The notes beneath the pieces were generated by a model that was not told the origin of the DNA, searched no databases, and saw only the letters and a program-made list of their open reading frames with translations. Below are positions 1 through 64,000 of a DNA stretch of 64,000 bases, piece after piece. The number at the start of each line of letters is the position of its first letter. Within the stretch, counting starts at the first letter, position 1. Origin of the DNA: Chiloscyllium plagiosum (Eukaryota); the NCBI RefSeq assembly GCF_004010195.1, contig NC_057751.1:13151659-13215658 (forward strand), written 5' to 3'. Position numbers and translations under genes: made by a program.

Positions 1-183
1 TATCTGAATTAAACTCCATCTGCCACTTCTCAGCCCATTGGCCCATCTGGTCCAGATCCTGTTGTAATCTGAGGTAACCCTCTTCGCTGTCCACTACACC
101 TCCAATTTTGGTGTCATCTGCAAACTTACTAACTGTACCTCTGATGCTCACATCCCAGTCATTTATGTAAATGACAAAAAGTG
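1..183 (-). mobile_element. CR1 LINE RT fragment
   Basis: Minus translation ...SKFADDTKIGGVVDSEEG...WQMEFN; near-identical to 49200-49380. Confidence 0.9.
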
Positions 184-189
184 CTACTC

Positions 190-829
190 GCTCCGACCTC
201 GTATCTCTCCTCTTGGGCTTTTCGAACTTTCCCTCCCTGGACACGTACGGGAAGAGACTATTTTCTATTCTTTCTTTCTGTGCAAGGAAAAATATTTTGA
301 TGAACTGGGTGGCGGAGGGCCCCCCTGGACTTTCAAATTGGCACAGACTAATTATGGAATGTATTCCCCTTGACTTCCTTACAAATATGGTGCACCGAAA
401 GACCGAATTATTTTATAAAATATGGCAGCCCTTTTTGAATTACATAAATACAGATATTTCGGCTATCCTAACAAGGGCTTTTATTTAATTTAATTGAGAT
501 TACAAACCTGGCTGGTCCGCGGCCCCTCGGGGGAGGAATCCCGCACGAATACGGGTTTTATTATATCTGATGCTAACACATCCCGAGCATGTAAGAGACT
601 TAAATATACACCCTGGCTAGTTGTAGGTTAGATTAGTAGATAGTTGTTTTGTTTGTTTGTTTTTTTTTCTTTTCGGGTTTTTTTTTTTGTTGTTTTGTTT
701 TTTTTGTCAAATTTTGGCTATTGTATATTTGAGCTAATTGTATATCAATGTTTATACGAGAGTTTTGTTTATTTTTGTAAACTTGTAAAAATGTTAAATT
801 TCTAATAAAAATATCTATACAAAAAAAAA
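190..829 (+). mobile_element. 5'-truncated L1-clade LINE 3' end
   Basis: ORF2-like C-terminus (ARKNILMNW...FYKIWQPFLNY), T-rich 3' UTR, AATAAA 804-809, A-tail 821-829. Confidence 0.7.
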
Positions 830-999
830 GAAAACCAGAGGTTCCAACATGAAACATGTCCACAACTCTAAATTTGGCCACTTTCTTTAAGAGTGGTGTC
901 ACCTCAGTGCAAAGGATCACAGAACACAAGGGAAGTTAAGCAGACAGATACCCCTGTGTGACCATCTCCTAAACAAATGACCTGGGATAAAATGAGCTT

Positions 1000-1984
1000 C
1001 AAAGTTTATGCGAAGATTTGTAGCTCGGGTGCTCGTTGTGGTTCTGTTCGCCGAGCTGGGAATTTGTGTTGCAGACGTTTCGTCCCCTGTCGCGGTGACA
1101 TCCTCAGTGCTTGGGAGTCTCCTGTGAAGCGCTTCTGTGATGTTTCCTCCGGCATTTATAGTGATTTTGTATCTGCCGCTTCCGGTTGTCAGTTCCAGCT
1201 GTCCGCTGCAGTGGCCAGTATATTGGGTCCAGGTTGATGTGCTTATTGATTGAATCTGTGGAGGAGTGCCATGCCTCTAGGAATTCCCTGGCTGTTCTGT
1301 TTGGCTTGTCCTGTAATAGTAGTGTTGTCCCAGTCGAACTCATGTTGCTTGTCATTGGAGTGTGTGGCTACTAACGGAACGAGGACATGCCGCAACACAT
1401 ACATCAAGAGCATTTCCGAACTGACAGCCAGACTACTGCAACCACTAGGACTCATAACAGCACACAAACCAACAGCCATTCTCAGACAACTCACCAGGAC
1501 GAAGGACCCGATACCCAGCATGAGCAAAACCAATGTAGTGTACAAAATCCCATGCAAGGACTGCACAAAACACTACATAGGACAAACAGGGAGACAGCTA
1601 GTGATCCGCATCCATGAACACCAACTAGCCACAAAACGACATGACCAGCTATCCTTAGTAGCCACACACTCCAATGACAAGCAACATTAGTTCGACTGGG
1701 ACAACACTACTATTATTGGACAAGCCAAACAGAACAGCCAGGGAATTCCTAGAGGCATGGCACTCCTCCACAGATTCAATAATAAGCACATCGACCTGGA
1801 CCCAATATACCGGCCACTGCAGCGGACAGCTGGAACTGACAATCGGAAGCGGCAGTTACAAAATCACTATAAATGCCGGAGGAAACATCACAGAAGTGCT
1901 TCACAGGAGGCTCCCAAGGATGTCACCTGGACAGGGGACGAAACGTTTGCAACATATGATCCCAGCTTGGCGAACAGAACCACA
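1000..1984. mobile_element. Penelope-like element (Poseidon/Penelope type), inverted arrangement with GIY-YIG fragment
   Basis: + arm ~1374-1984 encodes NVVYKIPCKDC..YIGQTGR..RIHEH..REFLEAW; - arm 1000-~1373 is an inverted copy of its 3' part; 13-bp TSD ATAAAATGAGCTT at 987-999 and 1985-1997. Confidence 0.9.
1071..1110 (-). ncRNA. Minimal hammerhead ribozyme motif in PLE pseudo-LTR
   Basis: gca-CUGAGGA-ugucaccgcgacaggggac-GAAAC-GUC-ugc. Confidence 0.75.
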
Positions 1985-2765
1985 ATAAAATGAGCTTACT
2001 AGGGTAAAGCCACTTCAGAACAATACACTGACAGACTTGACTGAACAGGACATAATGACTGAATTACTAAATGAGAGCAGTGACAGGTACAGGTGACTTC
2101 TTGGTAAACGTTTTTCCTTCCCAATAGGTTGTTCAGAATGATCTAGCAGTTACTGCAGTTTCTCCATGGGGAAATCTTCAGGAAGTACATCAATAAGTTC
2201 AACTAGTCCAGAGGATTATGAAATGACCAGGAACAAAATTCTTCAAAGGAGATAGGGTAACTTCAGAGTTGAGGGATCTGGACCAGACGGTTTGTATTAT
2301 TTAGTGAAAACTAGTTATCAGCTAATGGGAGGCTTCTTAAGTTGGCAGACAATGCAATGATGGCAGATGCCTAAGCACCCTTTAGCGCCCAAGAGTAAAG
2401 ATTAAAGCCTGTAGGATAGTGGATTCTTTTTCCACCATCAAGTCAATCATAAGGTTGATCTTTTAATGCTCAGCCCAAAGTAAGTGAATCTCAGGCTTCA
2501 AAATGTTCAGATTTTTAAAAAGGTCATTACCTAAAGGATTACAAATATTCCATGGGTGAATATACCAACAACTGATACATCAGCCTATCTTGGACATGTT
2601 AACTGTTGCATGCAAACTATTCATTGGATAACATTTGTTGAAGGCAAATGCTATTTGATATCTTGGCTCGGATTTTTGAATACTCAGCAGGTTAGTGGCA
2701 AGACTGATAGGACATTGTGATTTGCCAATGAAAGACATACTGATACAGTGAGAACAAAAAAAAAG

Positions 2766-2853
2766 GCTGAAAATGTGTTGCTGGAGAAGCACAGCAGGTC
2801 AGGCAGCATCCAAGGAACAGGAGAATTGACGTTTCGGGCATAAGCCCTTTCTG
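2766..2853 (-). mobile_element. Neptune-type PLE 3' terminal fragment with damaged hammerhead core
   Basis: Same unit as 50323-50413 and 54148-54236. Confidence 0.75.
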
Positions 2854-2944
2854 AACAAAAAAGGCAGCAAATGATATAATAGTTAAGAGGATGCAAGTCA
2901 CATGAAGGATTCCAAAGACTAACCTATTAAAATACTGTGTATGT

Positions 2945-3045
2945 GTCAGTTCTGAAGAGTCATCACTGGACTCAATGTTAACTGTACTTCATCTGTACAG
3001 ATGCTACTAGACTCATTCCACTCCTCCAGCGATTTGTTTTTGTAA
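2945..3045 (+). mobile_element. Old degenerate PLE terminal repeat
   Basis: CTGAAGA...acagatgct...ctccagc...ttgtttttg resembles right arm of 42171-42400. Confidence 0.45.
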
Positions 3046-3903
3046 CAGTTCTTTGCTATTTATAGTTAGTACTAGAAACTCAAGCATCACAAGGTTCACT
3101 GACCACAAGCCAAAGACCGATTCATAAATTTAGAAATTTGACTCTTCTTCAAAAAGGGATGCACCAATGAATAAAGCGGACAGGATTTGTCTCAAAAATT
3201 TAAGAATGGACTGGAAGACAGAATGACCATACAGACAATACTAAAAAAGGAAATCACTTTTTCAGTGGTTGTATTAAGAAATGCTGACTGTATCACCAGA
3301 CAAACTTCAAACCAGAGGCTTGAAGTCCATTCTCTTGATGAATTATTACTCATGACATTTCACATGCAGGTGAACAGTGCAGCTCACGTAATAAGTCAGC
3401 AACAAATTTTGCCAGGACCTGCAGTGAAGAGCAATTTAAAAAGGAGATCAACAGTCAGTTATTCATTCATTCATTCATTCATTCAATCAGCCCATTACAT
3501 CTGCACCCTGTGCACTAGATCCCACTAAGTTGGGACAACATGTCAGAAACAATAGTGATTCTTACGTCCCACCTAAGGCAGCAGTGTATTTCAAATTTTA
3601 AACTCATGTGCCACCTAACATTTATTGCCCCTGGTCATTTCATACCTTTTCTCACCTGCATAATCATATTCAGCCATTCATGAAAATTATGTACGCTGTG
3701 CACTATTAACAGAAACCTAGTGCAATTCACATCTGCAAATAAAATGTACAGCAGCAGCATCTTCCAATGTCCTTGCTTCTCCAGGCAAGATCAATTGCAC
3801 AAGTGTGAAGTTGGCAATCATGTACAGAAATTCAGGGACTAAGTAGGGCTCCACATGAGCCCTGAAGAAAGCTTGTCCTGTTCACATATTTCTGAAATTA
3901 CAC

Positions 3904-3909
3904 TTTATT
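3904..3909 (-). terminator. Candidate polyadenylation signal of hnRNP gene (3' UTR ~1.15 kb)
   Basis: AATAAA on minus strand; another at 3621-3626. Confidence 0.5.
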
Positions 3910-5052
3910 ATATTCACCATTAGAAATGTACAGTAAGTCATCTTTCACATATGCTGAAAAAAGTACAGATTTCAGAAGCTGCACATTCAATTGTCAAAGT
4001 CAATATGTCCCACTGAACAAAGCATGGCAACCAAAAAAACCACCTTTCAGGAAAAAAGGTACCAAGGTACACTTCTCATTTGTAACACTACATTGCTAAC
4101 AGTCAAGAAATTAAGAATCAAGGTTAAAAACGATGTGAACCAGACAGACATACTTAAAAAAAACAACAGCAACTGCCGAAGAAAACGTTTGCTTGGATTT
4201 CCAATAGCAACGCTCAAGAATACAAGCAGGAGGAACTGACAGCTCAACACTGTTGTAACACCCTATATCTGCATTCCAGAAGACAAACAAATGCCAACTG
4301 AGAATCTCGCAAGTAGCTGTTAAAATTAGCTGGAGGGAGCAACAGAAGTGAACAGGGTAACCAAAAGACGTACAATTTGAACTTGGAACAGTATGTGCAG
4401 TTGTGGTCTAATTGGTGACTGAATGGGACAGAAATGGTTCATAAAGAAATTAGTAAAAGATGTTCACCAGATGTCCATAACCGCACATTTCTACATGTGA
4501 CATTCAACCTCAAATTGAACAAAGTGTGGACATTTTGTTGGTGATCCTCTGGTAAAGACCATAGAAACAGAAGCAAAATCTCTCCTGGTTTCATTTTTAA
4601 AATGGTATCACCCAAGTAAAAAAAGTATTCACAATCACACAACTTGCTCAGAATATTTGTAAAAGGTGATCTAATGTTAGATTTTGTTTAGTTAAAATAA
4701 TTAAGAATTCATCAAAAGGCGGCTTTGAACTAGATGTTTACTTTGATTTGCCACATTCACTCAAGTCCAAAATTATCAAAACAAGTTTTAAACTCTCCAT
4801 CAGGTCTAATACCCGAAGCTTCAAACAAAGTTACCCAAGCCTGGACAACATGGGCTTTCTATGTTTACACCAAAACATGTAAAAAAATAAAAAGAATTGC
4901 AAAGTAGCTCTATTAGTAAAAATATTACTGCTTTTGGTTCAGACGAAAAAACAAACAGCAATGCTGCTGCATTGGTCATCCATTATGAAATTGTGGCAGA
5001 GTTTGGGTTCTTGAAGCTTGTGGCTCATGGCCTGATGAGCATAATTTTAAGT

Positions 5053-5150
5053 TTACATTCTCCATCCAGCCATGCTTGTATCGAGGTTGCCCATTCCCAT
5101 GTGCTGATTTGGATTGCCTGAATATCCACCTCCTCCCATACCCCCATAAC
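5053..5150 (-). CDS. HNRNPH3-like: hnRNP H-family last coding exon (GYGGMGGGGYSGNPNQHMGMGNLDTSMAGWRM*)
   Basis: CAG acceptor, TAA at 5055-5053; GWRM end resembles HNRNPH3 GWRGMY. Confidence 0.85.
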
Positions 5151-5429
5151 CTGCAATTGAAAGAGAACAAGGTTTTAGAACAATCAATACTTCAAATTTG
5201 TATTAACAAACTTTCAAGTTCCAATATTACATTCAGCTTGCACCTTAATCTTGTGTAAAAAGAAAATTAACCTCTAAAATGAATTGTTGCCAATTATTCA
5301 TTTCACATATCAAGTTAGCTATTCGACATGTCAACTGTGATAAATTCTCCTAAAGCTGTTTGTTTCCTAAATAAAGCAACTCATCCAAAAGTTGGAACCA
5401 AAGTTTTAGTAACATACAGTTGTACTTAC

Positions 5430-5534
5430 CAAATCCACGTGTGTTTCCAGGATTTCCATATCCATAGCTATTGCCCATATTGCCATAGCTATTGGCCATA
5501 GCCTGACTGTTATGAGCATAGCCTCCTTGAGTGC
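5430..5534 (-). CDS. HNRNPH3-like: hnRNP H-family coding exon 10 (GTQGGYAHNSQAMANSYGNMGNSYGYGNPGNTRGF)
   Basis: 105 nt, CAG/GTAAGT flanks, GY-rich low-complexity, in frame. Confidence 0.82.
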
Positions 5535-6004
5535 CTGTGGATCAACACAAAATGCACACTTACATCTATCATTCTTCCCCCATAGCAACTACCCCCATCT
5601 AAACAAAGCACTAAAACTTGTTTACATTCACCAGTATAGCTTGCAAATCACTAAGCTTCAATATTGCACTAACCTACTTTACATGAAGGATTGCAATCAG
5701 GTACTCTTTGCAATAGGCAGATCGTGGAGTGGAGCATGATAGCACAGGGTGTGTGCGCGCGCACGTGCGTGTGTGTATAGTCTGAACTGAACAACCACTA
5801 CATTCAAGTGGTTGTTTCCATGACCTGCTCAGGCTTATACATCTGGTCAGCAATATCCTCTAGTTTTTGGCCTACACATTGCTGAACAAACAAGTGTTAA
5901 CAAACATGCGTATATAGGCCCACCTAAAAATCTGTAAATCGACTCATGGACACAAGGCAAACTAGAAACAGTATCAGATGGACAGCCATAATGGAGAAAA
6001 TTAC

Positions 6005-6121
6005 CTGCTGCATAATGGTCCATGCCCATGCCCATTGCACCCATTCTATGATTTCCATAGCCACCAGGCCCAGCTCCCATGTTTGCAGTGGAATCCAGGA
6101 ACAATTCGATATATCTGTGTT
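6005..6121 (-). CDS. HNRNPH3-like: hnRNP H-family coding exon 9 (QHRYIELFLDSTANMGAGPGGYG...)
   Basis: 117 nt, AG/GTAA flanks. Confidence 0.9.
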
Positions 6122-6715
6122 CTAAGTAGTAAATTTCAGTTAGTAAGGACACAATTTGCAATCACGCATTTTGACATTAATGAACAATTTCAAACGGAGG
6201 AAAAACTAAATCAAATGAACTCCCAAAATTCCAGAGAACTTAAAAAGATGCAAAGATAATCCCTTCAACTTGTGAACTGGAAGCATCAAAAGATTTAGTG
6301 TTGCAAAAGGCAATTCCAGGATTAGGCCTTAGCCATCTGGCAAAGTAACAATATGAAACATGTCAATGGGAGCTAAAAATAAGTTTCGATACAAAAGTAG
6401 ACTTAAAAGGACTGTTATGTATAAAACTTGATTTTTGGTTTAATTGTTCTTCAAGTTGCATGCGTGTGGTTTTTATCAGAGTACTTTCGGTGAATTGGTC
6501 ACAGCGAAAGCTTTGAAATGAAAGTCCAAATGCTTAATTTGTCCTTACTTTATCTAATCTGTATAAAGTTAGCAGATTTAAACTCAGCATGTACAATGAA
6601 GCTCTTGGTAGAAAACTGAAGTTGAAAAACTGATGATTTGTTGACAAATGCTAAAATCAAGTTGAACCAAAGGGTCTGGTTCTGTGCTGTACCCCTATGA
6701 CACTGAACTACTTAC

Positions 6716-6851
6716 GCATATGAGCTTTATCTTTCGACATAGCAGCAACTGCATCTTCATGCGTGGCAAACTCAACATCAGCCTCTCCAGTAAGCCGACC
6801 ATCAGAGCCATATTCAAAGTTTATCTTTACAGGAATCAGCGGTGAAAAGAA
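6716..6851 (-). CDS. HNRNPH3-like: hnRNP H-family coding exon 8 ([45 protein letters not shown])
   Basis: 136 nt, AG/GTAAG flanks, qRRM3 core. Confidence 0.93.
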
Positions 6852-7268
6852 CTACAAGGAACGTAATAGTACAGTTGTAAACAAATGAACAAAAGTAAGT
6901 TAGAGGTATTTCCCCTCAAACGAAAAAAATAACCATTTTGTTTTGCAACATTTAATGAAAGCACAATGGGTCCAAAAGCAAGCAATAATTTTGTAAAGGT
7001 TTGTACTGTGTAACATTCACATTAGGAACCAAAGACAAACAAACAATAAATTTCACACCTTCCTAGACAATATGCTTCTATTTTCATCATCATGGGCTTC
7101 AGTCTGTCACATGAAAAGCTAGCACAAGAACTATCGTCTATCATCTGTCATGCAATATTCAAATTGTTTCTATTTGAAATGAACAAAATATCAGCCATTA
7201 CCCTCCACCCTCTTTCCCCCCCCCCCCCCCAAAACTTATAAAGCAAATTCCTCAAAAGTCACACTTAC

Positions 7269-7390
7269 ATCAGCAACATCTCCTTCTGAAGCTCTGAAAG
7301 GTAATCCCCTCATATGTACGTAATGACCTGTACCATTCTGAAACAGGGGACCAGCATCACCTGCTCCACCGTAACCACGACTGCCCATAC
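7269..7390 (-). CDS. HNRNPH3-like: hnRNP H-family coding exon 7 ([14 protein letters not shown]...[19 protein letters not shown])
   Basis: 122 nt, donor GTAAGT, qRRM3 start. Confidence 0.92.
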
Positions 7391-7609
7391 CTAGATAGCA
7401 AGAATATTCAGTTACATACATGGATGTATCTCCATGATCAAGTTATCCAACATTAACATATCAAGTTCTAGACACAATGTGCAATTCATTTATTCGTCTA
7501 ATTCAAAAAGTAAAAGAACTTCTGCTTTGCTGCAAAGACACCATTGATTAAAAGCACTAACCAAATTTCAGCCAAACGCCTTTCCTTCTCTTAAGCAAAG
7601 ATGCCCTAC

Positions 7610-7708
7610 CTCTATCCATCATTCCACCACCTCTGGAATTGTGTCCGTATGCATCACGTCCATAACCGTAGTTATCATTATAAACATAATCATCAAAGTT
7701 GCCATAAC
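7610..7708 (-). CDS. HNRNPH3-like: hnRNP H-family coding exon 6 (GYGNFDDYVYNDNYGYGRDAYGHNSRGGGMMDR)
   Basis: 99 nt, polypyrimidine-AG and GT flanks, GYR-rich, in frame. Confidence 0.85.
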
Positions 7709-7896
7709 CTAGGGAGAAAAGGAGACACGCTGGCTTGAACCAAAAGATAGACCAAACTTTAATTCCAACCTCTCAATTACATGCCTCAAGTTAGAGGCAC
7801 GTTACGATGATTGCATTTTTCAGACGTATGAATCAATGCATTAGTGCAATGCTAAAGTGTTCATAAAAATGGAGCGAAAGCTGCCCATGCTCTTAC

Positions 7897-8087
7897 CTCC
7901 ACCATAGCCAGATCCTCTACGTGCACGGTCAAACATGTCTCCTCTCATGGGCCCTGGACCACCGTAGCCACTTCTTCCACCTCCCATTGGTCTGTCATAG
8001 GGTCCTGGTCGCTGACCCATTAACCTTCTTGGAGGATCATGGAAAGTTCGAACCTCACCTCTGCTGCTCCTGAAGATTTCAATATAC
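7897..8087 (-). CDS. HNRNPH3-like: hnRNP H-family coding exon 5 ([33 protein letters not shown]...)
   Basis: 191 nt, AG/GT flanks, RPGPY (PY-NLS type) motif. Confidence 0.92.
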
Positions 8088-10117
8088 CTAAACAGCCACA
8101 ATTGATATATTTACATCTTGCCTTCAGCTATTTCAGTTCATTACTCAACATGTTGATATTATGGTTGCAGATTTCTCTGGTGAAAAGACTTCAAAATTCA
8201 ACCACTTGACCAGAACATACATCCTGGAACAGAATAAGCAATTTGAAACTGGCTCTTCCAAAGAAAAAAAAAGCCCACATTCACGGACACCAAAGAGATG
8301 TTTTCATCATTTATTTTGGAAGCAGGCTGAAGTATCAAGGTCGACGGCATGGCTCTTGAAGACAAAGGATGTGCTTCATAGCTCAGGGACAGTTTATGGG
8401 AGCTGTTTTATGAAAATAGCAACTTTGAAACACATTTACATAAACTAAATTCATACGCAAAGCAAAATTTTCAAAATGCATCCTGGTGTATCTCTATTAT
8501 TAATGAGCGAGTATATTTAAAACAGCAGTCTTATCCATTATAACTGGATGGCACCCTGAAACACAAGTCACTCAGATCAATCAGTTTGGCATGTCTGAAA
8601 ATGGATCTAATTACCTTTTCACCAGAGCAATCTGTCTACATTATCTAAACAAAAATAAGCATAGTCAATTTTTCAAACATAGCAGCTATTTAATTTTTGA
8701 AATAACCTTCCATTTAGATATAAAATGTCTGACTTGCAGTAGCAAAATTTGAAGCATAGGAGCCAGTTACATGAAGTAACTGCAGGTTGTTTCATAGTCT
8801 GGTGTTCATGAACCTGATGCCAATAATGAACTATTCACCTACATCTGGTTCCAGTAGTGAAATTCTTGAACTATCCAAGAACACAGTAAATTGTTTACCA
8901 CAACACAATGTGTGTCATGCAATTTGGTTTAAATTGTATTTGTCATATGCATATTCCATCTAAATTCCAATGATTACTGTGACCATCTGGTTTCCAATGA
9001 CTACCAGAAACCTGACTGCAAGTAGCCACTTGGCTGCTCTATATGGTCAGAAACATCAGAATATAAATCGTAGTAATGCAACTCGTACAGTTCCTCAACT
9101 CCAGAAATATTTGATTAAGGAACACATCTTTGCAAATGAGGAACTACAGAGAGTGCAATCTTGGCATCGTTTCCAGAATTCTGGATTCCACCAACCCCAA
9201 GTGCCATCCAATACCAGAGGCTCAAAGAAGTTAAGGTCTGGTGGGAAACTGCAAACAAAATAAAAACAAAACAAAAAACAAAAGACAAGGTGACACAGTC
9301 ACGGCACCTGAACTACTTTAAATATCTAGTACTGCTCCCTCCAAAACGATCAATGAGATAAAATTTCAAGCTACATGCAATAAGGCATCAAGTCAGACAT
9401 TTTAAATACCAAGTTTAATGCAAGATATCAGAGATACAACACAAGCATTTTGGACAAAATTTCACCAATTAGCTATTAATACCCGACGCTTCTGAACGCG
9501 AATCTGAATACTGATTTCAAGTGCAATACTTTTCTACTGGAAAACAGAATAGTTAAAACTCAGCAAACCTAGTAGTCTTCATCTTGCCATTTGGTGAGAT
9601 GAAGACAAACACATGGAATGCTGTGTGCTTCACGCACAAAGTGATAAATTAATGAAGTGGGGCAGGGGGAGAAAATGTCCCACAATTGCGACATTGCTTT
9701 GAGAATGTTACAATTTAATTTGCACTTTGGATATGTAATTTAATTAGTCCAAATCAACATGTTTGAACAAATTACTTAAACTGAGTCAAATTGAAACAAT
9801 TCAAATTTTAAAACATTTACATCCACGATAATCCTAACTGCAAGGCCCTCTAGAAAAACAATCTTTACAAAGTTGGGACTGAAGGGCAAACATGGCCCTG
9901 GCTTATCATTTAAATCAATTTAATTTTCAAGTAACATATAGAAGGCCCAGCAGTATAAGACATCATTTTGACAATTTAGAAAAATCAGTTGAGTCCCCAC
10001 TCAAGTTTCCAATGGCGTGTGGGAGGTTCGACTATTTTCTCTGCAAGAACAGATGAATTCTGCAACCTGAACAAGTGGGCTTAAAGACGTATGAGCCACC
10101 CTTCCGTCCATCCCCAC

Positions 10118-10256
10118 CTGTGCCCTATTCTTTCCTTGTGTTTCCCCAGTGCTTTTTCAGCTATCTCCTTTGATGCAAACTGCACGAAGGCTTCCCCCGT
10201 GCTTCTCCCCTGGTAGTCCACCGGCAATGTTATCCCATTTGGCACGATTTCCAACC
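10118..10256 (-). CDS. HNRNPH3-like: hnRNP H-family coding exon 4 ([47 protein letters not shown])
   Basis: 139 nt, acceptor ...gggttgaag, donor GTGGGG. Confidence 0.93.
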
Positions 10257-13200
10257 CTTCAACCCAAGGACAAATACCCCACAAGGGGAACAATATTAAA
10301 AATTGAAACATTCCTACTCATGCACATACTACAGAATATAAATATTGAGTACTGATGTCAGAATTGACTAATGAAACCAATGGCTGCAGAATGCTTTTTA
10401 AATAAAGCAAAGATCCAACAAAAAAAAGTCAGATAGGTTTGCACATTTTTATAAACCAACACTTACAAAGGAGCAGGACAACATTGTTTTAACTAATATT
10501 AAAAACATGAATTAAATTCTAAGGAATTATTAAATCATGACCACAATCAGTAGGTTGCTACTGTCATACTCAAATTGTTTCAGCCTTACACCTACAAGAG
10601 AAACCAAGATGACTGCCAATAAACATTAAAGTTCAAATGGTATAACTTAAGACCTGATTAATTTGTCCTTGTTCACAGATTTGTCCTCCCTAAAGTAACA
10701 ATCATGTTGACAAAACTTCAGAAATAACGACATTTCTGTTCACTTGTATCACCAGGATTAAAAAAAAGTATCTGGGCACAATTCCTATCTTAATGTACAA
10801 TGGAACAGTAAAGAGAGTTTCATGCAGTTTGTTAATGAAGAAAATCAATTGCTGTTTTCTCCACTTCACACCAAAAGTCAGGGCCTTAATTGCAAGCAAA
10901 TGAATGAAGCCCCACTTGCTGTTAAGAGTCTGCACAAATTGTTGTCAAAACAGAACCTTTTCAGTGTCACTTACTAGCTGGAAACAGCCCACATCATATT
11001 ATTTGACATAATTACTGATTAACAGCCTACAATACTTAGTTTACTTAATTAAAACAAGTAATGCAACAAATTTAGAAGAAATGCATGAATCGGCATGCAA
11101 TTAAGGAACTACACACTGATTGCAGAAACTTTAACTACTTTCCTCCAAGTAAATCTTAGGCTTAGTGATGGAATCCAATACTTGTGATTGACTGTTTAAA
11201 CTGCACAAATAGTAAAGAGCATGAAGCTCCAGTATTACACTAAACTGAGGATCCTTTTGCTTTAGGTAATTAGCAATATGCAGCCTGTGCATTCACCAAG
11301 CAAACTCTGCATCAATACACCAATTTAGCATGGTCTTAAAATATAAGAGTCCATTTATAATACATGCCGCAAGTTACTGACTGTGAAGAAACCATAAGAG
11401 TATCAAACCAGTTGCTGGTCCCAACAGCTAGGTGACTGCATTAGATCATCACTGAAGTTAACTTATTCAATATGAATCCTGACTTTTCTAGCACTTTCAA
11501 TTAGTCCAGACAGAAACATTTACGGCAACACAAATTCAATTGTCGACCTATCTCCTGATACTACAAATCTATGGCAGATCAGCTGGCTGAATCCAAAGTC
11601 ATTCGGCGCCAGAGTTTTGGGAAACCAGTACTTTTTGAAATGCTATTCGAAATGAATAATGCATCACAGGCAGTGTCCTTATTTGCTCTCTGACCATGCT
11701 GACAGGATTAGTGCAACAAGAACTGCATTTTGCTCAGAGGTCCTTGCAGTGGTCAAAAATCTTGCCAATGCTCATCATGATGTTTCATGCATGAGAAGTA
11801 GCCTTGTAAACACATACATGAAATGTACCTTCATTTGGAGGTGCACATGCGACTGGAAACATGGAGAATGCAGTTTTTAAAAATCAAGAGACAAAGCATA
11901 GTAAGGGGCATTGTATTGAACCATAATATCAATGTTAATTGGATGAATAATGAGGGATTTTGTTTTCTGATTAATGTAAACTTCTGGTCCAGTTATAAAT
12001 TCTTCACAGCCAGTAACTACAGTGAATTGTAGTGCTGAGACATCAGTTGCACAACTTAAAAATCTTAACATTTTGTAAATCAGTAGAAACTGTTATGGAA
12101 ATAAAATAACCCAATTCAAAAAAAGGGAGAGACACCTGTTAGAGGGTTTCATCCCTTTTGTGGGTAATCCCACTTGAAGGCATGAGAAGCCAAATGCAGA
12201 CAGGCAGTTAACACAGCCATAAAAGCAATGGCTAGAGCTGCAATAATCCAGGTCACAACTCCTCTGTATCAAAGAGGTGACCAGCCTTTGGTGAAATTAC
12301 CCCAACACTGGAAAAGGTGGGTTTGGAAACTCCATTGGAATGGCAAGCACATACCTGCATCCACCACTCCATGGTGCAACACAACAAATGCCAAATTACA
12401 GCATGACTGTATAGCCTGAACCCAGAAATTTAACTCAACTGTACACAAACACTAAAGGAATAGTTTTGAATACTAGCACCACTGCTCAGAAGTCACATTA
12501 CAGTACTAGCACTATATACCATTATGAAGTATTACCAGTGCTAAATTTCAGCCCATAAAACTTAAAATATTTGAAGAACTCTAAACATATTTAGAGTTTA
12601 AGATTTTGAGTTAACTGCTGCAGTTAACATGCAGTTAGCAACTGCGCATGGTGAAGTTAATATTCTAAACTATTCCTTCCAAAGTTAACAAGGATAACTA
12701 ATTTTGTTATTACTGGCTCACAAGATTGGACTCAAGGATTATCTTCTTTGGAACAAAAAGCAATTCAGTCTTAAAATGAAAAGCCAAAAAGGACTAATTA
12801 AGTCACAGGCCCAAAGTATCTTTTTGAAAAAAAAAAGGTAAAAAGTAAATGTTTGCTGGCTTTGTCATCAAAGGTAACCTACGCCCCAAAAAAGTTCATC
12901 TTTAAACAAAATTAGTTTGGTGACTTCGAGCAACAAAGCTTTGCCAGGACCATGAAGCTCACGAGTGACCCTTGTCGAAAACCGCTATCAAAATCCCCAA
13001 CACTATTTTCTTTAGTGACGTTGAAAACAAATGGCATTTCTTAATCAAAGTTACCTTTATTCTAAGTCACTATGCTAAGCTTTAAAACAGATATTTTAAT
13101 CACTGTTTTCATTAAAGCATCCTTTTAAAAACAAAAAAAAACCTTGTGCCCAATTCTATGTGCCACTCTAGGTCACAATCATTTTACTATTCCATCCCCT

Positions 13201-13397
13201 GCATCTACCAAAAAAAAAAAAATAGAATTCATTAGCTGTGTACACTAACACCAAATACAAATCCCATTGGATGGGCTACACAAATCCACCCTTAAATAAA
13301 GTAATCCACATTACAATTATTGCCCCCTACCCACATCAGATTCACAAGCCCAAATATTTGGTTCCAATATTGGAGAAAGTGACAAATTAACATGTAC

Positions 13398-13541
13398 CTG
13401 TGAAAAACTGCAAAATTTCCTCTTTACTGCAGCCAAAGGGTAAACCCCTGAGGCGCACTGTTCCATCGCTCGTGGACTCAGTTTGGTTAGGGTTAGCATG
13501 TTTTAGTGCCCAGTCCATTTCAGTGGCTTTAGTCTCAAACA
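13398..13541 (-). CDS. HNRNPH3-like: hnRNP H-family coding exon 3 ([15 protein letters not shown]...[19 protein letters not shown])
   Basis: 144 nt, AG/GT flanks, qRRM2 start. Confidence 0.93.
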
Positions 13542-13841
13542 CTGTGAACACAAGTTTGCAAATACTAACAAAAACGAACATGTTGTACAATTATTTGCCA
13601 AATACCAATAGAAGACAACATGGACAAAGTCATTTCTCATGCCATGCACTGCAATAACAATATTCCAGTACACGTCTAGCAGATTACCTCACATAAAAAC
13701 CATAAATTGCACCGTCTGCATTTTTCAATACTGTCCAGACTACTGGAATGTTTGACATTAATATGAACATCTTATCTGGTAATATTTTAGCAGGCTATTG
13801 TTCTTTAATGAAATTTTTCCATTCACCCTTAAAAGTCTAAG

Positions 13842-14018
13842 AGCAAAGTACTGGAAATCTGAAATAAACAGATGGATAAATTCGAGTTCAGGCAACATCT
13901 GTGGAGAACTAAACAGTTGACATAGCTGGGTCTTGAAGCTAAACTGAAAACATGATGCATCTCGGTCTCCTGAGATGCAGTCAAAACTAGGTTCCTCCAG
14001 CACGTTGTGTTTGTGTCT
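13842..14018. mobile_element. Highly degenerate palindromic PLE-derived repeat
   Basis: ggcaacatctgtggaga ... agatgcag...ctccagcac; resembles 42171-42400. Confidence 0.4.
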
Positions 14019-14630
14019 CCTTAATAGTCTCTTGCTTATTGATATACTCTGCAATACTCTCATATTAGAACATGGTCACGAGGTCTGAAAACCAAACTTC
14101 ACTACAAACATCAGCTAATTCTATTATTAAGCGACAGAAGTTGTCGATTGCCAGTTCAGTCATTGTGCATTCAACTAAACTTCCGACAAAGGAGAAGCAA
14201 AAGCAACACATCACTAAGCAAGAGCAATCTCAAAATTTCAGCTCTCACCATTCTATGTATCTTGGACCAGAACGAGACGAGAGTCTCAGCAGCTAAAGGC
14301 TTGCGACCAATTTGGGATACGCGAATAGGGGTTTATCGGGCTGAGGAGTTTAGAATTGGAAGGTAGGGAGAATCAGTAGAAACATGTCTGTTTGAAGCAT
14401 AAACCTAGAACTGATGTGAATCAGCAGGGTGGAAGACAGTAATGCACAAATGAACACCCTGGAAAAGTTTACTATGGCCACAGAACTTCAATACTCAATG
14501 CTCCTTCTATAAAAAGCTGTTGCTTTCAGTTCTCCTCCTTCTGCCTGCGCACCCCCCCTACAATTACTACAAAGGTACAAGAACCTGCTACATAAACACA
14601 CGTTGAGCGATGGTTTAAAATGTCACGCAC

Positions 14631-14786
14631 CTTCAATGTATCGATGGCCCATACTTTCCCGGTCTTTTGCAAGGGCACGCTTTACATCTTCCTCACTTTC
14701 CAGCTGAACAAAGGCTTCACCACTTGGGCGGCCTTCTCTTAAATAGGTGAAGTGTATTCCAGCAGTTCCATTTAATATCTTGCAAT
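14631..14786 (-). CDS. HNRNPH3-like: hnRNP H-family coding exon 2 ([52 protein letters not shown])
   Basis: 156 nt, AG/GT flanks, rest of qRRM1; translated by hand (not in ORF track frame). Confidence 0.92.
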
Positions 14787-15676
14787 CTAAAAGCAGCACA
14801 CATGATTAACTGATTTTTTTTTCCTCTTGTCCCAATTGGTGTGGGGTGATGGCATGTGAAGCAGGACATGCAAAAACAGCAAAGGCATTGGTGAACAAAA
14901 AAAAAACTTAATGGCACAAGACATTGTCTCAAATGCAAGTGAAATTTTAACACGTCAGCTTCCAGCAAACCAATCACTACCTTCAGCATCTCCAACTGAT
15001 TACTTAACGTGACAAAACACAGCAAAATCTTCCTAGAGAATTAGAGCACACATTCATAGTCTTCAATTAGGAGATCAAAAGTCCAAAATCATTTGAACTT
15101 TTAACTTTGCCAACAGGATTTCCGATGAGCAGCTGGGCAGGATCCAGCTGCATTCTGATGTTGGATATTTGTAATTCAGTGACACAGCAAGACTTCAGAA
15201 CTAGTTCAATGTCACTTCAGCATGCAAACCCAACAACACTTAACCTCTAAAAACTTCTGATAGTTCAAAGACTTGATTACAATCTGGTGAGATTAACCAA
15301 ATTGAAGTGTGTGAAATGGGTGGAAACGTAAAATTCCTTGTCCTCAAACTGCTAAAAAAAAGTGCTGTATGACACACCGTTATAGACTTAAGTTGGAATG
15401 CAGTCACTGGGGCTGATCACTCAATGTATGAAAACGATAAGTCTCTTAAAATAAAAAAAAAGGGAGTAAAAAGTAATAGAAGGTTCAGATGCTCAAAATA
15501 AGCCAGGGCTCCTTTGCTTAAGGAAACGATAAATAAGACACTGAATGTGAATATGGAAGTGAGGAAAAACAACTTAGTCACCATGATATAAAAATCAGGA
15601 AAACAGCAGCTTCTATGGTGCTCCTCACCACAACAGATTTCCATAGGCAAGACTGCAACTTCAGGCAAATTAATTA

Positions 15677-15974
15677 TAGAATCCTTACAGTGTGGAAACA
15701 GGATTTTGGCCCAACAAGTCCACTATGAACCTCTGAATAGTAACCCACACAGACCCATTCCCTTACCCTATTACTCTGCACGTCGCGTGCCGAATGTATC
15801 TAACCACCATGATAGGCAATTTGGTACAGCCAATTCACCTGACCTGCACGTCTTTGTACTGTGGAAGGAAACCTGAGCACCCAGAGGAAACTGACAGTCA
15901 CTGGAGGCTGGAATTGAACCTGGTTCCCTGATGCTATGAGGCAGCAGTGCTAACCACTTAGCCATCATGCCACC
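15677..15974 (-). mobile_element. HE1-type tRNA-derived V-SINE (diverged, internal deletion)
   Basis: A/B-box head, V-domain and CR1-like tail similar to 62101-62425. Confidence 0.85.
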
Positions 15975-16319
15975 GAGCCTTGATTCACATGATGCTCCAA
16001 CAAAATAAGAAACAGAGTCAGAGATGTATAGCACAGAAACATGTAAAAAAAGTTCAGCAATTCAAGTATGAATAGTGTCAAGTCAGTTCTTCTCAGGTAC
16101 TTAAAACGATGCCCAGAGACAAAAAACTGTTTTAACACACTGCAGTAAGATTCAGGAACATGTTTATGTAAGAAACCCCAAGTTTACCTATTACTGTATG
16201 GCATAAGTCATGAGTTACTGTGAAAGTGATTCCCTAAACATGAAATCCAAACTTTAAAGTCACAAGTTAAAAATTCTATTTTTCCATAAAGCCTTATCAT
16301 TGAGATGAATTCACAAAAC

Positions 16320-16398
16320 CTGAGAAGAAGCGTAACACTTCATCAGCAGTGCAAGACCATGGAAGTCCACGGACACGGACAACAAAATCTTCATCCAT
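16320..16398 (-). CDS. HNRNPH3-like: hnRNP H-family coding exon 1 ([26 protein letters not shown])
   Basis: ATG at 16398; qRRM1 start; GT donor at 16319. Confidence 0.9.
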
Positions 16399-16726
16399 TG
16401 TAATTGCCTGTAACACACAGATCTCTTCACAAAGCCTGAAAACAAAACAAAAAAAAAGATTAATTGTAAAGATTTGCACACAATGCAAGGTGATTTTATC
16501 TTTTCAATGCAAGGATACTCAACTGTAATATTTTACAGTTATATTTGTTGAGTGTTCAGATATGTATACTTAAAAATTCAAAAGCACCACACAACACATG
16601 GAAAGAAACTACCATGACTACACTCAATCCTAACACCATGGCAATCCAAGGAATACTTTCTAGTATACACAAACGCATACACGAATTTATTTTGCAAACA
16701 TAAAAAAATCACAATCTTAACACAAG

Positions 16727-17345
16727 AGCCTAATGGTATTATTGTTAGATGATTAATCCAGAAACTCAGCTAATGTTTGGGGACCCAGCTTTAAATCCCA
16801 CCAAGGCAGATGGTGGAAGATAAATTAAGAGAAGAATCAGGGATTGAGGAACTTGACTGACAACCTTTTAGAAATGAATAAAGTCTTGACAGGTACGGAT
16901 AAAGGTTTTCCCTAGGGTGGGGGACTTCAAGACATGGGAACATTTTAAGGTGAAGGGAGAAAGATTTAAAAATACAAGGGTTTTTCTTTAAAGAGTGGTC
17001 CCTATGTGGAACAAATTGCCAGAGGAAGTGGTGGATGCAGACATTTAAATAAATACATGAATAAGAAATGTTTGGAGGGACATGGGTCAAGCACAGACAG
17101 GTGCCAGTAGTTTAATTTGGCATTATATTCCAAATGGACTGCTTGGAATAAATGGTCTGTTTTCATGCTGTATGACAGCCTGTGAAACCATGCCTGATTA
17201 TCAGATAAAACCATTTGGTCCACCACAATCTTTCCAGAAAGAAATCTACCATTCGTACTGGTCTGGGCTACATGTTAATCCAGACCCACAGCAATTGCCC
17301 TTAGTCCACTGGTAGTTGGGAATGTGTAGTAAATGCCAACTGAGA
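16727..17345 (+). mobile_element. SacSINE/Deu-type SINE interrupted by a CR1 3' fragment (~16870-17180)
   Basis: Flanks match the two halves of 44018-44426; middle matches CR1 3' ends. Confidence 0.65.
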
Positions 17346-17359
17346 CAGAGATAGATACA

Positions 17360-17530
17360 CAAGGAAGAAAGAACACAGCAAGTCAAGTAGTACAATGTGG
17401 AGAAGTCGACACTGAAGAACAGTTACACCCGAAACATTGACTTCACCTCCCAATCCTCCATAACTTGCTGTGTTCTTCCAGCCTCATGCTAGACTACCTT
17501 GCATTCCTGCATCTGTCGTTTCTGTCTCTG
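17360..17530. mobile_element. Degenerate palindromic PLE-derived element with hammerhead-like core on + strand (17412-17438)
   Basis: CTGAAGA-acagttacaccc-GAAAC-ATT; same family as 61891-62010. Confidence 0.6.
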
Positions 17531-18514
17531 ACCTAGTCAGAGAAGCAGATAAAGCATAAATAAAATGAACAAAAAAACACCTTAACATCTGCAGCCACAT
17601 TAATTCAATAAATAAAACAAAATCAGTGGTGAGAAAAACATTTCGGTCGTGCAAAGAAGTGACATGATCCAAAGCAACAACTAACTGCAATTCCAGGTAC
17701 AGGGAGAACCGTCAAGTTGCTGGATCTGCGTGATCTTATCGCAACCCCTGGCGTGCAGTTTGTTTTTTTTTGGGGGGGGGGGGGGCTCAAATCATTTGGT
17801 TTGCCTCAAGTCATTGATTTCACCAATCCTGCCAATGCAGGGCGCTAACACACCGCGTGTAACTTATGAGGAACAAGGGAAGATGGCATATCGCCCACGC
17901 CAGGGAAGCACGAGGGAAAAGAAAGCGTGAAGAAACACAGCAAACAACCCTGAATGGAGGTACGTGGCCTCTGAAAACGAAGTGGTGGCAAGCCCGGGAC
18001 GAAGAGAAGGGGCAGACACCAACTAAAAAAAAAGACCACGGTGGAGACAAAGGGGACCAACTAAAACTCCCCGGATTCACTCCGACGGGTGCCATCAAAC
18101 CTCGAGCCCGATTACGGACGAGTAGCTATTCTTTCTTTTGAAAGAGGGACATAGATAGATAGATAGAGATAAAAGGCCAGGCTTCAAAAGTAAATAAGAA
18201 AAGTCGAACGGAAGTAACTGGAAAGCCAAACGGCGCCAAGAACCGGCAGCAGCGTCCATTACAAAACAAACGCACCCCCTCAACGAACGCGGGTAAAATG
18301 GCGGCCGCGCTTCACAACGGCCTCGTGTTCCAATATCATCACCACCCTCCCCCTCCTCAAACTGCCATAAAATATCAACTCCCATCATAAAACATGAAGG
18401 CGCGTACGGAATAGCTTCAGGATCGAAACGCCTGAAGACGGGCCAGATAGTTCGCGGTGGACAGGCAGTAAGATAACGTTCGGAAGCGATGCTTTCTTCG
18501 CTCCCTCTCTTTAC

Positions 18515-18560
18515 CTGCGACTCTCCTCCTCGCCTCAACAGCACGACAGCGCCTACTAAC
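18515..18560 (-). other. Probable non-coding first exon of the hnRNP H-family gene
   Basis: CAG|GTAAAG donor at 18515/18514 within CpG island; TSS position approximate. Confidence 0.6.
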
Positions 18561-19242
18561 GTCATCCGCCGGAAATAAACGGGATTGTGCCGTCAATCCC
18601 CCCCCCCCTCCTCCTCATGATCATTTAAAATCTTCCTCCGAAATCAATCATACGCACCGAGTAAACGACTGACAGAAAGCAAAAACAAAAATGCTACTCG
18701 TGTGATTTTTTTTAAAAAAACCTCATTTCACTCAACTATTTACGTTCAAAAAACTGCACCAGCCCACTCTGATTGGCTACAGCGACGAAAGCATACGTCA
18801 GTGATGTTTCACGGGCTTTGATTTTAAGAGGGGAAATACATTTCTTGCCTTACCGAATTCAAAAGGACGATCGTGCAAATGACCAGAACTGAGTTTTTCC
18901 GTTAACGGCGTATGGGGGGGAGGGCTTTTCTACAGATTATCCCGCTCTTTACCGCCGGTCATTGGTTTGAAGGACATACGGGCCGTTATTGGGCGGTGGC
19001 TGAGACGTCGATTGGTCTATAGCACTGTCAATCATTCGGTCTGATTTGCATGGTGTCGCGGTGAGGTCGTTCTCGCGACATTTGGCTGTCCAGGGAAGGA
19101 GAGTTTTAAGTTTTTTTTCACAGCTTGCTAGTTGTTGGTTCCAACAATTTTTCTCCGAAAACTGGCCCGGACTGTGATGTCTTTCCGGATTACTCTTTAA
19201 CCCCCGCCGCTTCTTTTTCCGAGTGTAGCAAATTAGTAGAAA

Positions 19243-19256
19243 ATGAGCTTCCTATT
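19243..19256 (+). CDS. MOB1A: MOB1A exon 1 (MSFLF)
   Basis: ATGAGCTTCCTATT|GTAAGT. Confidence 0.9.
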
Positions 19257-21074
19257 GTAAGTATTGGTCGGGTGACGTGCCTCACTCTGGCCCAGTTCGT
19301 CCATTCTTCCTGTTTTCGGTTCTACCTTTCTGGAAACTTTGGGCCTTGTAGGCCTCGGTTTCCTTTCTCTTCTCTTTCTTTATCCCCCACCCCCATGTCA
19401 ATTTTCATCGCTATCGTCCTTAACTTTATTGCTGTTCTTTTCTATCTCACGCCGCTTTCCACTCATGTAACATATGATGTTAGGTTGAAGATTTTCCTGT
19501 TGAAATGTTGTCTTTCACAATAAATGGTGAGGATATTATTATTTGAGCGGTCTATCCAACAATGGGAGCCTCTGATGTACTTGGTACATCTTGTTGTCTG
19601 CAATCGGAAGTGGTGCATGTGAACATGGATTGCGGAAACAACTTAATAAGACTCATTTTTTACCCTGTTTTTGAAGATGTGAAGCCTCTGAAGGCTAAGA
19701 TTTTTGCTGTATTTCATCATGGTGTAACTTAGTCAAGTCACTTCAACTAATTGCCTTAACTGCGAATACTTCACTTCTATTTTCTGATGGACATTAGCTG
19801 CGAACTGTGAGCATCTTGACCATTTTGTCTTGCCATCATCAGGACAAATAATTCTTTGGACGTTATTATATATTGGGACAGCTGTGGTGTTCTTGTTATC
19901 ATTTAAGTCTTTTGATTTCCATCTTCAGTGATTCTGTTTTCATCTGAACCAATTTTGTGTGGCTTCATCCTTCTCAGATGACCAGTATCTTGATGAATCC
20001 TGTTGTCATTGGCCTACTAGACCATAGGGCTGCTGCTCTTGTTAGAGAGATGACTGATGATTTAATCCAAGTGTCACCACAGCTTAGATGAAGGGAGAGG
20101 CTGAGAAGCAGAGGCTTTCATGTTAACCTCACCTGCTGAGGGAATTAAAGCAATGAGAACAAACAAGGAATTTTGACTTCTCTATGTATCCAAGTACAGA
20201 ATATTAAAATTAATTCATGTTGAGAAGCAAGAACCTCTGATTCCTATAACCCCAGAAATGATGAGGCCGAATTTCATTTCCTAACAGCGAATGAAGGGCA
20301 TTAATCATTGATTAGCTAAACAAGGGTTTTGTAAACTTTTCATTGGTGAACGATTTCCTGGCGGACAACTACTGAATACTGGATTTAAGTTTGTGTTGCT
20401 CCTCCTTGTGGTGTTCCAATAAATTATGAAATCTCTTCTGCGATTCTTTCTATGCCTGGGCAGGCTTTTTCTTTGCAGCTACAAACCTTATCGGACCGTT
20501 GAAATATGTGGCTTTGACATAATTTAAAGGTAGTAGCTGTTCTACTATTTGGGGTATGAATCATCCAGTTATTAGAACATCACTGCCTATTTTAGCTAAT
20601 GTATTTATGGTTATTTGCTTTATATCTGCACAGTCTCTTAGCTTTTTGAAAATGCCGTCTTTTGACGGGAATCAGTTGAGGGGACCAGTGGTGATGCTGC
20701 TTCACTCCCAGGATACAGCTGTTTTGGAAAGAGCTTCTTGCCACTCTTGGTGAAGATGATGAAACAAAATATCACAAGGATTGTTTGAACCAAACCGCTT
20801 GGTTGAAGGACAAGCATTTTGAGGGCAAATGGAATAAAAGGTTAAAGAGGTCGATTTGGATGAGGAAAGATGGTGTGGCAACAGTAGAACCTAAATACCT
20901 TGGACTGTTTGCATTGAATGTTTGTTGACATTTTTTATATACTACAGTTAACGGAAAAACACATGGAGATGAGATATGTACTTGCAGACATGGTCATTTC
21001 ACAGGGTTGTGAGTAGTGGGAGGTGAATTTGGAGATGGTGTTCCCATACATCTACTGCCTTTGTCCTTCTAGAT

Positions 21075-21785
21075 CAATGATTCTCAACTGTTTTTTTGGC
21101 CATGGCCCCCCAGCAGCTCTTCTCAGGTTCCTATTCAAACGGATACAATACAAACAGAAAATCATTTCTTATTGAACACCAAAGAAAGCTTGAACGTTCC
21201 GACATACTGGACAAAACTTAAAAAAGACTAGGCCTGATGTTTAATTTCAGGCAATGAGATCCTTGAGCTTGGTGCTTTTCTGCAAGTTTCATGATATTGG
21301 GCTCCAAATTAGACAGTGACAGTCGGATTTCGCCTCTTGTTGCGATGTCAATTCTGTTCCTGGATTTTGTTAAGGAAACTACCTTGCAGATTCTACTTTC
21401 AACGAGATATGTTCAAGGAAAGGATAAAAAAGGCCGAGCAAGCCATGCTGATCTTTGGATAATGAAGTATGGTGATAATGATTGGGAGAAACCTTGATTG
21501 AATACATTGACCCAGTACAGTCTGATTCGTGACTAACTCTGTAGGCATGCTGTGTGGGAGGAGCTTAAGCAATTGATTTACTAGGTGTGCCGAATTCAAA
21601 TGGTGTGTTGGAAAGATATTATAAAGAGGAGGGAAACTATTGACTTCAATGAAGGTGGTTGCTTGGGTCTTTCATCTGTTCGGTTACGATGGCCCCCAAA
21701 AACCGTTGGGTCTTCCCTCCTCTCAGTTTTCAGTCTGTGGCCCCCTTCAAATGTGCCAGAGCCCCATATGGACCCCATTGCCATC
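21075..21785 (-). mobile_element. hAT (Charlie/Buster-like) DNA transposon remnant
   Basis: End CAATGATTCTCAAC; minus translation ~21290-21420 TYLVES...LTKSRNRIDIATRGEIRLSLSNLEPNI resembles hAT C-terminal dimerisation domain; NTCTAGAN flanks. Confidence 0.65.
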
Positions 21786-21808
21786 ATCTAGAACAGTCAT
21801 TCTCAGTA

Positions 21809-22573
21809 CGGTGGAAACTCGATTATCTGAATGAGATGGGCGGGCACTATTTCGTTCGGATAATCGATTATTCGGAAAATCGATTATTCGGAAAATCGAT
21901 TTAAGTGCCTTCTGGGGCTTGGAGTTTTAAAGTCTGCTCCCCGTTCAGGAGACTCTCAGCAGCACACATTGCATGATACCCAGCCCCCAACACTGATGCT
22001 GCCTGAATTGCTGTGCTCTTCCAGCACCACTAATCCAGAAACTGCCTACCCCTGCCCAGCAATGCCCCCCCCCCCAACCCCTACTCCCCCACCCCCCAGG
22101 TCCAGCACAGCCCCCCAACCTGGTCCAATTCTGCCCCAGCACAAAGCGCGCAAGCCCCTGCCACCCCTCCCCTCTCCAGGGCATCCAGACTGCACACCAA
22201 CAACAAGACTGCTGTAGCTGCCTTTGTGGGGTAAGTCTCCACATAGCGCTCTCTCTCTCACACAGACACAGACACACACACAACTTTTTACTGCAAATTT
22301 TTGACAGGTTCCACATTTGCCCTGCACATGACAATGTCGGAGAGATTATTCCTGGGAAGCGGGAGGGGGTTAGGGTACACCCCTCTGTAGAACTCCAGGG
22401 AAAGGGTGGGAGGTCAGTCATTTGGAGACTGTGTCTGTTTAATCACTGTAAACAAAAGACGCCATCACTGTTGGAAACACGTCTTTGATGTAATATTTCT
22501 ATCAGGACCTCAAGATCTCCTTCGGGTAATCGATTTTCGGATAATTGGTATTCAGGCAATAGAGGTTCCGCTC
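21809..22573. mobile_element. pogo/Tigger-like non-autonomous DNA transposon
   Basis: TA flanks; imperfect ~23-bp TIRs (16/23 match; CGGTGGAAACTCGATTATCTGAA); subterminal TCGATTATTCGGA repeats. Confidence 0.65.
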
Positions 22574-22975
22574 TAGTGGGTTTGGAATGTGCTGTCCAAG
22601 GACCTGTGATTTTCTGCAGTGCACATACTACTGCTGAGTGTTGATGGTGGAGAAAATGAAGGACAGTCAAGCTGCTTTGTCCTGGATGGTGTCAAGCATC
22701 TTGAGTATTGTTGGAATTGCACTCATCCGTCGTACGTCTGACATGCGCCTTTATAGATAAGTGAATTTTCTTCAGTCGTCGGGTTTGAGAACTTGCATAC
22801 ACAACAGATAAAATTACAGGAGCCTTCAAAAAGAGCTTAAAAGCTTGTCTGCAATTAACTGATCTGTTTGAAAAAGTGAACATTTCATTTTCTCACTGAC
22901 AACCACTCTTCCACCCCAAAAAAAAGTATTTTGTGTGAAGAATCGCTGGTGATGAATGATTTACTTGCATTTCAG

Positions 22976-23142
22976 TGGGAATCGAAGTAACAGAACTTTC
23001 AAACCAAAGAAGAACATTCCGGAAGGTTCCCATCAATATGAGCTGCTAAAGCATGCTGAAGCAACCTTGGGAAGCGGTAACCTTCGTCAAGCTGTTATGT
23101 TACCAGAAGGCGAGGATTTAAATGAATGGATTGCTGTCAATA
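22976..23142 (+). CDS. MOB1A: MOB1A exon 2
   Basis: GNRSNRTFKPKKNIPEGSHQYELLKHAEATLGSGNLRQAVMLPEGEDLNEWIAVN; AG/GT. Confidence 0.96.
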
Positions 23143-24410
23143 GTAAGTGTCTGAAACTTGAATTTTACCTGTCTGTCTGCCCTTTTCTGAAAGTTTGAGT
23201 CCAGAGATCCTATTGCACACCTGTGAACCCAGTGGGACTTGAACCCTAGTCTCCTGATAGAGGTAGGGTCACTATAATTGCACTCTGACATTCCCTGCCC
23301 TACTTTTTCATCACTGTCATTGCCCCATATCACCTGCCTGGGTCCTTAACTCTAGAATGCTCTTGACAAAGCGTTTTTTAAGGCTTTCATTAACACCTAT
23401 CACTTTGAACAATCTTCTTACATTCTTAATTAAGCATTTGGATGTCAACCTCTCTTGTGCAATGTTCTTGGGACATTGCACAAGATTAACTACTTGTAAA
23501 CAGAAAGCATCTTTGTTTTCTATCTTACTGTTTCCCACATATGGCTTAAATTTGGCACTCAAGATGTATATTGTGCAAGGACGTGACTTTTTCTTGCAAA
23601 GGCTGTAAGAAAAACATGTAGTGAAGATGCAGCTTAACAGTTACAAAACTGAGACTTCCAAAAACCCATGTTTGTTATTTCCTTTATAAACTTCTGTAGA
23701 ATTCAAACAATGCTTCATTTTTTTTTGAATGGTGGTCACCCTTTTTTCCTGTTATAAAACAGTACCTGAGCAATCTTTATCAGATTCTTTTTCCGTATTC
23801 TGTATTTATTTTCCATTCCCCAGTTTCCCTTTTTTAAAAGGAGTATTTGTTTAATTGTTCTGGAAGAGGTAAATCTGTTTCCTTGAATTAAGGGACAAAA
23901 TTTTCCTGTCCTCAGATTGTTGGAGACTAGACATATGGCCGTCAGGCCCCTTCAGAAGTACTTGTGTGGATCCACATGGCAAGTTTTATCTTGTGATGAT
24001 ACATTCTAATGTTTCCTGGGTCCCTCTGTGAAAGGCTGTTAGTCTAAGCTGAAGTGCGAGACTTCAGACACTTTGTAGTGACTCAGGAATTTTTGATTGG
24101 CCACTTCAAGAACTAGACGACAATATCAGAAGTGACCCAACTTGACTCTCACACTCTTTGTTCTTCCCCTTCTCCTCCTTTCCAACAGACCACCCCATCT
24201 TCCCCAATCATCACCACCAGCAGTCTCAAAATGAGCACTTATTGTTGGTATTTATAAAATGACCACTTTATTTTAAATGTTAGTTTTTATATCAAGAGGT
24301 GCTAAAATGGACCAGGGCCTGAAATGTAATCAAAGTTTGATAACATCAGCATGGCCTCCAAACTAAAGTAGAAATGAATATTTAATTGTTTCTGGTTCTT
24401 TTATTTTCAG

Positions 24411-24504
24411 CTGTAGACTTCTTCAACCAAATCAACATGCTGTATGGAACAATAACAGAGTTTTGTACAGAACAAAGCTGTCCTGTGATGTCAGCAGGAC
24501 CAAG
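24411..24504 (+). CDS. MOB1A: MOB1A exon 3
   Basis: [36 protein letters not shown]. Confidence 0.96.
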
Positions 24505-24861
24505 GTAGGGAAGATCCTATACACCCAGAACAAAATTTTCCGAGAAATGATTAGATAAAATAAGGTTGATGGTGACAACATGCTGGAAGTATCTGTTAGA
24601 CTCCAAAATGCTTCCAGCTGTCATGATGAAATGTTTTGCGAGCCCAAACATATCTTTCAATTTAATGACTAAAAAGTGAATAAGGACTTCGAATTTACAC
24701 CGAGAAATTTAAAAAGCATCTTGTAAATTAACCAAGATTGGTATTGATTTTACCTTAAATGTTCAAATTCCAAAACTAATTCTAATAGTTGACATTTATT
24801 GGCCGCCTCCTGCTCAAGCTTTGTAATAAGTCAGGTACTGAACAAACTTGAATCTCATAAT

Positions 24862-24913
24862 AATTGTACTAGAGACGAGGAACATTCAATTGTACGAGAG
24901 ACGAGGAACATTC
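24862..24913. repeat. 26-bp tandem duplication
   Basis: AATTGTAC(T/G)AGAGACGAGGAACATTC x2, one mismatch. Confidence 0.9.
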
Positions 24914-27699
24914 TTTTTATTTGACAATTCCTTTCTTCCTTTGTCTTTGCCCACCTTCCACCAAAGAACTTTTACAGAAGCATTGCAGTTTTCATCTTGT
25001 TAGGTAGTCTCTGTCCACTGGGTCAACTTATGTTACACAGGCATGGTCCCAATTAATCTTGGAGCTGCTGAGTATGAAGCACTACCTGTCAATTTAGATT
25101 ACAGTGAATAGCTATGTAGTTTCAAACTGGAGGGATTTCTCATTGTTCAGCAGTCTGCATTGATTGGATTTGCAGACATTGATCTTCCTGTTTTCAATCT
25201 CTGTATTTAGTCAGAACAGCATAAAACACAGGAACTTGCATTTCCAAGACCCTGACAAGTAATGTGGTTTTGAGGCAGTTTCATAGAACTGAAGTAAGTT
25301 TATCTTAATTTAAATAGTGATTCCTTTTGAACTCTAATGCAGACAGGAAAAGACCATTTCTTTCAAAATCTCACTTTAATTTTTACCCCTCGTTTACGAA
25401 CGATCTTTATTGCCACATTAATGTTCTGATGTTGCACCAGATGGAAACAAGCTTTTTGCTAATGTTGGTCCTTCAAGCTTTGGAGCCCTACAGTACAAAG
25501 ACAGGCCCTATGGCCCAGACTGGTCAATACCAGCCAAAATGTCCATCCATGCAAAACCCATTTCCTTGCATTTGGCCCATGTCCTTCAAATCCTTTCCAA
25601 TCCATATATTTATCCAAATGCCTTTTAACCGCTTCCACTGGCAGCTCATTCCATTTGTGTACCACCCTCTGTGTTAAAAAAAGAAGGTCCCTAAGGTTCC
25701 CTTTTATTCTTTCCCCTCTAACCTTAAACTGATGCCCTCTAACCCTCGAATTCCCCAACCCTAGCTAAAATTCTGAGTGCATTCACCCTATCCATGCCCC
25801 TCCTGACATAAACATCTCCCAGGTACCCCCTCATTCTCCTGCACTCTAAAGAGAGGTCCCAGCTTGTCAAACCTCTCCTTAGAACTCAGACCATTGAGTC
25901 CAGACAACATCCTTGTAAATTTCTTCTGCAGTCCTTCCAGCTTAATAAAATCTTTCTTATAACAAGGAACACAAACTGAACACAATACTGTGTACAGCAC
26001 CGTGTATACATAACTTCCCAACTTCTATTCTCAGTGCCCTGACTGATGAGGGCAAGTGTGCCAAAAATCTCCTTCACTGCCCTATCTACCTGTGACTCCT
26101 CTTTCAGAAAACTGTGAACCTGAACTCCAAGGTGCCTCTGTTCCATTACACTCCTTAAGGCCCTACCATTCACAATGAAACTCCTACCTTGATTTGATTT
26201 TCCAAAATGCAAGACCTCACTCTTAAATATATTAAATTCCATTTGCCATTTCTTGGCCTACGTCCCCAGCTGATCAAGGTACTGCTGCAATATTTGAAAA
26301 CCTACCTCGCTGTCCGTGATACCGCCGATTTTAGTGTCATCAGCAAACTTACTAATCATGCCCTGTACATTCTCATTCAAATCATTGATATAGGTAACCA
26401 ACAGCATTGGGCCCAGCACTGACCCCTGAGGTACTCCACCATACACAGGCCTCCAGTCTGACAAGCATCCTTCCTACCATCAAGCCAATTGTATATCCAA
26501 TTTGCCAGCTTGCCCTGGATTCCATGCAATTTAACTTTCCAGGACAGCCTACTATGTGAAACCTTATCAAAGGCATTACTTCTACAGCTATGCCCTCATC
26601 AACCTTCCTGGTCACTTCAGCAAAGAACCATAAGAAATTTGTCAGGCATGATCACCCACTCTCAAAGCCATGCTAATTATTCTTGATCAAACCATGTCTT
26701 TCCAAATGCATGTATATCTTATCCCTCAGAATCTTCTCAAGTAACTTACCCACCACAGATATTAGGCATACTCGTCTATAGTTCCTAGGCTTCTCTTTAC
26801 AGCTCTTCTTGAATAATGGCACAAGATTCGCTACTCCTTCAAGTCTTCTGGGACCTTACCTGTGGCTATCGATGATGCAAACATATCAGCCAGGGCCCCT
26901 GTAAATTCTTCCCTAGCCTCTTGCAATGTTCTTGGATATGTTTGGTCAGGACCAGGAGATTTATCCACCTTCATAAATTTTAATACATCCAATACCTCAC
27001 CTGCTGTGATATGGACTGTCTCCAAGATATCACCACTACCTTCCCCAAGTTCCCAAGTCTTCATGGTAAACACAGGAGAAATATTCTTTGAGAACCTCGC
27101 CCATCTCCTGCAGTTCTCCACATACATGTCCACTTTGGTCCTTGAGGGACCCTATTCTCTCTCTACTTATTCTTTTTCCTTTAATTTATTTAAAGTACCT
27201 CTTTGGATTACCTGAATTTTCTCACCCAAGGCTTTCTCATACCCCCCTTTTGCCCTTCTGATTTCTTTCAGTCAACTCATCTATTTTCTGTGTACCTCCA
27301 GGAATTCCCTTGAACCCAGCTGCCTGTACCTGAGCCACACCTCTTTTGTACTGCTCAATATCTCATCACCCAGGGTTCCCTATTCCTGCCAACATTGCCC
27401 TTCACCCTCACAGGAACATATAGGTATTGAACTCTATCTATCTCACTTTTAAAATCCTTCCACTTGCCAGAGGTCCCTTTGTCTGCAAGCTCCAGTCTAA
27501 TTCCATCAAAATTCGCCTTGCCCCAATTTAGAACTTGAACCTGTGGGCCAGTTTTGTCTTTCTCCATAACTATTTAAAGATTAACAGAACAATGGTCACT
27601 GGTCCCAAAGTGCTCCTCCACTGTCACCTCAGTCACCTTTCCTGTCCTATTTCCCAAGAGAAGGTCGGGTTTTGCCCCTTCCCGAGTAGGATCCTCTAC

Positions 27700-27947
27700 T
27701 CGGGCGACTCTCTGTGTGGAGTTTGCAGATTCTGCCCGTGTCTGCATGGGTTTCCTCCGGTGCTCCGGTTTCCTCCCACAATCCAAAAATGTGCAGGGTC
27801 GGTGAATTGGCCACGCTAAATTGCCCGTAGTGTTAGGTTAAGGTGTAAATGTAGGGAATGTATCTGGGTGGGTTGTGCTTCGGCGGGTCGGTGTGGACTT
27901 GTTGGGCCGAAGGGCCTGTTTCCACACTGTAAGTAATCTAATCTAAT
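27700..27947 (+). mobile_element. 5'-truncated HE1-type SINE nested in CR1
   Basis: Matches 62101-62350 reverse complement; (TAATC)n tail. Confidence 0.9.
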
Positions 27948-28343
27948 ACTGCTTGAGGTAACTTTCCTGAATGCAGTTAACAAATTCCACGCCATCTAAG
28001 CCCTGAATGCTCTGGCAGTCCCAGTCTATGTTAGAAAAATTAAAATTCCTTATTACAAACACCCTATTGCTCCTGCAAGTCTCCCCAGTCTCCCTACATA
28101 TTTGTTCCTCTAATACCCCTTGCCTATTTGGAAGTCGATAGTACAACCCCATTAAGGTCACCATCGCTGCCTGATTCCTAAGCTGCACCTGTAAAATCAC
28201 ACTGGATGAACCTTCAGTTATTTCACCTCTTCCTACTGCTGTGATACTTCCCTTCATAAAAAAAAATGCAACTCTCCCCTCCCCTCTTTCCACTGCCTCT
28301 GTCCCGCTTAAAGCACCTGTACCCTGGCACATTAAGCTGCCGG

Positions 28344-28556
28344 GAGAAAGTGAGGACTGCAGATGCTGGAGATCAGAGCTGAAAATGTGTTGCTGGAAAA
28401 GCACAGCAGGTCTGGCAGCATCCAAGGAGCAGGAGAATCGACATTTTGGACATGAGCCCTTCAGGTTCCTGAAGAAGGGCTCATGCCCGAAACGTCGATT
28501 CTCCTGCTCCTTGGATGCTGCCTGACCTGCTGCGCTTTTCCAGCAACACATTTTCA
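28344..28556. mobile_element. ORF-less palindromic Neptune-type PLE insertion with hammerhead motif
   Basis: ~88-bp inverted arms 28378-28465 and 28466-28558; 17-bp TSD GCACATTAAGCTGCCGG at 28327-28343 and 28557-28573. Confidence 0.88.
28469..28496 (+). ncRNA. Minimal hammerhead ribozyme motif (intact core)
   Basis: CUGAAGA-A-GGGC-ucau-GCCC-GAAAC-GUC. Confidence 0.75.
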
Positions 28557-30909
28557 GCACATTAAGCTGCCGGTCAGGACTCTCCCTTAGCCATCTTGCG
28601 TAATGGCTATAATATCCCAGACCCACATACCTATCCATACCCCGAATTCTTCAGCATTACCTTTTAGTCCCCTTGCATTGAAATAAATGCAATTTAATCC
28701 AAAAGGCATTCTACGCTCCCTGTCGTGTTCTAGCTGACCTGTCTCTTCAACTTAGTATTTCTGATTACTGTATATCCCGTGAACCTCCTTGCTGTTGAGG
28801 AAACCAATCCCAGCTGCCCATCAAGATTAAACCCTCTCTTGCAACACTAGCAAACCTGGCCGCCACGGTATTGATTCCCCCTCCAGCTCAGGTGCAACAC
28901 CTTCCTCTTGAACAGGTCACCTCCGCTCCAGAAAAGATCCCAGTGATACAAAAATCTGAATCCCTACCCCCTGAACCAATTTTTTAGCCACACATTCATT
29001 TGCCATATCCTCCTGTTCTTACCCTCACTAGCTTGTGGCACAGGAAGTCATCCAGAAATTATCACCAACAAAGTCTTGGTTTTTAACTTGCTCTCGATAA
29101 TCACTGTGCAGGACCTCATCCCTATTTCTACCTCTCTCAGTTGTGCCAACGTGCACAATGACTTCTGGCTACTCTCCCTCTCCCTTGAAAACATTCTGCA
29201 GCCTCTCTTGAGACATCCTGGACCCTGACACCTGGGAGGCAATACACCATTCTGGATTCTGGTTTATGGCCACAGAATCAATCTCCTACTTGTACCCCTA
29301 AACATCGAGTCTCCGATCAGTAAGGTCTGGTTTACCTTTATCCTTTCTCGTTGTGCCCCAGAGCCAGACGTGGTGCCATTAATGTGGCTGCTGCTGCTTT
29401 CTCCGAACGGTCATTTTCCCTCCCCTTGTTTTCAAGGGAAATGGCCACAGGGATTCCTGCACTCTGTCTACTCCCTTTGCTTTTCCTGGTGGTCACCAAC
29501 TCTGACTGCACCTTAGGTGTGACCACCTCACTAAAACTCTTACCTATGAAATGCTCAGTATCTCATGATCCTGAGTACATCCAGATCCAGCTCCCTAACA
29601 CGGTCTCCCAGGAGCTGCAGCTGGGTGCACTTCCCACAGATGTTGTCATCAGGGATAATGGAAGTCTCCCTGTGCTTCAACATCCTGCAGCAGCAACACG
29701 TGCATATCTCCTCTCCAGGCCGGCAATGATTCAGGGTTTATTTTTCAGTTTACTAAACTTTCCTCTGTAAATCAGTTTCCCATCTTAATGCCCAGACAGG
29801 CATCCCTGCAGCCATAGCCAGGCACCCATTGGTGATCACCATGAGGTACTGTGGAACCCTGCAAATCTGAATGGTGTTTGTTTCCCTTTCACCTTGTTCT
29901 GAATAGTCTCTCCCTCCCAGTCCAACTCTAAATGGTCTTCCACTATCACAGTCTTGGAAGAAACCGTTGTTTTTGTTTTATTTCAGACATGAAGTCTACC
30001 ATTTAGAATTTCTATTTATTTCCTTGGCCTTTTTCTGCCATTCTGATTGCATTGACTCTTGTGGAATAAAGTTCTATTTCTCAGAAACTGGTTGGGATAT
30101 CTGGTGGCAAGGACGGGTTGGACCGAAGTCTCTGTTTCTGTGCTGTACATCTCTATGACTCTGTGACTGGCCTAACTGCCGTCTCACCTGCTGTAAAACT
30201 GAAAAGGACAATTTAAAGGACTTTACCTGGACTTTTTGCTGAGCCACTGCTCTCCAAAGCCCTACTTCTGAGTCTGCCACAACAAATTTAGCAATAGCAC
30301 TTTTCGCTACCACTCAATGTTTTGTTTTAGTTAGAGGAGGAGGAAAGTTGGGTGGCTGGTGAGGTCCTCCTTCAGGTAGTGGTGACTGCGCAGATGCAAA
30401 TCTTCACACTGACAGCCAATCTGCTTTGTCACAGTCATCTGCTAGTCCAAAAGTATGGCTTCAATTTTGAGATCATGTTGTACACAAGTCCTGTACTTCC
30501 TGATGAGTGGTAATAGTTTGTCCACACATATTCTCTTCTTTGTTGTCCTTCATATATATCAACTTTGATCAATTCATCCTGTCAGCCTTCTAAACTCCAG
30601 GGAATACAATTCCATTTTCTAATGTCTGCTTGTAATTTCACCCTTGGCATTCTTGGAAACATATGCCATAATCTCCAACTCGAGAACATCTTTCACAGAA
30701 TATAATGTCCAGAACTGATAACAGTGCTTGGTTCTCTGTCTTCTTCACCCAAGATAGTTTTCACGAGTGAAAGACCTACAATACTTGTATTTCATGGGTG
30801 CAATGACTTCAACATTTCAGATCTAGAACATACCCCCTCAAATGGTTGGTTGTTCTACTGATAATCTGGAGAAGTAGAACTGTTCAAATATGGTTTTCTT
30901 CCAGCAGTA

Positions 30910-31490
30910 GAATCGTAGAGATACATAGCATGGAAACAGTCCCTTTGGTCCAACTTGTCCATGCCAACCAGATATCCTAAATAAATCTAATCCCATTTGT
31001 CAACATTTGGCCCATATTCTTCTAAACCCTTCCTATTCATATAGATACCTTTTAAGTGTTGTAATCGGACCAGCTTTCGCCACTTCCTTTGGCAGCTCAT
31101 TGCATACCTGTGCAAAAAGGTTGCCTCTTGATCTTTTTCTTTTAAATCTTTCCCCCCTCACCTTAAACCCATGCTCTTGAGTTTCCCCAGATAAAATACC
31201 CTTAGCTACTCATCCTATCTATGCCCCTCATGATTTTATAAACCTGTATAAGGTCACCTCTTAGCTCCCAATGCTACAGGTAAAATAACCCCAGTCTATT
31301 CAGTCTCGCCCATTGCTCAAACCCTCCAACCCCGGCAACACCCTTGTAAATCTTTTCTGTACCCTTTCCGTTCACAACATCCTATAGCAGGGAGACCACA
31401 ATTGCATGCAACATTCCAAAAATGGCCCAGCTGATGTGGCTGTACAGGACATGACCTCCCAACTCGTGCACTCCATGAAGACAAGAATAT
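30910..31490 (-). mobile_element. CR1 3' fragment
   Basis: Similar to 48440-49010. Confidence 0.85.
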
Positions 31491-32189
31491 CTAATACTGA
31501 TAAGATTTTTTTGTCTGTGATCTCTTGAAATTTACTATATAAAGAATTAAACTAAAAATGGAAATCTACAAAAACCATACATTTAAGCATCAGTAACAAA
31601 GACCTCCGTTAGTGGGTAGTTAAAGTTAAATTAAGCTTGGTCACATTTGTAACTAGCTTTTATCCTGAGGTAAAAATAAAAGGTGGTAATTTTGTAAACT
31701 TGAACAAGAACCAAATCATGAAGACATGTAAGTTAAGAGCGAATTGTGTAATAGATTGCCAGTGAGTCATATGGAGCGGAGGTCAGCTTGATATAAATGA
31801 GAAATTTTATTTCTGTGTCTCGCTCACTTAAATCCATGTTGAGTGGTAAAGGTCATGTGAGTTTTCAGAAGAGAAGCTTTTAGAAAATGAAGTGCTGTAT
31901 TCGAAATGAGTCTTGATATTAGATTCAAAACCCTGTTGTGAAGGTAGTGTGAAAACCTAGGTCTTGATGATCCAATCAGTTTCTAATGGTCTCAACTGCA
32001 AACAGTATGGACCGTGCTTTGAAATTAGTTTAGATCTTTTTAGCTCCCAAATTTGAAACCATTCTTTTACGTGATTGCATGAGAAAGGATGCAGAGGAGA
32101 TTGACCATATCTTATGTGCTTTGGAACTTTTCCACTGTTAACAAAAACTTGTTTTCCTTCGAGTAGCAAAAACTGAGGGTGGACTTGAT

Positions 32190-32360
32190 TGAGGGGCTTA
32201 AGTAGGGGAAGATAGGAAAGAAAGTGTTCCCCTTTGTAGGATAATCCACAGTCAGGGTGCATAGATTTGAGATAAAGGCCGCGAGGTTCAGAGGGATTTC
32301 AAGAGGGTGATGGGGACCAGGAACTCCATTCTCTGAAAGAGTAGTAGAGGATGAGCCATC
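32190..32360 (+). mobile_element. Degenerate CR1 3' fragment
   Basis: GAAAGTGTTCCCC...AGGGTGCATAGATTTGAGATAAAGG (RGHxFK-like). Confidence 0.5.
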
Positions 32361-33553
32361 GCAGGATTAAAGTCTTTCGGTGATCTCTTGGAACTCATTA
32401 GGCTCTGGATCACATTATGGAAAATGTGGTGGGCAGGTGTTAGGTGATTGGGAATGCAACAAGCCAAAGGACATATTTCTGGATTTTAATGTTGCACAGA
32501 GCCTGAGATGCAACTTAGAAGTATGCATTCAGAAAGCAAATTTTTACTGCAATTTATTTCATGAGGCATTTCTGGAATGTGAGACATGACTGAGATCTGT
32601 CCACAAACATAAGTTACACAAATAGCCCCATGGCGTTTGAATGATCTAACGTTATTAGAAAGTGCAGTTTTTTCATGTATGTGGAATACATGTTAACACT
32701 TGTCGTTTACATTTTGATAATGCTCCAGTAAAAGAGTTCATAATTGTACAGACTATTTTTCTTTCATTTGGTAAATGCAATGTGTAATCATAAAGAAGCT
32801 AAAAGCATTTTTGGGTATTTTAATTATGATCACATTAGTTTCACACTTCATTGTATCTTGACTTACTCTTTTCTCTTTCACCTCTGCCTCTTTTCCTCAG
32901 GTAGTTTGATTCTATCGACTGGGATATAACTGTTGTAGTCCATTGATTTACTTGATAGCTCTTTCTTATATTCTACGCTTAACACGTGTTCCTAGATGTT
33001 GAAATTTGTAGTAGAATACATTCCACTTCAACAAGTAACCATGTTGGATGTCAGAGGTTGGTTTAAAATGAAAACCAAATGAATGTGATGTACATTCACC
33101 TCAAAAAAAATTAAAACTTCCTTAAGCTCACAGAAGGTTGAAGTGATTTCAGTTCATACATTTTCTGTTCACATTTTTAATTATTCTCAATTAGAGTTCC
33201 TTTTTCTTCTTGCTTTGATTCCAGAACTTGTTTCTCTGAGTTAATTTCTTCCTTAAATAACACACGTCTACATTATAGAACAAAGTTGGGAGTAAATATC
33301 TGGTAAACAGGGAGTAATGGAAAAGAGTTGAATATTTCTCAGTAGTACACGATAGTCCAGTTGATCATCTGATTTGTCTTGTGCTGTTTGATTCTTTTCC
33401 AACCTTTTCTTACAGTCACAATTGTTAAATGCTTTGGCAAATTATAACTGTTGTGCAATGTTTCAAGTATCGATTAAATAGATGTAAATGGAAGATGTGT
33501 GGACTGTTTGATTTTTTTGCCATCTTTATTACCACTGAGGATATTTGTTACAG

Positions 33554-33687
33554 ATATGAATACCATTGGGCTGATGGCACAAATATTAAAAAACCAATTA
33601 AGTGTTCTGCTCCAAAATACATTGATTACCTGATGACATGGGTACAGGACCAGCTTGATGATGAGACCCTCTTTCCTTCTAAAATAG
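33554..33687 (+). CDS. MOB1A: MOB1A exon 4
   Basis: YEYHWADGTNIKKPIKCSAPKYIDYLMTWVQDQLDDETLFPSKI; AG/GT. Confidence 0.96.
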
Positions 33688-34064
33688 GTGAGCCATTTTG
33701 TTTCATCTGCGTAGGAAAAGTGAGCAATGCATTCTCCTTGAAATAAGCAATGATCAATCAGTAGTACCAGAAAATGGTTTTACATTTTTGGTTGGCACTA
33801 CACTTGCCCTCTTGTGCCACGATTAGCCACATGTCTGACATATCTCTTCTCCATCCCCTTTCCCCTGTCTGGAATGTGAAACAGCTCATGCAGTTATGAT
33901 TAGAAACTACAGTTGTTTCGTTCCATTGTCCTCACAAATAAAATCATATTAGCTGACTAAAAGGCAAAGCTTCTGTCTGATTAAATTCTCTTAGTTTGAA
34001 TTTATGAGCTTGGAGTTTTAATTGGTGAACTTGACATCTAGGACTGCAAGAGGAAACATCTTTC

Positions 34065-37000
34065 CCGGGAGAAGGGAAGGGGACAGAATAGAAAAGTACT
34101 CGTGGTAGGGGACTCGATAGTTAGGGGAATCGACAGGAGATTTTGTGGTCAGGATCAGGATTCCCGGAAGGTATGTTGCCTCCCTGGTGCCTGGGTCCGG
34201 GACGTCTCCGATCGGGTGTATAAGGTTCTAAAAGGGGAGGGCGAACAGCCAGAAATCGTGTTACATATTGGCACTAATGATATAGCCAGGAAAAGGATTG
34301 AGGATATAAAAAGTGATTTCAGGGAGTTAGGATGGAAGCCGCAAAGCAGGACGAACAGAGTAGGGTTGTCTAGTTTACTACTGGTGCCACGAGATAGCGA
34401 GGTGAGGAACAGGGAGAGGGCGCAACTTAACACGTGGCTGCGCAGCTGGTATAGGAGGGAGGGCTTCAGATATGTAGATAATTGGGATGCCTTCTGGGGA
34501 AGGTGGGACCTGTACAAGAAGGACGGGTTGCATCTGAACTGGAAGGGGACCAATGTCCTGGGTGGAAGGTTTGCTCGAGTAGTTCGAGAGGGTTTAAACT
34601 AGTATGGCAGAGGGATGGGAACCTGAGCTGTATACCGTAGGTGAGAGTTAATGCAGATGAGGCAATAGCAAGAGGTAGACCAGCTAGTGGGAAGGATTTT
34701 CTTAGGAAGGAACCAAAGGATCAGTTAAAGTGTGTTTGCATTAACGCAAGGAGTATCAGGAATAAAAGTGATGAACTTAGAGCATAGTACCTGGTGCTAT
34801 GATGTTGTGGCCATAACAGAGACATGGGTTTATCAGGGGCAGGAATGGTTGCTAGATGTTCCAGGGTTTAGAGCATTTAAAAAGAATGGGGAGGGGGGAA
34901 AAAGAGGAGGGGGTGTAACACTACTAATCAGAGAGGGTATCACAGCTACAGAAGCTTCCATTGTCGAGGAAGATCTGCCTACCGAGTCAGTATGGGTGGA
35001 AATTAGGAACAGCAAGGGAGCAGCCACCTCTTAAGGGTTTACTACAGGCCCCCCAATAGCAACAGGGAGATTGAAGAAAGCATAGGTCAGCAGATTTTGG
35101 AAAAGTGTGGAGGTAGTAGGGTTGTTGTAATGGGTGACTTTAACTTTCCCAATATTGATTGGAACCTCCTTTGGGCAGAAGATTTGAATGGAGCTGTTTT
35201 TGTAAGGTGTCTTCAGGAGGGCTTCTTAACTCAGTACGTTGACAGGCCAACGAGGGGAGAGGCCATTCTAGACTTGGTGCTCGGAAACGAGCCGGGGCAG
35301 GTATCAGATCTTGTGGCGGGAGAGCATTTTGGTGATAGTGACCACAACTGCCTCACATTCTACATAGCTATGGAGAAGGAGAGGATTAAGCAAAATGGGA
35401 GGATGTTTAATTGGGGAAGAGGAAACTATGATGCGATTAGACATGTGTTAGGAAGCATGGACTGGGAGCAATTGTTCCATGGTAAAGGCACTATAGACAT
35501 GTGGAGACTGTTTAAGGAACAGTTGTTGTGAGTGATGAATAAATGTCCCTCTGAGACCGGCAAGAAAGGGTAAGATAGAGGAACCTTGGATGACGGGAGC
35601 GTTGGAGCGTCTCGTCAAAAGGAAGAAGATAGCTTACATAAGGTGGAGGAAGCTAGGGTCAAGCTCCGCTCTAGAGGATTACAGGCAGGCGAGGAAGGAG
35701 CTCAAAAATGGTCTGAGGAGAGCCAGGAGGGGNNNNNNNNNNNNNNNNNNNNNNNNNNNNNNNNNNNNNNNNNNNNNNNNNNNNNNNNNNNNNNNNNNNN
35801 NNNNNNNNNNNNNNNNNNNNNNNNNNNNNNNNNNNNNNNNNNNNNNNNNNNNNNNNNNNNNNNNNNNNNNNNNNNNNNNNNNNNNNNNNNNNNNNNNNNN
35901 NNNNNNNNNNNNNNNNNNNNNNNNNNNNNNNNNNNNNNNNNNNNNNNNNNNNNNNNNNNNNNNNNNNNNNNNNNNNNNNNNNNNNNNNNNNNNNNNNNNN
36001 NNNNNNNNNNNNNNNNNNNNNNNNNNNNNNNNNNNNNNNNNNNNNNNNNNNNNNNNNNNNNNNNNNNNNNNNNNNNNNNNNNNNNNNNNNNNNNNNNNNN
36101 NNNNNNNNNNNNNNNNNNNNNNNNNNNNNNNNNNNNNNNNNNNNNNNNNNNNNNNNNNNNNNNNNNNNNNNNNNNNNNNNNNNNNNNNNNNNNNNNNNNN
36201 NNNNNNNNNNNNNNNNNNNNNNNNNNNNNNNNNNNNNNNNNNNNNNNNNNNNNNNNNNNNNNNNNNNNNNNNNNNNNNNNNNNNNNNNNNNNNNNNNNNN
36301 NNNNNNNNNNNNNNNNNNNNNNNNNNNNNNNNNNNNNNNNNNNNNNNNNNNNNNNNNNNNNNNNNNNNNNNNNNNNNNNNNNNNNNNNNNNNNNNNNNNN
36401 NNNNNNNNNNNNNNNNNNNNNNNNNNNNNNNNNNNNNNNNNNNNNNNNNNNNNNNNNNNNNNNNNNNNNNNNNNNNNNNNNNNNNNNNNNNNNNNNNAAG
36501 CCCTAAATGTGTTTTTTGCTTCTGTCTTTATGAAAGAAACTAACTTTGTAGTTAATGAAACCTTTGAAGAGCAGGTGTGCATGCTGGAATGGATAGAGAT
36601 AGAGGAAGCTGATGTGCTGAAAATTTTGTCAAACATTAATATTGACAAGTCGCCAGGCCCGGACCAGATTTATCCTCGGCTGCTTTGGGAAACGAGAAAT
36701 GCGATTGCTTAGACACTTGCGAAGATCTTTGCATCCTCGCTCTCCACTGGAGTCATACCTGAGGACTGGAGAGAGGCAAATGTAATTCCTCCCTTCAAGA
36801 AAGGAAATAGGGAAATCCCCGGCAATTACAGACCAGTAAGTCTCACGTCTGTCGTCTGCAAGGTGTTAGAAAGGATTCTGAGGGATAGGATTTATGACCA
36901 TCTGGAAGAGCATGGCTTGATTAAATGCAGTCAAAATGGCTTTGTAAGGGATAGATCATGCCTCACAAACCTTACCGAGTTCTTTGAGGATGTGACTAGA

Positions 37001-37917
37001 AAAGTTGATGACGGTCGAGCTGTGGATGTGGTGTTATGGACTTTAGCAAGGCATTTGATAAGGCTCATTCAGAAGGTCAGGAGGAATGGGATACAGGGGA
37101 ACTTAGCTGTCTGGATACAGAATTGGCTGGCCAACAGAAGACAACGAGTGGTAGTAGAATGAGAATATTCTGCCCTGAAGTCAGTGGTGAGTGGTGTTCC
37201 ACAGGGCTCTGTCCTTGGGCCTCTACTGTTTGTAATTTTAATTAATTGGATGAGGGGATTGAAGGATGGGTCAGCAAGTTTGCAGACGACACAAAGGTTG
37301 GAGATGTCATTGACAGTATAGAGGGCTGTTGTAGGCTGCAGCGGGACATTGACAGGATGCAGAGACGGGCTGAGAGATGGCAGATGGAGTTCAACCTGGA
37401 TAAATGCGAGGTGATGCATTTTGGAAGGTCGAATTTGAAAGCGGAGTACAGGATTAAGGATAGGATTCTTGGCAGTGTGGATGAACAGAGCGTTCTTGGT
37501 GTGCAGGTGCAGAGATCCCTTAAAATGGCCACCCAAGTGGACAGAGTTGTTAAGGAAGCATATGGTGTTTTGGCTTTCATTAACAGGGGGATTGAGTTTA
37601 AGAGTCGCGAGATCTTGTTGCAGCTCTATAAAACTTTGATTAGACCGCACTTGGAATACTGCATCTAGTTCGTCATAGTTTTAAGCTGGTTGGAGGAAAG
37701 TATAGAGGGGATGTCAGAGGTGGGTTCTTTACACAGAGAGTTGTGAGAGCATGGAATGCATTGCCAGCAGCAGTTGTGGAAGCAAGGTCATTGGGGACAC
37801 TTAAGAGACTGCTGGACATGCATATGGTCACAGAAATTTGAGGTTGCATACATGAGGATCAATGGTCAGCACAACATCGTGGGCTGAAGGGCCTGTTCTG
37901 TGCTGTACTGTTCTATG
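34065..37917 (+). mobile_element. CR1 LINE with SGNH-esterase ORF1, APE and RT; disrupted and spanning an assembly gap
   Basis: ORF1 34102-34602 (GDS, GTND, DGLH); APE (ITETW, GDFNFP, SDH); RT (DFSKAFD, FADDTK); CR1 tail GGCCTGTTCTGTGCTGTACTGTTCTATG. Confidence 0.93.
35733..36497. other. Assembly gap (765 N)
   Basis: Run of N. Confidence 1.
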
Positions 37918-38092
37918 ATGGTCTTGTTCCATTCTTCTCCCTGGTCACCCACGAACTGCAGTTTTTGTTCAAGTTGTGATGTCTCTTCAAGTTGATTTTT
38001 AGCATTAACTATTAAAATGTACAGTTGATTTTATAAATCTGAATCTTTGAAGCTTTTCCATGTTATAATTCATGATAACTGTTACATTGCAG

Positions 38093-38256
38093 GAGTGCCC
38101 TTCCCTAAAAATTTCATGTCTGTGGCCAAGACCATTCTTAAGCGTCTCTTCAGAGTTTATGCTCATATTTATCACCAGCATTTCGACTCTGTGATGCAGC
38201 TTCAGGAAGAGGCCCATCTTAATACTTCCTTCAAGCACTTCATATTTTTTGTTCAG
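38093..38256 (+). CDS. MOB1A: MOB1A exon 5
   Basis: GVPFPKNFMSVAKTILKRLFRVYAHIYHQHFDSVMQLQEEAHLNTSFKHFIFFVQ; AG/GT. Confidence 0.96.
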
Positions 38257-38904
38257 GTAATATGTTCTCCATCACATTTCAGTGCACCCTTTATATTGCT
38301 GACCTCAGGAATTTAAATATTAATGTATACTACATTTCATCTGTTGTGTATACAATCTAGTCACCAGTTTGAGTTGTTAATGTTATGCAGATTGCACAAG
38401 TTGAGGAAGTATAATATCATGATGAATTCCAGGATGAATTTCAGATCTGGAATCAGTACGCCACAGGGTTTCTTTGTCTAATGTAGCATGAACTCTTCCC
38501 GTTCACCTTTTTCTATTCTCTACATTGACCTTGTTTATTTTGCCCCGCTATGTGCAGTTCTGCATTGAACTTGTTAAATTTGAGAACGCTTGCAGTACAG
38601 ATCTATTATCGAGACAGAATGCTGATGACCTCAATGGTGTTCATCATTGTGTCCTTGTTTCCAAAATACAGTTGTATTATACAGTAAGATGATTGACATC
38701 GTTGACCAAATTGAGGAAGACATGAAAATATCTCTTTCCTGGAATCAACAAAGCCAAAACTAAATTTGTGCATGATAATGACTATAGGAAGGCTTCTATT
38801 TCCTCTAGGTGATGAGTTTGTTTATGTTTTGATGTGCACACACACAACTGCATCACATGCTGCAGTTAGTAATGTGCCATTTCTACATTAAATTATCCCA
38901 AGAA

Positions 38905-41900
38905 ACACACAAAATAGGAGCTGTAGTCAACCATTCAGCCCTTAAAGCCTGCTTCACCATTCATTATAATCATATCTGATCATCCAAATCTTCTTTTCCC
39001 CCGATATCCTTCTGATGTCTTTAGCCCCAAGCGCTTTATCCAAATCCTTGAAATTGTGCAGTGTTTTGGCCTTGACTGTTTTCTGTGGTAGCGAATACAA
39101 TAACTAACCACTCTCGGTAAATAAATTTCTCAGCTTAGTCTTCAGTTTCCCACCAGCTGCAAAAATTGGGAACATCCTTCCTCCATCTGTGCTGTCCAAT
39201 CCTATTAGGATTTTATCATTTTCTGTGAGATCCACTTCCACACCCTCAGTTCCTCCTGCTTTTAACTCCAGTAGATATAATCCTACCCGATTCAACCCTT
39301 CCCCATATGTCAGTCGTGCGATCCTAGGAATGAGTGGGATACATCTTTTGCTGCCCTCAGATAATGAGACCAAAACTCTGCACAGTATTCCAGATGTGGC
39401 CTTACCAAGGTACTTTCAAGTTGTAGCATAATTTCACTGCTCCAGAACTGAAATTCTCTTGTTTTGAAGTCCAGCATAGCATTTGCTGCCATGATCATTT
39501 GGTGAATCTGCATGCGTGTTTTCAGTGACCGGTGGATGAGAACACCCAGTTCTCAGCACATTCCCTCAAACAATTTCTAGCCATTCAAATAATAATGCAC
39601 CTTGCTACCAATGTAGATCACCTCACATTTATCCACGTAATACTGCTTCCTCCTCACAACTCACCCTCCCACCCAATTTTGTGTCATTTGCAATTTGGAT
39701 AGAGTACATTTATTTCCTCCTTCTAAATATTAATGTGTATTCTGAATAGCAGGGCCTTAGCACTGGTCCTGCAGTCCCCCACGAGTCACTGCGTGCTATT
39801 TAGAAAAAGTCTTGTTTATTCTTCCTCTTTTTGTTTCCTGTCTGCCAACTAGTTTTGTTGAACTGAATACACTGACCCAATTGCATGAGCTTCAATTTGA
39901 CATGGTAACATCTTCCACAGTACCTCTTCTGACAACCTCGAAGAATTCCAGGAGACCTGTCAAACAGTTTTCCCTCTCTTATACGTATGCTGACTCTGAC
40001 TGATCTTACCATTGCGATCCAAGTGCACAGCTATTAAACCTATGACAACGGACTCTTGTAATTTTCCCCGTTGCCGATGTCAGGATGACTGGTTTATAAT
40101 TCTTATTTTACTCTTAGCCTCCCTCTCTCTCTTCAAATAGAGAAGCTGCATTAGCTACCCTCTAATCTGTAGGAAGTCTTTGAGTCCAAAAAATCTTTGA
40201 AGATGACCACCAATGCATGCATTATTTCTAGGGCCACTTTTTTTTTGGAATATAGATTATCACACCCTGGATTGGCCTTTTATCCCATCAATTTCACCAA
40301 AGCTATTTTCCTACTCGTATAAATTTCCTTCATTCCTCCTCCTCATCATTAAATGCTTTGTTTCATATTTCTGGTCTGTTATTTGTGTCTTCCTTTGTGA
40401 ACACAGACAAAAGTAGGTATTCATTTGGTCAGTATTTTCTTTGTTCTCCATTACAAATTTCCATGTTTATGATTGTATGGTTATCTACATTTTGTATTTA
40501 CCAATCTATCTCTTGTCATGTTCCTATAGAAACTTTGACAGTCAGTTTTTAACATACCCACAAATTCATTCTTGGACTCAATTTTCTCATTTGGAATGAA
40601 TACTTTTGTCTTCCTTTTCTGAATTCTGAACTCCATTCGTCAACTTGTTTTTGTTTTAGAATCAATTTGTATGCCTCTTCTTTGGATCTAATACTGTGTC
40701 TGGTTTCCCATGGTTTATCCAAATTTGCCTTTTTTTACTTCTGTGCTTGGCATGAGTGAACAATTGTTGCACTTCACTTGGGCTCTTTGAATGTTTGCCA
40801 TTGCTTTTGCATCACTATCTGTTTATGTCAACACCTCTTGCCATCCCAATTTTCTCCATTTACACTGAGAATCCTAGTCTCAGAATCAACTGCATAACTG
40901 TCCAAATTAATCAATCCTATTATGATCACTCCTCCCAAAAGGGCCTTGTACAACCAGTTTGCCAAGTATTTCTTTCTCATTACACTACCAAGTCAAGGAT
41001 GACATTTTTACTAGGTGGTTTCTCAGTGTATTGGTCCAAAAAACCATCATGTAAAGACTCCCAAGAAGTCCTCCTCTATGGTATTGTAACTAATTTGCTT
41101 TGCTTAGATATATGGAGTTTAAAGACACCCATAATTACATATAAGTTTGTTGGATGCATCTCTATAGACAACTGCCCCAAAAAATTGTTGCCCTTAGCAT
41201 TTCTCAGTTCTATCCATAAAGAAGCCTCACTAACATCTTGTACAACCTCAACATAACATCCCAACTTGTATACTCAAAGGTCTGAGCATTGAAGGCAAGT
41301 GTGTTAAATTCCTTCTTAACCACCCTATTTATGACACAGACTTCAAAGAATTATGCATCTGAATCCCTAGGTCTCTCTGTTCTACAACACTACCCAAGAC
41401 CCTACTTTTATATAAGACCTGCCCTTGTTTTGCATTTCGGTAAAACAAATCATACATTAAAATAAATTAAACTCTATCTGCCACACATTAGCCCTTTGAC
41501 CCAATTGATCAAGATCTTTTTAATCTCAGATGACGTTCACTGTCACTGCACGACCAATTTTGTTTTCATCTGCAGACTTCGTAACCGTACCTTCTACATT
41601 TGTATAAATGACAAATAAAAGTGGACCCTGCACCAATCCCTGTGGAACATCACTGATCACAGGATTCCAGGCTGGAAAGCAACCATCCACCACTCTCTGT
41701 TCTTGACTTTAATTCCCCTTCCTTTGATTTCCTGGTTCCCATTTCCATGCCATTTAACGCCTCCCAACTACTCTCTCGCTATTACTCTACACGTCAGTCT
41801 CTTTTCTGCTCAGATGTAACCCATCCAGTTTGACTGCTCCACATCCTGTAGAACCAGTCCTCATTCCTCAGGAATCTGAAACGGTCCCCTGCGGACCATC

Positions 41901-42720
41901 TCTTCAATCACATGTTTATCTGATGTATCCTGCTATTTTGACTTTGACTAACACATGACACTGGTGGTAATCCTGAGATCACTACCTTGGAGATTCTTTT
42001 TCCTGATTTACTTCCTTACTCCCATTTTTCTGCTCTTGGGGCGTATGTGTTTTTTTTTCTTTTGTAACTGATATGATATATACCAAGACCACTGTTTACT
42101 CTGCCCCTCCAGAATGTTCTGCAGCTGCTCTGAGACACCTTTGACACCAGCATCAGGGAGGCAACATACCATGAACAAAAACAGAAATTGGTGGAAAACT
42201 CAGCAGGTCTGGCAGCATCTGTGGGGAGAAAACAGAATTAACATTTCGGGTCCAATGATCCTCCTTCGGTTCAGTTGTGGAGGGTCACTCGATGTGAAAC
42301 ATTACCTCTGCTTTCTCTCCACAGATGCTGCCAGACCTGCTGAATTTTTGCAGTAATTTCTGTTTTTGTTTGACTTCCAGCATCTGCATTTTTTGTGGTT
42401 GTTTAGTGAGCCAATATACTGGACAAGAGTCTTATTTGCAGGCAAAGAAATCTCTGTCTATTCTTTTTACAATTGAATCCCATGGAAGTATTGCATTCAC
42501 ACATTTGTTGTTTGTCCTATATGCAGCAGAGTCAACCATGTTGCATTGATTTTGAATGTTGCTCCATTCCTCTGAAAGGCCACTCCTGTCAACAGTATCC
42601 AAAGTGGTATATCTGTTTTGTAGGGGAACAGCCAAGACATTCGTGCACGACCTGCCTGGTTCTGTTGCTCAACCTAGTGGTTACCCATTTCCTTCCTGCC
42701 TGTGGAGTCTGAGCCTGTGA
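38905..42720 (-). mobile_element. Old degenerate CR1 LINE(s), mosaic
   Basis: Minus remnants LVRPHLEYC, APE (SLWIELRN), second RT piece ~41250-41700, ORF1 (VPLQNRYTTL, DSIVKRIDR). Confidence 0.75.
42171..42400. mobile_element. Older palindromic PLE-derived element with decayed hammerhead cores
   Basis: Arms AACAAAAACAGAAATTG...CAGCAGGTCTGGCAGCATCTGTGG and CCACAGATGCTGCCAGACCTGCTG...TTTCTGTTTTTGTT; tail TCCAGCATCTGCA on right arm only. Confidence 0.75.
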
Positions 42721-42939
42721 TGAGACTACCACTACTACCACTAGCACAACCCCCCCCCCCCCCCATATGCTTTCAACGATGTTCCATAGGGCCCCCGCAG
42801 CCTCTTCAGCTCTAAAACAAAGGCTTCAGGAGATCATTCTTGCACGTAGGCTGGCTGTGGGGACTCAAACTGTGCCCAAACACCCACACCACAGATTTCA
42901 GTGCTCTTGCCATGATTTACCCCTTGAAATTAAATGTTT

Positions 42940-43215
42940 ATAAATTTAAGAATAAGGAGTAAGCCATTCAGGACTGAGATGAGGAAGATTTTCTTCACTC
43001 AAGAAAACCTGTGGAATTCTTTACAACAGAAAGCTGTTGGGATACGTTTGTTAGATATATTCAAGAGTGAGTTGGGAGTGGCCCTTGTGGCGAAAGGGAT
43101 CAAGGGATATGGAGCGAAAGCGGGAGTGGGATACTGAAATTGTATGATCAGCCATCATCACATTACAGGCTCAAAGGGCCAAATAGCCTACTCCTACACC
43201 TATTTTCTATGTTTT
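42940..43215 (+). mobile_element. CR1 3' end fragment
   Basis: FRTEMRKIFFTQ..LWNSL C-terminal motif and CR1-type tail. Confidence 0.8.
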
Positions 43216-43699
43216 GGAAGATGCATTATTTTAAATACTTGTGGGCCCTTATTCACTGGTTATCTTTATTATGCCATGTAATTTTTACCAACTATAAAAG
43301 GACCAAAAAAAAAGCAAAAAGTACCTATTCCCCTCTGCAAGGAATTCCCACTGTTTTAAATTCCAAAAAAACACACACACACTGGCTGTGCTCTGCCCTG
43401 ACTGGTCTTGTGGAGCTTGTCAGTAGAGATGCATGAATACCAGAAGGAGTGTTCATCTATCCATTTTTCGCAATGGATAAATTGAGCAAAAACATCCCTC
43501 TGCTGTTTTGGGGAAGTACTGTCGAGAAAGTTACAGCCAGAATCTTTCTTAACTTGCTCTTTTTCGATCAATTCAACTTGGTTTGCTTTTAAAAATTAAA
43601 CTTCACTGTCAGAAAAGTCTTATTCTGGATGTCAACATATCCCTGCATCTCAAAATTGCTTCCTCTGATGCAACAACAGCATTAGACAAGGATAATTTT

Positions 43700-43810
43700 C
43701 AAGTCAAAACCGACATTGCTGGAGAAACTCAGCAAATCTGGCAGCATCTGTGGGGAGAGAAAGAGTTCATGTTTCAGGTCTGGTATGACTTGTGTAAAAC
43801 TGAGAGGAGC
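43700..43810 (-). mobile_element. Degenerate PLE terminal fragment
   Basis: TTGCTGGAGAAACTCAGCAAATCTGGCAGCATCTGTGG matches left arm of 42171. Confidence 0.6.
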
Positions 43811-44017
43811 TGGTTCATGCCGGTTTCCACGCTTGTGAACAAATGGGAGAATGATTACTCTGATTCTGAGTGGAACAGATGGTGACAGTGTCCACAGCAA
43901 AGGCCAAAGGAAGGACCAATGGTGGTGAAGGAGCAGTATAGTTGTGAACTAGTGGAGGTGCTAGGTGTTGAAATGAGAAAATTCCAGGTGTTAAAATGAC
44001 AAAATTAATCCACTCAG

Positions 44018-44426
44018 GAGGCGATGGCCGAATGATATTATCACTAAGCTATTTAATCCAGAAACTCAGCTAATGTTCTGGGGACCCGGGTTTGAATCCT
44101 GCCAGGGAGGACAGTAGAAATTGAATTCAGAGGGGAAAAAAAATCTGGAATTAATAATCTACTGATGACCAGGAAACCATTGAGGAAAAAATCCATCTAG
44201 TTTACTAGTGTCATTCAGGGAAGGAAATCTGCCATCCTCACCTGGTCTGGCCTATATATGACTCCTGACCCACACCATGAGTTTGATTTTTCAATTGCTC
44301 CCTGAAGTGGCCAAGCAAGCCATTGAGTTGTACTAATCGCTACAAAGTCTCTTCAACGGCAAATAAGTATTGGCGATAAATGCTGGCCAGCCAATAATGC
44401 CCATAAACTATAAAGAAATAAAAAAA
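44018..44426 (+). mobile_element. SacSINE/Deu-domain type tRNA SINE
   Basis: B-box-like GGGTTTGAATCC; core CAGGGAAGGAAATCTGCCATCCTCACCTGGTCTGGCC; tail ATAAATGCTGGCC...A-rich; family name from recall. Confidence 0.65.
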
Positions 44427-44843
44427 CTCAGTAGTGAGCAAAGTCAACAAGGCACAATCTAAACACAGCAGGAGTGTTGTAATCAAGTGAAGGACGGTGA
44501 TTGTGTGATACAATTGTTGATCTTGAATCCCAAAAGCTGTAAAGTGGTGAAGTTTTTTAAAAAAAAAACCATTGTGTTCTTTCTCCAGCTTGCATTGAGC
44601 TTCATTGGAACAAGTTTTAGTTAAATGGGGTTATCAAATGAAGCATTTTACTTGAAAGTGTCCTTAAGAGCCCAGGGATAAGTCTGTATAAATCTGTTCA
44701 GCTCACGTAGAGCTTTGAGACTTGAGGAATCATTCATATTTTTGTTCCAATAGCATATACTTCAGCTTTTGGTTGGTTTATTTCTGCTAATATTTTTGAC
44801 AATCCATCTTGTTCTGACTAAGTTTTCTCCTCTTCCCTTTCAG

Positions 44844-44921
44844 GAATTTAATTTGATTGACAGGAAAGAGCTTGCTCCACTCCAAGATCTAATTGAAAAG
44901 CTTGGATCAAAAGACAGATGA
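44844..44921 (+). CDS. MOB1A: MOB1A exon 6 (coding part)
   Basis: EFNLIDRKELAPLQDLIEKLGSKDR*; polypyrimidine-CAG acceptor. Confidence 0.96.
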   Translation, partial: EFNLIDRKELAPLQDLIEKLGSKDR

Positions 44922-46642
44922 ATGTTCTTCAAGAATTGAAACCATTTTTTCCACATCAGCGTGATCTTAGTGCTTCTCTTTTTCTACCTTCAAGATCCCC
45001 ATTTCCTGCACATACACAGTATGATGTGTGATCATTGTGAGCATGCTCTGTGGAAAAATCCATTGTCTCTGTAATTGTTAAATAGTACTTCAATATTTAG
45101 GATGAATAACCTTTGGATAAACAAGTCAATAAGCTGTTGGTTCTAGCCAGATGTCAGTGTTCTGAAGACATTGCCAATCAGCCATGTTGAAAGATTCAAA
45201 GGTGCCCAAACATTCTACATGATCATTTAAAGGATATGGCAGTATTGATTTTGTTTTCCTCTAGGTGTGACTAGCAGACTTAGCAAAATGTGTTGGTTAA
45301 AGCATGCTAAAGACATTTAGGGAGGAGAAAACTATTGCTGCGTTAGTTTGATACTCAGATTCTTGATGGATGGGTTTGTAGTTTGGATTCCTGGTTTCTG
45401 CATGCTCCATCTTCTTGTGCTTTTATTTGAGGAAACATGGAAAACTAATTTGATTCCTGTCCTCAAATTAAAAGCAAACTGGAACTTGTGCAGATTGAAT
45501 GTATGTTTTGAATGGGTTGATTTGCAGTGTGACTGCAGGTTGTTCACACTGCAAATAGATCAATTAATTGTAGACTAGTTAATTGTACACAGTCTCTAAA
45601 TGTACTTCTTGGATTTAAAAGACAGTGGAAAAACTTTTGTACTTTGTTGATGCATACATATACATTTATACATTAATCTCTAATGATGTTAAAGAAGCTT
45701 TGATTCAGTGGGGCATGTTTTCCATGTCTTAGGCTGACAGTACAGCAATTTGAAGTTGAGAAATTTTCAAAATCTTTACTCTAAATTACTCTACTTAGGT
45801 TTCAGTTAATTGCTTCACAAGAGTGATTGGTTTTAAATTGAAGGCACATGTTCAAATTGTTTTGCTTGAAGAATGTTAGAGTAGGACAGTGACATACAAG
45901 AGAAAGTACCACTAGTTGATGTTTTTTTAACCTTCAAAAATTGCCTATGAAATACATGTACCGAGCTGTCAATATACTGTCTGTAACCAGCTGATGATTG
46001 TAAGAATTTACTGTTGTCATTTAAACGTTTTTCTATTGTTTGGTTTCTGACAATGCATTTTCTGAACCACTTTTTGGAATTTCTAAATCGCCAGTCAGTT
46101 TGACTCTTGTGACTGTAATTTTGGATTATATCACAGAGCATGTACGATTGCATATTGTGAAAACTGTGTTGCCTTTATTTCTTATGTTATTAGATGCACT
46201 TTGGGGACTGTGCCCAGTTGCCTTAACTAGACTACTTTTTCAAAACTTGGTCAGTCATGCTTTAATATTGAATATTTTTTTTAATGTTTTTACACACAAG
46301 GTGAATAAGAAACTTTGCAGCAGGATATAACTTTTTAACCTGTGATTGCATAATAGCAATAGTCATGGGGCAAGGGGGTCTTTTTTTTTAAGAATCTAGC
46401 AATAATGTGCTTTAAGTAAATGGCATTTTTTTTTATATTTTTAAATATCATTGTCCAAATATGGGTGACTACTGAAAATAACCACCTGCTAGGTCTAAGC
46501 ATTTTAAATTGTATTTTGCTGCGGTCAAAGCTCTGGAATAGTTTCCCTGTTTAATGGTTGAGAAGAATTGAACAGTCTTGGCATTTAAGTCACTTGCATT
46601 CTTATTATCAAGTATTGCTGTTAGTTCTTTTCTGTTGAGCAC

Positions 46643-46648
46643 AATAAA
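46643..46648 (+). terminator. Candidate MOB1A polyadenylation signal (3' UTR ~1.7 kb)
   Basis: AATAAA after a repeat-free AT-rich stretch downstream of the stop. Confidence 0.5.
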
Positions 46649-47224
46649 AAGGTTGAGGAGGTTTACAACTGAACTCCAAGTTTGAAGTACAAGTTGAGTG
46701 AAATTTTGTTAATGTTAGGATCTTCTTAATTTCACAAACCAGGAAGAATTCCAATTTTTCAATCATAATGTATCCAATGAACTATCCTGTACAAAAGCTT
46801 CCTTCAACTTTGGTTATTATCATTGTAACCATGTTCTCCGTGTGGTCATTTCATATCATGTAGGATTGAGAACTGGAAATTAAACTGTCCATTATGCAAC
46901 TGAAGAGGCATACGATGGAATTACAAGAGTTCAGAATGAATTTAAGGGTGGGAGAATTTATCTTACCTAACCAATTCAAGATCAACAATGATTGTTCACT
47001 TTATGAATGAATATTAATCCAGCATAATTGTCTTTCTGATCGATGAACTAAAGTTATACGGATGAAGAACACTTTTCTATAATGTGAATCCTGACTTGCA
47101 AGTCAGGGTGGAATACATTTTTATGACTTTAAAAGCTGTATTGTAAATCTTGACTTTTCTTTCTAACAGAAATCTAGGATTGAATAACTACCACTTCTGA
47201 ATTTTGGTACAGTGTAATTTATAT

Positions 47225-47545
47225 AGAATATAGATTCCCTACAGTGTGGAAACTGTAGCTTCGGCTCAACAAGTCCTCACCAACCCTCCGAAGAGTAACC
47301 CACCCATTTCCCCAATCCTACTACTCTACATTTACCCCTTACTAATGCATCTAATGTACATGCCCCTGAACACTATGGGCAATTTAATATGGCCAATTAA
47401 CCAAACCTGCACATCTTTGGATTGTGGGAGGAGACCGGAGCACCCTGAGGAGACCCACGCAGACACAGGGAAAATGGGCAAACTCCACACAGACAGGCGC
47501 ACGAGGCTGGAATCCCTGGCGCTGTGAGACACCGTGCTGCCCATT
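47225..47545 (-). mobile_element. HE1-type SINE
   Basis: Similar to 62101-62425. Confidence 0.85.
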
Positions 47546-48439
47546 CCTAAGGTGAGTCCATGTCTGGCAGGGACTGGATAATTAGGGAAGGACGTAATGA
47601 ACATTTTTTTTTGACTGGAGTTACACTTAAAATGTTTCAAACAATGCTTAATGCTGCAGCAATGTAAGCTATAAAGTGGTAAATTCAAAAACTGCATACT
47701 GTTGAGAGTTCTTCCACTGAAGTGAATCAGCATTCAATGCTTTTTAACACGTACATTCTAGAAGTTTTCGGAGTGCCCATGATTTGAAAGGAAAACTTAT
47801 TTGTAAAGCATAAGCTTGAGTTAACTGTTCTGATACCAGGTGGCTTTTGTTGAATGGTGGCCGGATGCAGTTTTTGTTTTGATACATGTCAGAAAAGGTA
47901 TTTATGGTTGATTATTGTATTGTCAGCTTGTGTAGTGCTGTTCTTGGAACGGTAGAATTCTATTCTTTATGCAAGAGGGAAGAGCTAGAATTGCTTAACC
48001 TTTCAAATCCTCTACACTAAGATAAATGACTGAAGTAGAATACAGCAATCTCAATCCAGTTGATGAGGTGTCGTGTTTTGATTCTCCTTGTAGAAAAAGG
48101 TGATGTTACACAGATATGAAGCTAAACATTGTTTCAATCCAGTTTTAGAAATATCAATAGTTTGGGCATGTTTGTCTGCAGAGCCTCATGGCAATAGTGA
48201 TGATGGTTACAGGAAACTAGTGTATGTTTGTAATTAACACACGAGTAATGTTCTTGAATTTACATTGTTGATACATAATTTGGATGGTTTAAACTGAGCT
48301 GAATAAGGTGCACTCTGGATTATTTTGCCTTTGTACGTGAGGTTTAGTTGAAGTTCATATTTTCACTTGGAGAGTAGTCAGAATTATGTTGAACTTAAGA
48401 GTGGTTTTCAAAACATGGCACATGAACTTGTACAGCATT

Positions 48440-49948
48440 TAGAGTCATAGAGGTGTACAGCACGGTAAAAGACCCTTTGGTCCAACTCGTCCAAGCCGAC
48501 CAGATATCCCAACACGATCTGGTCCCATCTGCAAACACCCGGCCCATATCACTCCAAACCCTTCCTTTTCATATCCCATCCAGATGCCTTTTAAATGTTG
48601 CAATCATACAAGCCTCCACACTTTCTCTGGCAGCTCATTCCATACACATACCACCCTCTGGGTGGAAAAGGTTGTCCCTTAGGTCTCTTTTATATCTTTT
48701 CCGTCTCACCCTAAACCTATGCCCTCTAGTTTTGAACTCCCCCACCCCAGGATGTTTGTCCGATTCATGCCCTTCATGATTTTATAAACCTCTATAAAGG
48801 TCACCCATCAACTTCTGAAGCTCCAGGGAAAATAGCCACAGCCTATTAACCTCTCCCGAGAGCTCAAATCCTTGTAAGTCTCTTCTGAACTCTTTCAAAT
48901 TTCACAACGTTTTTCCAATAGGAAGGAGACCACAATTGCACGCAATATTCCAAAAGTGGCCAAACTAATGTCCTGTACAGCCACAACATGACCTCCCAAC
49001 TCATGTACTCAATACTCTGACCAAAGGAAAGCATACCAAACGCCATCTTCACTATCCTATCTACCTGCGACTCCACTTTCAAGGAGCTATGAACCTGCAC
49101 TCCAAGATCTCTTTGTTCAGCAACACTCCCTAGGACTTTACCATTAAGTGTATAAGTCCTGCTAAGATTTGTTTTCCCAAAATGCAGCACCTCGCATTTA
49201 TCTAAATTAAAGTCTATCTTCCACTTCTCAGCCCATTGACCCATCTGATCAAGATCCCGTTGTGATCTGAGATCACCTTCTTCGCTGTCCAGTACACCTC
49301 CAATTTTGGTGTCATCTGCAAACTTACTAATTATACCTCTTATGCTCACATCCAAATCATTTATATAAATGACAAAAAGTAGTGTATCCAGCATCGATCC
49401 TTGTGGCACTCCGCTGGTCACAGGCCTCCACTCTGAAAAACAACCCTCCATCACCACCCTGTGTCTTCTACCTTTGAGCCAGTTCTGTATCCAAATGGCT
49501 AGTTTTCCCTGTAATCCATGAGATCTAACCTTGCTCACCAGTCTCCCATGGGGAACCTTGTCGAACACTTTACTGAAGTCCATATAGATCACGCGCACCA
49601 CTGTGCCCTCATCAATCCTCTTTGTTACTTCTTCAAAAAAACTCAATCAAGTTTGTGAGACATGATTTCCCACGCACAAAGCCATGTTGACTATCCCTAA
49701 TCAGTCCTTGCCTTTCCAAATACATGTACATCCTGTCCCTCAGGATTCCCTCCAACAACTTGCCCACCACCGAGGTCAGGCTCACCGGTCTATAGTTCCC
49801 CGGCTTGTCTTTACCGCCCTTCTTAAACAGTGGCACCACGTTTGCCAACCTCCAGTCTTCCGGCACCTCACCTGTGACTATCGATGATTCAAATATCTCA
49901 GCAAGAGGCCCAGCAATCACTTCTCTAGATTCCCACAGAGTTCTCGGG
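48440..49948 (-). mobile_element. 5'-truncated CR1 LINE, RT domain
   Basis: ORFs 48864-49646 and 49633-49920: NYRPVSLTS, QHGF, DFSKVFD, GVPQGS, FADDTK. Confidence 0.95.
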
Positions 49949-49997
49949 TTTTGTAAGTGGCATTTTAGTTGTTGGGTTCAGTAACCTTTAGCCTAAG

Positions 49998-50106
49998 AGG
50001 CCAGGCAGCATCCGAGGAGCAGGAGAAATCGACGTTTCGGGCATAAGCCCTTCTTCAGGAATGAGGCTGGTGTGCCAAGCGGGCTGAGATAAAATGTTGG
50101 GGGGGG
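49998..50106 (-). mobile_element. Neptune-type PLE fragment with intact hammerhead motif (50031-50058)
   Basis: Minus: CUGAAGA-A-GGGC-uuau-GCCC-GAAAC-GUC; matches 54180-54275. Confidence 0.8.
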
Positions 50107-50322
50107 AAATATATTGATGCTAATTTCTTTGCATCGTTCCACATTGTTTTGTGACTGCTAATTCAATCCCGAATCATTATTTCAAGAAGTTTCTTTCCAC
50201 CAAACATGAGCTGACAACCCCAGCAATTAGGCCTATCTTCATACCCTAGTTCCAAAAATATTGGAAAGTTTTCAACTGTGCAATTCAAATCTCTATTCTT
50301 GCACGAGTCTATACCTGACATG

Positions 50323-50911
50323 AGCTGAAAATGTGTTGCTGGAAAAGCGCAGCAGGTCAGGCAGCATCCAGGGGACAGGAGAATCGACGTTTCGGGCATA
50401 AGCCCTTCTTCAGGCATGAGGAAAGTGTGTCCAGCAGGCTAAGATAAAAAGGTAGGGAGGAGGGACTTGGGGGAGGGGCATCGGAAATGCGATAGGTGGC
50501 AAGAGGTCAAGGTGAGGGTGATAGGTCAGACTGGGGTGGGGGCGGAGAGGTCAGGAAGAAGATTGACCTGCATATCCTTGGTGGAGTGGGAGGGGGAGTT
50601 GAAGTGTTGAGCCACAGGGTGGTTGGGTTGGTTGGTTGGTCCGGGTGTCCCAGAGGTGTTCTCTGAAATGCTCCACAAGTAGGCGGCCTGTCTCCCCAAT
50701 ATAGAGGAGGACACAGCGGGTGCAGAGGATACAATAGATGATGTGTGTGGAGGTGCAGATGAATCTGTGGCAGATATGGAAGTTTCCTGAAGAAGGGCAT
50801 GTGCCCGAAACGTCGAATCTTCTGTTCCCTGGACGCTACCTGACCTGCTGCGCTTTTCCAGCAACACATTTTCAGCTCTGATCTCCAGCATCTGCAGACC
50901 TCACTTTCTCC
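50323..50911. mobile_element. Neptune-type PLE, inverted arrangement, GIY-YIG remnant and two hammerhead motifs (50386-50413 minus, 50787-50814 plus)
   Basis: Minus translation CTSTHIIYCILCTRC..LYIGETGR..EHFREH...VAQHFN; 15-bp TSD TCTATACCTGACATG at 50308-50322 and 50912-50926. Confidence 0.9.
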
Positions 50912-50954
50912 TCTATACCTGACATGTTTGACGTTGAGGCTAGTGTATTTTTTT

Positions 50955-51215
50955 GGTTAGAGTAATAGATGTACAGCATGGAAATAGACCCTTCGATCCA
51001 ACTCGTCCAGGCCAACCAGATATCCCAACCCAATTTAGTCCCACCTGCCAGCACCTGGCCCATATTCTTCCATACCCTTCCTATTCATGTACCAATCCAG
51101 ACTTTTCTAAATGTTGTAATTGTACGAGCCTCTACCACTTCCTCTGGCAGCTCATTCCATACCCGTACCATCCTCTGCATGAAAAAGTTGCCTTGTAGGT
51201 CTCTTTTATATAGGT
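50955..51215 (-). mobile_element. CR1 3' end fragment
   Basis: FFMQRMVRVWNELPEEVVEA motif plus tail. Confidence 0.85.
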
Positions 51216-51949
51216 TATGGCAAATGCAATGTTTTTGTGCCTTTTCCCTTTTTGATCTCCACACCTGAGTCATTACACTAATGGAAAAATTGCAAATCAA
51301 AACTGTATGTCTACACAGATGAAAATGATACCATATTTCTCTGTATTTCCTGCCCCTATGTTTTCATGAGATCCCAGGCTAGGTCAAGTAAACTCCATCT
51401 TAATCTCTTGAGATTCCTCCTTATTTTGACAACGGATAGCTTCTTTCCTGTTGACGAGGCTGACGATCCATCCTTTCTACGCTTCCCGTATTTGAGAGCG
51501 TAAACTTTCTCAATTCCAATCGCTTGAAGATCTCTCCCTTGAAGATCTTGTAAAGTGAACCTTGCATGCTTACTGTACCTATTTTGATCACAACAGTAGA
51601 AGCATCCTTCATTGCACATCGCAGCACTCCCCACCTTGTCTACTTTCTGACAACACGTTGGATTCGGGCTTGTGGAAGGAATATGATTCTTTGCCATCAC
51701 TCATTTGTCTATTTTGAAACCCAAAGTCATGGTTGCGATCAATATTTACAAATGCAGGGGACGGTTGACATCTTATTACCGTTTCTGTAAAAGACTTAAG
51801 TGATATGTTCGTTCGGTCATGGAATGTACTCTATGCTGGCTTTGGTACACAATCGTTTTGGGTAGGGTAAGTATTCTAGTTTCTTGATACAACTACGCTG
51901 AATGAAAGCTAATCTAGTTCCAAGTTAGGCTGATGCGTAGCTTTAGGAG

Positions 51950-53060
51950 GATTTGGAAGCGATCATGCTCCAATGAATCGGCTGACCTGGTCAGGGGTTG
52001 GCAAACTGCTGAAGTGCAAATGGATGGTGCGTAAGCACTGTGATTGAGCGCTGGTGTGGCAGGGAGTATTTTTGTGGACAGCTTCCACTTCAGCCCACAA
52101 TTTAAGCTCAGCGGGGCATATGCCATCACAGTCCCGAGCTGTGACTTAAACAGGGGCCTAAACGGCTTTGCATTGAATTTGACCGAGGGAGTTAAGCCTC
52201 TTTTTTTTTGGCGGCATTTACAAGCTACGAGCGGTGCATATTGCATTACGGAACAAAGTTGAAATGCATTCGAGGGGGAGAGAGTGCGTTGGCGGGGAGG
52301 GCTGAGCTGGGCGCGGAGGGCTGAGCTGGGCGCGGGCAACTGCAACTGCGCGAGCCTCTGCTCTTTGCAAAGGGGGCATGGGTGGGCGTCGGGGTGGTCG
52401 CGTGCGTGGGCGGTTGGCTTTTCAAAACGCTCGCGTGCCACTTCTCGGATCCGGCCGTCCAACGGTCAAAACGGTGAGACCTTTTGGGGCGCAACAAACC
52501 CAAATCCACCTCCCGCCCTTCCCGTCGAGGGAAAAAAAAATTAAGGTAGGGCAATTTAGGTATTCTGTTTTGTTTACTTTGGAAGAACGCGGCGAAATAG
52601 TTGTTTGACGTACGACCGTGGCTAAGCTGTTCGCAAGCACGTGCGACTCTCTTTTTGCTTCGGCCCTTGAAATGATGGATGACCAGTTACTGGTGGCCAC
52701 GCCTGGCATAGGTTTCAGCATGTCGAATTTTGAACTGAAATACTTAATAGCACAGACCACACTTCAGCAACCCGCCTCCATTAGCGGGTTTCGACAAATG
52801 TTGAACGTAATTTCATTGCTGGTTGGCGCTTTTGGAGTGAGGAAGGCGGCAGGTAAGTGGCTGTCACTCACCTCCGGACAAACTGTGCTCAAGTTATTCG
52901 GTGTCTCCTCTCTTCAGTTTCGGCGCTGTGGGCATGATTGGACATTTTAAGATCGCGGCGTTCTCCTAAATGTCCTGACCAGCATTTCTCCGTTAAATAA
53001 AACCAAAATCCGAATCCGATAAATTGTTCGTTCTTGTGTCGGTTGTTGGGACGGTCTTGT
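51950..53060. promoter_or_regulatory. CpG island, probable promoter of an unidentified gene
   Basis: High CpG, GC boxes, 19-bp tandem duplication 52296-52333, strong + donor CAG|GTAAGT at ~52852. Confidence 0.55.
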
Positions 53061-53605
53061 GTACAGAATGACTCATTCGCCCATGCAGCAGGAGGAGCTG
53101 CCAGTCAAGTGTAATTTTCCCAATTTAATTCCACTTTTTCCACGTTTGTGTAATGCGTGAACTTTTTATTTGTTCTTAACCACTCATCCCTCCACCACCC
53201 CATGCATTCCTTTTGAATCGCCACTTCTGAGTCAGAAATAAGTGCAGGACAGTCCGGGTGCAGGTTCCGGAGGTGCAATCAGTGTGAGAAACATTTCATA
53301 CCAACCAAATGATTTGGGATAGAAGAAGAAGAAGAAGAATTCCAGGCGTGACCTGCAAAGGAGAGTTGCTGAAGCTGGAATAGAAGAGGCAAATCCACTG
53401 TGACTCCCTCTTGAAGGACAGTTGAACTGTGGGAGGAAGAAAGTGCAGGAAATGCAACAAAATTGTCTTACGCACTTCACTTATTTTGAGAATAGGCAAT
53501 ATACCAATAACGACTTGCAGCTCCTTCATGCGGTGTCATGCTTCATGATGAAATCGTTTTTATGATACACCTTACACTCTTGCCATTCTAGCCAAATATG
53601 GTAAT

Positions 53606-53752
53606 GCAAAGGAACCTCAATTACCTGGTATTCAATTATCCTAATGTCAGATTATCCGGCAAGATTGCAAGGTCCCGTACATCTCTATGACTCATCCGGA
53701 ACTCGATTAACTGAACGAAATAGTGCCCGTCGTTGTCCTTCGAATAATCGAA
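53606..53752. mobile_element. Short pogo/Tigger-like MITE remnant related to 21809-22573
   Basis: TCGATTAACTGAACGAAATAGTGCCC is a near reverse complement of 21843-21868. Confidence 0.6.
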
Positions 53753-53779
53753 GTAAAACAGAAAAAAAGCAATTCTCAT

Positions 53780-54100
53780 TGGTTCTCAGCATGGGGTGGT
53801 ACTAGCTAAACCTGTATTTATTGCCCATTCCTAATTGCAAGGGTTGACATGTGCTGCCTTTTCCCACTGTAGTGGATGTTTGGCAGTTCTCTAATTTTGA
53901 CAGTGCAGGAATCGCTATAATGTTCAAGTCAGGATGTTGTGTGACTTGACGGGAAACCTGCAGGTCATGGTGGTTGTGCTGTTTTTTTTGTTAGCGTTGT
54001 CCTTCGAAGTGGTCGAGGTTGGTTGCTGGATTGGAAGGTTTGTCAAAGGAGCCTGGGTGTGATGTTACAGTGCATCTTAACAGATTGTATTGTGGAGATT
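53780..54100 (-). mobile_element. Degenerate LINE 3' fragment (L2/CR1-like)
   Basis: ATTTATTGCCCATTCCTAATTGC (reverse of the SINE-shared tail); similar to 21000-21074 and 22576-22730. Confidence 0.45.
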
Positions 54101-54147
54101 TGAAATTACTATTATTCTTTGGAAAGTTGGTTTCAAAAGTAGTGGGC

Positions 54148-54930
54148 TGAAAAATGTGTTGCTGGAAAAGTGCAGTAGGTCAGGTAGCATCCAAGGAGCA
54201 GGAGAATCGACGTTTCGGGCATAAGCCCTTCTTCAGGAATGAGGAGGGTGTGCCAAGCAGGCTAAGATAAAAGGTAGGGAGGAGGGAGGGGCATTGGGAA
54301 TGTGATAGGTGGAAGGAGGTTAAGGTGAGGGTGATAGGCCGGAGAGGGGGTGGGGGCGGAGGGATCGGGAAGAAGATTGCAGGTCAAGAAGGCGGTGCTG
54401 ACTCCGAGGGTTGGGACAGAGATAAGGTGGGGGGAGGGGAAATGAGGAAGCTGGAGAAATCTGCATTCATCCGTTGTGGTTGGAGGGTGCAGCGGATGCA
54501 GTAAATGATGTGTGTGGAGGTGCAGGTGATTTTGTGACGGATATGGAAGGATCCCTTGGGGAGGGGGGACATGTGGGTGCAGGTTTTGCATTTCTTGTGG
54601 TTGCAGGGGAAGGTGCCGAGAGTGGAAGTTGGGTTGGTGGGGGGTGCGGACCTGACGAGGGAGTTGCGGAGGGAGTGGTCTTTCCGGAACGCTGATAGGG
54701 GAGGGGAAGGAAATATATCCTTGGTGGTGGGGTCTGTTTGGAGGTGGCGGAAATGACGAAGGATGATACGATGTATGTGGAAGTTGATGGGGTGGTAGGT
54801 GAGGACCAGTGGGTTTCTGTCCTGGTGGCGATTGGAGGGACGGGGTTCAAGGGCGGAGGAGCGGGAAGTGGAGGAGATGCGGTAGAGAGCATCGTCAACT
54901 ACGTCTGAGGGGAAATTGCGGTCTTTGAAG
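54148..54930 (-). mobile_element. Neptune-type PLE 3' fragment with intact hammerhead motif (54209-54236)
   Basis: Minus translation ...PLVLTYHP...AFRKDHSLRNSLVRS...GTFPCNHKKCKTC...CTSTHIIYCIRC (Cys-rich linker then GIY-YIG start); 11-bp TSD AAGTAGTGGGC at 54137-54147 and 54931-54941. Confidence 0.88.
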
Positions 54931-55194
54931 AAGTAGTGGGCCTTGGTTTGTGATACTTTTGTTCTGTGAAGGTGGCTTTTCTTCCAAATGATTCAATCCA
55001 CTTTCTTTGCAGTTGGTTAAAACAGCACTTCCAAAAATAAAACAGACTTTTTTTTTCATCCAGAATTGCTCTTACACACAGCTGTACATTTTTTTCCATC
55101 ACAGTCCTCTTTTTTTCATCTACCAGCCACCATCAACAAGTCACCAGTGTTATCCCATTGATTAATTTACATATGCAGTTGGTTCAAGGCAATG

Positions 55195-55680
55195 CAGTTA
55201 AAAATCACACCACACCAGGTTTTTGTCCAACAGGTTTATTTGGAAGTACAAGCTTTTGGTGCGCTGCTCCTTCGAGCTAGTGGAGCAGGCTAACCGGACA
55301 CAGACTTTTTTGTAAAAGATCAAAATGTGATATAACTGATGCGATGTATTGCACAAACCTAGATTGCTGTTAAGTCTTTAATCATTTAGAATGGGTTGCA
55401 TGTTTTGATTCATTAATATGTAAATCCAAGAGATTTAAGTCACATTCCTGAGATAATTTAAGGTTTTACTAAAAAAAGTGTCATCTCAGCTCAGACAATG
55501 CATTACAGGTGGGAGGTTAAAGTCTGTCTGTATTCCAATCTTGAGTCAGATTGGGTCTATTTCCAAATGAGGAATTTATAAAATATCACATGGATTGACT
55601 ACCTACAGATTGTGTGCTATTTAAACAAAATAGAGTGTATTTGCTCCAGTCACATTACCATTCTGCCAACACCTCTCCAG
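55195..55680 (-). mobile_element. Probable third PLE-derived repeat (3' terminal part)
   Basis: Minus: GAAGGAGCAGCGCACCAAAAGCTTG...AAATAAACCTGTTGGAC; resembles a common shark repeat as recalled; extent approximate. Confidence 0.4.
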
Positions 55681-56399
55681 TTTGATTGCACAAAAAGTGA
55701 GTGACAGGAAACTTGAGGAAGACTTGGTTTTGATATGACAAAGAATATTTTGCTTAGTGTTTACATTCAGTGATGGATGAGTTGAAATGTGTTTTGTGTC
55801 ATTGGAATAAATTGGCACAAAACTGCAGGAAAGTTTGCTGTGTGACATGCAAAATAAATGCAAGATGGTGTGGAGCAGCAACAGACCTCCTGAGGGCTGA
55901 CCCACTGAATGATGGCACTGCCTCCTGCTTGAACAACGAAGTCAGACAAAAACTAATCACTGTTTCATCAGCTTGCAGAGAAAACAGAAATAGGAGAGAG
56001 ATTAAGATCAGGGATTTTGAGAAATGAAAGAAAGTCCAATTGCTTCTCAACTGCTGAAAAGTATCGTGTTAAGTTGCCTCCATTTCATGAGCTGTGGCCT
56101 AGACAACATGCCTGTGAATTCATTCACTAAATTCATCATGCATTCTGCTCCAAATCAACTCACTTCTTCCTGAACAACACCATAACAATACAAGGTAGTG
56201 TACATTTACGGAGATCTCATCAACATCAAGAAATCTCTGCGGACAGCAGGAGTATGTGTGATGTGTGTCCCTTGGTTCACACTACAGACCCTGATTTTGA
56301 GTAATCTTGGACAACCCTTGTCACTGTGGCAAGGTCTTGCTCCACTAAGCCAATGTGGTAGCTGGTGTGCATGGTCATTTAAAAATAAATTGCACATGG

Positions 56400-59300
56400 G
56401 CTTCTTCCACCCCTCAAAATCAAATTCAGAGCCTGGAGCATTAGAACCCTCTTGGATAAACTCAACAGCAACAGACCTAAACAGCCATACTGTTACTGTT
56501 GCCCAGGAGCTCAGATCTTTTGAATTTGACTTTGGCATTGCCACCCTAATGAGATCTGATAGTTAGGGGAAGGAACAAGGTGTGGTTACACCTTTTAGAA
56601 AGGTTAATTAGAAGAACACTGCCACCTGTCGTGGTTGTGGGTATGTTTGCTGAGCTGGGATGTTGATTTGCAGAGTTTCATCCCCTGTCTCGGTGACATC
56701 TTCAGTGCTTTGGAGCCTCCTGTGAAGCACTGTTCAACCGTGTCATCTGGAATTTACTTAATTCCATTTCCCGCTGCTTCCGATTGCCAGTTCTGCTTTT
56801 TCATTGTTGTGGCCAGTATATTGGGTCTCGGTCAATGTGCTTGTTGATGGCTAAGTGTCATTCTTCTAAAACTTCTCTGGCTGTCCTATGTTAAGCTTGT
56901 CATGGGATCGTTGTGTTGTCCCAGTTGAATTTGTGGTCCTTGACATCTGTGTGTGTGGCTACTAGGGACAGCTGGTCCCTAGAGAAGCTGCATTAGGACC
57001 CTGTTCAAAAGGTTACAACACTGTAACACTCCTGACCTACGAAGGAAAGAAGAATACCCCGACAGCGTATTCGCCAAGAACAGATATCCCCACAACTTCA
57101 TCCACACATGCCTAACAGACAAACAACATGATGACGACATGTCCTGACCTAACACACTAGCCACACTACCTTACATTAAAAAAGGTCTCTGAATTGACAG
57201 CTGGACTTCTCCAATCACTCAAAATCATGATAACCCATAAACCGACAACCACGTTCAGACAACGACTCAACAGGCCAAAAGACCCTATACCCATCATGTG
57301 CAAGACTAAAGTAATTTACAAGATTCCACGCAAAGACTGCATGAAACACTATGTAGGACGAACGAGCAGACAACTAGCAATCCGCATCCATGAACACCAA
57401 CTAGCCACAAAATGCCGAGACCAGCTGTCCCTGTTAGCCATACACGTAGAGAACAAGGATCACAGGTTCGACTGGGACAACACAGCAATCATAGGACAAG
57501 CTAAATGTAGGAAAGCCAGGGAATTTCTAGAAGCATGGCACTCAGCCACAGACTTCATCAATAAGCATATTGACCTAGACTCAATATACCGGACACAACA
57601 ATGGATAACCGGAAGCAGCAGAAATGGAACCAAATAAATTCCAGATGACACAGTACAGCAGTGCTTCACAGGAGGTTCCAAAGCAGTGAAGATGTCACCA
57701 AGACGGGGGACAAAACGTCTGCAAATCAACTTCCAGCTCTGCGAGCATACCCACAACCATTACAACATGCATCTGAGCTACAAATCTTTACACAAACTTT
57801 GAACACTGCGGCCAATTGGTGGGTTTTGCCATTAAAAACCACCTGGCTATCTTAAAGTTAGATCCCTCGGGGGACAAACAAACCCATGATGACCCTTCAG
57901 CTCATCCTTGCCAAGGACCACTGTTACAGTCCTCAGCACCTAAATGCCAACTCTGGTTGCAACAAATGCATTCAAAGAAAATGTTTGCACCAACTTTGAA
58001 TTGTTTCTGGTCAGAGTTTGAATGGGTGACAAACTGATCAGCATGGTGACATCAGTTCATAGTTGGGAAAGATACAGGCTTTGCGGAAATATAATTGGCA
58101 GAAAGGAGGTAGGGAAATCCACCAGCAGTAATATTGTGCTCTTAACAAAATATCCAGAACATAGTTTTACTATAACCAGCGAGTTGTTCCATCTGAGACA
58201 TAAACCTCATGGTAACACTTGCTTCAAGCAGCTGCTCGAAAACCAACACCTGTATGTAACACATGTGCTATAAGGGGAGTTGATGACCGTTGTCCAATTC
58301 GCTGTGTCCTCAACATCAGTATTGCTGCAAAGTTGCAACAATGATGCAGGAAAATTTACACTGAGACACACAAAGACCCTGATTATAGGTGCTTATCAAG
58401 GAGAAGTAGTCACTGTCTACATGCAGGAAAGAACAATTTTAAGATTTCTCTCTCTACTAGAGGCTCTGTCTTCAATTGGAGTGTGCTTAAATCGATCTTG
58501 CACTCTATTAACTGCCGCCATTTAAGCAGATCTCCAACCGAGCAAGATGTCTGAAAAGGTCATTCAACAGCTAAGGCTCAAGAACTAATAGAATCCAGGC
58601 CGAAGTACAAAAAATATGGTGTAATACCATGGGTAAACTACATGGTATAATTTCCGTTATTTGGAAGGAGGAGAGCATGCCAAGAAATACCATCTGTAAT
58701 TGTGATCATCAACAAGAATAATAAGTTCCCGACTCTGTAACTGCAGAGAAATTTCCTTGCTCTCAACTACAGATTGGCTAAAGAATCTTCAATTGTCTTC
58801 TCCCTGCGGCTGAAAGGCATCTTCCAGATTCCCAAGGTGCATTCTGTACTCAGAGGCACAATAGACACAACCTTTACCGTGCTGCAACTGCAAAAGCAAT
58901 GCAGGAAACAGCACCAATGCTTATTTATAGCTTTCTTTGACCTCATTAAGACCTTTGATAATCATGAGTGATTATAGAGCTTCCTCCTCTGCTTCAGCTG
59001 CCCCCAGAGACCATCCTCCGCCTGCATAGTGTTATGCAAGCTGTGATCCGAAGCAACAGATCCGCTACACCCTCAATTCACCAGGGTCAAGCAAATCTGT
59101 GTCATAACACTGATACATTTCTCAATCGTCCTTGTTCCAATGCTCCACCCTCATCCTCTTTAACTCCACAGTAGTGGAGAGCTTGATCAACAGAACAAAC
59201 AGGAACTGTTCAATCTTTCTCATCTTAATGCCAGATCCAGGGTTGTCTCATCCTCTGTCACTGAAGTACAGAACGCAGATGATGCTTGCACCTGCATGCA

Positions 59301-60060
59301 ATTGCAGACAGAAGCCTAAGCCATCAACACCTTCACTAACATGTACAAGACCATAGATCCCACCCGAAGCATTTCTAATTCAAAAGTCCTCTGCTAACCT
59401 TGCCACACCAAATCTTTATTTCTTGTCCCCTTTAGTTTATAAAATCCACAAAGAGGTCTTGGACAATGTGGACCATTTCCATACCTTCGGAGTCTCCCAT
59501 AAGTTCAACATTGCTTTTAGTATGCCAGCACAACCTCAGTCAACTCAGGAAAAAATTGTTTCAAGATCAGGAGCTCAAACCTGGCACCAGGCTGAAGGTC
59601 TGTAGAATAACAGTGATAACACCTTTCTATATGATTCAGAGATGCGGACTATGTTCAGCAGGCACCTCAATCAATGGAGAAGCATCACTGGGCATTGCTT
59701 CCACAAGATCCTACAAAATCATTGGAAGGACAGGTGCCCCAACATCAGTGTCTGTGCTCAAGCTAACGTCACGAGCGTTCAAGTGTTCACCAGCTCCTCT
59801 GGGTGGGCCATATTGACCAATATCTGACACGACTCTCCTGAAACAAACACTTTGCTGGGATTTTAATATAGTAAGTGAACCATGGAAGGCAGATGAAATG
59901 CTTCAAAGGCAATCTTGAGATCTCCTTGAAAAAGTGCAAATTCCTATCAACACCAGGGAAGCTCTGGCTCAAGACCACTAAAGTGGAAGGAAAGCATCTG
60001 GAAAAATTGTGTACAGCCCATGTCTCATCACAGACGAAATGCTGAAATCAAGCACTCAAC
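56400..60060 (+). mobile_element. Old degenerate RTE-clade LINE, interrupted by a PLE
   Basis: APE remnants GYTF (56584) and GFAIKN (57821) split by the PLE; RT remnant RGTIDTTF..QLQKQCRKQHQCLFIAFFDLIKTFD; ADD at ~59275. Confidence 0.7.
56623..57800. mobile_element. Penelope-like element (Poseidon/Penelope type), inverted arrangement
   Basis: + arm ~56981-57800 with KVIYKIP..YVGRT..RIHEH..REFLEAW; - arm ~56627-56980; TSD GAACACTGC at 56614-56622 and 57801-57809; hammerhead remnants 56670-56708 (-) and 57683-57722 (+). Confidence 0.88.
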
Positions 60061-60300
60061 AACATGGAGTGATTAGAAAAGAGCAGTTCGAGGAGTTGTT
60101 GGAATGGAGGGACAGCGAGTAATGAGATGACAGGTGAATACGATTTGTTGCAAGTTGGAGAATGGGCAGCAGTGTTTTGTCTGAATTTTAGTTTATTGAA
60201 AGTGCAACACAGAAGACAGGCCAACAGAGTATAAAAAAGTTGAAGTGATAAAAACATGTGATGAGTGTTGAGGCAGAAGATGAGTTGAAGCAGCATGGAG

Positions 60301-60712
60301 ATAGAACATAGAACATAGAAGAATACAGCGCAGTACAGGCCCTTTGGCCCTCGATGTTGTGCCGATCCAAGCCCACCTAACCTATACTAACCGACTATCC
60401 TCCATATACCTATCCAATGCCCGCTTAAATGCCCATAAAGAGGGAGAGTCCACCACTGCTACTGGCAGGGCATTCCATGAACTTACGACTCGCTGAGTGA
60501 AGAACCTACCCCTAACATCTGTCCTATATCTACCCCCCCTTAATTTAAATCTATGCCCCCTTGTAATACCCGACTCCATACGTGGAAAAAGGTTCACACT
60601 GTCATCCCTATCTAACCCCCTAATCATCTTGTACACCTCAATCAAGTCACCCCTAAACCTTCTTTTCTCTAATGAAAACAGCCCCAAGTGTCTCAGTCTT
60701 TCCTCATACGAT
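60301..60712 (-). mobile_element. Young CR1 3' end
   Basis: Open ORF2 C-terminus (SYEERLRHLGLFSLEKRR...WNALP); (TTCTATG)n tail. Confidence 0.92.
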
Positions 60713-61380
60713 CTGACTGACATTGTACGAGAAAAAGGCTGTCTTGAAGGTGGAGAAGGTATGGCTTAGCGTCAATTGCAACTTCAAGATTATGAACATT
60801 CTGATTTTATCTGGCACTAACTAGGAAGGGGGCAGGACACCTGAAGCGAATAGGTGGAATCTGAAGCAAACCAGCATGAATGAAATGTGAAAATGTGTAT
60901 CGATTTGAGAACTCATTTGCATTTGAATTGGGCCTTTTCTTAGCTCCTTAGCTCAGCCATATTAACATCCTGTTTTCACCTTTCCTGACCAGAAGAAATG
61001 GGGAAATGATGTGACAAATCTGTTAAAGTAACCATTTAATTGGTTCCTGTCAGGGATTGGAAGACTGAATAGTAAATTGATTCCTGTTGCTTCATCAATT
61101 GTAGAAATGGAACAGAAACTTGGAAACTTTGTTTTTGTACTCTTACTTCCATATCCTGCTGTGGTGTCTGAGTGAATTAACTGAAATGAAATTTTCCAAG
61201 GATGGGATAAAGGCCAACCTCTCCAATCAAGCCAGCATGGATAGAAATGGTTGAGGAAATGAACAGCAGATGTATGGTCCCTTGAATCTAGAGAAGAGTG
61301 CCTAATGAGCTTTAAGGTTATGAGGAAAGCAGAAAAGTTGAATGGCATACCACTTAACAGGTTTCACATCAACAAAGAAT

Positions 61381-61500
61381 TGAGGATGTTGGAGATCTGA
61401 AACAAAATCTGAAAATGATAGAGAAACTAAGCAGATCTGGCAGCACCTGTGGAGAGAAAAACAGTTAATATTTTGAGTCTAATGACTCTTTGACAGACTA
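61381..61500 (-). mobile_element. Degenerate PLE terminal fragment
   Basis: GCAGATCTGGCAGCACCTGTGGAGAGAAAAACAGTTAA matches the 42171 family. Confidence 0.55.
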
Positions 61501-61890
61501 AAAGTACCAATACTGGTATTAATGCTGACGGAGAATAAATGGAGATAGTGAACAGAGAGGGAGAAAAGAGAAGCAAATGAAGAATTGCCGATGATAAGCC
61601 AAAATATTGAATGGGAGTGAACAAGAAGTATGAATAACTTAAAATGGATTGGCTGTGCTGGAAGCAATCCATACAAGCCAGGAGCTGGGCAGGTGTAGGG
61701 GAGAACAAACATGGAAGAAGGTTTTCATGCTTTGAGGTTGTTAAACTCCTAAGTCCTAAGATCTGTTACATATCTAAATAGAAAATTATGTATTTGTTCT
61801 TCCGGCTTCCATTGTGCTGCGCTTGAGTACTGCAGCAGGTCTGAGACAGAAATATTGGCATGGGAACATGGTGGTGTATTGAAGTGACAT

Positions 61891-63290
61891 GAAAACTGCA
61901 GATGCTGAAATCCAAAGTAAACAGGCAGGAGGCTGGAAAAACACAGCAAGCCAGGCAGCATCAGAAGGTAGAGAAGTCGATGTTTCGGGTGTAACCCTTC
62001 TTCAGGACTGAGAGGGATGGGTGGAGGAGAAGTTGTAGATAAAGGGGGTGGCGTGGCAGGGTAGTGAAGTGGGGATAGGTCAAGACAGGTGGAGGTTACA
62101 ATTAGATTAGATTAGATTACTTACAGTGTGGAAACAGGCCCTTCGGCCCAACAAGTCCACACCGACCCGCCGAAGCGTAACCCACCCAGACCCATTCTCC
62201 TACATTTACCCCTTCACCTAACACTACGGGTAATTTAGCATGGCCAATTCACCTAACCTGCACATTTTTGGATTGTGGGAGGAAACCGGAGCACCTGGAG
62301 GAAACCCATGCAGACACGGGGAGAACGTGCAAACTCCACACAGTCAGTCGCCTGAGGTGGGAATTGAACCCGGGTCTCTGGCGCTGTGAGGCAGCAGTGC
62401 TAACCACTGTGCCACCGTGCCACCCACAATCTGATTGGTTAATGGGAGGAATGAATCCAGTTGATAGGAGGAATGAGTGGAAGGGAGGGGGAGGGGCTGG
62501 GAAGCGAGTCAGGATGGGAAGGGAGGTTATTTGAAATTGGAGAACTCAGTATTGAGTTCTCTGGGCTGTAGGCTGCCTAGGCAGAAGATGAAGTATAATT
62601 CCATCAATTTGTGGTTTTGTTTGGAGGCCAAGGATGATCATGTCAGAAAGGGAGTAGGAAGGGGAATTAAACTTGGCGGCAACTGGGAGGTCTGGTTGGC
62701 CCCCACAGGCCCAGCTGAGACGCTCGGTGAAATGTTCCCTTGGGAAATGTTCCCTCTGGAAGAAAAGCACATTGGGTGCGATGGAGGGTATGTGGCAGGC
62801 AAGTGGAAGCTCAGGGTCACTTTTATACGGATGGAGTGGAATTATTCCACAAAGCGGTTACCCAGTCTGTATTTTATGTGTCCAATGTAGAGGTCACCTT
62901 GTGAGCGCAGATTCAGTAGACTAAATTGAACAAAGTGCAGAATAAATTGCTACTTCACCTGGACTTTGAGGAGGAAGGAGCGAAACAGGCAAGCACCTTC
63001 TGCATTTGCATGGGATGGTGCATAAAGGTATGTAGAGGTGTTGAGAGTGGAAAAGGAGTGGACCTGGGTGTAATTCCAGGACAGCATGTGTAATGGAACC
63101 TCCAGCCATAGGTGATAATGGTGAGGGAACGTATTGTGCATGGCCACTGGAGCAATTGTGCTGGGAGCTCCATCAGGAAGTGATGATGGTTTGGAGGATG
63201 CCAGGCAGCCCAACTGGAGAAATCAATCTGACGGAAAGGATGTATTTTGGAGAAAAGAATCTCGAGGGGAGAAGGATCAGACAAAGGGAA
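61891..63290 (-). mobile_element. Diverged Neptune-type PLE with hammerhead motif (61979-62005), interrupted by an HE1 SINE
   Basis: Tail plus terminal repeat at 61891-62010; remnants PVAAKFNSP, IPCKCRRC further in. Confidence 0.7.
62101..62425 (-). mobile_element. Full-length HE1-type V-SINE
   Basis: Minus: A box TGGCACAGTGG, B box GGTTCAATTCC, V-domain TGTGGAGTTTGCACGTTCTCCCCGTGTCTGCATGGGTTTCCTCC, CR1-like tail, (TAATC)n. Confidence 0.92.
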
Positions 63291-63604
63291 TTCTTTAACC
63301 AGATGGAAACCAAAGGGTCTGGCTGTTTTGTGTTAAATTCTCTTCATGTTTGTCATGGCCTAATTCACATAGAATAAAGAATGGCTGCTTTATGATCTTT
63401 GGGTTGCCCATTTGTTCAAATCTCATGTTACATTTAATTGTCCCATGGCAATTGAGGCCAAACATGTAGAAATTTGGCTTTTGAATGCACTTTGAAGTCA
63501 TGCGTATATGAGTGATGGTGATGCCCTCAGATACACGTGTCACTTGATATGTAATGAACTGTACACTTTATCATCATTGGCAATCATTCACCAATGAATA
63601 CGTT

Positions 63605-63826
63605 GAGATTAGAGTGGTGCTGGAAAAGCACAGCAGGTCAGGCAGCATCCGAGGAGCAGGAAAATTGACATTTTGGGCAGGAGCCCTTCATCAGCCCTCC
63701 TGATGAAGGGCTCCTGCCCAAAACGTCGATTTTCCTGCTTCTCGGGTGCTGCCTGACCTCCTGTGCTTTTCCAGCACCACACTAATCTTGACTCCTAATT
63801 TCCAGCATCTGCAGTCCTCACTTTCG
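63605..63826. mobile_element. ORF-less palindromic Neptune-type PLE insertion, CUGAUGA subfamily
   Basis: ~90-bp inverted arms centred ~63697; tail on right arm; degenerate TSD CCAATGAATACGTTG / CCAAATGAGTACAGTTG. Confidence 0.82.
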
Positions 63827-64000
63827 CCAAATGAGTACAGTTGTCCACATCGGAAATTCTGTGTTACTATTCATGGGTTCTGTGGTTCCTCGCATGGCTG
63901 ATCAGCCCAATCCGAGAGCAGTATCTCTGACAATACATTTGGTGGGTGTTTCCAGGAGGTGAAAGTGGTCCTTCATTATGCATGACAGATATTTATAATC

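Follow-up and report, generated by a model that had tools for sequence, protein, structure and literature searches.

Minimal hammerhead ribozyme motifs in Penelope-like retrotransposons of the shark Chiloscyllium plagiosum and the short insertions that carry them

A stretch of 64,000 nucleotides of the Chiloscyllium plagiosum genome (the window, i.e. the whole stretch of DNA that was analysed) carries recurrent hammerhead-like motifs, which raises the question of which elements brought them there, how so many copies arose and whether the ribozyme cuts in living cells.

Motifs and their carriers

An earlier note on this DNA had claimed seven motifs with an intact core, and the pattern of CUGANGA, one extra base, helix II, GAAA, NN and UH was indeed found at all seven sites, with coordinates and strands in agreement: 1071-1110(-), 28469-28496(+), 50031-50058(-), 50386-50413(-), 50787-50814(+), 54209-54236(-) and 61979-62005(-). 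The claim of intact cores holds. Helix I of the motif at 50386 is damaged, and the description of stem III as a palindrome ACGU is right in that only a bare palindrome remnant is present and wrong for 61979-62005, where ACAU replaces ACGU and breaks the palindrome. Helix III is ACGU in families A, B and C and AGCU in family D. Helix I is only 2–4 bp long, with a U.U mismatch at the third pair in the main family, and its first two pairs are retained with at least three pair types across families. Helix II measures 4–6 bp in every family, with differing sequences, G10.1-C11.1 and an extra base after A9; that of B1 contains one A.G mismatch. Over eight subfamily representatives (ACGU in seven, AGCU in one) covariation is seen in helices I and II as well as in the palindrome of helix III, and CUGA-GA, AAA and U16 are invariant, bar one mutated copy at G12. 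The earlier note had named a core no better conserved than its flanks between families as grounds for abandoning the idea; in these eight representatives the core was the better conserved. Rfam models, against which the label 'mostly unannotated' of the earlier note was checked, yielded no hammerhead match in the 64-kb window at E≤5, and Rfam-style scans would therefore miss the set; their weak miRNA matches in the window are attributable to the hairpins and chance.

Judged by sequence, these are minimal hammerheads of type I, carried in pseudo-LTRs of Penelope-like elements (PLEs) of the Neptune and Poseidon types. For every motif, longer copies of its element encode a reverse transcriptase (RT) and a GIY-YIG endonuclease, and the proposal that PLE pseudo-LTRs are the carriers was borne out when both families, the Cys-linker (Neptune-type) family A and the Poseidon-type family B, were traced to such ORFs. 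A single ORF with RT and C-terminal GIY-YIG is present in L242, L247, L248, L219 and L227, and L248 retains the full unit pLTR-ORF-pLTR, with 2,442 bp between its hammerheads, plus an inverted arm. A Pfam search matched RVT_1 above cut-off in the family B ORF (E=8.6e-12) and GIY-YIG always below it, a PDB search bearing on the kinship of PLE RTs to telomerase RT gave only a weak maturase RT match (E=0.049), and the family A ORF tested had no Pfam match and was assigned from motifs read by eye. Family A carries a CX4CX2C linker in L219, L227 and at 54384-54992 of the window, and the Neptune clade is defined by a CX2-5CxxC linker between RT and endonuclease in the account of PMC8557442; family A may thus be placed in that clade, although Nematis has the same linker. 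Family B lacks the Cys linker and its ORF begins within the hammerhead, which fits the Penelope/Poseidon clade. Its hammerhead also encodes the end of the ORF, and the helix II ATG is in frame with the long ORF in seven of the eight junction copies that keep it, an apparent out-of-frame start having proved an artefact of a 1-nt deletion in L248. The 5' part of the Neptune unit was seen in one decayed copy only (L180), and the ORF of family D was assigned from a single 28% match.

The insertions found in the window, together with the host gene that surrounds some of them, are as follows.

1000..1984, both strands: Poseidon-type PLE insertion, head-to-head, with an inverted 5'-truncated minus arm (long tail) and a plus arm (short tail)
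987-999 and 1985-1997: its 13-bp target-site duplication
1071..1110, minus: minimal hammerhead of family B with an intact core and C3 at 1107; cleavage is predicted between 1074 and 1073, and the start codon lies at the base of helix II
1400..1861, plus: GIY-YIG endonuclease fragment of the Poseidon-type ORF, 78% to the ORF that is linked to RT in L247; its Pfam match (E=0.034) falls below cut-off
1913..1950, plus: family B hammerhead, dead through a 7-nt core deletion
2766..2849, minus: family A stub, 5'-truncated within the core (the copy near 2830)
2952..3050, plus: old family C remnant
17412..17514, plus: A3-type stub in which the core letters survive, whereas the palindrome and both helices I and II are broken
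21995..22045, plus: family A tail alone, new to the list
22956..44918, plus: host MOB1-family gene (context, separate from the elements), with coding exons within frames 22956-23195, 24386-24505, 33483-33743, 38029-38313 and 44754-44918
28344..28556, both strands: family A head-to-head pair in a MOB1 intron, long-tail arm minus and short-tail arm plus, folding as a hairpin of about 85 bp
28327-28343 and 28557-28573: its 17-bp target-site duplication
28469..28496, plus: minimal hammerhead of family A whose core is intact and whose predicted cut follows 28496; the copy near 28440 is 5'-truncated within the core
42178..42366, both strands: decayed family C head-to-head pair
43706..43780, minus: family C stub without core, new to the list
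49998..50104, minus: family A copy, 3'-truncated, intact hammerhead 50031-50058
50323..50911, both strands: Neptune-type insertion; the minus arm holds an endonuclease fragment and the hammerhead 50386-50413, whose helix I is damaged, and the plus arm is a stub with hammerhead 50787-50814
50308-50322 and 50912-50926: its 15-bp target-site duplication
54146..54992, minus: Neptune-type 3' fragment (Cys linker, endonuclease start, 3' UTR), intact hammerhead 54209-54236
55196..55333, minus: decayed family D copy (AGCU palindrome; a third family), new to the list
56629..57803, both strands: older Poseidon-type head-to-head insertion, 9-bp duplication, mutated hammerheads at about 56676-56705(-) and 57683-57717(+)
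61405..61485, minus: decayed family C stub, new to the list
61932..62016, minus: A3-type copy, hammerhead 61979-62005 with intact core, 4-bp helix I and ACAU
63606..63828, both strands: family A head-to-head pair, G12 to A in both arms

Every decayed copy listed in the earlier note proved to be a family member, with core substitutions in those at 57683, 63668 and 63700, and the four entries marked as new had been missing from it. The window pairs, like L248, combine a 30–40 nt tail at one end, an inverted truncated arm and pseudo-LTRs.

Abundance and decay of the motifs

The core pattern has 168,966 matches genome-wide, against 2,013 for a reversed control; a strict descriptor, with 24 matches in 549 kb, still implies about 150,000 when scaled to the genome. 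Within the window a loose descriptor gave nine matches, compared to a mean of 1.0 (maximum 4) in 60 first-order Markov simulations, and a strict one gave four, compared to none. The window holds six core-pattern matches, against 3.0 predicted from the genome mean (Poisson P=0.08), and the density seen here may be taken as typical to within a factor of two, the condition that the earlier note had set. The very large genomic set that was expected to follow does exist, although the number is one of motifs and not of working ribozymes. The core is intact in 68 of 124 copies that reach it (48 of those have ACGU too), only eight of 49 intact motifs have a compatible same-strand neighbour within 3.5 kb inside their own tile, and many sit in head-to-head hairpins; owing to decay by CpG mutation, the few tandem copies and these hairpins, the count of 168,966 overstates active ribozymes. 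It is likely that most genomic copies are inert, decaying stubs, which would lose their sequence after insertion chiefly at CpG. Core letters in family A are slightly better kept than flanks (3.9% vs 5.5%, P=0.05, with a flank set that includes subfamily differences), and this was counted against neutral decay because strict neutrality predicts no core excess.

Ends of the insertions and the RNA template

The short copies, roughly 90 or 125 nt in length, represent separate insertions with target-site duplications of their own and occur singly or in head-to-head pairs. Duplications of 7–17 bp were seen in 28 of 56 stubs with unique flanks (counted by eye, and a few look spurious), and in none of 24 family D copies checked. 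In 180 copies chosen by their 3' block only, 53 of the 5' ends lie just upstream of the core at -7..0. The rate per nt there is 6.2%, compared to 0.3% at +26..+31 and 0.4% at -99..-21 (Fisher P=5e-15). Insertions starting at the cut site (+28) were considered and discarded, as only three of the 180 ends lie there. A TATA box precedes the family D end cluster by 32 nt, and a TTATC box occupies -34..-36 in 17 of 23 family A references. An extra G precedes the first base in 60 of the 100 family A copies listed (by eye; 27% expected), in 7/7 family D copies and in 8/10 of a second selection that overlaps the first. Where a stub has a clear duplication, this G mostly lies within the duplicated target, and target preference or microhomology could thus explain it. 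Ends that lie upstream of the core, follow a TATA-like box by about 30 nt and often have an extra G in front of them are in keeping with an uncut, capped RNA as template.

The same elements could have acquired this hotspot as a by-product of insertion chemistry and not from a transcription start, through a (G)ATT-preferring endonuclease with microhomology joining at the ATT that immediately precedes the core, or through RT pausing after unwinding of the ribozyme. Many duplications do end in GAT or ATT and overlap the first bases of the element, the anole enzyme favours ATT according to PMC11167929, and family B has no sharp 5'-end cluster 30 nt past its TATA box (0/112 ends at -27..-17 and nine at -40..-28, in a sample enriched for long copies). 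Yet the GATT at +28..+31 attracts no more than the three ends mentioned, and the family D ends gather at another sequence (ACA at -8), where they too follow a TATA box by some 30 nt and stand after G, so that we regard this explanation as improbable.

The preferred reading, with a capped template, would run as follows. Element RNA would start at the 5' border of helix I, 4–8 nt ahead of the core, and the PLE protein would begin reverse transcription inside the RNA, at either of two sites some 90 and 125 nt downstream, as in vitro for the anole PLE. Priming on the 5' pseudo-LTR of the RNA would run off the capped end to give a stub, while priming from both target strands, one per RT site, would give a head-to-head pair with one long and one short tail; among such pairs, 63 of 75 have one long tail only, compared to 37 expected.

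RNA reads (single-cell poly(A), mostly 90–99% alike and perhaps from a related species) cover the elements, with a sense bias for Poseidon and near balance for family A, and stub sequence is common on both strands. They show no pile-up of ends, the library being 3'-biased and incapable of showing a start or a cut. The Poseidon bias may stem from priming on A-rich stretches.

Stubs that propagate themselves as SINE- or retrozyme-like units, with their own promoter, ribozyme and RT-binding site and copied in trans, would also account for the very high copy number of the short form, its own duplications and its presence in reads of both strands, and an origin of animal retrozymes from PLE pseudo-LTRs has been argued for (bioRxiv 10.64898/2026.07.22.740005). 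Against such units stand the lack of an upstream TATA-like box in stubs and the sharing of subfamily variants between stubs and long copies, while the both-strand RNA fits read-through of host transcripts. The window moreover holds no tandem array of the unit, and a retrozyme array was rejected on the want of tandem hammerhead repeats there and on the scarcity of same-strand neighbours given above; we consider self-propagation distinctly unlikely.

Cleavage and comparison with known systems

Five of 31 matches to the U6 3' end are joined to elements exactly at the predicted scissile bond, at four family A loci and one family B locus, which suggests that the ribozyme sometimes cuts in living cells; the strict pattern tried gave no U6 chimera for the commonest subfamily. 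Minimal PLE hammerheads have been proposed to cleave as dimers, but minimum-energy folds of short monomers and homodimers mostly missed the catalytic fold, most sites did not give the catalytic dimer, and homodimer folding was uninformative. Published minimal PLE hammerheads are poor cutters in vitro. A reptile PLE hammerhead required the protein of the element, and hammerhead mutants left insertion in vitro unaffected (both PMC11167929). The latter result, the weak helix I and unfavourable folds, the mostly uncut templates and the double duty of the family B motif as coding sequence would all be expected if the motif were no longer catalytic here but kept as a protein-binding, promoter or coding element, its hammerhead look being a relic. 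Compensatory changes across coding and non-coding families, and the five U6 fusions, which fall exactly on the bond in two clades that differ in sequence, make this very unlikely. The ribozyme is instead likely to function in the active element, where it would cut a minority of transcripts with the PLE protein or another copy as helper; for Poseidon elements, cleavage would part the start codon from the ORF.

Based on these findings, we think it probable that the motifs are minimal type I hammerheads in Neptune- and Poseidon-type PLE pseudo-LTRs, most copies likely being inert stubs that were likely reverse-transcribed from uncut RNA. We give an even chance to the broader proposal that the genome is a fossil record of PLE replication, in which hundreds of thousands of stubs copy the capped, uncut first 90–130 nt of the mRNA, pairs stem from both-strand priming at two RT start sites, and the U6 fusions reflect germ-line cutting, a switch removing the cap (in Poseidon also the start codon) from part of the RNA. 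The ends of some 10^5 dated insertions make the PLE transcript start, the formation of inverted arms and cleavage in cells testable questions. The set, missed by Rfam-style scans and probably inert in most copies, may rank among the largest collections of hammerhead motifs in any vertebrate genome, and intronic hairpin pairs such as that in MOB1 could serve as putative double-stranded RNA substrates.

A literature search, covering mainly the main text of open-access papers, found nothing relevant on hammerheads in shark Penelope elements or on U6 chimeras with Penelope ribozymes. The motif class itself is already known as the minimal hammerhead of metazoan PLEs (Cervera and De la Pena 2014, PMC4209133), which shares type I topology, the palindromic helix III, the extra base between A9 and G10.1 and a short helix I, and which likewise occurs mostly as single motifs from truncated PLEs, with some opposite-strand pairs and several consensus families per genome. 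The copy number is higher here than reported there, with about 4,000 motifs in coelacanth and 9,000 in Xenopus against about 169,000 core matches, although the descriptors differ; cartilaginous fish are not mentioned in that paper as far as consulted, and helix II of family A, at only 4 bp, is unlike the helix II described in it. The Anolis Poseidon element PAc (Frangieh et al. 2024, PMC11167929) shares the ORF start at helix II, with the cut site 26 nt past the start codon compared to 28 nt here, as well as two internal RT start sites that set the tail, cutting and extension of both target strands, and uncut RNA as main template. That work concerns one element in vitro and found no RNA-seq ends at the cut site; its text, as far as consulted, has no counterpart of the stub class, the 5'-end hotspot or the U6 fusions.

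Concerning PLE structure (Craig et al. 2021, PMC8557442; Arkhipova et al. 2013, PMC3846280), head-to-head arms, a tail at one end only, duplications of about 8–10 bp, solo pseudo-LTRs and a TATA plus Inr-like motif in the pseudo-LTR are all shared. Solo pseudo-LTRs are there described as lacking duplications and ascribed to recombination or deletion, whereas many carry duplications here, and the tail asymmetry has now been counted. Non-LTR retrozymes (Li et al. 2026, bioRxiv 10.64898/2026.07.22.740005), for which one chondrichthyan genome was sampled, have type I hammerheads related to those of PLE pseudo-LTRs but form tandem repeats, whereas the copies studied here are dispersed, single or inverted. 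Finally, in U6/LINE-1 chimeras made by RtcB ligation, which requires a 5'-OH, the end that hammerhead cleavage yields (Moldovan et al. 2019, PMC6789731), the U6 3' end with its T run is likewise joined to retrotransposon RNA; the L1 junctions described there are variable, whereas all five PLE junctions fall at one predicted bond.

Hammerhead motifs in the window and their carriers

All seven intact sites named in the earlier note share one layout, in which CUGANGA is followed by a single additional base, a hairpin and GAAA, then by two bases and UH, and every decayed copy that it listed belongs to the Penelope-like element (PLE) families described here. The ACGU palindrome which it ascribed to the motifs is present at six of the seven sites and is ACAU at 61979; helix I is damaged at 50386. 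In the window, a loose descriptor detected nine sites where 60 simulations averaged 1.0, and a strict descriptor detected four where the simulations gave none. An Rfam search of the window reported no hammerhead. The minus-strand motifs at 50031-50058 and 50386-50413, both with ACGU, are independent insertions 355 nt apart that run antisense to MOB1. Nowhere else in the window could a cis dimer form, and here one of the two helices I is damaged. Across the genome tiles, a compatible same-strand neighbour was present within 3.5 kb, on the same tile, for 8 of 49 intact motifs.

PLE carriers were observed for both main families. In the window, family B (Poseidon-type) motifs come after GIY-YIG fragments, and longer copies encode a reverse transcriptase (RT) with YVDD (RVT_1, E=8.6e-12) and an endonuclease without the Cys linker. 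A whole unit at locus L248 measures 2,442 bp from hammerhead to hammerhead and is preceded by an inverted arm. The stop codon of the family B ORF lies inside loop II. Helix II has an ATG at its foot; among 25 loci examined, eight junction copies retain this ATG, and in seven of them it shares the reading frame of the long ORF. In family A (Neptune-type), the motifs come after ORFs whose RT has YIDD and which also encode a CX4CX2C linker and an endonuclease; the family A 3' block is common to families C and A3, and family D stands apart. At L358, near 1500 on the minus strand, an inverted family A arm runs straight into the hammerhead of a family D copy, which may reflect a template switch between families. 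At L031 132-1148 (-), a retrovirus-like RNase H fragment adjoins a short PLE copy with a hammerhead.

Genes and other repeats in and near the window
22956-44918 (+): MOB1-family gene, five coding exons, Pfam Mob1_phocein for the three tested
L029 3575-5470 (-): last exon (632 residues) of a TET-family dioxygenase gene, ~14 kb past the window end
25554-27215, 34042-37680, 48451-49947, 60382-60765: CR1-type LINE fragments (esterase-like ORF1, RT); assembly gap 35733-36497 falls within one
15705-15891, 27681-27947, 47231-47513, 62113-62374: second dispersed repeat, SINE/LINE-tail-like, unrelated to the hammerheads

Conservation and copy number

Eight single-copy family representatives were aligned, and as the families are related the result is to be read as a pattern rather than a probability. 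No representative departs from CUGA-GA, AAA or U16, a single mutated copy has another base at G12, and identity in flanking columns is mostly 38-62%; the core is thus better conserved than its flanks between families. MAFFT recovered the identical core. The pairs of helices I and II covary, varying on both sides, and ACGU is replaced by AGCU in family D. Within family A, 108 of 124 copies gave a gap-free alignment; in these, the rate of differences is 3.9% for core positions outside CpG, 5.5% for comparable flank positions (P=0.05) and 20% for G12, which is part of a CpG. The core is intact in 68 of 124 copies, and together with ACGU in 48. These sequence comparisons indicate that selection operated mainly on active elements and that inserted copies mostly decay. 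Most minimum-energy folds do not reproduce the active shape, and helix I is short.

The suggestion that the genome holds a very large set of motifs was borne out: in the 3.56 Gb searched, the generic core with ACGU gave 168,966 matches and the reversed pattern 2,013 (in the window, six observed against 3.0 expected). Matches numbered 31,178 for an exact family A 29-mer, 7,492 for a family B 33-mer and 6,518 for a pattern specific to the family D search, with zero for each control. The strict descriptor matched 24 times in 549,450 called bases, sampled from six contigs as 60 unselected tiles of 10 kb; this extrapolates to about 150,000 motifs.

Ends, inverted pairs and U6 junctions

The 180 family A copies analysed were selected solely by their 3' block from tiles, window, neighbours and 30 search loci. 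Counting from C3 of the core, 63 reach more than 20 nt upstream, 53 begin at -7 to 0 and only three at +26 to +31, around the predicted cut; the rate of 5' ends per base is 6.2% at -7 to 0 against 0.3% at the cut site and 0.4% upstream. Family D copies most often begin at -8 (7 of 89), and TATAAA lies 32 nt upstream of that position. In family A, TTATC lies at -34 to -36 in 17 of 23 references, and the -4 base falls within TCATTC, which we take to be Inr-like. The base just before the first one is G in 60 of the 100 family A copies listed (scored by eye) and in 7/7 and 8/10 family D copies, against 27% expected. From the position of the end clusters behind these boxes, the Inr-like site and the preceding G, we infer that the 5' ends reflect run-off at a capped 5' RNA end; in Drosophila, Penelope has an internal promoter (PMC2377424). 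However, the G often lies within the target duplication, the inverted partner supplies some of the G's, and no matching end cluster was found in family B.

The 217 copies that retain a near-intact motif divide into 87 accompanied by an inverted partner, 74 long ones and 56 flanked by unique sequence; by script, 28 of these 56 carry a 7-17 bp duplication, a few of them doubtful. Clear duplications of 13, 17, 15 and 9 bp bound four window pairs, that of the fifth being imperfect. The 3' ends form two groups ~35 nt apart, and tails are mostly asymmetric in the 75 head-to-head pairs: exactly one tail is long in 63, neither in 11 and both in one (expected 37, 24 and 14). The pair at 28.4 kb, within a MOB1 intron, has a predicted fold of -163 kcal/mol in which both motifs are buried.

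A search with the U6 3' end gave 31 matches, of which 30 sequences were retrieved. At four loci, with four sequence variants and different flanks, U6 runs into family A exactly at +28, and at one locus, in one arm of an inverted pair, into family B exactly at +34, these being the predicted scissile bonds; no PLE junction elsewhere was seen among the 30. Rfam confirmed U6 at three of the five loci, the other two holding a short U6 3' piece alone. Since ordinary copies rarely end at the predicted cut, a chance origin is unlikely. Hammerhead cleavage leaves a 5'-OH end. RtcB joins U6 to such ends (PMC6789731). A strict-pattern search for fusions of the commonest family A subfamily gave none. Structure justifies the term ribozyme, and the U6 fusions do so indirectly, cleavage itself being predicted, although the majority of the motifs are probably inert.

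The chimeras at L316, L325 and L339 are head-to-head inverted insertions with U6 at the centre. Full-length U6 genes at L332-L334 and L343-L344 form a tandem cluster spaced ~350 bp to 2 kb. In about 11 of the 31 matches, a shared head, which resembles a tRNA-derived SINE start, lies no more than a few bases beyond U6; these are either U6-like short pieces inside a SINE or U6-SINE chimeras.

U6 3' ends followed by the common head
L322, L323, L324, L326, L329, L330, L337, L338, L341, L345, near position 1500, and L342, near its match: GGGCAGCAC/GGGTGGCAC-type head

Proposed mechanism and known systems

Transcription would start at the edge of helix I; short copies may be run-off products, and head-to-head pairs could arise from two-strand priming. 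Cleavage would be partial in the germ line and, in Poseidon, would remove the start codon. PMC11167929 describes internal RT starts with both strands extended, protein-assisted cleavage and uncut RNA as template. Nothing in the genomic context suggests a host role for the elements, and our literature search, partial in coverage and without supplements, found no paper on these PLE hammerhead features in sharks.

The family A layout of RT, Cys linker and endonuclease is Neptune-type as defined in PMC8557442, and the anole element in PMC11167929 has an arrangement of ATG at helix II and ORF like that of family B. Excerpts of PMC4209133 give ~4,000 and ~9,000 motifs, with a descriptor differing from ours. 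The shark motifs are a very large new addition to an already known kind.

Follow-up and report, generated by a model that had tools for sequence, protein, structure and literature searches.

A 213-base insertion without an ORF, lying in an intron of a MOB1-type gene of the shark Chiloscyllium plagiosum, consists of two inverted copies of the terminal repeat (pLTR) of a Penelope-like element (PLE) that meet head to head at the front edge of a minimal hammerhead motif. We consider it, with a probability of about 0.68, to be the most reduced version of an ordinary inverted insertion left by an EN+ PLE, putatively of the Neptune type, in which two cDNAs were joined head to head. The traits of EN+ PLEs that it displays are a link to an RT and GIY-YIG ORF, seen through two longer copies of the family at 50.3k and 54.1k, a tail at one end only, a TSD of variable length and the minimal hammerhead. 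Positions refer to the window, that is, the whole stretch of 64,000 nucleotides that was analysed (Table 1).

The insert (28344-28556) is bracketed by exact direct repeats of 17 bp, as the sequence-only reading had stated, and just four pairs of exact 17-mer repeats spaced within 1.2 kb exist in the whole window. Its arms are 94% complementary (28378-28462 against 28474-28558). A stretch of 34 nt, the tail, prolongs the - arm alone and makes the insert asymmetric: the left terminus is this unpaired tail, and the two ends do not form an inverted-repeat pair. The earlier description as a palindrome of about 210 bp with arms made only of the PLE terminal repeat was therefore right as to size, inverted arrangement and pLTR origin of the arms, and wrong as to symmetry, since the - arm has the tail in addition.

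Table 1. Features of the insertion, its host sequence and related copies in the window.
Feature	Position	Strand	Remarks
Left TSD, 17 bp	28327..28343	.	identical to 28557-28573
PLE tail, 34 nt, on one arm	28344..28377	-	matches tails at 50878-50911 and ~63795-63829
Tail-bearing pLTR arm from the hammerhead 5' edge; core disrupted by a 3-nt deletion and the change at G12	28378..28464	-	
Head-to-head junction of both 5' ends, without filler or clear microhomology	28465..28468	.	sequence
Tail-less pLTR arm, final 2 nt common with the TSD; sense to MOB1A pre-mRNA	28466..28558	+	
Minimal type I hammerhead motif, predicted site after C28496	28469..28496	+	motif descriptor (PMC4209133)
Right TSD	28557..28573	.	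exact copy of the left repeat
Host LINE endonuclease remnant, interrupted by the insert	27946..28700	-	frame reopens; weak Pfam match
Long form, same family	50308..50926	+	15-bp TSD; insert 50323-50911
Single-orientation 5'-truncated copy, same family	54137..54941	-	tail-less, 11-bp TSD; insert 54148-54930
Second minimal palindrome, other subfamily	63593..63838	+	tail; ~9-bp TSD with 1 mismatch
Older minimal palindrome, third subfamily	42172..42396	+	degenerate cores, no clear TSD

The insert lies between MOB1-type exons at about 24413-24503 and 33553-33686, and the one exon compared with MOB1A (38092-38253) is identical to it; the gene had thus been correctly named, while its placement in intron 3 presumes that the coding sequence begins with a short exon. 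On the minus strand, excision of the insert together with one TSD copy reopens an endonuclease-like frame, which confirms the proposed insertion into an endonuclease region; the Pfam match of this LINE remnant, to Exo_endo_phos_2, is weak (E 0.052), and we take the remnant to be CR1-like. An assembly gap of 765 N (about 35737-36500) falls within LINE remnant sequence. Nothing suggests a function of the insert for MOB1A.

A search of the window with a profile of the arms gave 18 matches, against none when the window was reversed. At 50.3k and 54.1k the pLTR stands directly behind remnants of an RT/GIY-YIG ORF, and this is the sequence link to PLE ORFs whose absence, according to the sequence-only reading, would have counted against it. 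In the 54.1k copy, which holds the end of the ORF, the ORF remnant is 56-66% identical to shark RT and GIY-YIG proteins (five matches among 471 candidates), these homologues coming from carpet sharks and a ray. The Neptune clade is marked by a Zn-finger-like linker between RT and EN; a CxxxxCxxC linker is present both in the window's ORF remnant and in its best match, the homologue P0001. A protein search for a full-length shark element gave 95 relatives of 28-56% identity, none of them named as shark. The annotated shark protein P0003 appears to run through the end of a PLE ORF into the pLTR and hammerhead, which is probably an annotation artefact.

The 50.3k copy has an inverted arm without a tail, about 460 nt long, that extends into the end of the ORF, and a short, tail-bearing + arm that begins at the hammerhead edge. 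Of the sister copies that had been proposed, those at 63605 and 42171 are true fold-backs, with identities of 93% and 77%. The one at 17360 is weak: its score, the best of 31 centres tried, was reached by 0.8% of random centres, and the profile matches its + arm alone; the degenerate left arm (17360-17411) seems to start near the hammerhead cut site and not at the front edge. The copy proposed at 13842 cannot be told from background, since 69% of random centres score as high; the profile matches its - arm alone (E 5e-5), and it has a 12-bp flanking repeat with one mismatch. A second PLE family has inverted pLTRs at about 1000-1984 (13-bp TSD) and 56623-57800 (9-bp TSD). These copies (987-1997 and 56614-57809 with their TSDs) are Poseidon-like, with a tail on one arm and a minimal hammerhead of their own. 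Over the two unrelated families the TSDs of the window's copies measure 17, 15, 13, 11, 9 and 9 bp, and in copies of both the tail is confined to one arm. The ORF link, the one-arm tail, the TSDs of 9-17 bp and the variable junctions described below bear out the earlier suggestion of a recurrent minimal PLE product.

The hammerhead core of the + arm, sense to the MOB1A pre-mRNA, is intact as claimed, with CUGAAGA at 28469-75, stem II at 28477-80/28485-88 and GAAA at 28489-92; a palindromic ACGU (28492-95) replaces helix III, as in the dimer type, the predicted site follows C28496, and helix I has only about two firm pairs. The - arm core has the 3-nt deletion noted before and, additionally, a change of G12 to A. 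Matches to the hammerhead motif number 12 against 1.44 expected. An Rfam scan at gathering thresholds gave no hammerhead match, so that the ribozyme call is based on the motif together with PMC4209133 and PMC11167929. The insert RNA is predicted to form one hairpin (fold z = -18.8) in which GAAA and the cleavage triplet would be paired, in line with the masking of the ribozyme that had been suggested; the predicted cofold of two copies did not form the dimeric hammerhead. Predicted folds of single arms were no better than those of shuffles. In such folds (28344-28464, 50781-50912, 63696-63829) the tail pairs with the most conserved block of the pLTR, a candidate recognition stem whose predicted energies are no better than those of shuffles. 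Cutting of the MOB1A pre-mRNA by the + arm ribozyme would be unlikely, because the site is paired in the predicted hairpin, a partner on the same strand is needed and single hammerhead motifs did not cleave (PMC4209133). Hammerhead cleavage was also considered as the source of the 5' boundary of the arms and was rejected, since the core, which precedes the cut site, is still present in the minimal arms.

Among the published features of PLEs are an inverted, 5'-truncated copy and, at one end, a tail of 30-40 bp (PMC8557442, PMC3846280), and the origin of these inverted structures has been described as unresolved (PMC8557442). The PAc protein in vitro cleaves and extends both DNA strands and begins reverse transcription at two internal sites, one at either end of the tail; its main substrate is unprocessed, uncleaved RNA, truncation of the RNA at the 5' end shortens the product, and the minimal RNA needs to reach +172, about 55 nt past the tail end (PMC11167929). 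Counted on the RNA printed in that paper, PAc positions +111-118 lie 117-124 nt from CUGA; the distance from CUGA to the tail end is 124-130 nt in the shark and 115-121 nt in the largest non-shark family. We propose that the PLE protein would nick both target strands, 17 bp apart; one of the nicks would prime reverse transcription from the end of the tail, the second from a site 34 nt before it. The template would be uncleaved pLTR RNA, for which the 5' pLTR of the autonomous transcript is the simplest source. The cDNAs would run about 90 and 124 nt to the 5' end of this RNA, 1-4 nt ahead of CUGA, and would then be joined head to head, the mirror arm being made anew at each insertion. The 50.3k copy, which joins a point within the ORF to the hammerhead edge, requires two cDNAs. 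Just upstream of CUGA, TCA(T/G)T(C/T) occurs in four of the five shark arms that keep upstream sequence, and the fifth has TCATGC; judging by the initiator consensus, we take this hexamer to be initiator-like. These hexamers, together with the internal promoter of Penelope (PMC2377424), suggest that the RNA 5' end ahead of the hammerhead is probably a Pol II transcription start. The product is probably a dead end, an inactive by-product: if about 55 nt beyond the tail are needed, such stumps could not be recopied.

The same design recurs outside sharks. A search pattern of two head-to-head hammerhead cores separated by a spacer of at most 30 nt, which favours junctions close to the hammerhead, matched at least 111 metagenome loci and one locus of a viral collection; the shark-type pattern had no matches in the metagenome contigs or the viral contigs. 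True fold-backs of at least 45 nt make up 47 of the 112 listed loci (with a median arm of 82 nt among the 44 that had room) and fall, among the matches listed, into 14 sequence groups unrelated to that of the shark. A tblastn search with 60 of 100 retrieved PLE proteins gave no match to the 112 listed loci. The largest group comprised 26 members, or 23 once three divergent ones were left out; in 22 of these one arm reaches 115-121 nt from CUGA and the other stops at 65-97, the 23rd being cut by the contig end. Two loci with flanks shared with others were then removed, leaving 21 elements for the analysis of the arms. TSDs of 8-13 bp were found in six of the 21, against 0 of 420 mismatched controls.

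Tailed and tail-less arms of these 21 elements have the same consensus, and the arms of one element come from one template: the derived non-CpG variants that they have in common number 36, where 11.9 would be expected and 5000 permutations gave 25 at most (p=2e-4), and arm identity averages 0.81 inside an element as compared with 0.78-0.79 across elements. Gene conversion between arms or subfamily structure could alternatively account for the shared variants. Spacers are distinct in 45 of the 47 fold-backs, and the junctions of the largest family all differ. The 5' boundary is clustered, with 19 of 57 arms extending to -11 from CUGA, a G at -12 in 10 of those 19, and nothing shared beyond -12/-13. 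Together, variable junctions, a single arm consensus and variants shared by an element's own arms point towards a mirror arm that is rebuilt at every insertion. At loci L006, L063, L070, L029, L060 and L102 the centre forms a short palindrome, perfect or nearly so, and two subfamilies have one spacer in common, which suggests microhomology or fold-back at those sites.

Reads and contigs of four shark sequencing runs were aligned to 50416-50960, so that the results describe the family and not the 28.4k locus. Copies of the family abound in two organisms (63,684 contigs aligned in run X2, and 44,894), and the tail ends sharply at 50911-50913, followed by unrelated flanks (537 + 1,249 contigs in X2, agreement 0.34). 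Among the 15 joints listed of 61, which include the natural continuity from ORF to hammerhead, the inversion joints are single-copy and variable and no common hammerhead-to-hammerhead central joint appears; hairpins may assemble or sequence poorly, affecting such counts. Four single-contig inversion joints among those 15 have a tailed arm that starts at 50835-50852, past the hammerhead, and by these joints the 5' boundary at the hammerhead edge is not universal. The comparison of central junctions that the sequence-only reading had proposed thus gave variable junctions in the non-shark families and, for the shark, none in common among the 15 listed; it is not fully decisive, since a short master RNA copied twice also yields variable junctions.

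Joints that connect 50878/50880 to 50910/50912 and 50913 to 50878 represent tail-to-tail joints (up to eight contigs) and tandem duplications of the 36-nt tail unit, and both organisms have them. At 50910 in run X21, 184 RNA reads pass the tail end into one AT-rich sequence (agreement 0.85) that carries a polyadenylation-like signal; these reads point to one well-expressed locus whose end falls in or behind a pLTR tail. Read starts and ends did not pile up on 50416-50960 in one single-cell RNA run, a weak test of cleavage. A>G and T>C changes stood at 34 and 40 sites in the raw RNA run and at 24 and 17 in DNA contigs, a family-wide comparison with unmatched DNA. Other changes were raised too (G>A 51 against 30, T>G 8 against 3), so that these RNA differences are not separable from copy variation and give no evidence of A-to-I editing by ADAR, for which, as for Dicer, the hairpin had been suggested as a substrate.

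The variable junctions and homogenised arms fit equally well a SINE-like route, which we regard as unlikely though worth keeping in view. Short capped RNAs running from the hammerhead edge to the tail and some flank would serve in each event as the template for two rounds of copying by PLE protein acting in trans; their source would be solo pLTRs or the tailed arms of palindromes, and minimal elements would breed minimal elements without an ORF. The internal promoter of Penelope (PMC2377424) agrees with this, as does the finding that pLTRs suffice for mobilisation in trans (PMC3846280). Depth is much greater from the hammerhead to the tail than over the adjoining ORF end (RNA about 800-1300 against 110, and DNA contigs likewise), but these ratios mix subfamilies, and the roughly 2.7-fold strand bias of RNA reads across the tail may come from few loci, one of which gives the 184 reads above. 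Furthermore, the stump lacks the sequence of about 55 nt past the tail end that the minimal PAc RNA needs (PMC11167929), and the bases of the putative initiator are lost from most arms. In its general form, a doubtful one in our judgement, the idea would be that across unrelated animal lineages the hammerhead starts a short pLTR RNA, and that such RNAs are an unrecognised, PLE-dependent, non-autonomous class replicating arm by arm. A template of 120-130 nt would be copied twice per insertion, and the tailed arm could template the next round. If so, RNA 5' ends and priming on both strands in vivo could be read from the junctions.

Two joined cDNAs, our preferred reading, must also be weighed against synthesis by fold-back, in which the end of a single cDNA acts as its own primer and the inverted arm is a copy of that cDNA. 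Self-priming has been proposed for head-to-head junctions (PMC3846280), the centre is a short palindrome without mismatch in several non-shark elements, and three loci have one spacer in common. However, the 50.3k form, joining an ORF-internal point to the hammerhead edge, is impossible in this way, most centres have unequal arms or filler, and the 28.4k centre is without a paired primer; we therefore think fold-back improbable as the general route, while it may explain those centres that are perfect palindromes. Size, hairpin look and the high copy number (the X2 contigs) would suit a MITE, or a palindromic RNA element copied whole as a unit of 210 nt. The termini are not inverted repeats, however, the TSDs vary from 9 to 17 bp, the non-shark families have neither shared junctions nor an arm-specific consensus, own arms share variants, and the link to a PLE ORF is direct. 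The MITE-looking replicating class that had been put forward is thereby largely refuted as a whole-unit copier, and hardly any weight is left to it.

MITEs are short, ORF-less and hairpin-like, with terminal inverted repeats and a fixed TSD. The 28.4k insert has the first three traits in common with them and lacks the last two, and such hairpins should not be annotated as MITEs. Non-LTR retrozymes are non-autonomous, hammerhead-bearing elements with tandem motifs on the same strand; the insert has, in contrast, one motif per strand, facing apart, and no unit-length or circular RNA would be released from it. A literature search gave no described class of minimal hammerhead palindromes or account of their 5' boundary, and such elements may be catalogued in Repbase, Dfam or subscription journals; UCON13 is catalogued as a Penelope, with no mention of palindromes in the available part of PMC5753468. 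With the inverted-pLTR insertions of EN+ PLEs (PMC8557442, PMC3846280, PMC2377424) the insert shares head-to-head pLTRs, a tail at one end, a short variable TSD and a parent with RT and GIY-YIG. It differs from them in having no ORF between the repeats and in that both arms stop at the front edge of the hammerhead; its 17-bp TSD is longer than the 8-10 bp of published examples (PMC3846280). With the minimal hammerheads described for metazoan PLEs (Cervera and De la Pena 2014, PMC4209133) it shares the CUGANGA core, the extra base before stem II, the palindromic 15.2-16.2 and a short helix I. The dual motifs of Schistosoma described there lie on opposite strands 100-700 bp apart, whereas those at 28.4k abut, and sharks are not named in the available part of that paper. 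PAc, a Poseidon of Anolis (Frangieh et al. 2024, PMC11167929), has the same two tail-bounding starts of reverse transcription at a similar distance from CUGA, extends both strands and does not need hammerhead cleavage; it belongs to a clade other than Neptune, and the available text describes neither joined palindromes nor an arm that stops in front of the ribozyme at its 5' end. Both the components and their arrangement were already known; the present contribution is the evidence from outside sharks, where unrelated families repeat the design, its geometry and the arm-wise rebuilding. Minimal palindromes are compact and abundant records of how PLE inversions form, whose ends match the two start sites of reverse transcription found in vitro and whose centre marks where the template stops, so that genome sequence alone is enough to test for priming on both strands and to test where the PLE RNA has its 5' end.
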